64,000 nucleotides of DNA from Tubulanus polymorphus. Lineage: Eukaryota > Animalia > Nemertea. The stretch's first letter is position 1; every line of letters begins with the position of its first letter. The notes below the pieces were generated by a model. That model ran no database searches and was not told where the DNA came from. It saw only the letters and a program-made list of their open reading frames with translations. The translations under genes and the position numbers were made by a program. This document shows, in pieces, positions 1-64,000 of this stretch. The DNA lies in assembly GCF_964204645.1 (NCBI RefSeq), contig NC_134029.1:18222950-18286949 (forward strand), given 5' to 3'.

Positions 1-332
1 ACATTTGATATCATACACGGTGCAGATTACATCAATCAAAAATAATGTGTATGCCCAAGCATCTGATTTATCCTCTGCAGTGACCTGTCAAAGCAATGAT
101 CACTTCAAGTACAGAGCGCTTAAACTTGATTTGAAAAATATAATGCAAGTACAAAGTGCGGACATTCACAGATCGAAAACCAGCCAGTTCATAGAGAAAT
201 TATATATGCTAGTTGTAAATGCTACATAATATTATCATTATTGTCACTTGGGAGAGGGAAGAGAGGGAGAGTGAGAGGCAGAGAGGGATTCAATTTGCAG
301 TGTTAATCTTACTGGATTCCCGCGTACCTTAC

Positions 333-353
333 CTGAGAGCGAACCTGGCTCTG
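333..353 (-). CDS. Candidate microexon, 21 nt (18 nt from the second AG of a CAGCAG acceptor), of an unidentified minus-strand gene
   Basis: Minus strand reads cgCTAACcagtgctgtctcttgtctctgtacataaaacaCAG|CAGAGCCAGGTTCGCTCTCAG|GTAAGG. It has a branch-point motif, pyrimidine tract, NAGNAG acceptor and strong donor. Both lengths are multiples of 3 and no frame has a stop. Confidence 0.45.
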
Positions 354-674
354 CTGTGTTTTATGTACAGAGACAAGAGACAGCACTGGTTAGCGTGACT
401 AATACATCTAAAGTGCTGATCAAGTTATCTTGATTCATTAGCCGTTACCAGTCAGTCGTCAGAAATATAAAACACGTCGCATAGAAATTGAGTTTCATGT
501 ATGTTTTTCATTCACACACACACACACAGCCATATGCGGAGATCTTAATCCAAATTCATGTTCAAAGCTCACATTTCCTAACGCAAATTATAAGTTATAT
601 AACCAGCGCAAGGAATGATCTTATATCCGGGCGCTAATTTTATAGAACAATTTTCAGAAACCTATTATTGACTA

Positions 675-961
675 AAGCCCAACGCACGCAGCACCGAAAA
701 AACGTTTTTTCCTCGTGAAAAAACGTTTTCGATGTTTTTTGTTATGCCGTGTGCGGGGGAGGCAAAACACAAAACGCCGAACTGAAAAACGTTTTTCGCG
801 AATGATTTGCGAAAAACGTTTTATGTAGTGGAAAAAGTTTTTCGTCCCGTGTCCGTTGAACGTTTTATCGTTTGCGGGCAAAACGTTTTACGAAAAACGT
901 TTTGTGAAAAATGTATTTTCTGTTTCGGCGAAACAAATCTTTTGCCGTGTGCGTTGGGCTT
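675..961. mobile_element. MITE, PIF/Harbinger-like, with internal AAAACGTTTT palindromic subrepeats
   Basis: TIRs aagcccaacgcac...gtgcgttgggctt; many internal aaaacgtttt repeats; non-coding. Confidence 0.75.
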
Positions 962-1403
962 GGTAGTTGACAAAAATTTCTCTGCCTTCATGAGAAGAAT
1001 CTGTAATTCTAAATCTTCAAGAAAAGCCATTCAGATCGCCTAACTTATAAAACTGTAACTGTTAAAACACAGCCTTATAGAAATAAACTGCGCTCCACCA
1101 TTAAGCACTTATTGAAATTTACTGGCATGTGGTCTGGCGCTGTAATTTCTGTTACTGATGTTGATACAAAACCAATTAGGCCAACACAATGAAGCACATG
1201 TTTTCTTCATTCATTGCCAGACAGGTATCTAAGTGTATAAACTATGAGCTACTTTCTCAGCTGCAAACAACTCAGGCCATGGCAACCTGAGTTAATACAT
1301 CCACGCTCAGGCCAAACGGATAAAGCCACATAAAGCCACGGGTAAGCCATGGATAAAGCACTAGGTTCTTTATTGGAATCCCGGCATTCTCTAGGCGCTT
1401 GAG

Positions 1404-1666
1404 CAGGGCGGATCAAGCATTTCCGAAAAGGGGGTGCGGTCTACAACTACTTGGGTCACTACTTAATATGGGGCAGGGTCTGGGTATGCTCCTCCTGAAA
1501 ATTTTCAAAATTAGATGCATTCTGAGCACTTTTCTGGTTGAAATTCGTAATGAAATATGTTCATAATTTCACCATTTTCTAAACAAAAATTCTTGGGTAG
1601 AAAATTCCAAGGTCACTCAAAAAGAATCTCGGGTGTGGGGCTGCGCACCCCTTGGATCCGCCAATA
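1404..1666. mobile_element. hAT-like MITE (CAG-GGCGGATC...GATCCGCC family) with an apparent 5-bp TSD
   Basis: Ends cagggcggatc / ggatccgccaata; flanks ttgag/ttggg; similar termini at 21784, 33678 and 56333. Confidence 0.65.
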
Positions 1667-2382
1667 TTGGGTAAAAATGCGGATACACAGACCATTACTG
1701 ACTGCTTAGTTTACAGCAAACATATCAACATATAGAGTGTCACCTCCATGCTCAGACATCTAAACATGAACCTGGGAGGTTTTCCCTGGTGTAGCTCAGT
1801 CAAATTAGGACACAAATAAACACATACGTTTGTACTTAGTCAAACACATCTCTGACTTGATGAGCGTTACATCAATATTAACCCTCAGTGGCTATGAGAA
1901 AGGATCTTTACATAAGAGATGAGGTTATTAGAGGTCATGTGCGCTATATGGTTGGTATTATTTGCTGTTCTCGAGAATGAAAAAAGCCAGTGACTAGCAG
2001 CAGCGGGGTGTGAAAGATCAATCCGTACAAGTTGCGCTCCATGGCCATCGCGTGTACCATAAAAAAAACCCACAATTTCTATACAAGAATAAGATAATCA
2101 TTTTACAAATACACAGGGCCAGAAATAATTATCTACCAATCTGAAAGCAAAGCTGCTTTCAGAGAAACTGACAATAAGCCTCATAAAGGGGATTCTGGTG
2201 ATTCCTAGGAGATTCTGGAGAATTTGTCGATTCTAGGATTTACTAACACAGGTTTTTAGAATGGTCTTAATTCAATCCCATTCCAATTTAGAACCGACCA
2301 AGCTTTCGCAATGGGAAACAGTCTGTGCTAAAACTGGTCATTTTAGGAATGATCAAGGTCTGTTCAAAATTTTAGAATAGAC

Positions 2383-2413
2383 CATGAACATATATCTAGT
2401 TTATACGTCCATG
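2383..2413. mobile_element. Ultra-short CATG..CATG insert with 7-bp TSD (putative P-superfamily excision footprint)
   Basis: aatagac|catgaacatatatctagtttatacgtccatg|aatagac. Confidence 0.7.
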
Positions 2414-2477
2414 AATAGACCATCTGTATGTATGTGAGTGTGAATGGAAACTTTGCCCTTCAATCACACTGTCATAT

Positions 2478-2512
2478 CAGGGAAGTGTGATGAGACTCAT
2501 CACACTTCCCTG
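2478..2512. mobile_element. Perfect 17+1+17 bp palindromic insert with 7-bp TSD (putative P-superfamily excision footprint)
   Basis: gtcatat|cagggaagtgtgatgag-a-ctcatcacacttccctg|gtcatat; the paralogous host MITE near 6050-6085 lacks the insert. Confidence 0.8.
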
Positions 2513-2731
2513 GTCATATCTAGCTGGACCACTCATAACATCGGATTAAAAAAGGTGGATGTACGCACTGGTTTGGTATTAGAATGGACTTAAATAGTGT
2601 GAACGCGGCTATATGCCTAATCTTTTCTCAGATAATGTATTCCTTGTGATAAAAGCGTAGAACCGTTAATTTCCACGTTTAGCGCAAAGCTATGTAGCTT
2701 CATTAAGGGAGAGATGGAAAATGCAGCTTAC

Positions 2732-2827
2732 ATAATCTGGTTTAAGTTGTGAAGTAGATGTTGATGTGTTGTACCTCGCAACCTTTGATAATCCATATTC
2801 GGTTGAATAAGCAATAAGTATTGGCAT
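2732..2827 (-). CDS. Candidate 96-nt exon of the minus-strand gene
   Basis: Long pyrimidine tract on minus (2840-2990), acceptor actag|atgcc, donor tat|GTAAGC. Open in phase 0 (MPILIAYSTEYGLSKVARY...) and phase 2 (CQYLLLIQPNMDYQRLRG...). Confidence 0.4.
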
Positions 2828-3037
2828 CTAGTCTCACATAGAGATGGAGGGAGGGAAACAGAGGGAACAAATAAACAGGTAATGGGCCAAAATGAAAGAA
2901 GGCTATAGGGAAAAGTGAAGGGAAGCTTCGAAGGGGACTGAGAATAAAGAGGAACAGAACGATAGAGTGAGAGATATCGTAGAGGCATTTAAAAGCTAAA
3001 CTCATTTAAATCAAACAGTATGATAAGAACTCCTCAC

Positions 3038-3097
3038 CACCTACCTGACAACCAACCAAACACTCGATTTCTTGTGTATCTTTTATGATATCATAAT
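3038..3097 (-). CDS. Candidate short exon (60 nt, or 53 nt with the alternative donor at 3045)
   Basis: Minus: cctttctgtacattttag|attatgat...gtcag|GTAGGT or ...gtaggtg|GTGAGG. Only phase 1 is open (YDIIKDTQEIECLVGCQVG). Confidence 0.3.
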
Positions 3098-3315
3098 CTA
3101 AAATGTACAGAAAGGTATAAAGCGATCGTCATTAGATATACTGAAATAAAGCGATAACATACATTAACTCAATAAAAGGTCAAGTCGTCAGGTCACATAT
3201 GACTATGAAAAGGCAATGATGAACCAAACAGAAGCTCTTTTACAATTACACATATTTCACCTTATTGGAAAACCACCTGTGTAGCATAATAAATATATTA
3301 TTGGCATTGAGAATA

Positions 3316-3474
3316 CAGTAGAACTCGGGTTTATTCAGATTTTTCAATCCAGATTTTCATTTAATTCGGATGGAATATTTGGTCCATTTAACACTGAACT
3401 ATGTAAACTATTATTCATAAGAATTCGGGAAAATCTGGGCAGTCCTAGTCATTCGAATAAAGTGAGTTTTACTG
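3316..3474. mobile_element. Tc1/mariner (pogo/Tigger-like) MITE
   Basis: TA|cagtagaactc...gagttttactg|TA; CAGT termini and TA TSD. Confidence 0.75.
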
Positions 3475-5370
3475 TATGAAATAAAAACACACCGCAAAAA
3501 AAGCACATGAACACAAATGGTTGGGGGAGGTTATCTTCACCCAACTGATCTAATATACCAATGATGGTTGCTGTTTATTTACTGACAGGGTCAGACGTGC
3601 TCGATCGAAGATAAGTGCTCAATGAACATATGAGTCATTGAACAAGGAGCCACCGATCACCACTGCTGCCAGGTTATTATCATTATTCCGTTGAATCTGA
3701 AGATTATGCCGGCTATAATTTCATTATTTCAATAAGCACATCAGTAACTCGGTACCGGCACCAGTTCCCTTGGTGATTCGATCGTAATTCGTGTTAATCT
3801 TCAATCAAGGACAAAGCGTCAGAATCTTTTCTCGTCCTTACAGTCTAAACGAACCCCGAGAATCAATTTTCCTAGCGTGATGAATATCTGTATGCTCACT
3901 GGATCTACTGTCAGCTGTTGCCACAGATAACTGTTCTCACTAAAATCCCGAGAAAGAACGAGAAAGAACGGGTCGTTTTTGCATTTATTCCTTTTTGCCT
4001 AAAACTTTTACTGCGTAATTGGACGTTACTGTGATCAAGTGAAACTGAAGTGGATATATTTTCAGTTTAAATACACTCATGAAAGTGATTTGAACGAGGT
4101 GCATAAAAATTGTTGGTATCAAATAACAATACATTTGATTTGACAGCTAAAAATTTCATACAAATTATATGAATAGCACTTCTATGACATTGCATGTAAA
4201 TATTTTTCCACTTTCATAGCTTTCTTTATATTATATATATCATATATAAATATATATATTATTCAATTATATATTTATATATTGTTTTCTGTAGTTTCTT
4301 TATTCTTGATTATGATGAATAGAATAGCTCTAAACTTAAAAACTTGTAAAAAATTTATTTGTGTGGTCATTGAACTATGATGTTGAACAGGCAGCTAGCA
4401 CAATGTACCCGCATATGAACCCACATGCATATTATAACCGTATATGGGATACATAGATTTTTGGATACATGAAAAATGTAATCCTTGCATACGCGAAAGT
4501 CTGGGTAGAGACGAGATTTGCAATTACGAATTTTATCAATGGAAACATGGAAAATTCATCTCTCATCAGGCTGAAATTCCTCTACTGCTTCAGTATCACT
4601 GAAACGAAATGAAACTACTCCAAGCTCAGCGATAATATTCATAAAACCAGACTAGGAATCAAGAATCTGTGGGAAACCATGGAATCCAATTTCTAAACGA
4701 AGTACAATGCAGATACTCAGACACTTTAATGACTGTCAACCAGCAATGATTTTTTCGTTGATAACATTTAGTTTAGTCACCTTTTGACTCAGATTAACAT
4801 ATACAAGCTATACATTTGCTTGATGAATGTTACATCAATATCAACCCTTGATGGCTTAAAGACGAGGGTTATTTTGGCTATCCCGTAAACAGCAACAAGA
4901 TATCGTGACCATGATTTCTATACTAACATAGAATAACTATTCTATAAATAGAAATTACAGGAAATAATTCATCATCTCCTGTTCTGTTAGCAATGCTCTG
5001 ACCTGCTTTTAGGGAAACCAAAAAAGTGTTATAGGGTGGATTCGGAGGGGGGATTCTGGGTTTGACTTATACAAACCACTCCGAGCTATCAAATCTCAAA
5101 AGCAAACCCAACAACCCCTGCCCATACAAAAATAAAACCTGAGCAGATTCAGTGCCTACATGATATACAATGAATTCAGATTAAGGTCAGATTTAGCCAC
5201 TTCAAGGTGCAAAGCAAGGTTCAACAATTCTAATAGATATAGAAATGCACTGATGTATTTTGAAGTCATCATAAAAAGGGCATACGATTGATTTCTAGGA
5301 TTTTGTTTCTGTGTTGTTCAGTCGTCGAGTTATGTAAAAGTGCAGTACTGTCGCGACATAGTTACAATGT

Positions 5371-5491
5371 TCATGTTGCTCTGCTGCAGTGCCGAGAGCT
5401 GATCTTCACTGCAGGAAATGGATTCCACGTCCTTCTCCAACCCGGAAATTTCTGTAGATCGATAATTATTCCGGATGCTCGCTCATCAATT
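5371..5491 (-). CDS. Candidate terminal exon (phase 2: IDERASGIIIDLQKFPGWRRTWNPFPAVKISSRHCSRAT*)
   Basis: Acceptor ttgtttttctgatatag|aattg and higher-GC sequence; no homology recognised. Confidence 0.25.
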
Positions 5492-5707
5492 CTATATCAG
5501 AAAAACAATTACACATGTATGTAATAACCAGCACATATAATGTAACAATGGGGTAATGACTATAGTTAAATAACAATGATCTCTATTATGATAGTTCATA
5601 AATACCAATTAGGTTATTAGCGCTTAGATTTTATATATACATATATATACATATATATATATTACATATACTTTTTACAGTGAAAACCTGACAATGTTCA
5701 AAACCAG

Positions 5708-5806
5708 GGGCCAGTTGTTCAAAAGTTAAAGGTTAAAGAAGATAACCGACAGATAAATATCAATTGTCACTATGTAAACTCAAACCAACTTTTGAGCAAC
5801 CGGCCC
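5708..5806. mobile_element. Harbinger-like MITE with CAG TSD (GGGCCAGTTG...CAACCGGCCC); related copy at about 35378-35510
   Basis: cag|gggccagttgttcaaaagtt...aacttttgagcaaccggccc|cag. Confidence 0.75.
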
Positions 5807-5939
5807 CAGGTTCACAAGATTTGGTTCAGACAAAATTGGTTTATAGTCAACCAGAAAATGAAGTTTCCATGATAAGAGTTCTTAGCCGGATCATCCATAA
5901 CCGCCCAGTCAAAATATGTTATTTCGAATGTTATAAATT

Positions 5940-6118
5940 TGGTTCATTCACGCTAGTGATAAGTCTTTTCATTCTAAAAACAATTATCCAGGTCCGTTCA
6001 AAATCTTACACCAAGAATGGACCATTTCTCTGTATATGAGTAGACCTGTCAATGACAGTGTTGCGTCTAGCTGGACCAGTGATAACAACTGATTTAAAAA
6101 GGTATGAATGCACAGCTA
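5940..6118. mobile_element. Decayed MITE, same family as 2250-2610
   Basis: cattcacgctag...tatgaatgcacagct ends; internal similarity to 2455-2560. Confidence 0.5.
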
Positions 6119-6377
6119 TGCGGGCCAAATTAGAGTGAGCTAACTAGCGAATGCGGGTATGAAGGGATAGCCCTGAATGCCATGATAAAGTGAGGCTGAT
6201 CTAACAGCATGCAGGTATGGAACTCAAAACACGGCTTCGTGCTTTCATATAGAAGACAGTTGATTTTATACATATAACATATAACATTATCCTTTTTAAC
6301 CATATAAAATGGATTTTGGGGCTAAAAGACTCTTAATTTCACTTGTAAAATGGCTGAATCTATGGAACTAAATGCCT

Positions 6378-6572
6378 TCAACAATTACATGTATGGTTAT
6401 AATTTCGGATGGATGTCCATGAAAAATAGTGAGCGAATGCATATCTTTGTGACCAACGAAGCTCCAAACGCATTAAATCTTCATTTTGACAAACCAATGA
6501 TGGCGCCCAGATGACTGCGGTGTCTAGTTTCCAGTTCGGTTCTCTCGGCGCCGCCGCCATCGATGATATAGC
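6378..6572 (-). other. Possible exon in a GC-rich block (acceptor aCTAACcatcgcag|); frame uncertain
   Basis: Branch-point-like ctaac close to CAG; phase 0 is open for 64 codons; no recognisable product. Confidence 0.18.
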
Positions 6573-7378
6573 CTGCGATGGTTAGTTTTTATTGTGTCAT
6601 ACACAAGCACCATTAAACAAATGACAACACAGTATGCATACCATTCATCACAATCAGACTAATGTTGTTTCACTAACGTATCATTTCCGTGGCTGATCAC
6701 GCAGCAGCACAGCGCGGCGCTGCTCTCTCGTTCACGATGATTCGTCGACGAATTAGGCACTGCCGTTATTCACCGAGGTTCTCTAATACACAGGTGACAC
6801 ATGTAAGACGAAATGCTAATATCATTCGATAGATCGTAATAATGGTACATGAAGTGGAATCGTTTCGAAATCCTTATCGAGTACTGGCAGCATCCACTAA
6901 TCTAGAGTGCAGTTACATTAGCCGTGCACGTAGCTTAGTACAGTGATATCGTGTTCTCTCAGAAGCATGTAGTTCGAGGAAACGTGATGACATTTTCTAG
7001 TTCAAGGAAAATTAAGGACATTTTCCAACTAAAAAATTAAAATAAATGCCCAACATATGTCTCCCCGGTAAGTTACAAGTAAACCCTCTTATATGATGGT
7101 TTATTACCAGAGCGACTAAATGGTGCTTGTAGCTCCTGGCACCTATGCGCCGCCCATCATAAAAACGAATTCAAGATGTCCTCCACTATGCTAGCCATTT
7201 TGAAAGAGCAAGAAACTTGATTCGCGATAGATGTTATTTATGGACACATAAAAATTTTAAAGAAAATCACACATCCTTTGTAGTGCGTAAAGCACTAACA
7301 AGTAATTCAAAATGTCTGCCTTGGTGCCCATAATGAAAGAGCGAGAAATATGATTAACCTGTGGACCTACCCCATTAT

Positions 7379-7706
7379 AGCCGCGATCACACAGAGATGA
7401 TTTGGCCCGGGCCAAATTGGTATGGATCAGGCTCGGGCCAAATTTGGCCCGTGCCTAATTAGAGAGCGCGTTCACACGCAAACCATTCACTCGATACTAA
7501 ACAATGCTCAAACAAAGCGAAGTGAATCATTTCCGGTGCCAGTTGCAATTCAAACGCAATCATTAGTCTGGTGCTAAAATTTGGCTCGGGCCTGGTCCGA
7601 CGTTTTTGGTCGGTCCAGATTTAGGTTCGGGCCCATTTGGCACCCGTGTGAACAGTTCTTCTGGGCAAAATTTGGCCCGGGCCAAAAATGCTCTAAGATC
7701 GCGGCT
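7379..7706 (+). mobile_element. PIF/Harbinger-like MITE (AGCCGCGATCACAC TIR; tttggcccgggcc subrepeats), full-length copy
   Basis: tat|agccgcgatcac...gatcgcggct|tat (3-bp TSD); highly similar copy at 60457-60739. Confidence 0.85.
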
Positions 7707-8825
7707 TATGTTTTCCAAGATTATAAGAAATCCCCCGCGTTATTTTGAAGTGTTTTGACTGCTAAAGAGAAGAAAGATTACATGGCACAAGCCCGCACTG
7801 CATGTGTAAAACATAATATTACCCGTACCAGGATGACATAATTTAAAGTGCGACATATAGTTGGCATATTGATACCTACAAATGCTTTACATTAACAATC
7901 AAATACTTGATAATAAAACAAAACATTCATAACCCACCCATCCATAGCTCAGGTAACCGATATTGTTGACTGAATGCTACATATATGCATCCAGTTGATC
8001 AAAACGTTTCTGATAAATAACTGCTTTCTAGTTTTATGTTATTTCGCAATCCTATTAAAAAATTGCGACCAGGCAGTCGGTGACATTTCTGTTTCATCAG
8101 TTCTCTTCAGTAGTAGATAGCAACAAAGAAAATCAATCACTGCAAGCGTTGAAAAAATGTACAGAAAAAAATCTGTAGTAACGTGCAGCAAAGTAATTAT
8201 ACCAACACTGTAATGTATCATGCGCTGGTAAATGTATTGACTAATTACTGTCACATTGTAATAGCTTCAACTGCATGAATAATAAGGGTTTTCTGCCCAT
8301 TCAACAGAAACCCTCTATTCGACTCATATGCCGAACCCATTTCAACACAATATCAAGCATATACTGGAAGTCTTCAGTCTGATGCATTATCCAAATTAAT
8401 TAATCTAATTTGAAGTATTTACGTAACACAGTAATTGTTGTCTTCATGACACTTGACACCCCCTTTATTGCTCACTAGCTCCATTTAAGACCTTTAATTT
8501 CCAACCTTGTAATAAAGCTATTTCCAAAATTTCAATGTTTTAAATTAGGCATCCAAGAAAATCCACCACGATCAGTCGCTTGCCGGTTCAGACTGAATAG
8601 AAGATTGTTTGAATGATCCCGAACTGAATTTCCCAATTATGTACTTCGATTTAAAAAAAAAAGATTCTGTAAACTCGCCCGCCGATCATACAACTATATC
8701 TGTACTTCGATTACTGATTTCAAAATCAAACCCCCTGTTTCGCTCCCGGCAGGTGTGGTGGGTCTGTAAGAAAAATCAGACGAAATTTTACCAAATAAAT
8801 AACAGGGACAATCCCTATTTTAAGA

Positions 8826-8967
8826 TTAAAAAACACCTTTAATATGAGTATCATTTGAATCTTCTAACTGTAAATATGACTGTTGGGCCTTCTCTTGAGC
8901 CAACTGGGTCCGGCGATTTAGCTGGAAGCTGGTAACATCTCCTTTCACGAGTAAACAGATTTCAACA
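8826..8967 (-). CDS. Candidate terminal exon (phase 2: VEICLLVKGDVTSFQLNRRTQLAQEKAQQSYLQLEDSNDTHIKGVF*)
   Basis: Acceptor ggtgcag|t with a weak pyrimidine tract; protein-like composition; the EIxxx[VL][KR]GDV motif and terminal VF* are shared with the 20459-20531 candidate. Confidence 0.3.
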
Positions 8968-10010
8968 CTGCACCATTTATGTATAATGATATAACGAACA
9001 ATCTTTCAATTCCACAAATTCAACACCTATACCAACATATTCAAAATCATATTATGGTACACACACAGCAAGACACATCAAAGCGGCCAGTGATCAATGT
9101 ACATCGAGACATTCTGTATTCATGTCGCATGGGCAGATGTTGTATGATAGCACAGACACACACGCGCGTGAAGAATCAATGTATAAAAATGCATAAATGC
9201 ATAATCGGAAAAGGCAAAAAGAACCAGTATGCGATACAACAAAAAACGATGTAGCTCAGTGTTGACGTTGTCAACCAATGGAATAACCGAATAATGAAAG
9301 CAAAACAAATAAACGAGCATGACGAATGCTTAGAACAAAAACAGATTACTCGTAGATTGGATAGCTCTTCCAATATGTTCCGATATATCATATATTGCCA
9401 AATATATTTAAATCAACAAGTTCGAAAAAAGCTGGCATTGAATGTAGGTGCGTGTTAATTTGGTTCGTTGAATAATGGACCCACCGCAAAGATTTCCTGC
9501 GTCAGCCGCTGTCTTGGGGGTTATTTTCGCCATGCGATAAACCGATTTGAAATGTACAGGAAACTAATTATAAAGCACAACGACTGAATTTACACATTAA
9601 TTGACAATGCAAATCGGTGGCATTCAGATTGCCAGAACTTCATTCACTCACTTAAGCCTGTTTAACTTTCCATTCAACGACAACAAAAAACATGTCAGTA
9701 AAATTGACGTAAGTAAGCAACTCTCTCGTGCTCTCTCTCTTGGCATATAAGTTGAAGTTTCACAATGCACAGATGTATTTCATTCTCGACAATTAAGCCA
9801 AGTGGATGACCATATGTATATGTGTATATACGTATAAATCGTTTCTAGCCAGGTTCATGCAGGCATTTTCACTCCTATCATGGCACGCAAGTGGTAGTTT
9901 TTTTCTGAATTGCCCTTACTAAAACTTACTTTCTAGAAAAGATAAGCACATGCTCATATAGGTCTTGTCTATATTCTAGTTGAACCCCGGTAGAAAACAC
10001 TCAGTAAAAC

Positions 10011-10031
10011 CATGGACTCGAAGAGTCCATG
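10011..10031. mobile_element. 21-bp CATG..CATG hairpin insert with 7-bp TSD (putative footprint)
   Basis: gtaaaac|catggactcgaagagtccatg|gtaaaac. Confidence 0.8.
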
Positions 10032-10427
10032 GTAAAACAAAATATTTCTAGAATTTCAATTCACTGTAATACGGCTACCATGTTACACTAAAATAAGTCC
10101 GTGTTTGTCGTACAAACTGCATTGCCTGTAGAGAGTTCGCATGAACAACTTAAAGTGTTTCCCTCCCAAGTGCCTTTTTCTAAAGATTCACCAATATGAA
10201 GCTTGTTTCAGAAAGGGACAGATTTCATGAAAGAGGCCTCTAGCTTCTTGATGGGCACATAAATACACTGTTTCTGATCAAAAAGGGATTGCACACGCTA
10301 TGAAATCAACTTAAAGCCCTTCGTTGTCTAACATCCGTATGCAAAATTGCCCATTTGGCAAGTTTTGGACCTGGCTATGGCTATGGGCCAGAAGGATGGC
10401 TATGGGCCAGAATTGTGCATGTTCTAT

Positions 10428-10748
10428 AGCTTCGTTCACATAAGCATTTTTGAACAGGGCTAAATTTTGTCTGTGTCAACCAATCACACTAGTACCAAAT
10501 TTGGCCCAACCAAAAATGCTGGACCAGGCTCATGCCAACTTTTAGAAGATTGAATTATTCACATGGCTGCTTACTGGTTCGGGAAGTGACTCACCTCACT
10601 TGCCACTGTATCATTTTGATAGCATTCTAATGGCCAGAGGTGATTTACATGTAAACGTGCTCTCTCATTAAGCGAAAGCTCAATTTGACTGGGGCTTGGT
10701 TGGGGCCAGTTTGACGCGGGCCATTGTCTCACACCCATGATCACAGCT
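10428..10748 (-). mobile_element. Diverged inverted copy of the AGCCGCGATCACAC Harbinger-like MITE
   Basis: tat|agcttcgttcaca...tgatcacagct|tat; internal segments are reverse-complementary to 7379-7706. Confidence 0.6.
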
Positions 10749-11130
10749 TATCGTGTTCACCTGCGAAAATGTATCGTGCTGCATGACGTTACAATTAGAC
10801 TATGGTGACTAGATAAGTCCAGCTGGTTCGAGTCTTTCTGTCACCCGCCGCAAACAAATTGATAATCGACTCAATAATCTCCAGACAAGAGAGGAGATCC
10901 AATGGGGCTGAGAAGCTGATCACCACACACCGAGGTTCAATACAAGGACAAAATGCTCTCTAGAAACCAGTGACACATCACTGGAATTTATATCCAACAT
11001 GAAAAGAAAGAAGTTGTGATTAATGGCGGGAGGCTTTTACATGACAATAACGCGCGCGCACATTCGCGGCTTTCTGTCGGCGGCATGAGAAAAGCTTTAA
11101 ATTAAAGTGAAGAAAAAAAGGTTTAGGCCC

Positions 11131-11146
11131 GGGGGGGGGGGGGGGG
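11131..11146 (+). repeat. Poly-G tract (G16)
   Basis: Read directly from the sequence. Confidence 0.9.
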
Positions 11147-12160
11147 CTTGGTGTCAGTGTTTATCCTCAGTAGTTACTCGTTGAAATAACTGCTTGAAAA
11201 TCGTGTGAACGTCGGTACTCAAATCACGAACCTTGATCCACACAAGATGCTCAGTGCTTAGTTCTTCTGTCCATACAGCAAATTAATTTGAGGAATGGTA
11301 CTGCAATACATGGCTTAGTAAGTGTTGGAAGTACTGGCACTGCCAGATGGCACATGAAACAATAATCAGTTTAAGGTTGACAACTTACTTAGGCTTATTC
11401 AATTGAATTGGTGAAATACTTAGGCTTATTTAATTGAATTGGCGAAATATATGGCGTAACTGAACCGTGCGCATCTTCACTGTAATGCAATAAAAATAAC
11501 AATAATAATAATTATTTTACTTATGTATAGCGCAATAGATACATGCATATATATATATAGCAGCGATAACAAGTTTTCTGTATAGTTGCACCTTTCACAT
11601 TCGAACTGAAGGGAATTACGATAGTTGAAAAAATTTTTTAATTGCCGTGGATACGTATCAGATATCATAAAACTACAGGAAGGTTGTTACTGAAATGGAT
11701 GCTACCCTGACTTGGACTTTTCCATCCTCTTTGACTCATAAATGAAATAGGTCATAATTTGTAAGAATGTAGGGAATGGACTATTTGTGCATGTCATTTC
11801 TTACATTCCAGATGGTGTTCATCGGCAATTCTTTCATGAGAATTAATTCGAAAAAGCCGTACTACACAGGGATCTATGTGTTCAGACGTATTGTTATATT
11901 TCTGTCAGCATTCGCAATGTGATTGGCAGACAGACATCAGTAGTAGAATTTGATAGGAGAATTCAAATGACTGAAAAAACCCCAATAATAATAATAATAA
12001 TCAGCATCACCTAAGGGCTACATTAGCAACAAATCCTTTGTGAATGCAGCTTTTAGCTTCTCTTTGTACTTGAGAACCAATTGAAGTCTATACTAGTTTT
12101 TCATGCGATAAAAACCATCAATCTATATATTAATACGAAACTATGTACCAAATAGCGAGG

Positions 12161-12520
12161 CCATGGAGAAGAATTGGGCCTTGAAATTTTGTGTGGTAGT
12201 CAATCATTGTATAAACTAATGCAACGGGTATAAACGGTGTGAAAATATTTATAGGGGGGGGGGGGGCCAAACGGAGGCAGACAAAATTTCAGCCAATCAG
12301 TAAGCAGGAATTCTAATTATAGATGCTTTGCATGCTTTGCTGTTTCATTGGCCCAGTTAGTAGGGTACAAGACTGACACCTGATGGGTCAGAAGTTCGAG
12401 TACCGCGCGACCCCCACACGTATTTTGTTTGCCTCCGATAGTTCCACGGGTACAGGTCATCAAAGCTTGTAGGGTCTCCATGGACACATAAATTTTCAAT
12501 GGCCCAACTCAATTCCATTG
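12161..12520. mobile_element. MITE with ~35-bp imperfect TIRs and an internal G13 run
   Basis: Left ccatggagaagaattgggccttgaaattttgtgt matches the reverse complement of the right end (caatggaattgagttgggccattgaaaatttatgtg); TSD unclear. Confidence 0.6.
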
Positions 12521-15500
12521 CGAATAAATTGAATAGTTTGAAGTTCTGGGCCAAAGCAAACCACGGGTATTACTCTAGTATAAATCAACAGTACTTTCCC
12601 AGTAACACTATGAACATGTATTTCAGCAGTGTCAAATAAAAGAGTGTATCTGACAATCATGTCGTATGTAAAAGTATCACTGTTGGAATCATGAAAATCA
12701 CTCTTCCATTACAGTATTACAAACTATCGCAAAAATTAAGATAAAATTCCGATTCTACATATTCAAAAATTTTCAACTCAATTTCAGTGTAAATGTCATA
12801 GACTCATGCTCGCAATTAGAGATAAAACAACTGTTATCACAATTGGCCCTTTGATACGGTTTTTACGATATGGCTGTGGCTCGTTAAAAAACGACGTAGT
12901 GCCTCCGAACACAATGACGTTTCGAAATTCTTTGCATCGCGAATAGCGCGTTTCCTTCCGGCGGAAACTCGTGTTAAAACATCGCTGAATACTCGTTCGT
13001 CTTTCTGCGACAACCAACGCCGGTCGCGGCTCGTGGCTCAATTCAATTTCGATCATTAACGCTCTTTATATAATGCGCTGCGACTGAACCAGGGCTCGCG
13101 CTATTGCGAATCATGTGACCACCTCCACATCACCGACAACGATGACATCGCTTCGCCAGTTGGTAATTAATAACATTAATTGTCTCCCGATACGATGATT
13201 CTTCCCGAGGCTACACCCACTGCTCACCTGCCACAGGCTAACTCTTCCGATGATGCGCGTTCGATTCACGATCAACTATAGCAGTTAGATATCGAGGAAA
13301 TTCCCTTTGTACAGGCGCATAATGAGAACCCATTCCTTCCTTTGAATGAAGACCCATCAATAATCATACACATATGGCAGCTATGTTCGAAGATACCATG
13401 GCAAACGTATAATGCTTACTGATAAATCTCCCGTAGACAACCTTTATACTTGCAACTGACTTGTCGTATAATATATGTTTAGTGTCTCCACACTTAAAAA
13501 CGTAACTGAAGTAATATGTATAGAAAATAAAACATGGATTGAATATCCCCCATAGACCCCCCATAGGCTTGAAGAATTTTTGCTTTGATTTAAGATGAAA
13601 TTTTTGGCTGATTTAATCATGCCTACCGCACAAAATATAATAATTATATTAAAACTGCATACCGGGTATAAAAGTATAATAAGTCTGATCCAATGAACAG
13701 CACACCTTTAGGCAGCGTTGAGATTGATTTTCAACACATAGGGTATTTCACAGTTACGTGAAACAAAGAGTAAAGCTGCACGTAGTAAATGTCTATTTAA
13801 GTGTGTTCGATGATATGATGATACGTGGCATTGTAAACGAAATGTAATATTTTAACGAAAATTGTCAGCTACTTCAAAGGAGATACAATGTTTTTTATTG
13901 ACCGAGATTGATTTTACATACTGTTGACTCACTGTTATCGCAGTTGCGTTGCACTCTATCATGACAAGGTTCAAGTTCCCAGTTAATTTATGATAGATAA
14001 AAGTGTCGAAGGCTTTTTCGTCGATTCTAGTTTACTCTGAAGGTTTGTGCGTGTGTGTCAATATAATGAACAAGTCATCTTAAATCTTCACTATAGGTTT
14101 AGACAAATCCTTAATACCCTAGTTAAGATTCATAAGTGGTGTGTATTAACAGTGCCTAACAAAATGACTGCATGAGGTTCAAATAAGTGTGGAATATTTC
14201 CTAAACTGTTAACTCAATAACTCAATACTGCTAATTGGCGGATAAGTCAACCCTTTTCTTACCACGCAGTTACCTTAGACCATCTATGTAAATAGTAAGA
14301 ATAGTGGTATTTTTGCTTTCTGATTATTTTTATTTTTCTACTTGTAACATTGTTACGGATAATACAGGGTAAATCATCATACAGGGTAAAGCGCTTAACC
14401 TCTCTTCAAACAGGGTTACCATAAATCATGACCCTCCATCCACTACCCCTTCACCCCAAAGGGCAGTGGACAGATGAGCTGATGAATCGATAAGAAGATT
14501 GAATACTAAAAGGTATGATTGGATACGAACAATAACAATCCGCTGGAAATCTACATCAATTACGAAAAACAAATGCGAAAAAGAAAACTCAAAGAAACCT
14601 CTGCGCGCAAGACCGGCAGTGTCGGGCGGATCATTACAAAAAACATGGTTTATCAGGATTATTGCAACTGGAGACGTTAAAAATATTCTGGTGAATTATC
14701 AGAAGCGTGTTCTCTGCACAATGCATATTAATCTCCCGAGAGAATTAATGATTGCGGCAGCTCAACTCGGCCAATAAAGACGGGCATGTCACTGCGAGAT
14801 TACTCTCACGGACAATGCATGCCATTATACCGACACAAAATACAGATTCAAGCATGAATTCATGTCTCCAAATTGCCGGGTGTCGAATTCTTTAAACGCT
14901 GACCTCTTCTCTCTTTTCTCTCCTTCTCTCACTGCTACTACTGCGATGAGCAGCTTTCATCATCGTGACAATAGGACAAGTCTCGTGAGCATCATACTTT
15001 GTCACGAACGAATGCGACAGCGGCCGCCGCGGCGGCCATCTTAACAGAGGTCAAACGGAATTCACGAATAATTTGATGTGGCTGAACGAATAACAATGAT
15101 TTTCTATAAGGTTGATTATACCTTCAATAATCATTTGGGATTAACTGACCTAAACACGAGGCAAAGAACGCCGCGACTAAATACAATTTGGTCAGAAAAA
15201 TTCCAAACGTCGATGGAGGAAAAATCCGGATATGACGATCAATCGTCATTAAAAAAAGTCTTGACCCTCAATGCTAGTGTTTGCTTTTCATTCCATGGAG
15301 ATGGGTTAACCGATTAAATTGTGATAAGATTCCACTCTGCAGATCAGGGTTTTTCTTGACAATATCTGTAGATGGTAGATGGTAGGGGATCGTGCCCCAG
15401 AAAATTCTTAAAACAAGTGTATTGATTTTTTGATTGGGGTGACCAAATGCTGATTTTTGACAGGTTCTAATATTGCTGCAGTGAATTTGTTTCAATTTCG

Positions 15501-16892
15501 TCAAAAACATAGTTTAGAAAGAAAAAAAAATCATTCAGTAAATTATTGCCGCGGCTTTCGATGCCGCAATCGCTACAGTGTAAAATTAAAGACATTATTG
15601 AGAGCATTGTGAGGGCCATACTTTAAAGGGGTACCAGAAAAGTGCAATGAGGAAAGGGATATATGAATGTATACGTATATCACATATTGGGAATACTGGA
15701 TTTTGGGGTTAATTCACGACATCAATTAATAACTAGGCAATCAATTTAGTCAGGAACAAAAGAGCATAGAAAAGAGTTGTGCAATTACAGACACATATGG
15801 ACAAATTGTATAAAACCAGATAATGACAATGGAAAACATTCTGGAACACAATAGCTGAATCTTATTTATGATTTCATATACGCTTTTTAAATATGAGGAT
15901 ATCTACTATTTCACAACAAAAACTTATATAGGCAATACAGCTTGGTCGCTGAGATAAGCAAAGTATTCTAGCACTTCCAATAGCTACGTATTGAAACGCA
16001 TTCGCTTGCCGGTTGAAGCAGACTGAATCTATCGACAATTTCAGACAATTTCTGTCAATATTTGCCGAAGATAATTCCGATAGAATCTAATGAATACGTA
16101 ATATAGCACTTTAATGCTTCTATTCGGCCGATCATCGTCGCGCGCTGCGATGTTCAGGCGACCATTACACCTGAGTTAGCGCTCGCTCGTAATCGAATTA
16201 TTTTCATCATAAATGGCAAAGTGTTGTTATTAACGTAATTAGTCGGTTGTTAAGTGAGTCAGATGCTTCTTCCCAGCATCCGGCGATACGTCGTCGTACA
16301 AGAGGATATCGAGACATCATAAAGAAATCGATGAGACATTTTTTCGCAGTTTATTCAATTCCAACCGATAGTTCTGCTTAATGGCAATTCATCCATCAAC
16401 TCGGGGAATAAGATATCAATATCCACTTGCTTAAAATTGGTTCAACTCAACCAACGGTGAATAACTGACACATTGACAATTATAACTGTATCATTTTCCA
16501 TGGTATTTTTTTCGAAGGTTAACCCAACTTGTCTTGTTCATTCGTGACTGGTCTCAAAACTAAGCCTCTATGCAACCTGCCTCAGGGGTTCAGAAACTGG
16601 AATGAATCATCGCTCATTTTTTCATGCAATATCTGGCAGGACCGGTTTTCACATAGGTAACAACACAAAGGAAAATTTGTCTGGCATTGTCACAATGATA
16701 GTTAAGGTGATACGCACAACTGGGTCAGCTCTTCAGACAAGTTTTTTTATAGGTGAGCACAGCTCAGGTAAAATCAACCATTGGTTTTTTGGATAAACTG
16801 GCATCCATTTCCACAGAACCACTTGGCATTTTAGTTAAGTTTCACTGGAATTATGACTATCAACATTACTTCAATTTGTCCCGTGGGTCCAG

Positions 16893-17024
16893 GGCCCAGT
16901 CACAATCATGGTGTAGATTCACGACCTGTCTAAGAACATCTTTGTTCTATAATCTAATAAGACAAAACAAGTCTTTGGGTCCAAAAACCACTTTGGACTT
17001 AAGTCACAACTGTGCAACTGGATC
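16893..17024 (+). mobile_element. Harbinger-like MITE with CWG TSD, older copy
   Basis: cag|ggcccagtcaca...tgtgcaactggatc|cag; similar to 17134-17269. Confidence 0.65.
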
Positions 17025-17133
17025 CAGATGCCCAGTCTTAACGCAAAATTGGTCTTAAATATAAGACTAGAAACCAGTGACACATCATAGAACCAAGAAC
17101 TAATCTAGATCATAGAACCAAGAACCAGTCCTG

Positions 17134-17269
17134 GGGCCAGTTGCAGTCATGGCTTAGACTTAAGACCAGTCTAAGACCAACTTAGTTTTATAGCTAATCT
17201 AACAACTTAAGACCAGTCTTAAGATTTAAGACCACTTTTGGACTTACGTCACAACTGTGCGACTGGTCC
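17134..17269 (+). mobile_element. Harbinger-like MITE with CWG TSD and ttaagacc subrepeats
   Basis: ctg|gggccagttgca...tgcgactggtcc|cag. Confidence 0.75.
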
Positions 17270-20200
17270 CAGAATCTTAAGCTAGGGGCACACAAGCATA
17301 TTTCGGGTGAAAAAATACATTTGTATGCCCCTTCCTTTAACCCCGTCTGTGCAACTGGCTCTCCTGGTCTATAAAAGCGCATTAACCCGTGATGTAGTTT
17401 CTATCTAGTTTCCCTCTACTTTTTTACCACATGTTATAGTAAGTAGCTACGAATGAAGATCATCTATATAAAAGATCATCTATATAAAAACATCGGTTAT
17501 TCAGATAATTTGTACGAACCGCTAACGATACAGGTGTATATCAACAATGCGGCTATATAGCGAGTAACTAGTTCGACACCTGCTTCTCCCAGGTTCAGCT
17601 GCAGGATAGGTGTAAAATGACTCACTAGTACCGAAGCGAGCGTGTATTTCATATCTAACGAGTAGAAATTAGAGAAATCAATGTTTACGCCGAGAGTGGA
17701 GAAGAAGACACGGAAGGGACAAAAAAACTGAATATAACGCAATATCAAAATTCATTACGAAACAACTGCGCAAGACAACATCGTCGTGAGAGATAAACTC
17801 TGTCATGATGATAATAGAGTATTCGATACGATACAATTGAAGACTGATGGCAACATAATATACTTCATTATTACTTCGCTAACGCAGTCTTAATACGTCG
17901 CGTTCTTCAAAGGTTTCGAGAGGCTTTTGATACAACGCCGCCGCGGGTCTGATTTCCCAGCGCGTCTCGCCGTTCAAAGCGTGCATTGTACACCGGCGCG
18001 CTGCTGCATTCGCCCCACAAAAAAAATGGGGAAAAAAAGGAGATGATTGCCGACCAACAGGAAGGAAATAACTTACCTGAAAATCCGGATCAGATGAAAT
18101 AAAAAACCTCGACGAGATAGCGAACAGGTTTCGCAATAAAATCATGTTAATTATTTCGATGGGAAAAGGCCAGAACGAGTCTTTGAAGTTCGTAGCGAAA
18201 TAGAATTTCTTTTTCCACGCAGGCAAAGAGACGAAGCATCATCGCAGTCATCATCACACACCGGGGTATGCACCGCGTATCGAATGAGGAAATCTCCTTT
18301 GCAGTAATTAGCAAAATTTACCACTGCGTTGGTGCTGTTGTGAAAGCTGTAACGCCTGCAGCAGTTCATCAGATGAATGGAGAAAGAGAGCGAATGGATT
18401 AGTTACTGAATGTCTAATACAATCTCGGCACAAGCTCGATGCTGAATACGAGCTTTTAGCTCGAATACATAATGCAAAGCTATAGATCTTAAAAGCAAAA
18501 AGTGTTGAAACCTATAATTTGAAAGTCATTCCCGAGGCAACGTTAGAACAGACTACGCCGATTTCAGTCCATTCTAAGACTTAAATCTGAATTTAGAAAT
18601 GGGCAGAAATGTATGGGAAGATTGTACGTACGTATGTTCATATGTACCTATGTATGTATGAAATAATATATACACGATAAAATTGAAATTCAAAAGGAAA
18701 CAATGTCATATGTTGATTGTAGCATTAGTTCATTTCATCAGTTTTAATGCAGACCTGTCTCCACAGGTCCCGGGAAGCTCTGCAAAATGGCACGCGCTCT
18801 TGGTAAGGTCTCGCTAATTGCTATTTGTTTTATAATAATGTAAGATTAACTCTATCTATGGTTAGCAATTTACATTATATTCATTACTATAAAGAGCTCA
18901 TAAAAAGTAAAGTTTTTTTTCATTTCATCAGAAATATATATATTTCTGTAATAACGCTCATATTGTCTTTGAGACAAAAATTCAAGAGGTTGCCAAATAA
19001 AGCAAAAGTTAAGTAGGTTCATAATTCGTCTCACTACCAACTGCTCTTTTGTTTTTAAAGCGCCGCAATCTATCAGATTTTCCCAGGTTTATTGAACTGG
19101 TGAGCTATCAAATGATATCCAAAAATGATTTCATGCTATAAACGAACCTATCAAATCCAAAAAGGTTCACATTTCCATCCTGAATTTTCTACACTGTCAT
19201 TGAAGTGGGTATTTTTTTAATGAAATGTGCACTTAGGTTTTAAATAAAGAACTCGATGGTCATACTATAGAGATCAGAAAATAATGTAATGGGTTAAACA
19301 TACATCTGTTTATGAGGATGTACAAAAATGTGTTAAAATAAAAAGATAAGAAAAAAAACATGAAAAGATGATCTGTTGAAATCGTTGAATCCACATCTGA
19401 TCAAATATTTTTCTTTCGTTCACCATCTTGCAATTGAGAAACGTTTTTAACGTATCAAGACACATCCCAAATATCCCAGGAGCAATTGTGCATTCTGTGA
19501 CCGATGAAGTGTTTACCATTCGAGAGCTTTTGCAGGAGCGTAGTACGTAGGGGTTCTTTAAAAAGGGTCCTGTTGAACCTCCTTTCAAGGCTCAATTTAT
19601 ACATTTGTTGAGAGTATCATCTCATGATACGAGATCCTCTATCGTCAGTATCCAGCGTCCAAAGTTTGAATTGATTCAACTAAACGAGTTCTTATAGTGA
19701 AATCAGAAATTCATTGTATCCTATTAGGATCGTTTCAATTCAATCTTTGGTACCCCCACAAAAAATCTAGTACCCTCGGGATACCAGCAAAATCAAGCCC
19801 TGCCTTTCCAAAAAGTACACAAAATACTTTTTTTAAGTAAGGCATATCATTCTATGGTGGTACTCGCAAGTATTTCAAAATATTTTCCTAATTTACATTT
19901 TGCTCCTTGCCGGGCTTGTTATATGGGCTACCATTGTCCAGCCCTTGCAGTTTGATATACGCCATGCATCCCCTAAAATCAATGTATCAGAACCCCCAAC
20001 CAGCGTCCTGCACAGGCCCGTCACATGCTGTATAACTGACATTGATATCTGCTGTCCATAGAAAAAAGTTATATCGGAATTCTAACATGGGTCAAGATCA
20101 GCAATATAAAAAGTTTTAGTGAAGTGGTATATATTTCTTCAACTTTCTTCAACACTGCAGTAAAACTATCCATCAGTCGTACTATCTAAAGAAAGATCAC

Positions 20201-20458
20201 TTTGCGATGAAGTTGTATCAATATTATTGCTAAACTTCCATGCGTAAATAAAGAAACCCTTTCTCGCCGAGTCCCGACTCGTTAAAACACTCAAAAAAAT
20301 GCACCTTTAAAAACACTGAAAATCGTTCACCGTTGAGTTTGATAAGTAAATGAATAACGTCTACAATGATTAGAGTTGAAGATGTTGTCTGCCACATGTT
20401 TGTTTTCTGGAGAAACCGGATTTTTATCAAACAAGCCAATTCACCTGCGCTTCACATG

Positions 20459-20531
20459 TTAAAACACAGCAGCCTTCTTTATATCTACATCTCCTCGTAG
20501 GCAATCGGCAATCTCACAGAGTTTATCTTTG
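20459..20531 (-). CDS. Candidate terminal or poison exon (phase 2: KDKLCEIADCLRGDVDIKKAAVF*)
   Basis: Strong acceptor ctctctcactctctcctttctctcgcctggtattcttttcattctcAG|; possible donor cag|GTGAAT at 20445; all three frames contain a stop before that donor. Confidence 0.35.
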
Positions 20532-21783
20532 CTGAGAATGAAAAGAATACCAGGCGAGAGAAAGGAGAGAGTGAGAGAGATGGAGAGTACTCGCCTACTA
20601 ACAATAACAACATGAAACATTTCTGCAAATCCTTCTAAATTGTAGTAATCAACATCCAAGTTGCTACATAAATAAAGTACATGATATTGCTGATGTAATC
20701 TACAGCGGATTTAACAACTCGATACTCAAGCTTTCATCGTGCAAAACGGCTTCTTTTGGTCCGCGAACGAATATGCTAATCTCAAGACATACGTGAACAA
20801 ATCATGGAAAATGTAAAGAGCAATTTCAAAATGCAAATCCGAAAACAAATTAGAATCGAGTCACCGAGCGCGAGTGAGTCGGCAGTGCAGAATCATCGAT
20901 TAGCCTGGCAAACAAACAGCTTTTCAAAATTAAAGTAGTCAAACGATTTAAACAGAATAAATCTCGAAAATAAAGCGATACTTGTCCGTGCTGGTAACGA
21001 GGTCATTAATTCATCTTCGGGCAGCCATCCTTTCGAAATCTTCCCATTCGTAATAACACACGGAGAGCGGCTTGTCGTATATAAATGTGATGGCTGTGGC
21101 CGAAGAATATCGGAAAAAGGAGAGAATAAACGATATGATTTACGATATGATGATAACTGTTGACGAAAATTTCAGACCGTAAAATGACAGCCTTCGAGCA
21201 ACAGATTTCCGGCCAAACCATAATGTTTACCGAGACAATCTTGTCTTTGCTCTCGTGAATGATTGCCTTTACTGTTCTTTCTTTCTTCCCCCGAAGGCTT
21301 CTGAAGCTACCAACGACCTTTCACTCGTGGAGATGCGATCAGCAGCTATACGTTTGTTTTTTTCCAGCGCCGACGACGACGATGAGCTCTATTCGCTGAC
21401 GTCGCGATCGTAGTTAAGTGTCATTTTTCACGACTGCATCGCAGAATTCTTATATCGTTGATGTCATTATGCAGAGATAAAGTATTAACCTTGCGCTCAC
21501 TTTCACTCTTGTTTTCCTACTCATGCTTAGCCCCTATTTCTTCTATGTGTCTCTCTCTTCTTTGTTTCAATTGATCTTGATATTTCTATCTCTGCCTCTC
21601 CATCCCTTCTCTCCAGCAACTCCATCCACTACTGTCCCCTATTCCTCTGCTATCTGTTACCAAAGACCGCCCTCACCTCATTTCCTATTGTTGTCCAATC
21701 GCCCGTTTACATTTCATCTTTCCTTTGCTTTGTACCTTTTCATTTCCATTTCCATCTCGCCATCATGTCCCTTGTGATTTTTC

Positions 21784-22101
21784 CTGGGGTTGGATCCAGA
21801 GGCCAATTTTGGAGGACTTGTCACATCTCAAAATGGCACTTTGATTTCCGAAAAGGTCATACTAGGGATACTATCAAACTGAGGGAGCAGCTTTGAAGAA
21901 GTTGTCAAGTCATAAAAGGGCATTTCGATGTCCAAAAAGGCCAACTATGTGAAGCGCACTCCTGCACTGAAATGTACCAATTATCTTTGTTGACATGATG
22001 GAAAGGGCATTAAAAATAAATTTAATGGACTAGTCTTATTCTATTTCATCATTCGTGGATCCCGGTAATAGACTTGTACAAGTCCCCCAGATCCTCCCCT
22101 G
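21784..22101. mobile_element. hAT-like GGATCC-family MITE, diverged
   Basis: ctggggttggatccagagg...cccccagatcctcccctg; flanks ttttc/tttcc; aaaagggc subrepeats. Confidence 0.55.
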
Positions 22102-22519
22102 TTTCCTCCATTCTATTTTCACTTCGTCGTTCTGACTTGTTTTCTAACCCACACTCCTTTATCACTCGTAATGTCAACCAAGTCACGTATGGACCCGTCT
22201 ATAAAAGAATGTAACATGCACCTTAAAGCCCTCTCAAACTCAGCTACAAATATCAATCATTTTGCTTCATCAACTGTGACACCATTCGTCCCACCTGACT
22301 CCTTAATCATCGTCTAACGCAATTCGACCCTCGGGAAATTCTCGGGTGAATTATGAATTTGTGATATGTAAAAAAGGTATTATCTTCGATGATTCCTCGT
22401 TATATATCAATACATAGATAGAAATAATATTGATTTCACGTTTTGGGGCAATTGGAATCATAGAAACTGAATCATCTTAAAGGCTAAGTACGTTAAGTTT
22501 ATCAAACTATCTTAAATGC

Positions 22520-23090
22520 AACAGTAAGCCATCTTGGGCAGTATTATCACTTACATTCATCTATTGATACATAATATCATCTAGCATTCTCGTATGCAAT
22601 ATCAATGATCTTCATACATTCATATAGGCCAGAAAATACATTTTGGAATCCAATATGGCCAACCAATGGCATTACAACTTAAGATTCATCTTCTCATACA
22701 CAATGTCATCTAAGATTCTCATGTAAGATATCAATGCTCTTCATGAAATACATTCATTTATTGACCAAAAAAATTTTTTTAAGTCAAAGATGGTCACCAG
22801 TCAGCCATCTCGAATGGCCCTACAACCTTGATTCATATACTGATACATAATATAATCTAAGATTCTCATGTAAAATATTGATCTGCTACATAATATACAT
22901 TCCCAGATATAGGCCAAAATGTACATTTTAAAAATCAAAGATGACAACCAGTCAGCCATTTCTGTGAAATATCAATACTCTATAAAGAAATTAATTCACT
23001 GTCGTAGGCCAAAATTAACATATTTGGAATCAAAGATGGCTGCAAGTTAGCTTTCTTGGATGTCATTATGACCTATATTCATATAGAGAT
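22520..23090 (+). repeat. Degenerate ~140-150-bp tandem repeat array (CAAAGATGG..CAGTCAGCCATCTTG units); second array at 56815-57160
   Basis: About four units sharing aagattctcatgtaa..tatcaat...ataggccaaaat...aatcaaagatggc. Confidence 0.75.
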
Positions 23091-24882
23091 ATAATATGAC
23101 ACCACACACCTAACATAAAAATTCAAGGAAATTATATCAACGAGTTTATTACTTCACTCGGATACAATACAGCCAAGACCATATAGGCCTACCTTGGACT
23201 TTGATATACTTAGTCTGAGAAAAGTTACATTTGCTTACAAATAGTCTTAACAGACCTGGACCAATGTTTCAGTTCATTCTAAAACAAAAAGTAAATAATA
23301 CACAACATAAGATTCTATGATTATCTGTCGAATTCTTTTATACTTTAGATAAACTAAAAATCATCAGCAACAGGGAGTGGTTGGCATGTAGTGAAAACAT
23401 ATTAACGAGATCGAGATCGGTTTCCGATATCATCTAGATACTCGATGAACCCCGTGCATTCAATAATGATAATACAGATCTATGACTGATAGTTGAGTTC
23501 GCTATTGACCCGTGCATCCATCAACTAGAATCGACTTTACCAGTTTGACCCGAGCGTCTACGAAGGTTTAATTGAACTACGGTTATACGAGCAGAACTAA
23601 TGTTTTACTCGGTGGCACTCGATTTCGCAATAAACGCTCCTGCGATTCGCCCCCGAGATCAATCACGCGGACGGCAATCCGCTATTATTCCATACGACCA
23701 TTATAAGTTGATGATACGTGAAAACTGCCATCGTTCACCGTCGCATGGATTACCACCGGATTTCGGGACAAAATCAAACGAAAGCAGATTAACGCAATAA
23801 ATCAGCTTTTATCAAAGCCGTACGTACGTACAACCCCTTTATACGGCGAATAAATCTTCATTCTGTCCTCGATCGGCGTGCACACGCTGACTCAACACGG
23901 CCCCACTGACGACGATGACGACGGTGAATTTTCTGAGGTATTAATTTTCCGGCGGGATTGTTTTTTATCGCTCGTAATCCACACGATGTTCAGATCGGTT
24001 TTTGATTGAACGTCGACAAAAATCAACAATGTTTTCATACGATACGCTACAAATACTGAAAGTAGTTTATTCGCGAATTTTTCCATCGTTAAAATGATGC
24101 CGCGTTATCGATGACTAATAACGCGGCATGATGGACAATTCATGATCATTATTTATGAATCAATAAAGCTGTTTATAAAAATGACTCCAGGCCATTTTTC
24201 AAAACCCGCTCACCCTACCATATGTGTTAAAAGTTTGCTACAGTCAAACTTGCGTATGTCATCATCACATCACTAAGTCATCTCTGAAATTTATATTCTA
24301 GAGTCCCACTTCAGTTTCCAATTCAATTCACTACTAATCATTATTTGGTTGAGTTGTCCGCATAATGATGATTGCAACGATGACGGTTTAAGCAAGTTCG
24401 TGACAGTAGCTCACATGAAAAGCTGTCGGCCAATGCATCATATTCGGTGACAAATTCCCAGAACGGCAGCAAATGTCGGACCAGCTATCTATTGGTATTC
24501 AGGAAAGTATGTCGACTGGGTAAAGTGCCACCATAATTGACGACAAGAGATACATATATCCTAAGTGTATAGAAACCTGGAGACACCCGGTGTGACTTCA
24601 TTAGTTAATCAGCAATCCGAGAAGATAACACCGGCGCTGAATAATAGATTGCCTTGACAAACTGTTGCCTTGCAAGTTCTGCGTATATCAAATGAATCGA
24701 GGACAAACAGTGACATCGCAGAGTCAAGGTTTAATACTGTAGATGGTGTACGCGAAGAAAAATCAACTGAAATCTAAGGTGCCTCGATATGAAAGAAACA
24801 GAGGTCACAGGATTTTCACATGTGCTCATGACAAGGCTTAATGAAATACCATACCCGATATATGATATGTACACGTACATTT

Positions 24883-25095
24883 ACACAACCCCACCTGACT
24901 TATACATACATAATCACAACTATCAGACACACAATCTTACCTGACCTATACATACACAACAACAATCATACATACAATCTTACCTGACTGATACAAACAC
25001 AATCACAACAATTACACACACAATCTCACCTGACTTATACACAATCACAACAATCAGACACACAATCTCACCTAATTTTTACATACACAATCGCG
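24883..25095 (+). repeat. ~42-bp CA-rich minisatellite (cacaatctcacctgacttatacatacacaatcacaacaatcaga), about 5 units
   Basis: Repeated units read directly. Confidence 0.85.
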
Positions 25096-27049
25096 CACAC
25101 ACTCCTTTCTGATGTATCATTTAATAAAGCTGACTATAATCAAGAGTCTAGATACCAGTACACAGAGAAAAATCATCTAGACTGGACAAGTTTTGTGGCA
25201 ACCTTGCTTTTTGTGGAAGTAATTCACCTGTCAGGAACAGCTTTCGCATCCCCCCCGCACCCCCCACATTTCCCACGCTATAACCTTCGAACCTACACCC
25301 TTAAATTATTCAGATTGTAAATACATTTTTTCCATGTGAAAATGGTTTTTGTGTTTTTGTATTTTCATTCTTCTCAACTTGTCTGTACTTTTCGTAGGAA
25401 ATAAAGACTTCATCATCGTTAATACCACGGAACTGATACCAACTGACCGGGAAAGGGTTAAAATTGGTGAATACGACCGCGAACGTTAACGATTCTCGAC
25501 AATCGCAGACACAAAACAAAGTCATTACACGTTATATCTGTCCATTACAGACGACATCTCAACGACTGATAAATGAGTGCAGCTTCTGTAGAATGATTAA
25601 TGAAAGTTTACCACCACCGCGGCAGAGGCTATTGAGAGAACGCAATATCACCGGCAGTGAAGTGTATCATTATCGAAGCCCCCAGCTACAAGAAATAGTA
25701 ATTCGATCTGTAAGATCGATTACTTCACCGGTGACCGTCTCATTTTCATCCCGGTGACAAATTTTATCAGATATTTTTGGACATTCTGATCTGAGTGAGA
25801 GACCGCGCGCGTGATCAATCATCGCCGTCAATCACTTGGTAGAAGGTCCAGTTTTTTTCAATGCGACTCGCTCCCAGTGATAATTTTGGCCGGCAGAGTC
25901 CGTGAAATATCGCTTTGGCCTTTTGTAGAGGAATGCTTTCACCAAAGAAATAAAAAACCCGACGCACTGTAGTCGCAAAATCAATGTGAGCTGCTCAAGC
26001 GGTCTGGGGATGCGTAAGCTTGGGTTATTTCCCAACATATGAAAAGATCTTGGAACAGCGAGATAATTTATTGGTCATCGCACATGCTGCTAGACCGTTT
26101 TTGGCGGGCTCAATAACTGCAGTTTCAAACATCATGCTATTTGATCTATTCATCCTGAATTTAGTACATAAACCTATCTAAGGTAACGTTGTTGACCGAA
26201 ATGAATGATATCAAAAAGTGGAGCTCTTCCTCGTAGCAAAAGCAAACACACCATCTCCTCTCCACAGTCACAGGGCAACTTCATTTGGCAAGATATGCAA
26301 CGAATTAGATTTCATCCATTGTATATTGGTGAACTTGCTGCAGGCAAACCAAATCTTGGTCTTCGAACTCACCCATACTAGATACGGCAACCGTAACATT
26401 TCAATGGCTATAAAATAGTCTCCCCTTATTACAACTTCAATCCAAGTCAGGAAAGTATCTTTCGAACACCCGATTAAAAACATTGGTGTTGAAAAAGTGT
26501 TTCCTTGAAAAGACCACCCTTTGAACAGGAGATAACCATGGCTCTATACGAAAAACTCATATCAGTATCATTATAATTAAATTCAGTCTAGTTGAAATTA
26601 ACCCTCCGGTAAAACTGGTCTGAAACCCCGCTCCAGGTATTCAAAGTATGTGCTATCACTGGGATACCATTGATCGGATGATCAGCCGGAGTATACTGCA
26701 TAAGTCGCATACTCCATCACCGCAGCCGTTTCAAGTACGGCTTTCATTAAGAAAACCCTGAAGATATTTTGTATTCTTTAAGACGGGCGTGCGCGTTAAG
26801 ATGCGTGCAATCTGGTATGTTCACTGGAAAATTGCCTTTATCGAATCGTGCAGGAGAACTAGGGGGTTTCGAAGTAATCAATGGGAACTGTGGTATTAGT
26901 GTGAGAATGTTTAACAGCTGCAGAGAATAAGAGCACTGCAGATAAAGAATAATTCGTTTCATACATCATAGGCAGAAAGAAGAAAAAGCTCATAATATAT
27001 GTCAAATAAAAAATAAGATGCTACGCTACAATCGTGTACAATTTTCATA

Positions 27050-27290
27050 CAAATATCTTGCGTTAGAAGCTCAATCTGCTTACCTATTAATAAATGGCAT
27101 ACATTCACGTCTACAGTAAAACGATATCAGCGAATTGACATTTGGGAAAATCCTGAAGATATTTTCGCTCGGTGCAATATGATCATGCACAATTTCCATA
27201 TAAATATCTCCGTGAGAAGCTCAATCCGTTTACCAATGAATAAATGGTGGTATGGTATATATTCACATCTACAGTTAAGTAACACAGCAA
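27050..27290 (+). repeat. Diverged tandem duplication (agaagctcaatc...aataaatgg...attcac.tctacagt), period about 150-165 bp
   Basis: 27065-27120 compared with 27215-27280. Confidence 0.6.
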
Positions 27291-30200
27291 AATATCATCA
27301 GCATCGAAGTGTTATCAAAATATATTCATTTCCTCTCTGGTCACCTAGTTGCATGTGCAATAGTGTGCATTGTTCTTTCTGTCATGTATTTTAGGTCATT
27401 CCTCGACCTTTTTACTGAAAAAAACCCCAAAAAACCCCGGATTTGAAAAAATAAATTCTAACATTTCGATATTTTAACTTTTTAACTTAACTTTTTGATT
27501 AACTTTTTGATTGTGGGTTACATTTAACTCTTGAATTTGCAACTCATTGCGAAGCTTCACCTCGTCAATATCAGCAAAATGTTGAGATTTGGAAACAGAC
27601 ATTAAAGCTTGATTTCAAAAACTGATCACTGCATTGATGTAGCCAAAACGTGGAAATGAATATGTATTTGATACATCAATGTATAGATATTGCAAATGGA
27701 AACAGATGCCGTGTATTCTTGATCTCTCGGGGCCCGGTATGGAGATTCATGGTGATTCGTGTACACAAAAAAAACCGGGCACATTATTCAGCTTATACAT
27801 CGTGTGACAAAGGATGCGCCGTACGCTTGTATACCGTGAGCAATCAGCCGACCCTTCACTAGTTCTGTCTCACTAGTCGTTCGTTCTCTGTCGTCATTGC
27901 ACTTAATATATGTAGATATAAAACCTATTTCTGATGCAGCTGTGACTACGGATTGTCACATGCAAGCTTCGCGAATTAATCAAATCTCGCATGACAAGAT
28001 CATCTCACTAACATAAAGGCTATCTACATAATACAATTGCACTAACATCCAATGCATGCACGTCTGCGGCTTACATACGGGCATACAGGCAGATAGACAG
28101 ACCAACTCCTTGGACGCGCGGACAGAAAGATAGACCAACTTGCTGGACAGTCAGCAGGCAACCTGTACGAATTTGTCTCTCATCCCCTTGGAAAGATGCA
28201 TTTACGATAACAAGGACGAAAGGTGGAAATTTGAGCTGTGAATAAATAAACTCACAATTCATCCTATTCCCATTTGATTCTCTATGATCATTTTTCATGT
28301 AATGAATTTGTACATTAACTGTGATGTTGAATGGTCTAACTTTCTGACCCCAGACCATCACCGGAATGCTTTTCATCCCCACTTCTTGACAGGACAGCCA
28401 CCTCTGTCTCTTACTTATAAATATTCAGACTAAAAGTCTTAAAGTATCACGATAATCGCTTTTGTCAGAGCCACTTAAATGTTCAGTTGAATGTTATGGG
28501 CTTTTAGTCAAGGGGATTAGATAGGATTAAAACGGATTAACTGAGATGAAGGATTAAAGACTGTCTATTAAATGTAGAAGAAAGTTGTAGTTTTATAGAC
28601 GCATTAAGTCAGATTAATTATATGTATCAAACTACTATTTTACCAAAATACAATCATAATTCAACCTTTGCTTTGTGCATTGTGCGTACCTTATTTCAAC
28701 TTCAAAAACATATGCCTCACACGAGATTTCAGTTTAGTTTGAATCTTGCAGTTCAAAGATTTTAGGTCGTTTCTTCATGAATATAGAGAGGGATCGAGGG
28801 ATATTCCTTGAATCCTCCTCGAAGTCAACTTTTATCGCGCGAGCTAAAATAATTTTTTTTCCAACGTGCAAAAGAACTCTATTTACATTTCCTCGGCGTA
28901 ACAAGAAGGAAACAGTTTCTCACACCGTATTGACAGATCATTAGACATCTCACGGTCGATAACAAAAAACCGCCGTGCCATTTAACAAAAAACATTCAGT
29001 ATCTCTATTCAGCCGTTAAAAATACATGACTTCCGCTTGATGAGTCCCCGCTCGATGACTGTCGTTCGTATTCGTTTCGGCGGACATTTTATGCTTTGTA
29101 ACAAGAATTTCGTTTACGACGAGGCGGCATGCGTATACATAAATCTATCTGACGAGGCTATCGCTCTCTATAGACCGATAAAGCAATTCACGCGAAGACA
29201 TTTCCAGTATGGGCTTCCTAACTAGATTTAACTCGCGCAATGACAGTCAACAAACATCGCATGCAGTCTTTTATCGATAGCAATGAAGTAATGATTCTGC
29301 TGTGTCCATATGATCTATTTATCAGCATATCTATCATACGACTTAATGGCCAAGTTGTGTGGGCATTAACCTTTGGCATTCCTTCCTTGAAAGGCTTTCA
29401 CCAGAATCGGTCAATCAGGACTCATAGCTCGCTAATTAGGCCTCGTCTAGTCAAGTAATTGTACATGTAAAGCTAAAATTAGCTACAGAAAACGTATAAA
29501 TCAACTATTGCTTTGGGAAACAGGAGTAGTTTGAAATTTACATCATGTTATCACAAAGACTAGGTTTTAACCAGTGTTTCAATCGTTAGCACATTGTGGT
29601 AGATGCTCTCCTATTTGCTCCCAAACTGTTGAACTCGCTTCAAGCTGATACACTATTAGCACAGGACAATACGAAAGAAGTTAGTTAGACATAGTTCCCA
29701 ATACATGGGATCTTGAAAAGGGTGCATTTATACCACCAACAATGCGAGTACCAGAGGCTTAGCGCAGAAACACAAGGGGTGGTCCTGCTCCAGAAAATCT
29801 TGGAAAATTTGGTGCAATTATGAAAGTTTTAGATTTCGTTGGTCGCTTAAATGAATTGAGTTATAACTCATTGCTTTTGCTGGCCCTGTATTTTTCAAAA
29901 TTATTTTTAACAAATATGGCAATTGTGATCGGTATATATGCCACTACTTATGATTCACACTACCAATAGTTAGTCTATACTTATCTGGCCTGTACCTGGA
30001 ATGAACCAATTTAGAACAGACAGAATAAATGCTATGCGTTCAACTACGGTTTTTAATCAGCAGTTATCGCTGGTCCAGCAAGTCGAAACACTGTCATTGA
30101 CAGGAAACCTGCATCAGTCTTTTTGGTTAGTCTTTTTGGTTGGTCTAAATTTCAAAATGTCTAAATGGAACGGACCAATTAAGAACATACTTTTCGACAT

Positions 30201-30829
30201 TGTGAACAGTTGGCCTATTCATTGTAAGAGAATGGTATTCAAAATTATGTAATGTGAATGTGGTTCATGTTCAGAGTTTTGCCTGAAAGAAAGAATCCAT
30301 CATTGCAACAACAAATGTGAATGCTTAATTCAGCCACTTGTCATTTTCAGAAGATCTTTTCATTTCAATGCTTTAATGACAGTGTAACGTTGATCTCCTA
30401 TTGAAGTTTAGACACAGCCAACATCGATAACTCTTTATGTGACATGCATTGATCACAGCCTCGTAGTATCTATCGTGACTATGATCTGAATCAATTTCTA
30501 TAGAAATTGATCACCCATACAAATAAAATATGTTACAACATATACCACAAATGAAAGTGGCAACCTGAACCTGTGAACAAATTCATTAAGTGAAAGAGTG
30601 GAAAGTTATTTAGAGAACTGAAATAGATCTCAACATGAATCATTCGCACCTCTATCTAAAGGTGTAAAAGAGAGATGCCTCATTAACACATTTCTGTTGG
30701 TAGTTTTACCTTTGAGGGCAAAAGTAGCTGGATGATAAAAGTCATAGTTATAAGTAAGATATCATGCAAACATCTTAATATCTTAGTATTATGCATATAT
30801 GACGAGGTGTATAACCACTGACCAAGTGG

Positions 30830-30960
30830 ACTCGTTCCGTTGGTCTACTGGTTAGCAAGCTTGCTTTCTACGTACATGACCCAGGTTCGTCTGTATTGAG
30901 TGGCCAGATGATCCCAATTTTGGAAGTGTTTGCAGCTCAGCGGCCTTTAGTTTAAGATTT
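30830..30960 (+). mobile_element. tRNA-derived SINE head remnant
   Basis: A-box-like tggtctactggttag and B-box-like ggttcg at tRNA spacing; no intact acceptor stem. Confidence 0.4.
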
Positions 30961-31585
30961 ATCTTCCTAATGAAATTGCATACATACCTCGGTAAACTTA
31001 CTAATGATCAGATCGACAGGACATATTTTTGAAATGACATCGAAAAGAATACATTAAAAACATATTCTCCATAGTGCCATAGTAGCCTCAGTAAACTATG
31101 GGCTTATTCAGGGTTTATGGTCGTTATCTCTTCTTAACTATTCACTATCACAGGATCCATCAACTTAATCAGGATAAACATGACCATGAATAGTTTAACA
31201 TTTTGATGTTTCAACGCGCAATTTAACACGTAATGGGCATTATACACATCGTACCATTCATTCTTCTCAGCGAGAAATCTACTAACACTGCGTAGCATTG
31301 GGATTTCCATTAAGAAAAGTAAGCAAGATGCTGTAATAAGCTCGCACAGCTATTCGAAGCATAAATATGTGTCCTCCAAATTTAAGCTACTTTCATGATA
31401 TGGCTAGTTAAACCTTGACGGGCCAATAAGAACGGACCAAATGAACCCTGTTCCCATAATCACCAGTGCAATATTTAAAGCGAAGTTTCTATTTCAAAAT
31501 CTAATGGACCAGTTAAGAATGGACATTTCTATAGCCTATTAAGTGTGCGCCACTGTGCCAACCTACTTCAAATGGTTGTTACAAC

Positions 31586-31601
31586 CATGGACTTCAAATT
31601 C
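31586..31601. mobile_element. One-ended 16-bp CATGGACT insert with 7-bp direct repeat (putative footprint)
   Basis: ttacaac|catggacttcaaattc|ttacaac; the first 12 nt are identical to 57256-57267. Confidence 0.5.
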
Positions 31602-31649
31602 TTACAACCTCCAACATAACAATTCCACTTTCAACAGAAAATGACTCGC

Positions 31650-32047
<398 letters not shown>

Positions 32048-32979
32048 AAGGCTTGAATTAATGAAGGATAGACGAAATCCCTTGGGTTGAATTTAATTGA
32101 ACTGTGATTAAATGGTGTATAGTTGTGTGACATAGTCTATTTGAATCTTATTATACCCCTTGAGACTAATCAATGTGATTGCTCTGTCTCTCCCTCCCGC
32201 TCTCAACATCATCTCTATCTGTGTGTGCGTGTGTGTGTGTGAACACAGACTACCCAGATATATTCTCTTCATGTCACGAACGTTGCGACCGACTGACTTC
32301 GGCGAGCGTATCGAAAAAAAAAATTTAACTAAACAAGGTTCACGGAATCACTTCAAGATCAAGCGAGATATCTCAACGATATATACGGCCATGTTCGAAT
32401 GATTATCTCGACAATATATACCACCATGTTCGAACGATTATACCGAATATCGGGGCCGGCTCGCATACGTCTTCCGAATATCGCCGGTACAATTTTGCAC
32501 GGCTTCTTTCATCTAGTCCGAGTTTCTGACTCTTAAATGATTAAAAATCGCTGGCTTCAAACAAAGCGTTCTCACGCCATTGAAGGGAATTGGCAGCGTT
32601 TCTATTTTTTTACGCACTCCTATACCACCGCAAATGTTAGTACGCCGATATTATCATCAAAAGTGCCGGGGAGTAAATATTGCGCCCCGAAGAAAGGTAA
32701 TAGATTTCCTAGTCTAATAGAAACCCAGCCATGTTTGAATAATGCCACGTAATCATTCTAATAATATTCCCACCATGGCGATCAATCAGCCGTAATTACT
32801 CGCATAATTTGATCAAACTACTAATGCTTTATTTAAAAATGGCAAATAAAGCAGCATTTAGCTTTTTCGTTTGAATATTGAAAGTTGCTAAGGAAAATCC
32901 TAAGAATTCTAACCGAATCTATGGACAATATCAAATATGAGTATGAGTGCATGGCCAAACTAAGAAGAGTTTGCCGAAT

Positions 32980-33305
32980 GGTAAATCACAGGACTAGTAC
33001 CAATCGTAGTGATCCACATGATTACCGATTTTATTTGAATGACCAATGTGAGGACAGAACTATTCAAGAGTGGTCAATATGATCACAGCACTTTTCGACA
33101 GTGATCAATGTGATCACAGGGCTATTCTAGAGTGACATGTGGTATAACCATAGCATTTCTGAATGCGATCATGGGACTAAGAATAGCATTTTAAAAATAA
33201 TATTTGATCAATATGATCAGCGCCTTCAGGTAGCAGCTCATCAGTAATATATGACCAAAGCAATCACAGGACTAACATTTTTTAAACACAAGGTGATCAC
33301 TGACA
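32980..33305 (+). repeat. Degenerate ~30-bp minisatellite (gtgatcaatgtgatcacagg..ctattc)
   Basis: Recurring gatcacag / gtgatcaat units. Confidence 0.6.
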
Positions 33306-33677
33306 GACCGAGGCTACATTTGTGAAGCAAACGTAATCGAGACGATCACTGTAGCGCTTTCCAGAACATGATCAAAGTGATAAACTGACTGGTAAAGAAT
33401 TTCATCGTAATAACGGTCACGAAAGCAGGTTGAATTTCTGCGATACAGTGGACTAATACGTGGGATTTGTTGGGCGATACAAGATCCGCACATAGTCGAG
33501 CATTTGTATGCAGTGACAATGACAGAGGAAAGGAATCTATTGATTTGCAGTGAATCGAAACATTAATACACCTATGCGGAGATAAGAGTCGAGATAGCGA
33601 CAACTATGTACGCGTGATTAATTATTGAAAACTAATATCATTTTCAAGTTTCTGTATGTAGCTACACATATAAATAC

Positions 33678-33967
33678 CAGGGGTGGATCCAGAGATTATA
33701 TGGGGGGAGGGGGCACCCAATGAAAAGGGCAATAATAATCAAGAAGAGGTACTATCCGCGAGTAGCGAAAGTAGCTCAAGGGGGGTCTGGTGGCCCTCAC
33801 CCAGGAAAATATTGAAAAAAAACCCTGCAGATGCAATTTGAGCTTGTTTCGACCAAAGAAATATAGATAAGGAGCCTTTGGATGAGGTGGTGTCGAATTT
33901 ATAACAGGAAAACTGAAAATCTAGAGGGTAGCACGTGCCCCAGGTACTACCCCTGGGTCAGTGCCTG
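33678..33967. mobile_element. hAT-like GGATCC-family MITE with 5-bp TSD
   Basis: aatac|caggggtggatccag...ctgggtcagtgcctg|aatac. Confidence 0.75.
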
Positions 33968-35125
33968 AATACAGTCAATCAAAATTTTATTCTGTTCAGT
34001 CTTGCACTATTTATCTTGCAGAGATAAGGTTTTGGGGTAGTAAGGGTTTTCTTGATTACCCAGCGCACAGATCAACCACCTGGAAAATTTCTCATTGATA
34101 TTTCAATCCTATTTTCCATTTACTAATTAGCAGAATTAAATTTACATTTCTTTACATTTCTTTGTTTTTTCCATCATTTCAATTCAATTCAACACAATAT
34201 CCATTCCTTTTCATTTCGTATTTTTCTAAATGGAAAACACTTGAATCAAAAGAATCATTTCAATTTTCTCCAGTTCCCTTTTATTTCAAGACAAATGTAA
34301 TAGAAAATTTTTTTTCTAATGTTTTTCCCTTTGCCCTTCAATATTTTCTTAGTACTCTATTGTACTCTAAATAATGAGGCCTAAAGAAAATTAATGGAAA
34401 ATTCGGTCTCAATTTGGTTCCATGGGCTGATCGCAGATTATATTATTTCATATCTTTCTATGATATTTTTGAAGATAGACCAGAAAGTCTTAACGATCTA
34501 TTTTCCACTTCAGCAAATAAGGTCTTCACCTCCGACTTGCCACAACATACAACATACCCATACCATTGATAATTATACAAGCATACAGCCAAAACATTAG
34601 GGGGAAAATGACCAATATTTGTATCACATTTACAGACCATAAACAGATACTCAAAATTCCTTGAACTTTATTTACAGGACTATCTTTCGTTTAGTCATTT
34701 CGACATATAACTAAATGGTTCAAAATGCTTGCGTAAAATGTAAATTTCTTGAGAAAAAATAGATCGACGCATGCCATTGAGAGAAAACCATGGCCACCTC
34801 CTAAAAAACGCACTCGGGGGAACCTTTCATCTCGCATTTCGTCATTAACCGCGTATAGAATCGATCGGCGATGCTTTAAGATTTCGGTATCCAGTCGGAT
34901 TATCTAATTTCACACAAGAACTACTTCGCCGACTCGCACCGAGAACAACTGTCAACAATCGGCGTACTCGCGTTACCAAGGAGTTCGTCGTCAAGTGACA
35001 TATTTGACACCGGTCGGAAACGCGAGACCGCAATATGGCAGGTCTAGCGAGCCGTTCAGGTGCTTTACACACATACAGCTCGGTTACCTCTCAGTATATA
35101 AATAAGTCATACATCGCGTATCCTG

Positions 35126-35312
35126 TGGAAGCGAATTTCGCAATGTAAGCCGGATATTCTTCTTTCAACATACGCCATATGAAAAACAAGGGCGCATCCA
35201 GATTTAATTTTTTTGTGCTCCTGTCAAAGAATGCCCCTGGATGCGCCCTTGTTTTTCATATGGCGTACGTTGAAAGAAGAATATCCGGCTTACATTGCGA
35301 AATTCGCTTCCA
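35126..35312. repeat. Near-perfect inverted repeat: 76-bp arms (1 mismatch) and 35-bp spacer
   Basis: 35126-35201 is the reverse complement of 35237-35312; the inner ends caagggcgcatccag/ctggatgcgcccttg resemble the GGATCC-family MITE TIRs. Confidence 0.95.
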
Positions 35313-37127
35313 TGTATATGTACTGAAAAAAAGGCACGCACCCACGTAGAGTGAGCGCAAAGCCTAAATAGGAGACTCGGGCCAGTTGCCCAAAAGTTGG
35401 TTAAAGATAACTGGTGGATAATTACCAACTTTGACCTTAGTAACAATGAACTTTTAATTGTCACTACGTCAACTATTCACTGGTTTACTCTAACCAACTT
35501 AGGAGCAACTTACTCCGTAAAAATTCGAAAATTCCAGTATTTCTTTCCACTGGCAATTCAGTGACATTAAAGAAAATGTGTTAAAGCGCGTAGGCCCGAG
35601 TCCAGTGCAGCTTCATCAGTTATGGGTGGAAAAAAAGGCACAGGGTAATAGCGGCGGTTGCACGTCCGGATCCACCCGCGAAAAACGTCATCATTTGTGT
35701 ACGTAGTCACCCCACCCCGTTCTAACTGAATTTTTGCTCCGGATAAAAACACCTGCCGACGAACGTTCACGTAAATTACTTGAAACTCAAACGTAATTCG
35801 TTTTGCTTACAGCGTTTTTCCATCAAATGCTTCTATTATGATACGATATGTTTCCCTAGATTGGCATCTTCCTTCAAATCTTCAACACTGTAATAAAAGC
35901 GAGTTATCATAGAAATAACGGAGTAACGAGTATCATTAATGAACTTAACAGGGCTCGATCCAGGTGGAATTACATCTCTGGTACAAATTGGCATTTTCGC
36001 AACAGATCATTCTTTCCTAGCGCGTGCACAACAAGAAATAGGACACGAAACGTGATGAAAGTTTTCGTGGCTTGTTTCGTGACTACGTCTGGTGCACCGA
36101 AACGAGAAATCTCTGTGTGTGATGTCGGAGTAGCTAACAGGAAAACCGATGCACAATGACCAATCACTGACATCGGATGGATTCAATCACAGCCATTTTG
36201 ATATCATGCAATACGATTACTACTTCCCTCATTGCTATTGGTGCTGTGCTATTGGCGCAGTGTACTTGTGTTTATATTGTTTTGCTGTGCACGAAAGCAT
36301 TTTAACTAAATATCAAAAGACATGAACACAAAATCGATTTCTTTTTTCATTTTTTTTTCTTCTTCCGTATGCCAAGGTGAAAGATTAGCCGAGGAAAGCT
36401 TCTAGAATGCATTTTCATTTTCAAATTTATATCTTTCTGGTGCTTGCTTCGCACACATTGCGGTCTATACAAGACTACCCACTGATTCTTATAATACTTA
36501 TGAATCAACCATGATTGAAACATTGACAAAAAGTGGATTCAAAGCTTAAGAATGATATAATGCTTAGGCGGGAATTAAAAAATCTTAGCAAAGCATCTCA
36601 TTCCTGGTCGACAGTATGGGTATTATCAAACATTCATAGTCTTTCCGGTAGAATCTGATGATATGATTTAGCTGAAATCATAGTTATAGATTTTCATACA
36701 TCGAATCCGACTGTGAAGCTTCTAAAAATATTCATTGAAACTGGTTCCTGACTAGAACACGCTGGGGAAATGTCTGGGTTGATATATTTGGGAAGGAGTT
36801 CTTATGCCTAGGCAGCGAGTATGTCCGAGCATGAACATACTGGAAAAACAATATCCGTGCAGCTCTCAGAATTAGAGACTGGTGGAGAACCATCGTTCAT
36901 ATCACATCATGGCCCGACGCTAGCAGTCACAGTGTGAATCAATACTGAACTGAAGAGCGATGATCACCTTTGACATGAACCCCGCTGGGAATGCTGTCGT
37001 TCGTAGATGCAATTAAGAAATTTAGCTACGGGTAATTGGCTGGCAATATAACCAGTAATTGAAGTAGCCAATGGCCATATTTCGGTAACACTGCAGTATC
37101 GCTAGAGTACATACAGGTAGAATATAT

Positions 37128-37213
37128 AGCTGTGATCGCACGAGGCGCGGGCCCAATTTACCTGATCCATGTCAATTTGGCCCGGCCCAAATCGTCTCCA
37201 TGTGATCGCCGCT
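37128..37213 (-). mobile_element. Short deletion derivative of the AGCCGCGATCACAC MITE
   Basis: tat|agctgtgatcgcac...tgtgatcgccgct|tat. Confidence 0.7.
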
Positions 37214-37241
37214 TATGGCTTTTCCCATTAATGTACATATA

Positions 37242-37415
37242 CAGTAAACATCGCCGTCCTCTGATATGGCCAACTTAGACTTTTGAATAACTCAGGGCAA
37301 AAACAGAACAATTTTTCTGACTCCTTGATGTATTTTTCTATCCTTAACACGGACTTCGCTTGTCTCGGCCGAATTATGCCAGTCCCAGTTTTTTCGAGTA
37401 AGGCGAGGTTTACTG
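37242..37415. mobile_element. Tc1/mariner (pogo-like) MITE
   Basis: TA|cagtaaacatcgcc...ggcgaggtttactg|TA. Confidence 0.75.
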
Positions 37416-40400
37416 TACAAATGAACTAAGAATTACTTTTTCTTCAGAAGAATGCGCCTTCTGAGGTGGCGAGTGCTATAGTCTAGATTGATATTGGAAT
37501 CTGGCGTACTACTAAATACTCATAAAGATGAATACTTGGGGAAATGTTAGGTTATTTACATCCGCGAAGAAGAATTCTTGCTTGCATATTTTGCTTGTTA
37601 AACTGTTCTACACTAGATAAATGATAACTGGTGATGAATCTGCTACTTGCAGCAATCGATTCCGACGTGTGTGTATGTCTAAGGCGCCCTGTTATAACCT
37701 GCGAAACTTCCATTAGACCAGAAACTACAAAGGATTCTTAAGTCAGAATCACATTGTTACCTATGTGGCTTCTCTATAGAGATACATCCATACGCGCGTG
37801 TAAAGGGTGCGTTCGCAAAGGTTGACGCTGAATATATACCATGACCATGAACATGATGGGTGGATTTCTCTTTGAAATTGATAATCTTTATTAAAACTTG
37901 CACTATGTATAAAAAGCGAAATAGACCAAGAAGACAAAAGACGAAATCAAAGAAAATGAAACCACCTGGTTGTTTCACATTGCTCTTTGGAACGATAGAT
38001 AATCTGAAAATGCGCACAAGAGCTCAAATTCTTCCAACTTTTCTGGCAGGCCCCAATAATTTTTTTGGTAGACCCCATTAGGATTACGGTTCTTTTCTGT
38101 TGAGGTCTGACTCCCTCAAATTTGCGGAACCACCCTTGACAGTATATCTTGCAAGCTAAAACATTCTCTGGGTGAAACAGATACGCAGTGTTCTCTTATC
38201 TTGAAAGACCGTCATTGTATTACTGTTTAGAACACTGCACGAAACGAGCTGATTGGCGTTTATCGACTATAATACATCATCTTTTATTCAAACAATGAAC
38301 GCAAATTGAAAAAAATCTAATTGACTCTGAAACATTCCGGCTGTATACTTTTTAATTGTAATTCCGTGTAATTACACTTCACGCCAAGTCGGTCGTATGT
38401 CGTCATTGCGGCTGACAGAATGCTTTTAGATGATATTCGCACGCCGATAATATCCGACGAACGAACGAGGTAGCGAACATCGTCGTCGGCTAGCGCGGTA
38501 TACACGCTCAAATAGACCCATTAGCGATGAATGTAGCCGGGTTATTAATGCACCAACGACAACGGAATCAATACCGAACTGATGAACAAAGACAACTGCG
38601 CGCGCGCGGATGAAAGCGGAATGACTACTGGTGTGCTGCTGGATGCCGAATCCAATCCAATAACCCGACGTGCCACCGATGCTTACGACTAATAGATCTT
38701 TTGTTTTACCGCAATATGAGACATCGTTTATAGTTTATAGAATCGCGAACGAAATATCTTCCGCTAATAAGCGTACGCTGACAATTGTCATAGAAATTTG
38801 TACTTGTTATCAATCGCTTCATTAAATCAACTTCATTGTTAATTTACACAATCGGCAAAGATGAGAAATAACCTAAGTACAGTAGACTCCGCACAAGTTG
38901 GACCTTTTACCATCCTAAACGTTTGTCCATCCTGAGTGATATCGAAGTTAGATGTTATATATCTTACATAAGGCTAACACAATTGCTACCTTGTTTCTCA
39001 TTTCTGCTGTGCGTAACCTGGTCGACTGTCTATTTACATTAATTTTTTTACTAAGTAATCCTCCTTTTAACCTGCTAGATTTTAGGATCAGAGATCATGA
39101 GTATTTACAGATCATGTTTAAAGATAATTGTCCTTTGTATTTCTTTGAGGGTAGAATATGGGATAGATTCATATTTGAATATGAAAAAAATTACTCGGAT
39201 CAGAATGAAAGCTTTTATTAGACTCCACTCAACTCGGATCTGATCAACTCAGACATTTGTTGAAAGATTATTACCTTCTTTGTCACTTTTGTATACTGCA
39301 ATGAATTTTGCATTCAGTTCATTTCTTCGCTGCCGAGTGTGTCATCATCAGCTTGATTGTGATTTTCAAAAAAGTAAAGTACCAATTAACTTTAAACATG
39401 ATCTCTAAATATTCATGATCTCTGGTCCTAAGATCTAGCATGTTAAGCGAGATTTGACAACACAACATCATCATCGCCGTCATTACAGGCGCAGTTCGAC
39501 GCTTTTGACTTCATTTTCAACTCGAATAGCTTGTTTAGAAACGACACGAATAAACGCCGGGGAAAAAAGTATCACAGGAAATCGGGTATCGCGTTAGTAT
39601 CGTGTTTCTTCATTGAAATGTCAAGTGGTAGAATTTCTGAAACTCGTTTTCCGAGATGAAAACCCGATAAGCACTTCAAGTGCATCAGCAGTAATCGAGG
39701 TGACAGATATACGTATCGAAGCATGACTACATCAGACATACACTACATTACGTGTGTAGATCAGATATCTGCAACGAACGGCAATGTCAACCAAAGCTGG
39801 CGAAACCTTCAGGGATTCAATACGCGAATACGCCATTTTTACCGAACAAATCATTTTCAGGGGTGTTTTTGCAGCGCGGAATTAATTGACAAAAATTAAC
39901 TTCAATCACTTCGATTCTGTTATTCCAAAAATTCAAGCTCAACCCAATTCGCAGTTGAATTTGAGTTCAGAGAATCAAATTCATAGTTAAAAGGTTTTAA
40001 TCAACACAGGGACATTAACTGAGTTGACTCTAAAACGCTTTTCGAGTCCACAGTTGAATCTACAGAGAAATGTGCCTGAATCCTACATACAGTAAATTGG
40101 ACTCTGGAATGAACATTGATCTATTCCCAGAGCTAATGCGCGTAACCGACAACAAAAATTACACACAACGAAGCCTCGAGTTTTATAGGAGTTTTATGCC
40201 GCGTTACGAGACTTCATTAATTTTCTACCTCAGCCGTTGATGGATGGATCGAGTTGTGTGTTTACACCTAGATAGAGTAAAGAAAAGAAAAGAGAGATGC
40301 CGGAATCAGATTCACATCAGATATTTGCCTTTGGCACTTGTATTGTATCCGCTCCTTTGTTACCGAATATAAATGCCATTAATAAGGAAAGATTCGGTCT

Positions 40401-40807
40401 TTGGTTGGGGGGTATTGCAAAGGCTCCACTCGTATCCACTGATTACCAGCAGTTGTTTACCTCATACACATCAACTATTACCGTCTAAATATCATCATTA
40501 TTTACGTGTATAAAACAAAGAAACCGCAGCCTTTGATAACATATAACTATCTTCACATAATATGTACTCCTTTTACCTTCCATGATCCAGAAGTTCCCTA
40601 AACATCGTACTGCACCACTGAGAACCTGAACCTTGGTATTCTGAATTGGCAACTGGCGCCCTTAACCTTGTATATACTCAAGTCCCCTATGACCCATCTT
40701 ATCTCATTTCCAATATTCATCTTCTCAGTATTCATCTTTTTCTTTTTGGACATATCTACAACCATTGATATCTATACCCAATATATATTACGAAATTTCA
40801 TTGCAGT

Positions 40808-41278
40808 TTACAAAGTTTGGTACTGAAGACTATGTCAAATTCAACCTGAGTAGACGAAACCGCTCTTTAATCGCTAGAATGAGAAATGGTACTTACCCTC
40901 TTAATATAGAATTAGGAAGGTATAGAAGTTTGCCCCTAGCATTGCGTGTCTGTAGTATGTGTAATAAAAATGAAATAGAATCCGAACTACATTTTCTTTG
41001 TGAGTGTAACGCATATCATGATTTAAGAAATGACCTATACCAATAAATTGAAGATGTACTAACTCTTGATATAACTTCCCTTTCAAGTACCGAGGTATTA
41101 ATTCAAATTCTAAATAATTAAATATGTTTGTAACTATATTGAAAGGGCGTCCTTACGACGTAACGGTAACATACCATGAATATGTTATAATTGTATGAAA
41201 ATTTGTGTCTTGTAAGCCTTTTATAGGCTGGCTTTACTTGTAAAGATGACACTTTAATAAACTATATATATATATATA
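40808..41278 (+). mobile_element. 5'-truncated non-LTR retrotransposon (LINE) 3' end: ORF2 C-terminal CCHC zinc-knuckle region, 3' UTR and (TA)n tail
   Basis: Translation RxGTYPLNIELGRY..RVCSMC..EIESELHFLCECxAYxDLR is the typical post-RT cysteine motif of LINE ORF2 (RTE-X-like from memory, clade not verified). It is followed by AATAAA and (TA)n, and tacaaa occurs at both ends as a possible TSD. Confidence 0.85.
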
Positions 41279-43772
41279 CAAAAGTGATCCGGTCGACTAT
41301 GAGAAAGAAGGTAATAATAATATTTCAATCAACTCACCGACCATTGATATCATATACCCGTTTCATTTTCAGCAGGAGTGATTTTGTTTATTGTGCATTA
41401 ATCAGGTACACAGACTCTCGTATCAAGTCTACCCGGTTAGATTTTCTGTCTGTACAATTATTACACGCAACAAATTCTATCGCTGATATCCATCTCAGTC
41501 ATTCGAGTGAGCTAATATCATTTCATCAGTTATCACTGATGAAGCGACCGTCTTTTTTTTATACGTTAATAGCACTTCAAAGGCAAGATTCAGACTTCTC
41601 CGAAGAAAAGAACTAGCAGCTGAACGTCGAAAAAGAAAATCTTGACTCGGATGGAGAGAGACGGTTAATAGGAAATATCTATGAAGTCATTCATGTGGGA
41701 ATAAAGGCAAGTGAAGCGTGATAAAAAAAGATCACTTACTCCGCGAGATAATAATCGATATACCGCTGTCGAGCGAACGAGCGAGCGCATCAGTACCAAC
41801 ATACACTGAACCATCCAATCAGAACAACTGTAAAACATAAAAGAAAGCACATACATATACAGTGCCTGTAAGCTTTAGGAGACAGAAATTCAGTTCAATT
41901 CGATGCTATAAAATGACAGTAATCAAAGCACTGGTATTCCTGAATATGCCTTGGATACATAGTTGAAACATCAGGATAAATATTAGCTCAAATAACTCTT
42001 TTAATCTTAGTGTGGTATTTTGTACTATCTTCACTAAGAGTGAATATCAATACTGAGTGTGTTTCATCAATGATAATCAAGCAAACCAATAGTTGGTACT
42101 ATACCACGCCTTTAGCTAGCCATGTCTTTGAGGAGGTTAGATTTTTGGGAAAGCTGAACTTTTTTTCAGGGAATGGAACTGCTTGCAAGGGGCCCACGCA
42201 AATGTCGCCGTCCTGTGAGTGATCGCACAGAAATTTTCTCGAAAATTAGAGGCGAAGTGTATTTGGAATAAAAATTGTGCTTCTTTTCCCTACCATTCGG
42301 CCCAAATCAAGTTAGTTTGGAAGTGGGTGCACATTTTAAACGGAAACAAATGAAAAAGCGTTACAAATGAATGAACCCCCTGAAAACGGTACTGTATATG
42401 GGGATATAATCGGCTTTTAAAGTAGATTGCTGTGCCAGAGTCGATGTGTAATTTGAGTATTTCACTGTGTCCACTGTCAAGTTTTGTTTCTACGGCAAAT
42501 GAAGCGAAAAGTCTCAAAGGCCTGATATATATTTCAATTACTTCAAAGCAATTAAACTCATTTAAACCATTAGAATAGAAATCATTTTACGGAGTGGGTG
42601 TCCTGCTGTTCGGATAGTTGATATAATCACGGATCTTGAGTGTCTAGCCGAGTAGGGGCTCGAGGGGACAATATTGTTCAGAAATAATAGCTCCTTTAGA
42701 CATCTGTTATCACATTAAACTATGAACCTCTGTGGAATGGGAAGAGAGCAGTAGAGGCATCGGCTCTTATGAGTCAACGTTAGAAAGAGACAGACACGAG
42801 AATTCAGGAGCAGAATTCATTATCGTGGGATTCTTGAATCTGTTTTATCGCATCATCTATGTCAAGTGACATAGCCGCGTACGATCTTGCAAACAAACGG
42901 AATAACGAGATCTAAGTGTGTTCAAAAGAATAAGCGCAAACTCACGATTATTGTTGAAAACCTTATTCTGTAAAACAGAATACATACACAGTAATGTGCA
43001 TTCTGTCGAAACATAACTCAATGCGGATCGATTTAAATAGTTCAGTAAAGAAGGCCGAGATGTTAGGTGTGGAAGAAGATGGATCGGTAACATAGCCGTA
43101 TTGCGCATTGCAGGTATTGCGCCTGATCGCAATGTATAGTTCATAAACGCTGAATATCCTTGGATATCCATGAATCAGCTTATGAAATATTGACAATCAG
43201 CAGTAATCTCTCCGGCGATATCTTATAATCGTAAACGCGCTGAGGTCGCAATGTCATCAAATCAACTAAGTGAACAACAGATAATATGAGGAAGAGAAAG
43301 AGGGAGACTGGGAAACAGAAGGGGGCGAGAAAAAAAGCTGGATGTAAGGAAAATGATAGATAGAGCGCAGGAAGACGTCCCAGGAAATAACGTCCGAATT
43401 TGCAAGGTTGGAAAAATGTTCCAGCCTTACTAACTTCATTATCTAGTTAATTTATAGTTAATCTAACACCTATATAACATCAAGTCGACAAATATCGTCT
43501 GACCAGCATAGGTAACAATAGAATTTAGGTAACGATCCCCCTCCCCTGCCTGTAAATATCCCCCAGCAAAAATCGCACAAGGTAAAAATCTCTCCAAAAG
43601 GTAAAATCTCCCCCCCCCCCAAGGTAAAAATCCCTCCATATTTGATTTTCAACTAACATTTTTAAATAAAATTCAACACAATTTCCGATGTTTAAGAAAA
43701 CTCAAGATAAACTCAAATTTCATTGCACTACCATATTAAAACAAGATGACAGTAATTCAGTTTTCACTTGTT

Positions 43773-44066
43773 AAGGCTGGCTTATGTCGACTAGCGACGC
43801 GACGCCTACCGACTCCCGATGCAACTGAAAGCAACCGCGATCGCAGCCCAACTTATGTCGACTGCGCTCCGATTCCAAGCAAATGAGGCCGATCAGCGGG
43901 ATACCAGATCCGCCCAGTCGCTCACTGCTTATGTTGGTTACGATTACTGGCAACTGCATCGGCTCACATGGTCACGTGATAAGCAACTGGCGGCCTCTCG
44001 TAGGACGCTAAATCAGCGATAAACCCAGTTGGGTCGGTAGGCATCAAGTCGCCTACCGATGTGTAT
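43773..44066. mobile_element. Harbinger-like MITE (aggctggcttatgtcgac...), right end degenerate
   Basis: gcgacgcgacgcctaccgac is inverted relative to gtcggtaggcatcaagtcgc; preceded by tta. Confidence 0.55.
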
Positions 44067-45232
44067 ATTCTGGATAGAAGGATAGAAGTGTAAAAATAAA
44101 CTAAGGTACTCTATTACCATCCATTGTTTAAACTGTTGAAAATAAGAACATCAGTGGCATTTTTTCCTACTGTCATTTTCACTGGCAGCATTTTTACCGC
44201 TGGCATTTTTTCCTACATTCAAGAGTACCGTAAATAATGAACAGGGCAGACTAGAAACCACAAGGAAATTGATACTGAGCAAAAATGAAGTTCAAAACTT
44301 GTCGCAGTCGTAGTACATACATATATGAACCCGATGATTAGAAATGCCTCAAACAAGTAGATGCATTCTACTAAGATTGAGCTCTGATAGTTTTTTGCAA
44401 TAGGTTTTATCACAAAAACTTTGTTTTTTCTAAAAAATTCCTATCCCAAAAACATCAGTCTATGTCACTGGCAAAAGATCCAAGAAAAATGCGCCCGGAA
44501 ATGAGATACAATGACAAGCAGCAAGCATATATACGAAATATTGCTCAGAAACAGGACAGCAATGATGTAGGTAATCATTTCATTTCCGTCAAACCAAAAT
44601 ATTGTTCACAACGTTATAATCGCATGAATTTTAATGGGAATATTCAGTTGAAAAGTGAACAACATCGACTGAATGTATAATAATATGTAATCATCTGCAC
44701 GTATGCACATATACGGTCTCGGCGGCTTGTAATTTCATACCCTACGGGCTTCACACTACAATCAGTGAATAGATATTTCAATAGATTTCAAAGACTCTTC
44801 ACGCCAACTGTACACTACACATACTACTAGCGGTAAACGATGATGCTGCTTAATAATTGCATACAAAATTCAATGCGAATATCAATAAAAACCACTCGAC
44901 TAACACAAAAGATGATGAATTTTGAATGTTTTCTCGACGATGGGTTTTTGAGTACATCCATCCACAAAACAGTCGCGTAATATATAAATGGCTTTTTTTG
45001 AAATTCTGAAAAAATATGAGGAGCATTAATGAAGAGACGCCGCATTGCAAAAAGTAATAAATGTGCAATGGTTGGTCTGGTTGACAGTCGCAGAGAATTG
45101 TGCCGCAGAGAATTGCTGGCAGTAGCACAGCTGAGACCTTTAGGGCACATGGACACATGAATACATTCACTACAATGAACCATCATGATGCCACTGGGGC
45201 TATAACATGGTCAGCATTGTGTTCAGATTAAC

Positions 45233-45274
45233 CATGGATGTATAAACTAGATATATCTAGTCTATACATCCATG
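45233..45274. mobile_element. 42-bp CATG..CATG palindromic insert with 7-bp TSD (putative footprint)
   Basis: gattaac|catggatgtataaactagatatatctagtctatacatccatg|gattaac. Confidence 0.8.
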
Positions 45275-45364
45275 GATTAACCAATGAGCTTTGCGAATGA
45301 AGCATCTTGTTCTACATTGCCAGCCAGTGAAGAAATTGAACTGCTAAGATCAGCTAGGTATTGT

Positions 45365-45396
45365 CATGGACGTATAAACTAGTTCATACGTCCATG
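45365..45396. mobile_element. 32-bp CATG..CATG palindromic insert with 7-bp TSD (putative footprint)
   Basis: gtattgt|catggacgtataaactagttcatacgtccatg|gtatagt. Confidence 0.75.
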
Positions 45397-46429
45397 GTAT
45401 AGTGTAGGTCAAAATGGTGGCAGATCCGAAACCATAAAAGAAAGAAATGTCCCAAGCATATTGTTACAATGGTTGTTTTTCGAGGTTGGGCCTTGAAGGC
45501 TGTTAATGCCTATGTAGCAGTTTGAGCGACAAATCAAATGTTGCCCATGGTGACTGGTGGCAGAAAGGGAAGCATGGAAATAAGTAAGAGATGGCACCAA
45601 TGACGGCTTAAAAACTACCTCCGAAGCGATCAGAATTAGTTCAATTTTCAAAACCGTCTCAGTCTAATCCGAAGGCTGATCATTCGCAGACTGCCGATAT
45701 ATTGTCACGCGGGAGACACAACCTGTGCATAAATATTGAATGAATATAGATTTCCCGTGAGGTATTGACACAAGATCATATCGACGTATTGTCTACCGAC
45801 AATAGAACGTCTGCTCTTAAACAATTGATGAATAGAGAGACAAGAGACTAATTTGCTATTAAATCAAGTGTCATCGGTGGTGGTGGCTCGGCTGTCTGGG
45901 GTTCAGGGTGGAACAACGCCGGTGGTTGGCTGCTTCTGCACATACACGTGGATAGCATAAAATCTCTCGGCGGTCGGTTTTGATAATTGGAAGTAATTAC
46001 ATGTCGGCGTTGATAAGCAAAACCTGTTTCCTACGTGCATAACATAGAACTTCTATCAGGGGCTGAACTTATCATCGAAGAATCCATCCAGGCATATTGC
46101 GCACCACATCTGTTTAATTCTCGATTGTCGAGATCTTTTGTTTCATTTTTCACGGATCAGGGAGAATTGAAACAGGTCACGATATCCGTCGTCAGTCATA
46201 ACTAAGAACGGGCCTAAATCAGATGTATCACTGGTTTCAAACACAATCTAAAGATCAGTAAATTTGGTAAATTAGGCTTCTAGCAATCAATCCAACATTG
46301 AGATGTAGTAATCCATTTGGCTTTCATTTATTGTTCAACTTAGAGTCTGGTAATTGCTAATAGTTGCATACTCGATGATAAGAAGTTTCCTAGTTTCCTA
46401 GTATACTGGTCTATGACCATGTGATGAAA

Positions 46430-46445
46430 CATGGTAGAGTCCATG
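46430..46445. mobile_element. 16-bp CATG..CATG insert with 7-bp TSD (putative footprint)
   Basis: gatgaaa|catggtagagtccatg|gatgaaa. Confidence 0.7.
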
Positions 46446-46473
46446 GATGAAACGACCATATATAGAAATCTTA

Positions 46474-46811
46474 AGGTAGGGACACACGGGCACCTAGTGG
46501 CACGACTGGCACTTAGTGGGAGAGAGTTAACGAATCACATGATATCAACAATGCATCCTATTGGTTGATAAAAATGGATCGCTCGGCGAAATTCGCCGAG
46601 TGCGGGCAGACGAGCGAATTTGCGGGCGATCCGATCGCCGGCGTAAATAATCGGCCGAAAATATTAAACATGTTTGATATGGTCGATTTGCTGGGCGATC
46701 GAGTCAGCCGACGAAATCGTCGTCGCCGTGAATGGCCACACGAGCGAATTTTCCGGGCAATTTATAAATTCGCTGCGATCGGGGAAAAAATACGCTCGTG
46801 TGCCCCTACCT
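46474..46811. mobile_element. PIF/Harbinger-like MITE with TTA TSD
   Basis: tta|aggtagggacacacgggc...gctcgtgtgcccctacct|tta. Confidence 0.8.
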
Positions 46812-47697
46812 TTAAGTGTGTATCAGGCTTAATATCACCAACTACACCAAAACTACACAATCATATACACACACCAGCCAAAATCCCGTGGAAAGCACAG
46901 GTTTAGCCCAGAACTTCAAACTTTTCGATTTTTTGGCTGTGAATTTAGAAGGAGCATTTTAGAAATACGTTCTCAGGGCTTATTGTTAGCCAGGTCATTT
47001 TTGTCTAATGGCATAGCCGTTGTACCAGTCCATACAGACAGATATCGGTGTGCAAAAATCACAGATACAAAGAGCAACCACTGAGTCAAATTGTCGTATT
47101 TTAAACCATTTGATACATATGCCCCACAGTCACTAATACACTCAAAGAACTACTTCAAGATGAAACTGGTTTGTTTTTATTTTGAACATTTGAACAAACT
47201 ATTAATCGCATACATTCAAAAGAATTTTGTAAGGCACACCCTACATAGACACATAAGGAATCCATAGGTCATATGACATCATACGCATATATACGATACG
47301 ACTATTTTCAGCATACAGATACACGTTCCCCAGATAACAACTATTTTTTCGAAAAAAGCTGCATGAAATACCCTAACGTACAATCGAACACATTTCATAC
47401 AGGGTATCATGACGTGTGATGATATATCAGCCAGTAGCGATGCTATTCTATTCTCGCGTTCACATAAAAACGGCGACCGTTGATATCACTACGGTATCGC
47501 GTTTACACTGCCACACCCAGTTATCTCTCCGTATGATCTAATAACTCATCGCTATAAAACATAAAACGTGACATAAAATAAGCGCCTATAAAACGACGAC
47601 AGCGTTTCTAACTTTATTTACTACAGGTCGAGGCTTTCTACAGAGAGTCGCATTCAGCATAGAGCGCGCGTGTGCGCCTTCAAATGGAAGATGGATA

Positions 47698-47717
47698 CAT
47701 GGACTCTAAAGTCCATA
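47698..47717. mobile_element. 20-bp CATGGACT hairpin insert with near-perfect 7-bp TSD (putative footprint)
   Basis: atggata|catggactctaaagtccata|atggatt. Confidence 0.65.
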
Positions 47718-47916
47718 ATGGATTGACAAATTAATCTTATTTCGCATCAAAAATAGCTTTAACTGTAATTCGAGCCTTGTTGTCCGAAAAATCATATCCA
47801 CCGGGTAAAATAAAAATTTTGAATTGAATTGAATTATCATATGCACGTACAATTTCTCCAATCTCCAATCTAGACATTGTTTGCCGCCGATAGAATATAT
47901 CACATCTCTAAGTCCA

Positions 47917-48181
47917 AGCCACGATGATCATACAATCATTTTTTTGCCCGATCAAAAACGTCGACCCAGGCCCAAGCCAAATCATAGCATGGATCAAATT
48001 AATGCATGTGAATTGCTCCAGGTTCCGGTAGTGACTGACTTCCCTTAGTTTGAGCATTGTTTTAGTATCAAGCGAGTGGTTTACGTGTGAAAGTGCTCCA
48101 TAGTTAGGCATGGCCTGAAATTGACTCCGGCCTGATACGTGACAATTAGCCAGGTCAGATTGTCTCCATGTAATCACAGCT
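47917..48181 (-). mobile_element. Diverged copy of the AGCCGCGATCACAC MITE (partial copies also at about 49600-49680 and 50530-50665)
   Basis: agccacgat...gtaatcacagct ends; internal ccgatcaaaaacgtcg and ttgagcattgtttagtatc are reverse-complementary to the 7379 copy. Confidence 0.65.
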
Positions 48182-48569
48182 TAAATTCTATAGAGATGAG
48201 AAGTGAAATGAATCGGTAAATGAAACCCCTTGAAAAACAAAAATTACATTTAACTTTTCTTTTCATTGATAATCAAACTCTTGCTTCGAGTAAGATAAAA
48301 CTATCAATAATTGCTGTTCAGCCGTACAATTCAACGTTCGACGAAAGAGCCTCAGTCGATATCGATCAAATCCATCAAACCTTTTAGAAACCAGTCAAGG
48401 AAATGAGATACGAAACCATGACAGAGAATACCAATGCAGTCAGATGAAAAGTCATAAGAAAATCACTACGGCAAAAAGGTTTCACATGTCTCAATCGAAC
48501 TACCATCTTTGCTTCGACCAAGAATTAGAAATTAGGAAATATAGAATATTCATCCATCCACCAGTGATT

Positions 48570-49035
48570 TGCCCTAAGCTTTATTACACTTAGGTTTGCT
48601 TTTGCCTTCAACTTCAGTTTCAGACTTGTCCTCAGCTCCACATTCAGCTTTATCCTCAGCTTCTCTATCAGCTTTTTCCTCAGCTCAAACCTTTTAACCC
48701 ATGTTTGCTTGTAGCTTTACTGCTTTACCCATCTTAATACTCAGGTTTGCCCTTAGCTCAAACTTGAGCTTTTCATTCAGGTATTCCTGCAGCTATATAC
48801 TCAGGGTTGCCCTTTCAATTTCAGCTTTTAGTTCAGGTTTGTCCTCAGCTTTGCCTTCAGCTTTATCATCAACCCAACCACAAATTTACCTGTTTCAGCT
48901 TTATACTCAGGTTAACCCTGAGCTAAGCCTTCAGCTTATCTTGAACTTTGCCTTTGGGTTCATTCTCAACTTCAACGCTCAGCTTTAACCTGAGCACTAT
49001 TTTTTGCAATCAGTTTTACCCAGTCTCAACCTCAG
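48570..49035. repeat. Degenerate 12-bp minisatellite (ctcagctttNNN / aaagctgagNNN)
   Basis: tcagct(tt) recurs at about 12-bp period with indels. Confidence 0.7.
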
Positions 49036-51579
49036 GCTCATCATTAAAACTGAACTCATCAAGCGATTATACGCCGACTAGGGAAATGTCACATACTTGT
49101 TGGTGCCGGCGGGGTGTTTCCCACTGATATCAAGACACTTGGCAGTTCCGATGTAAATACACTCCCCGTACCATAAGAGATATTCAGCATCAATTCGACA
49201 CATATCTGGAAAATAAGGTTTAAGACAATTCGATGAAATCAATATGACCATCTCAGTGGGTGACGAAGTAATATCGTTGAATGTCACGTTCATTATATCT
49301 GGGAGGTGTTCGTTCTCTCGCACCTCGCACCTCGCTGTGCTGGTTATATTGACACAAATCTCTATCACACCAGTCCAACTCATTTATAACGATCTTGCGC
49401 AATTAGTGCGCTATTCACAGGTACCGCTAGTCCTCATCACACAAACAGGCAGTGGCGAGCAAACATCAGCGCAGTTATTCTTATTAACCCTTCGAACCTG
49501 TATGGTAGGGTTTTGTTATGATTGCAATTAATGCGTTATATTAGCCTACCTTATCAGGTTGATAGCTAATGTTGTCTCAGCAAAAATCCTGCAGTTATCA
49601 GCCACGATCACACAAGCATTTTTCGCCTGTGCCAAATTAGGCCAGAATGATCACATGGGTGCCAAATGGCTTACGCTATATCGTTGCAAGTCCTTCCATG
49701 TAAAAGGCTCCTCTTTACAAAGCAAAATTATCCATCATAACTTTAAATCTATTTCATATACCTTACACCAAAATAGCAACCTTCTGGTGGCTGAGCTATT
49801 TACATTTCATGAATGCGAAGAAGTATGGGGACCTTAAATGTAATGCCATGATGTGAAGATGTAACCCTAATAAAAATGAACATATTTTACTTTCAACAAT
49901 ACCAGATAACTTATGTAAAAGGCCATATTCTATGTGATATTCATTTTTCACACATGCGATAGCCGAGCGCGCACCCAGCTCGATTAAGTTGAACCTATAA
50001 GAGGAATGACAAATCCCTGCACACAGCCCTCCCTAGTACAACATTGAAGAGACACGCTCCGACTGCTCGATAAGCTGGTTACCTTGAATAATCAATTTAT
50101 CAGAAGCCATCGCAATTTCCCTGATAAATCACTTTCCGGAAACAACCGAACATTCACGTTGTCAAAACCAATCGGTTATATTAGATAGATCGCTTCGAGG
50201 GATGGAAAATCTACGACGAGAGCTTTCATCCTCTCCGTCGTATCAAACAGCGACCTCCGCAAAAACTGCTGCCGCTCGCAAACGTAAGATTAACTTCACT
50301 TCGCTCATCATTCACCGGCATTTCTCAAATAGAAATCTCATTCACGCACGAAAAGCGGCAATCGTTGTAGATTGTATGTTATCACATACATTTTATCGAC
50401 GTGCCATCCTGTAAATCATAAGGTAGCCTATACAGGCTTATAAAACACAGAATCCCAAACATAGTGGAATCCCAAAAGAGAATTATCGTATCGAAAGGGT
50501 TGTATCAGAATATGAGTGAGACACTTCCTAAACCAGCTGCCCAATGTTTTGACCCGTGCTAAAACTCCACTCGGGCCTGGTCCGACATTTTTGGTGGCAC
50601 AGGCACAGGCACTTGCCACCCGTGTTAACAGTTGTTCCGGGCAAAAATGCTCGCGTATTTGCAGATAATTACTTCAATTTTTGATAGGTAAGTTATAGCT
50701 ATCGTGTGTTGAATCTGCCGAGTGAAACTCTTCTGTTCACCAGAATTTTACAACACTAGATTGCGACTTCCAACCAGAAATGCTAAGTTTCATTTAGGGA
50801 ATAATTGATTTCCGTAAGAGGACATTAACGACGAATCATTTACATTATCGCTAATTACCCGAGAGTTACTTATTTATAATCAAATCGGCGTGCTAATTAC
50901 TGAGCGAAACAGTAATTTGACACGCAACTTTCAGTAATTCAATATACGTACGTCGTATGTCGTAAACAAATATCAGAGCCAAGAACAAGGAAGGCGAGAG
51001 ATATAAAGTGGAAGAAGGTCAGAGGGAAGGATAAGAGGGGAAAAGATAACAAAGAAGCAAGAGATCGATGAAAGTGAATTTTCTTTCTTTTTTTGTTCTT
51101 TTTGTAGTTACTGTTTTTGCTTTTTTCTCCTTCTGTCTTTGTTTCATTCTCATTTATTAGGGGCCATAAATTGTATTGCCATTGGCTGGCCGGGTCCTTC
51201 ATTGTGCCGAAATCTTTATAGAATGTATAAATGCATTCATTCACTTTCAAAACAAAATCAGAGGACCGAGATTGGAGAGCTGACCAAATCGACTGGTTTG
51301 GGACTGACCGAGCACACCAGGAACTGTGAGTGGGGCATTGATTTTTTTCGAAATGGAAGCAATTACTGCCCCCCTCCCCGGCCGACCTCTGTGAGGAGAA
51401 TGGATGGTGGAGTCGGAAACCTACTTCTTTAAAAAGAGATTGTTTAAACGAGTGAGCTGTGGATTGTAAGGAAGTGAAAGTAAACTTTGTAAAAGTAAAC
51501 GTTTAACGTCAGGTTTTAATGATCAGCTGTCAATGGGAAAAGTAAAGAGCGGGCGTGCTGAGAAAGTAAACCTAATGAA

Positions 51580-51960
51580 CGCAGCACAAAATAAACATGA
51601 AACATGAGACATACACTATTTTCGGCTCGTTTGATGACTTCTTGTATTGCTCCTAATCAAGAAACATTGTTTCTGAAACAAGAAAAAGCGTTTCAATCGC
51701 CGCGTGCAATGTCAGAATATCTAAACAAGAAACGCTAATATACAATGACCAGTCAGGTAAAATGAGCGAATCGCAACATGACTGATCAAAATCAGCATCT
51801 CTCTCATATCATGTGAAACAATTATTATACTTTTCTCGTCGCTAGTGGCGCCGCAGGCTTTGGTATGTTTCTTGTTTCGCTGTGTAAGCAGGTTAATTAA
51901 ACATTGAAACGCATCGAAACAAAAAATCCGTGCCGTCACTTGGAGGTCTTTCTCGCTGCG
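51580..51960 (-). mobile_element. Decayed MITE with tgtttc subrepeats; opposite-orientation relatives at about 53240-53620 and 59930-60300
   Basis: acatgactgatc..tatcatgtg here versus catgatatc..gatcagtcatgtg at 53400-53440 and 60140-60180; shared gtttag.tactct..tgcac.c.gcaat.gaaaca..gttt. Confidence 0.55.
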
Positions 51961-52930
51961 CTCTAGTCTTTATACAATTCAGAAACATTATATCGATTCA
52001 CGAGCAGGGCAAATACGGTCGTGTTCGACGTTGTATCATTTTTGTACGAAATATGATGAAGAAACACATGAAAGAGAAAATCTCCGATGACGACGACGAC
52101 GTAGAGCTCTTCAGGCAATAGTCAACTGTTCCCCATCAAAAATGAGCCGCTGCAGCGGCAGCAGAGCACATCATCAAACACGATGAGGTGATGATTATAT
52201 GGCCATCGGGAACCTATCAAACCGGACGGATTATAGCCGAGACATCCTCTCAAAAACAGATTTTCATAACGACTTGTAAAAATCTACCTCTCTTTTATCA
52301 TTATCGTCATTTCTTTTTTCAATTAAGAAGACGCGCTCTCGTAAACGAAGCTTAGAAGAAGGCAACTGAGCAAAATGATTCAGGTAGAATGAGTATTGGA
52401 ATTAACGAAATTTTAAGCAAGGCACGGAGGAAAATCACTGCTTTTGATGAAAACTCTTATCACCTGCATTGGGAATATGTTCAACCGCACTGAATATAAC
52501 TCGAAACAGCTCCCAATCGTTATCAGCCCATGTAATTACTTCAAAAATCATGATACCTTAAACAGCAGTTAAGGGTCTTGTGAAAACCGATATTGAACAG
52601 CAAACTAGCTACATGTTATCATCATCCGCGAGTAAACAGTAATAACTATTGATAAACTTTGAATAATAGATCAGAGCAATACGTTGAAAAAAATCGGAAA
52701 TAAAATACTATTTGCATTATTCCGATATCTATTTTCTTAACACGCTTCAAGCATAATGGTCATACACGCTTGACATTCTGAAATTCAACGACTCATTGAT
52801 CTACCGACTTCAGATGTAATATCAATTAATCGATATGGCGATCTATCGTATCAATTATCAATTTTCTGTTAACAACAGAATTCTATATCTATGAATAGAG
52901 AGGTTATTTTGATTGAACATTCGAGGGATA

Positions 52931-53135
52931 TTAAGTTTAGAACCCACTACATACACAGTTTAAAAGACTAAAAGTGAATTTCTTTATCACAAATTGAAAT
53001 CGAGAGATACAACGTTTCAAACTATCGCTACAGCGAGCGAGACTTTGAAATCTCGTATCGTTTGAACTTAATTTTTCATAAATAAAATTCGCTTTTAATC
53101 TTTTGAACTTTGTACATAGTGGGTTTTAAACTTAT
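52931..53135. mobile_element. Almost fully palindromic foldback MITE (~100-bp imperfect arms)
   Basis: aagtttagaacccactac.tac...gtacatagtgggttttaaactt, with pairing continuing inward to tttcaaa/tttgaaa. Confidence 0.7.
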
Positions 53136-53239
53136 TATTGATCCTCCACGTCAGATTGCACAGGCTTTTCTACTGTTCACGGAATCTATCCCTTGATATC
53201 ATCAAAATTAGATAGTGGATTTTCTATCTGAAATATCAC

Positions 53240-53620
53240 TAGATAAACTGAAATTCAGGTTTCCTCAAGTTTTACATGAGTTGCAAGCAGAATGTAAAAA
53301 TATTAAACAAGAAACAGATTGTGTTTTGATGTTCAATGTTTGATTCGCCCGCTATCATATACAGCAGGACTAGCAATGACAAAAGTAGTAATTGTATAAC
53401 ATGATATCAAAATGGCGGTGATTTCGATCAGTCATGTGATCCATTCATTGTTATTGATTGGTTATTAAGTATGGGGTATATCTTGTTTAGTTACTCTCAT
53501 TGCACACAACAATTGAAACACTGTTTCTTGTTTTCGAAGCAGCACACGCATCAAAAAACATATACGAAAACATGTTTCTGTTTCTCGTTAATTTCGCGCT
53601 GTGTGCACTTCAAACATTTC
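53240..53620 (+). mobile_element. Decayed MITE, same family as 51580-51960 and 59930-60300
   Basis: Shared internal segments as described for 51580; boundaries approximate. Confidence 0.55.
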
Positions 53621-54771
53621 GAATGAAGAAGTAAAAACCCACAATATAATGAAAACGAAATGAACACTTTCAGTTATAGACGTTTCCACCCAATTCTATG
53701 TTCATTTCAGTTTTTGAAAATGGCACATAGAAACGTTGAATGTTCATTTAGTTTTTTCTTTGTATTGCTGGTTTTTCTACTTGATATTACACACTCAATT
53801 GTCAATGGAAACCAATTTCGAACAGAGTTATGACCACGACAATCCGGTCCGAATCTAATGGTGACTAACTGTTGATCGTTTTCAATATCAAATATTCACC
53901 TCTCTCAATAAGCAATCATTATTTTCTAGTTAATACGAATTCGCTGATGGCAGAGAAGTCCAATTTCGGCCCAATCGATCGCGTGTTTTGCGAGAGCCCC
54001 TCGACGGATTCTCGCTCAAAGCTAGATATAATCTATAACGTTCAATAAAAGAACTGACAGGCAGACGCAGATGAATCCATCTGTTTAGCTATGCGACAGT
54101 TAATCCAGATGAAAAGCTTTATGTCGCTGTAGCGATACCCAGCGCAGGAGCCGCCGCTGCAGTTACGGCGAGCGAGGAATGATGCTGAAAGACACCGACA
54201 GCAGTCAGCCGATGGATCTCTCTATCCGTATAATTACTGATGGAAATTCAAAGCTGCTTAATGATACTAGAAGCTTAACATAAACTCATCAAGCTAAACG
54301 AAACCCTTCATCGAATAATGAAACTCGTCATCAAAAACGTCGAAATACTCTCCCTCACTCTCTCTCTCTCTTTCGTCGACGTCGTTGATACGTACACAAA
54401 ACTCCTCGTTCCACCGACTGACATTTTCAATAAGTTGCCGAGTGACACGCGCGCAAATTCGAGAACAATAGAAATAGATTATTGAAATCTATATCAACAT
54501 TATCCGGCGGAAGAATTTGTGTGTATGTTTATATCGATTCGAATGATGAAATCATAGCGAGAAAGATTTATGTCAATACAGAAATTGAAGAAGTATCGAA
54601 TTTTAATCTGCGTATGAATAATGAATGTTACACCGATGGGGGGAAAATACTAGAAACACAACACTGCAGAAGATACAATGAGCATGAAACACGTACTGTG
54701 ATACTCCAGCAGAACACAGATCAAACATTCTAAGGGCAAATCAATCTGGTACTAGTGATGAAAATCCTTTA

Positions 54772-55119
54772 AAGATGGTTCCCACAGTTACATGAATTAA
54801 AAATTCCCAGGTTTTTTCCAAGTATTTCATGAGTGATTTTTCACTTTTCCCAAATGGAAAATGGGGCTGTTATGACATGAGGATTTTATAGTATGTCATC
54901 GTAGTCCAGTCAACATTTTAGTGGTGACCAAGGTGATTTTTCAGGAAAATTGCATGCTGAAAAAAATAAATTGCCCTTAGCAAATGCAATACGTGAAATG
55001 TAAATGAATTTCCCAGGTATTTCCTTGATTTAAGGAAAATTTCTCAAATTCCCAAATATTTCCAAACTGGGAATCATTATTTCTAAATTCCCAATTTCCC
55101 TGTTCCGTAGGAACCAATG
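54772..55119. mobile_element. hAT-like MITE with ttccc subterminal repeats
   Basis: ggttcccacag...ccgtaggaacc ends; multiple aaattcccagg repeats. Confidence 0.55.
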
Positions 55120-56332
55120 TTTAAAAAGGACCAATTTCTAGTTGTGAGTTAGATCATTGAGTCGAAATTAAATGTTCAATATCTCCTCTCCTCTCTCCTC
55201 TTTTCTCTCTTCTCTCCTCACCTCCTTTGAACACTTTGATAGAATATAATCACTAGATGCTAGGAATAGAAAATATTCCAATTTCACGACTTATAAATAC
55301 GTCTTTCATTTTCAGGCGCGCATTAAAAAACCATAACGCCGTATGAAGCGCATTAGCACGAAATCAGTACTGCGACTATACAAACCAAGCGAGGAAGTAA
55401 CTTTATTAGCGAGACTTTCAGCATGAATTCTCTCCATGTCACTGTGTGCCGATACAATTTCCTACCGTAACAAAGCAGCTAAAGCAAAAATAGTCGTGAC
55501 AATTTCCTTCCACATTTCTGAGTAGAAACGTAAGAGAAAATGGGCTACGTTTAATCTCATATGGATTTTCTATCGCAGAAACGAGCAAGCCCGTAAAAAG
55601 TTCACCAACTACAAGAGACTACAAATGACACAATACTATCAGTTTATTGTATATCAACATATCAACCGTTCGCGACTAACCTTTCTTTGAAATATCCGTA
55701 CGAGCACGTTTCATCGGAATTGATTTCAGCAAGAAAGTTGTACGCCCTACAGAAGCGTTCATCGACGATCGCCCAAGGCGTACACATCAGTTTTCCCGCA
55801 CATCAGCCTCTAGTACAAGTTTTTCCCCTTTTACCCTTTCAAAGTATATCGAATAACGAATAACGTACAAACTCGGCAACAAAAGAGCTTTCAAAAGAAT
55901 TTATCGCCACCAGTGACTTATAACTTTTTGAGTGTCTTATTTTTCAAAAATATATCACTTAAGTTCCCGCGTAACACGATGAAAAATAGCTTTTTTAAAG
56001 TGAGTGTGGCTATAATATTTGTAATGCATAATACATTGCAACAAATAAAGGGTTAGCACAATAGATCGACAAAAGAACAGCTAACTGCTGTAATCTCATT
56101 TGAAAATAAATGAATAAACTTTGTAACCAGTTTGTTCATGGACTTTGAAACAAATTTCAGAGTGCATGGTTTGATAGATCAGTTTTAACTTCTAAATCGG
56201 TGTTTAAGCGTTTTGCTCCGGGCTTATACAGACCAGTGTCAACTTTAACCTATATGTTATTCATAGGCTTCACGGCAAACGTCTTGAAAACCGGCCCCAG
56301 AAGAATTTTGAATGAAGCTCATTAGGCTGGAA

Positions 56333-56590
56333 CAAGGGCGGATCTAGAAAAACTGGAAGGAGAAAAGAAAAGATATTTTTCGAATAATGTAGCCATGTCA
56401 AAGGCCTCTATATTGAAATTCTGCCATCAGTTTTAGACATTTTTGAAGAAATGCATCCGAAAGGTTGCAATATCCAAAAGGATGAGTGTCAAATTATGAG
56501 GTTTTAACAATATCTGTCTTGATGAAAAGGGCAACCTGTTGGAAAGGTAGGGGTCCAGACCTCTGAGGCCACCCCCTAAATCCGCCCTTG
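56333..56590. mobile_element. hAT-like GGATCC-family MITE with perfect 5-bp TSD
   Basis: tggaa|caagggcggatcta...taaatccgcccttg|tggaa. Confidence 0.85.
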
Positions 56591-56814
56591 TGGAATTGAA
56601 ATGTCCAAAGTATCATTTCTGTTCAAAAGAGCCTAGCAGACAGATCAAGAAATAAGCAAGACAATTGGAAACTTTTTTGCTCATTTCATGCTGTATGGCT
56701 CTCTGAAACGAGAAGCATTGTTTCAATTACTGTTTGCTTGGCAGGGTAACCAAACAAAGAAACACCAACCAGTTAGAGGAAATAAAGTGACAGTTACAGG
56801 TCAACATATACAAT

Positions 56815-57160
56815 CTTGGATTCAAAGAAGGCCACCAGTCCATGAAATACATTCATAGTATAGATCAAAATCAACATTTTTCTTATCAAAGATGGCCCCC
56901 ATTCAGCCATCTTGGATAACATCATGCCCTATATTCATGCTTTAATGTAGATTGCCATCTAGTATTCTCATGTGAAATATCAATCTTCTACATCATATAC
57001 ACTCACAGATAGAGGCCAAAATGTAAATTCTTTTAATCAAAGATAGCAACCAGTCAGCCATTTTGGATGGCATTATTAGGACAGATATAATGCTCCAGAT
57101 GAAAGACGGGCCAAAATGTAGATTCAAAGTGGCTGCTAGCCAGCCATCTCTATAGGGATT
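56815..57160 (+). repeat. Second array of the ~145-bp CAAAGATGG/CAGCCATCTTG tandem repeat
   Basis: Units match those at 22520-23090. Confidence 0.7.
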
Positions 57161-59289
57161 ACTTTCAAAATAGGGAATCACCGAGCACCTAAGATGAAAA
57201 AGTAAGGACATTATCTCAACCGGTTTTTTGAGTCATCGCGGTAATGCAAACTTCTCATGGACTTCAATGAGTCTTTTATCCTCTGCTGAACTAAGTTCCC
57301 ACCGGCAGAAAACATTGCAAAAGTATCGATCTGCGTATTCGAAAACTACCCTAAATTGCCACAGGCATGAACATTTTTCTAAAGGATTGGTACAATACAA
57401 TGAGACGCATTTTGCCCGGAGAGATTCTGATTCCACAGTGTACATAACGTCTGCGGACCTTAGAGCTTCATTGGTCGTTATTCGCCGACGCTTTCTATTA
57501 TTCAAAGGGTCCATCAGTGGCCGACGACACCATTAGCTGTAAGCTGAGAATTTAAAGCAAATTAGCGTCGTTCATTAGCCAACCGGAATCAGACAGACCT
57601 GAGTAAGACGGATGTAAGGTCGCACGACAATGATGATGAGAGTCGCGAATGAATCGGAATCATGTGAACGACAAAATCTGCCCGCGCGGTCGTGCTCGCT
57701 CGCTGACGATCGATAAATCTCATCAAACCAAACGAGTTCTCGTAATTAATACCAGTCAGGTGTGATAGGTAAGCATGTCGCGCTACTGGGCGGAGTCGGA
57801 GCATTCAAACCTAACAATACCGGTTTCGCTGTCTATTATTACCAATCAGGCCGAGCGATGTTGCATTCTCTTCGATTACCAGCAACAATGAATAGCCTTC
57901 TCCCTTCTCCCTTGTAGGTTATCATTAAGATATTTCCATATTCTCTCGGTAATAATTACAACGTGTATTCATGGACCCTCAAAATCCATGGAGCGTTCAT
58001 CGTAGCATCCCGCTGGATCTCACCTACATGTACATAATCGTGTATATGAAAGGCTGGTGAACAAGTCTGGGAACTGTGAATTAATTTCTTATTCCCCTTG
58101 GACATGCATACCAATCGAATTGCATGAAATTGCATATAAACTTCTTTCACGTTCTTTAAGACCAATATTATGCAACTTTACCAGAGTTTTCGATCTTAGA
58201 AAGTCTGCCCTCAAAAAAAAATGGGATGCAATATTTTCCTCTGACTTGGGGCGTTTATCGAACTCGTGCCATTCCAATTTAGCATGGTCTACTGAATACT
58301 TATAGACAGGTCTTTCATTATTGCATGACTATAAAGAAGCCGGTCTTTACGCAACTTGCAGACCGAGAGCCGGCGTCAATTCTAGTTACGATCTCTCCGC
58401 ACTTTCGTCCTTTTTCTTGACATCGTCGTGAAAACGAGCCATTTATCAATATATTATCTCCTCTCAGCGGCCATATCAGTAATACCAACATGAGCGGATT
58501 TTCTTTGCTAAGCATATAAGACACAGCAGTGGCCTGAGACTGATGGAAATTACCACCTCAGGGGTTTACATATTACATTATAATGGAAATTTTCAGTTCT
58601 ACTGCGCGTGTATGATTGGGAAATTAGTATTTCACATCACTGTATTAGTTTCGGTCTCCGGAGCAATCCGAATAATATTCATTTACTATACCTTCCTTGC
58701 TAGTTCATTTGTGTACGGATTTTCTTGTTCGCGCAATGTTTGATCATTTAGAAGACTCTAAACACTGATCAGCCTTTAACAAACATGCTTGAATGGCTAC
58801 AATCTTGTTAACATTAACCCTCCATTATCTCGTTCGAATCAAACAGCCGCGCAAAGATGATTTCCTAATCGCCCAGTATCGTTCTATGAAACGAATGCAA
58901 TCGTTGAAATAATGGGCTTCCCGAAGTCTTGGAGTGATTATCTTGACAAGATAATCGCTCCAAGCTGAAGTGCGACGGCGCCAATTAAAATCAACTTTCG
59001 CTGAAGTTTATGGATTATTACTGAAAATATACCTAACATTGTCTCATGCAACAACACTAACACCAATATATAAGAACTAGACTGACAACATGACAAAATC
59101 ATCACCATATTCGTTATCATGTGATACAACTAATACTTTTCTCACCACTAATGGTGCTGTAGTAGTCAGTATGTTTCTTGTTTTGCTATGCGCCATAGTG
59201 AACAGACTAAACAATGAAACACATTAACAAAAGATCTGTCAGACCAGAGCCAAGGGATCAAGTCATGATTCGGGTACCATGTTCATTAT

Positions 59290-59375
59290 AGCCACGATCA
59301 CACAGAGACGATTTGGGCCGGAACAGACTCGAACCAAACTTGGCCCGGGCCAAAATTGCTTGTGTGATCGCGGCT
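59290..59375 (+). mobile_element. Short derivative of the AGCCGCGATCACAC MITE
   Basis: tat|agccacgatcacacagag...tgtgtgatcgcggct. Confidence 0.75.
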
Positions 59376-59929
59376 TGTGGATATATTAGTACTAACTAAT
59401 CTGAAAATATTTTACTATAACAGCCACCTTTTCCATCTGTAATGTAGGTAGGCCGATATGTGCTTCTCTTTCTGGCAAAGATATCTAAGGTACAGGATGA
59501 GTTATCAGGCCCCATTCAAGAATAGTTGAAGTAAGAACGATAACCATATTTACTCAGCCCTTCAACGGCGAAAACAAATCTACACCGAGCCAATATATGA
59601 ATAAATAAAGAGTAATATCCATTTCGTGTCAACTCCAACCGCGAGCATGCAACGACTAATGAATGAAACAAATATTTTATACAAGATTGATTGCTTCAAC
59701 AAAAAACAAATTCAAAGAGATTTTTTATCAGTGGAAATCAAGAATGATATCAAGATAGAGACATGTTAGCAGCAATACTTGTGGCCACATTTCGCATTTG
59801 GTAAAACAGTGCTACGTTTCATACACCCTACATCTCTGTTTACACTTACACGCCCTGCAGGAAACCTAAGAAACTATTTTGTGTTTGTATTTTGGGTTTA
59901 TATATTTCGATGCTTTCGTTTCTTCAAGC

Positions 59930-60300
59930 TGAATGTGCACAGTAACATGAAACACAAACCCAAAAATGAAATCTGTTTCGGAGTAATGCACTAGTCACAA
60001 AATAATTTCTGTTTCATGAAATACATTTCTGTTTCATGAAAAACATTTCTGTTTCATGTCTATGTCTATGTCTTTCTTCAGAAACATAATTGAAACAAAC
60101 CAAAATAGCCATTAGTGATGGGAAAAGTAGTTATTCTATCACGTGATATCAAAACAATGGTGACTGATCAGTCATGTGGTCTCAACAGATCGTGATCGGG
60201 TGTGCGTTGCATTGGTGTTTTTTGTTTAGCTACTCTTGACATCGCACGCAGCAATCAAAACAATGTTTATTGTTTCAGAGCAATGCACACCACCAGCTAA
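59930..60300 (+). mobile_element. Decayed tgtttc-family MITE with an internal 20-bp triplication (atttctgtttcatgaaa)
   Basis: Similarity to 53385-53560; tandem repeat at 60004-60058. Confidence 0.55.
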
Positions 60301-60456
60301 ATATTTCTGATCCATATTCATTTGCGCTATTTTTCTCTAGGCTTTCGCAGCCATACCGAGATATTCTAATGCTAAATAGCTGACTAATTGTAGCTTTTTT
60401 TCTTCAGGGGGGCACAGGACGAATGCCTCGATTATGCTCATATCTGTGATGTTTAT

Positions 60457-60739
60457 AGCCCTGATCACACAGAGACGAGACCAAATTGGCATGGATCAGG
60501 CTCGAGCCAAATTTGGCCTACGCCTAATTATAGCCACTCACTCAATACTAAACAATACTCAAACAAAGCAAAGTGAGTCATTTCCGGTACCAGCTGCAAT
60601 TCAAATGCAATCATTTGTCTGGTGCTAGAATTTGGCTCGGGCCTGGTCCGACGTTTTTGGTCGGCCAAGCAGGCACAGGCTAATTTGGCACACGCGCCAA
60701 TAGTTGTTCCAGGCCAAAAACACTCTTGTGATTGTGGCT
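60457..60739 (+). mobile_element. AGCCGCGATCACAC Harbinger-like MITE, near full length
   Basis: Extensive identity with 7379-7706. Confidence 0.85.
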
Positions 60740-62374
60740 GATCACGCATTCAGCTCTAGAAATAAAGTTGAAGTCAATTCACTGACAATCTCAATCTATG
60801 GAGAGTATCAAAATTTCAAAATGTTCCACGTTTTTTCCCCGTTTCACGGAGCGTGCAGATGGTTTTGGTCCGATCCAGCAGTAAATCGAGACAAGAAATT
60901 AATTACTCATTAGGACGGCCCCAGTCATTGATTATTCGACCTGATTTCATCGATTCAATGCGGCATAAACGATGATGATAGAATCCATCTCATCGTACTA
61001 ATAACTGATTACCAACGTCTCATACTTAATGCCGATACATACCTTAATTGAATTGAATCAGCTGATCTTGCTGCAAAGAAGTAATGTCACGTCAATGCGC
61101 CATCAAAATCAACCACATTCCTTACATGTATGTGTTCGGCTTAAACGGCCATATCAAGGATATAACAAAATAAAATCATCAGGTTGCATGACAAAGCTAT
61201 TTTTCTATCGTGATACGGTTCATGCTAGAAAACAACAAAACTCATAAAAACCGCATGATCTTGGAATTTACCATACGGGACAATACTGCCAGAATTCAAG
61301 ATTGCCCAAACGAACGACTAATGTTGCATGAAAACCTAAGCAAGTCTCAGGACGTATTATCCTGTCATTAGTGAATTTCTTGTCAAGACGATAGTAATAA
61401 AATGGAACAGAAATCACCTCAATACGAAATTCTAAGACCCATGCACATTGAAGACTAACTGCGATATTCCCGGACTAACTGCGATATGCTAGCGTGGAAA
61501 TGCTGTCACTGGCAGTGAAAAAAAAACACCCAGCCATCTTCACACTTCCGCCTAATGAAAGAAACGCGTAATGGATGGTTTTTTATCCGTCGTCGTCGTT
61601 GTCACAAACAAGCTTCTTATGTTTACCGGGGAGATTTAGCAGTACGCCCTAAAGACGCGGATCAAATTATATTGTTGTCAGCGACTGGTCTACCCAGAAC
61701 GCTGCAGATGACATCAACGCGCTAAAATTAATCCGTACGTGTTTTTTTTATTTGTGGTCTCGGCCTGACAGCTAATTCTGAACCGATCTACACATTAGCC
61801 AACTGAGGTGCTTTTTTATTTCGAAACGACGAACACCGACGACTTGCCTCGAGGCCGAGTTGCTCTTATGATTTATTTCTACCAAAGACCCTCCACGGTT
61901 GAGAGACTTGATTAAGAATGACTGGAGTGACTAAAAGCTGTCTGCTTGTATGTCGGGTCAAACCTGCTTTAGCCAGATTGGTTAAATCAGGATTTGGATC
62001 TAATCGGAACATCCGACTCCAGGGGCAAGTAAAAGAAAGTCATAACCTTAGCGCAAATATCACCGAAACATTACGAGACTGATTGCAATCTTGGGTTGGT
62101 TGCAGAAGCAAAACCCCCAATCACAAAAAGAACAACACATATGGTTCTAGGCCATTTATTTTGTCCCAATGATCGTAGGTTTTTGCATCAACCCCAAAAA
62201 ATTGGTCTCATTATCCTAGTTACATTGGTCATAGTATCAAAATGGTTTTCGACCGGTCTTCAATCTAATTCTTAAGCGACAACACATACATATAGTTCTA
62301 GGCCATTTATTTTGTTACTATGGTCATAGGTTTTTCTTGTTTAGTTCAATGGAGTTTTACATCCCAACTGCAAG

Positions 62375-62548
62375 TTGGTCTTAAGAGACGGTCAGGGCCT
62401 TTTTATAGGTCGTTATGACTCGCAACCTGACAACCACGAGTAAGCAGAGCTCAGTCCATGTTTGTGTCTTGACGCCAGAGGTGGTTTCGAACCAGGGACC
62501 TCTCGGTTCCCTGTCCTCCACTTAACCGCGCTGGACTTTTGCGTCAAC
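62375..62548 (-). mobile_element. tRNA-derived SINE remnant inside a locally duplicated region (about 62130-62635)
   Basis: Minus strand: gtccagcgcggttaag (A-box-like) ... ggtccctGGTTCGAAACC (B box). Confidence 0.55.
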
Positions 62549-63091
62549 CCTCGAAATATGGGCCTTATATCTTTATCCTAAGTTGTTATATCGGTTATAG
62601 CAGCAAAATAGTTTTAGACCGGTCTTAAATCTAGAATTCTCGACTGTGCAGCTCAGCTGAGAAGATCAGAATTCTACACTGTATAGAAACCTCATCACAT
62701 GAGAGAGTAGTAACGGTGAGAATAAATCAAATCGGAATCGATGGTATCCTTAATTTCCTCTTTATCCCGACTTCTGCGCTGAATTCTTTATTTACCGAGC
62801 TAACAGGTTAGGTTTGTCGGCGGCTACCGCCGGGTGATCGAATGACCGCAGCAGACGCCAGACCGACTCCTATGTAATATACCAAATGAATAATACCCAG
62901 TGCAACGACGACGACGGGATGGATGTTGTACTGTGATATATCAGTCATCGGTCGAGATTGATGAAGTAAGACAACATCATTGTCAATATTATCAACAGGA
63001 TGAAATGATCGATTGCTTGAATTACAACTTCGTAGTCTACGGTCAATATATAATAAAGCAAACCGTCATTATGCTGCGTGTATATACATTA

Positions 63092-63210
63092 AGCCTCAGA
63101 CGCACTGGGCGATTTCGCCGGCCCAACTCAGTCACCGGCGATTTTATGACCGATTTAATCGCCGACAGACCCGGACACACTGGACGAAATCGCCCAGTGT
63201 GTCCTCGGCT
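63092..63210. mobile_element. Short MITE with ~26-bp TIRs, TTAA/TWA-flanked (Harbinger-like)
   Basis: ttaagcctcagacgcactgggcgatttcg...cgaaatcgcccagtgtgtcctcggcttaa. Confidence 0.8.
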
Positions 63211-64000
63211 TAAGCGGCATTGGGCGACTTACAGCTCGTCTCACTTTCTCGAGTACTGGGTCCAATTGCTGAAAGGTTACTTACAGTTAACCAGTTAGCA
63301 TAGTGACAGTTTAAACTTGCTTTGCTACTCGCACCCCAGTCAATGATTAGAATTTGATTTTGTAAGAGCAAAGACATTGCAACTCGAAATGAGAAATATC
63401 GAACTCAAGGCCTTGATATCTGGTACCTGATCGTTGATTTCAACGTCCTACGACTTTTAATTAGGTTTGGACCATTTTTGAGGCCATAACAACAAAGTTT
63501 TATACATTGATACCTAGAATGCAGCTATTTAAGGAGCTCTGTGTGAGTCAATGTGCACTATTTATTTTTTAGACGACATGCACTACGTCATCAATGTATC
63601 GGGGCTTTAGACCAGTGATAAGTTGATTTAGGAATATGTGTGAAAGCGCAGCATTGATTTGGCCAGTTCTTCATTGGTCCATGTGCAGGTCAAATAAGAA
63701 CAAACTATCTATGGACTAACTAGCGTTAATGAGTACTTTGCTATTAATGTTCACTTATACAACTGATGTGCAATGGGGTATCCGCACTCATCCGGATGGT
63801 GCCACGAAACACTGGGTCATTCCTAGCGAAGATCAGTTCATTTTCGATGAAGTTTGAACTTGATTTTTAGGCTTCCAAACCAGAAGATTATCCAACAAGT
63901 CATCGGATAGATATAACATTTGCTTTCTCACCCAGTATATGGTATTGACTTCACTAAAAATTTGTTTATTAATGAGAATACTGGATTCAAATTCAATTGA

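What the first reader, a model, noticed from the sequence alone, without database searches (positions are those of the whole stretch)
2383..57990. About ten ultra-short CA..TG inserts with 7-bp target duplications: probable P-superfamily excision footprints
Seen: inserts at 2383-2413, 2478-2512, 10011-10031, 31586-31601, 45233-45274, 45365-45396, 46430-46445 and 47698-47717, plus degenerate ones at 57256-57277 and 57970-57990. They are 16-42 bp long, begin with CATG or CAGGG, and fall into at least three end families (catggacgtataaactag, catggact[c/t], cagggaagtgtgatgag). Each is flanked by a 7-bp direct repeat (aatagac, gtcatat, gtaaaac, ttacaac, gattaac, gtattgt/gtatagt, gatgaaa, atggata/t), loosely G[T/A]NNNA[C/T]. 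Known: P-superfamily elements have CA..TG ends; Galileo and 1360/Hoppel make 7-bp TSDs with a GTNNNAC-like preference; P transposase cuts with a 17-nt 3' overhang, so end-joining leaves up to ~17 nt of each end at the donor site. Inference: variable lengths within one end family and joins at microhomologies (CTAG, TATA) fit fixed excision scars better than mobile MITEs. About one scar per 6 kb would imply very heavy P-type activity that repeat annotation would miss.
Basis: partly seen in the sequence, partly recalled or inferred. Interest (0 to 1): 0.78.

Follow-up and report, generated by a model that had tools for sequence, protein, structure and literature searches.

The report
P-transposon excision scars, 18-20 nt arms
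These short palindromic inserts match the outer ends of P-type jumping genes found elsewhere in this animal genome and are most likely the scars left when those elements cut themselves out; their length limit of 18, 19 or 20 letters, depending on the family, suggests that the cut position differs from the 17 known in fruit flies.

Summary
Real. Eight of the ten inserts have a 7-bp target duplication, two do not, and one more was found (9 in 64 kb; 0.07 expected). All three end families have long parents in this genome (31-36-bp TIRs, 7-bp TSDs) encoding P-type transposases, so the inserts are best read as end-joining scars after excision: about 1,290 strict matches genome-wide, many lengths, microhomology and filler joins, and half-repaired elements with one 17-20-nt end. 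Corrections: arms stop at 18 (families A, C, D), 19 (B, E1/E4) or 20 nt (E3), not 17, each just before an NGGA word in the parent TIR; density is about 1 per 110 kb outside this window, which is a hot spot; no THAP domain was found, and the transposase C-terminal domain is encoded by a second, convergent gene (Z 12.4 to 6P5A chain B). No excision polymorphism was seen, so excision and the cut site are inferred. The scan noted a 17+17 scar and the split P layout before in other genomes; the family-specific, motif-anchored arm limit was not in those notes.

The parts
2383..2413 (.). Family B scar, 31 bp: 19-nt arm at the right end, short left arm plus filler; exact 7-bp TSD (2376-2382, 2414-2420)
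2478..2512 (.). Family A scar, 35 bp: 18-nt plus 17-nt arms of the family A TIR; exact 7-bp TSD. The same sequence occurs at unrelated sites with other TSDs
10011..10031 (.). Family C scar, 21 bp: 9-nt and 10-nt arms with 2 filler bases; exact 7-bp TSD
31586..31601 (.). Family C-like one-armed scar, 16 bp: 8-nt left arm, no right arm; exact 7-bp TSD
45233..45274 (.). Family B scar, 42 bp: 19 + 4 filler + 19; exact 7-bp TSD; same sequence in contigs of both public samples
45365..45396 (.). Family B scar, 32 bp: arms joined at the 4-bp CTAG microhomology (a common family B product); TSD with one mismatch
46430..46445 (.). Family C scar, 16 bp: 5-nt and 11-nt arms; exact 7-bp TSD
47698..47717 (.). 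Family C scar, 20 bp: 13-nt and 8-nt arms, terminal base changed; TSD with one mismatch
56137..56168 (.).
57256..57277 (.). Family C-like left end only; no clear TSD; unconfirmed
   Evidence: not picked up or 100
57970..57990 (.). 21-bp insert with family C-like complementary ends; no clear TSD; unconfirmed
   Evidence: not picked up or 100

Best explanation
The inserts are the outer 5-20 bases of both ends of P-superfamily transposons joined between 7-bp target duplications, and are most likely immobile scars left by end joining after the elements excised. Shown: parents with the same ends, 7-bp TSDs and a P-type D-D-E/GTP-binding transposase; a sharp family-specific limit on arm length; microhomology, blunt and filler joins. 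Inferred from Drosophila P biochemistry: the transposase cuts one strand at the element tip and the other strand inside the TIR, so each flank keeps a 3' overhang of TIR sequence, which end joining seals after trimming, annealing or templated fill-in; aborted gap repair from the sister chromatid gives the half-copied elements. Inferred here: the inner nick lies after base 18 (A, C, D, probably E2), 19 (B, E1, E4, probably F) or 20 (E3), directly before a conserved NGGA word in all families but F, so it is likely set by the inner TIR that the protein grips and not by a fixed distance from the tip.
For: Parents: A 5,511-5,910 bp plus many 2.15-kb deletion copies; B 1.15-1.2 kb copies and a decayed transposase beside a B end; C 5,890 bp. 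Pfam TNP-like RNase H N (E 2e-26, 2e-23) and GTP-binding domain (5e-22); alignment to PDB 6P5A places D386, D489, E739 on D230, D303, E531 and keeps most GTP-contact residues (residue list from PMC7776569 section 6). Strict two-armed matches genome-wide: A 169, B 274, C 354, D 77, E 298, F 115; reversed-pattern controls 0, 0, 3, 0, 0, 1. Arm limits: B, 25 arms stop at 19, 1 at 20, of 48 arms of 17-23 nt, 2 of which are long-element ends; A, of 58 listed non-parent arms of at least 18, 33 stop at 18, 19 have a base 19 that the opposite arm explains, 6 do not (hand count); D, 32 of 36 stop at 18 after leaving out 15 tandem-array copies (hand count); C, of 99 listed, 38 stop at 17, 35 at 18, 17 at 19 (14 explained by the opposite arm), 9 go further (3 long-element ends) (hand count); E3, of 75 listed, 24 non-parent arms carry base 20, 14 of them unexplained by the other arm, none continues to base 23 (hand count). 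D, E4 and E3 were predictions made before the searches. Five family A elements have one 17-20-nt end joined to 110-1,290 bp of the other end. Empty paralogous sites carry one copy of the 7-mer (for example L018/L330, L128/L311, L120/L024, output partly cut). Drosophila P junctions show the same classes and stop at the 17-nt overhang (PMC2895639 Tables 1-3, passages); the base after the fly overhang begins AGG (PMC9682801).
Against: No site was seen with both a full element and a scar: contigs of four runs (at most two samples, one study) showed the assembled allele wherever they covered the four scars at 44950-47950. Some products recur identically at unrelated sites (D 32-mer 13 of 50, E3 29-mer 20 of 75, F 36-mer 9 of 50, B 32-mer 8 of 50), as a mobile micro-element would too. 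A few arms pass the limit (C 6 of 99 at 20-23 nt; one 34+17 E1 insert). The limits for A and C could be 19 with frequent loss of the last base; E1, E2, E4 and F rest on few arms, and E1 and E4 cannot be told apart before base 19. Family F has no NGGA word. The nick position is read from repair products, not measured.
Confidence: 0.9

Rival explanations
1. The commonest short forms (27-38 bp) are mobile micro-MITEs moved by the P-type transposases, and only the rarer forms are scars or decay products.
For: Identical sequences at unrelated sites with different TSDs; single forms make up 16-27 percent of listed matches in B, D, E3 and F.
Against: Each dominant form has a 1-4-bp microhomology at its join, and one microhomology product made up 14 of 68 junctions in fly excision assays (PMC2895639). 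The forms lack the inner half of the TIR, which the helix-turn-helix domain binds in the fly structure (PMC7776569). Lengths are continuous and arms stop at one family-specific base.
Confidence: 0.07
2. The inserts are extreme internal deletions of resident elements by ordinary double-strand break repair or hairpin slippage, without transposase cutting.
For: Internally deleted copies of many sizes exist (136 bp to 2.2 kb), and long TIRs can pair.
Against: Random deletion would spread breakpoints along the 31-36-bp TIR and beyond; instead they pile up at or below base 18-20 and almost none fall at 21-30. Half-copied elements end at the same base.
Confidence: 0.02
3. The scars are real but all families cut at one fixed offset (17 or 18), and longer arms come from short templated fill-in or chance filler bases.
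For: The last retained base is A in most families, which fillers in an AT-rich genome often supply; limited synthesis from the sister chromatid can add TIR bases, as in the few 20-34-nt arms.
Against: In B, base 19 is kept in most long arms and base 20 (also A) in 1; in D base 19 is absent in 32 of 36; E3 keeps two further bases; E1 keeps a C at 19; each limit moves with the NGGA word.
Confidence: 0.15

Closest known systems
Drosophila melanogaster P-element excision junctions (PMC2895639 Tables 1-3, passages read; PMC7776569, passages and section 6 read)
   Same: TIR remnants from both ends between intact target duplications; blunt, microhomology and templated-insertion joins; arm length limited by the overhang; G-G follows one base after the limit (fly head sequence in PMC9682801).
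   Different: Arms reach 18-20 nt rather than 17 and differ among families; 7-bp rather than 8-bp TSD; natural germline scars fixed across a genome in the thousands rather than laboratory products.
1360/Hoppel and Galileo (P superfamily, 7-bp TSD; PMC3698922, passages read)
   Same: P superfamily with 7-bp TSD.
   Different: Parents here have short 31-41-bp TIRs, introns, no detected THAP domain and two genes; the core protein is about 40 percent identical to mollusc THAP9-like proteins. No tree with 1360 or Galileo was built, so these are not filed in either family.
P-element 87-kDa transposase (PDB 6P5A/6PE2) and vertebrate THAP9
   Same: HTH, split RNase H with D-D-E, GTP-binding insertion domain.
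   Different: Core gene ends about 70 residues after the catalytic E, as do 17 of 63 database homologues where the motif was located; the C-terminal domain is a separate opposite-strand gene (profile hit 6p5a_B E 0.019; fold Z 12.4, rmsd 2.2 over 118 residues, next Z 7.2); N-terminus is a zf-AD-like cysteine domain in A, B, D, E1.

Membership tests
P superfamily (parent elements) | RNase H transposase with P-type D-D-E triad | tested here: met
   Family C D386, D489, E739 align with fly D230, D303, E531; Pfam PF21787 above cut-off in A and C
P superfamily (parent elements) | GTP-binding insertion domain | tested here: met
   PF21788 E 5e-22 in C; F-D and N of the fly F443/D444/N447, V401, S409 and D528 kept in the alignment. 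GTP binding itself not tested
P superfamily (parent elements) | TIRs and 7-9-bp TSD | tested here: met
   31-41-bp TIRs and exact 7-bp TSDs in A, B, C, D, E1, E2, F; E families end CT..AG rather than CA..TG
Canonical P element / THAP9 | N-terminal THAP domain | tested here: not met
   Family A frame from its first Met hits zf-AD (E 1e-5, below cut-off), not THAP; similar cysteine motif in B, D, E1. For family C the first exon was not identified, so C alone is open
Canonical P element / THAP9 | C-terminal domain in the same polypeptide | tested here: not met
   Core gene ends soon after the catalytic E; CTD homologue is an opposite-strand gene in all seven parents examined
Drosophila P excision scar | Arms limited to 17 nt | tested here: not met
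   Limits of 18, 19, 20 nt
P-type excision scar (general) | Outer TIR remnants with a sharp upper limit between intact TSDs, end-joining junction spectrum | tested here: met
P-type excision scar (general) | Full element and scar as alleles of one site | tested here: inconclusive
   Only contigs of at most two samples; same allele as the assembly where covered
MITE family | One uniform length and sequence in many copies, with complete TIRs | tested here: not met
   36 sequences among 47 A inserts, 20-58 bp; inner TIR absent; dominant forms reach at most about a quarter of listed copies
1360/Hoppel or Galileo | Phylogenetic placement in those clades | not tested
   No reference sequences of these families were retrieved

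The most novel reading that the evidence does not exclude
In this lineage of two-gene, THAP-less P elements the inner-strand nick is fixed by a conserved word in the inner TIR, so the single-stranded overhang varies from 18 to 20 nt among families (17 in the fly); the thousands of scars in the genome are a fossil record from which the cut site of each uncharacterised transposase, and the germline repair spectrum of the host, can be read without biochemistry.
Probability: 0.7. Interest if true: 0.75.

Novelty: new variant of a known kind. Interest (0 to 1): 0.66.

Why it matters
[quoted passage not shown] Nine related TIR families in one genome with limits of 18, 19 and 20 nt give a direct, testable rule for what sets the inner nick, and fit the fly structure, where the inner TIR is gripped by the HTH domain and the outer strand loops out with a disordered stretch. 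The scars also record families that are nearly gone (family B: 8 long ends against 274 strict scars), are too short for usual repeat annotation (inference), and give natural germline end-joining spectra.

Tried and rejected
Polymorphism: one run search gave four runs, at most two samples, one study, contigs only; laid on 44950-47950 they showed no empty or full-element allele, which proves nothing; the scars at 2383-10031 were not examined with reads. No RNA holder listed. Genes in the window: 71 of 104 open frames of at least 75 aa were scanned against Pfam, no hit, so why the window is a hot spot is unexplained; local CpG ratios showed no pattern. The second gene alone gave no useful hit by single-sequence PDB search, word-indexed search for longer proteins or the ESM Atlas; Foldseek gave 6p5a_B only E 0.73, probability 0.98. 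Binding of core and CTD proteins: no verdict, no job ran. hAT origin was considered for the CAGGG ends (recalled resemblance) and rejected: 7-bp TSD and P-type protein. Nine paper searches listed nothing on genome-wide natural P scars, a stagger other than 17 or a split P transposase; the library lacks most subscription papers and Repbase Reports, and Beall and Rio 1997 was not held, so absence from print is not shown. No supplements were read.
Full report
Observation. The window lies on a 24.9-Mb contig of a 268-Mb genome, an animal by inference from its transposase homologues. All ten sequences are present. Eight have a 7-bp target duplication (six exact, two with one mismatch); 57256 and 57970 do not and stay unconfirmed; 56137-56168 is a further case. 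A scan directed by the parent TIRs finds 9 in the window and a mean of 0.07 in 30 Markov shuffles. Of 115 exact duplications none extends to 8 bp. Empty paralogous sites inside other repeats carry the 7-mer once (output partly cut), so the duplications are true TSDs.

Parents. Family A (CAGGGAAG ends): 214 exact 17-mer matches, many as paired ends of 2.15-kb copies about 97-98 percent alike, and three copies of 5.5-5.9 kb. The 627-aa frame hits Pfam TNP-like RNase H N (E 2e-26); later exons hit the GTP-binding and RNase H C models weakly. Family C (CATGGACT ends): a 5,890-bp element with 31-bp TIRs and a 7-bp TSD whose 773-aa frame hits RNase H N (2e-23) and the GTP-binding domain (5e-22) and aligns to the fly P transposase 6P5A (E 6e-13) with the three catalytic acids in place. 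Family B (CATGGACG ends): only 8 long ends, 1.15-1.2-kb copies with 35-bp TIRs, and a decayed transposase 1.8 kb inside one end. A protein search gave 49 matches in the genome and led to more families with 7-bp TSDs: D (5.3 kb), E1 (5.6 kb), E2 (4.8 kb), F (6.4 kb), and ends of E3 and E4.

The short inserts genome-wide. Strict patterns with 8-10 exact bases at each end and at most 30 between give A 169, B 274, C 354, D 77, E 298, F 115, total 1,287, with reversed controls of 0-3. Some are copies multiplied inside other repeats (L120/L121/L127; L089/L092/L096/L103), so independent events are fewer; decayed and one-armed ones are missed. With a looser scan the background is 6 in 662,740 bp, about 1 per 110 kb, or roughly 2,400 for families A-E; the window holds 9 in 64 kb. 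The window was chosen for this feature, so the small P value there overstates the case, but one per 6 kb is not typical.

Junctions. Family A shows 36 sequences among 47 inserts, 20-58 bp, with overlaps of 1-2 bases (14), blunt joins (12) and fillers (21). These are the classes reported for fly P excision: blunt, short microhomology, templated insertion, with one microhomology product in 14 of 68 junctions and no arm longer than the 17-nt overhang in the rows seen (PMC2895639, passages with parts of Tables 1-3). Five family A elements of 136-1,299 bp have one end of 17-20 nt joined to a long copy of the other end, as expected if gap repair from the sister chromatid stops and the free overhang is joined.

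Arm limit. Arms are either at most about 20 nt or the whole TIR. Removing bases that the opposite arm could supply: B stops at 19 (25 arms, 1 at 20, of 48 arms of 17-23 nt); A at 18 (33 of 39 unambiguous arms; the pattern excluded G at base 21 to drop parents; hand count); D at 18 (32 of 36 after dropping 15 tandem copies); C at 18 (35 at 18, 17 at 19 of which 14 ambiguous, 9 longer including 3 long ends, of 99); E3 at 20 (14 clear 20-nt arms, none to base 23, of 75 with 2 parent-like); E1/E4 at 19 and F probably at 19 on fewer arms. In the parent TIRs an NGGA word starts at base 19 in A, C, D, E2, at 20 in B, E1, E4 and at 21 in E3, always the base after the limit. D, and the existence and register of E3 and E4 parents, were predicted before the searches. 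F lacks the word. In the fly the 17-nt overhang is followed by AGG (PMC9682801, one passage).

Mechanism. [quoted passage not shown] Inferred here: the same cut, with the inner nick placed by the inner TIR and the loop absorbing one to three extra bases. The scars lack the inner TIR and so are probably immobile. The dominant products that recur at unrelated sites are the best argument for a mobile micro-element, but each has a microhomology at its join. No site with both full and scar alleles was seen; the reads available were contigs from at most two samples.

The parents are not canonical P. No THAP domain was found; A, B, D and E1 begin with a zf-AD-like cysteine domain, and one database homologue pairs the core with the RAG1 N-terminal Pfam model. 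The core ends about 70 residues after the catalytic E, as in mollusc homologues. All seven parents examined carry an opposite-strand frame with a YxxGY..RGGL-type motif (degenerate in some); it belongs to a family of 1,451 clusters at E 1e-10, the best 150 all 193-535 aa, whose profile ranks the fly CTD chain first (E 0.019), hits PF12596 weakly in 17 of 96 members and whose model matches that chain at Z 12.4, rmsd 2.2 over all 118 residues. Whether the two proteins bind was not tested. Earlier notes of this scan describe this layout in other genomes and one 17+17 scar; I met them after my own tests.

Verdict. P excision scars are a known kind; what is added is a natural genome-wide record across about nine TIR families with limits of 18-20 nt tied to an internal word, from two-gene parents without THAP. 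Nine paper searches listed no such description, within a library that lacks Repbase Reports and most subscription papers. New variant of a known kind; interest 0.66.

Noticed in passing
L067, L164, L184-L189, L193, L194, L201 (G000 C4, C3, C6, C2, C8, C5, C7, C1, C12): Two-gene P elements: core transposase without THAP or CTD, and a convergent gene encoding a CTD homologue, preceded by a PHD-like (E1) or C2H2-like (C) frame. L184 has both main frames open.
   Followed up: partly
L089, L092, L096, L103 near 1380-1530: Three to four scars of families B and C stacked in tandem at one site, separated by near-copies of the same 7-mer, inside a repeat present in several copies: repeated insertion into the duplicated target.
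   Followed up: partly
L044/L268, L172, L319, L101, L073: Scars nested in or abutting other scars (B inside E, E3 inside C, C inside E3, B beside a deleted A element).
   Followed up: partly
L187, L188, L189 (intron region of family D): Family D elements carry a 21-bp family D scar inside their own transposase gene.
   Followed up: no
G000:C6:22458030-22458428: Tandem array of 15 units of 26 bp, each starting with the 18-nt family D arm: a minisatellite apparently grown from a scar.
   Followed up: no
L193, L194, L321, L322: E families have CT..AG termini instead of CA..TG yet carry the same transposase type and 7-bp TSD.
   Followed up: partly
window 2383-2512 and 45233-45396: Scars occur in close pairs (65 and 90 bp apart), and the window has about 15 times the background density; cause unexplained.
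   Followed up: partly
window 46503-46870: High-copy repeat next to the 46430 scar (depth about 50-160 times the flanks).
   Followed up: no
window 7373-7692, 50542-50646, 59284-59360, 60451-60724: Several copies of a dispersed repeat rich in GGCCCGGGCC-like words.
   Followed up: no
window 31700-32060 and 48600-48970: Long (TA)n tract; decayed 12-bp tandem repeat.
   Followed up: no
L068-L070 (G000:C4:18603060-18626656): A 23.6-kb family A element with an exact TSD that holds other mobile elements, including retrotransposon-like gag/pol frames.
   Followed up: no
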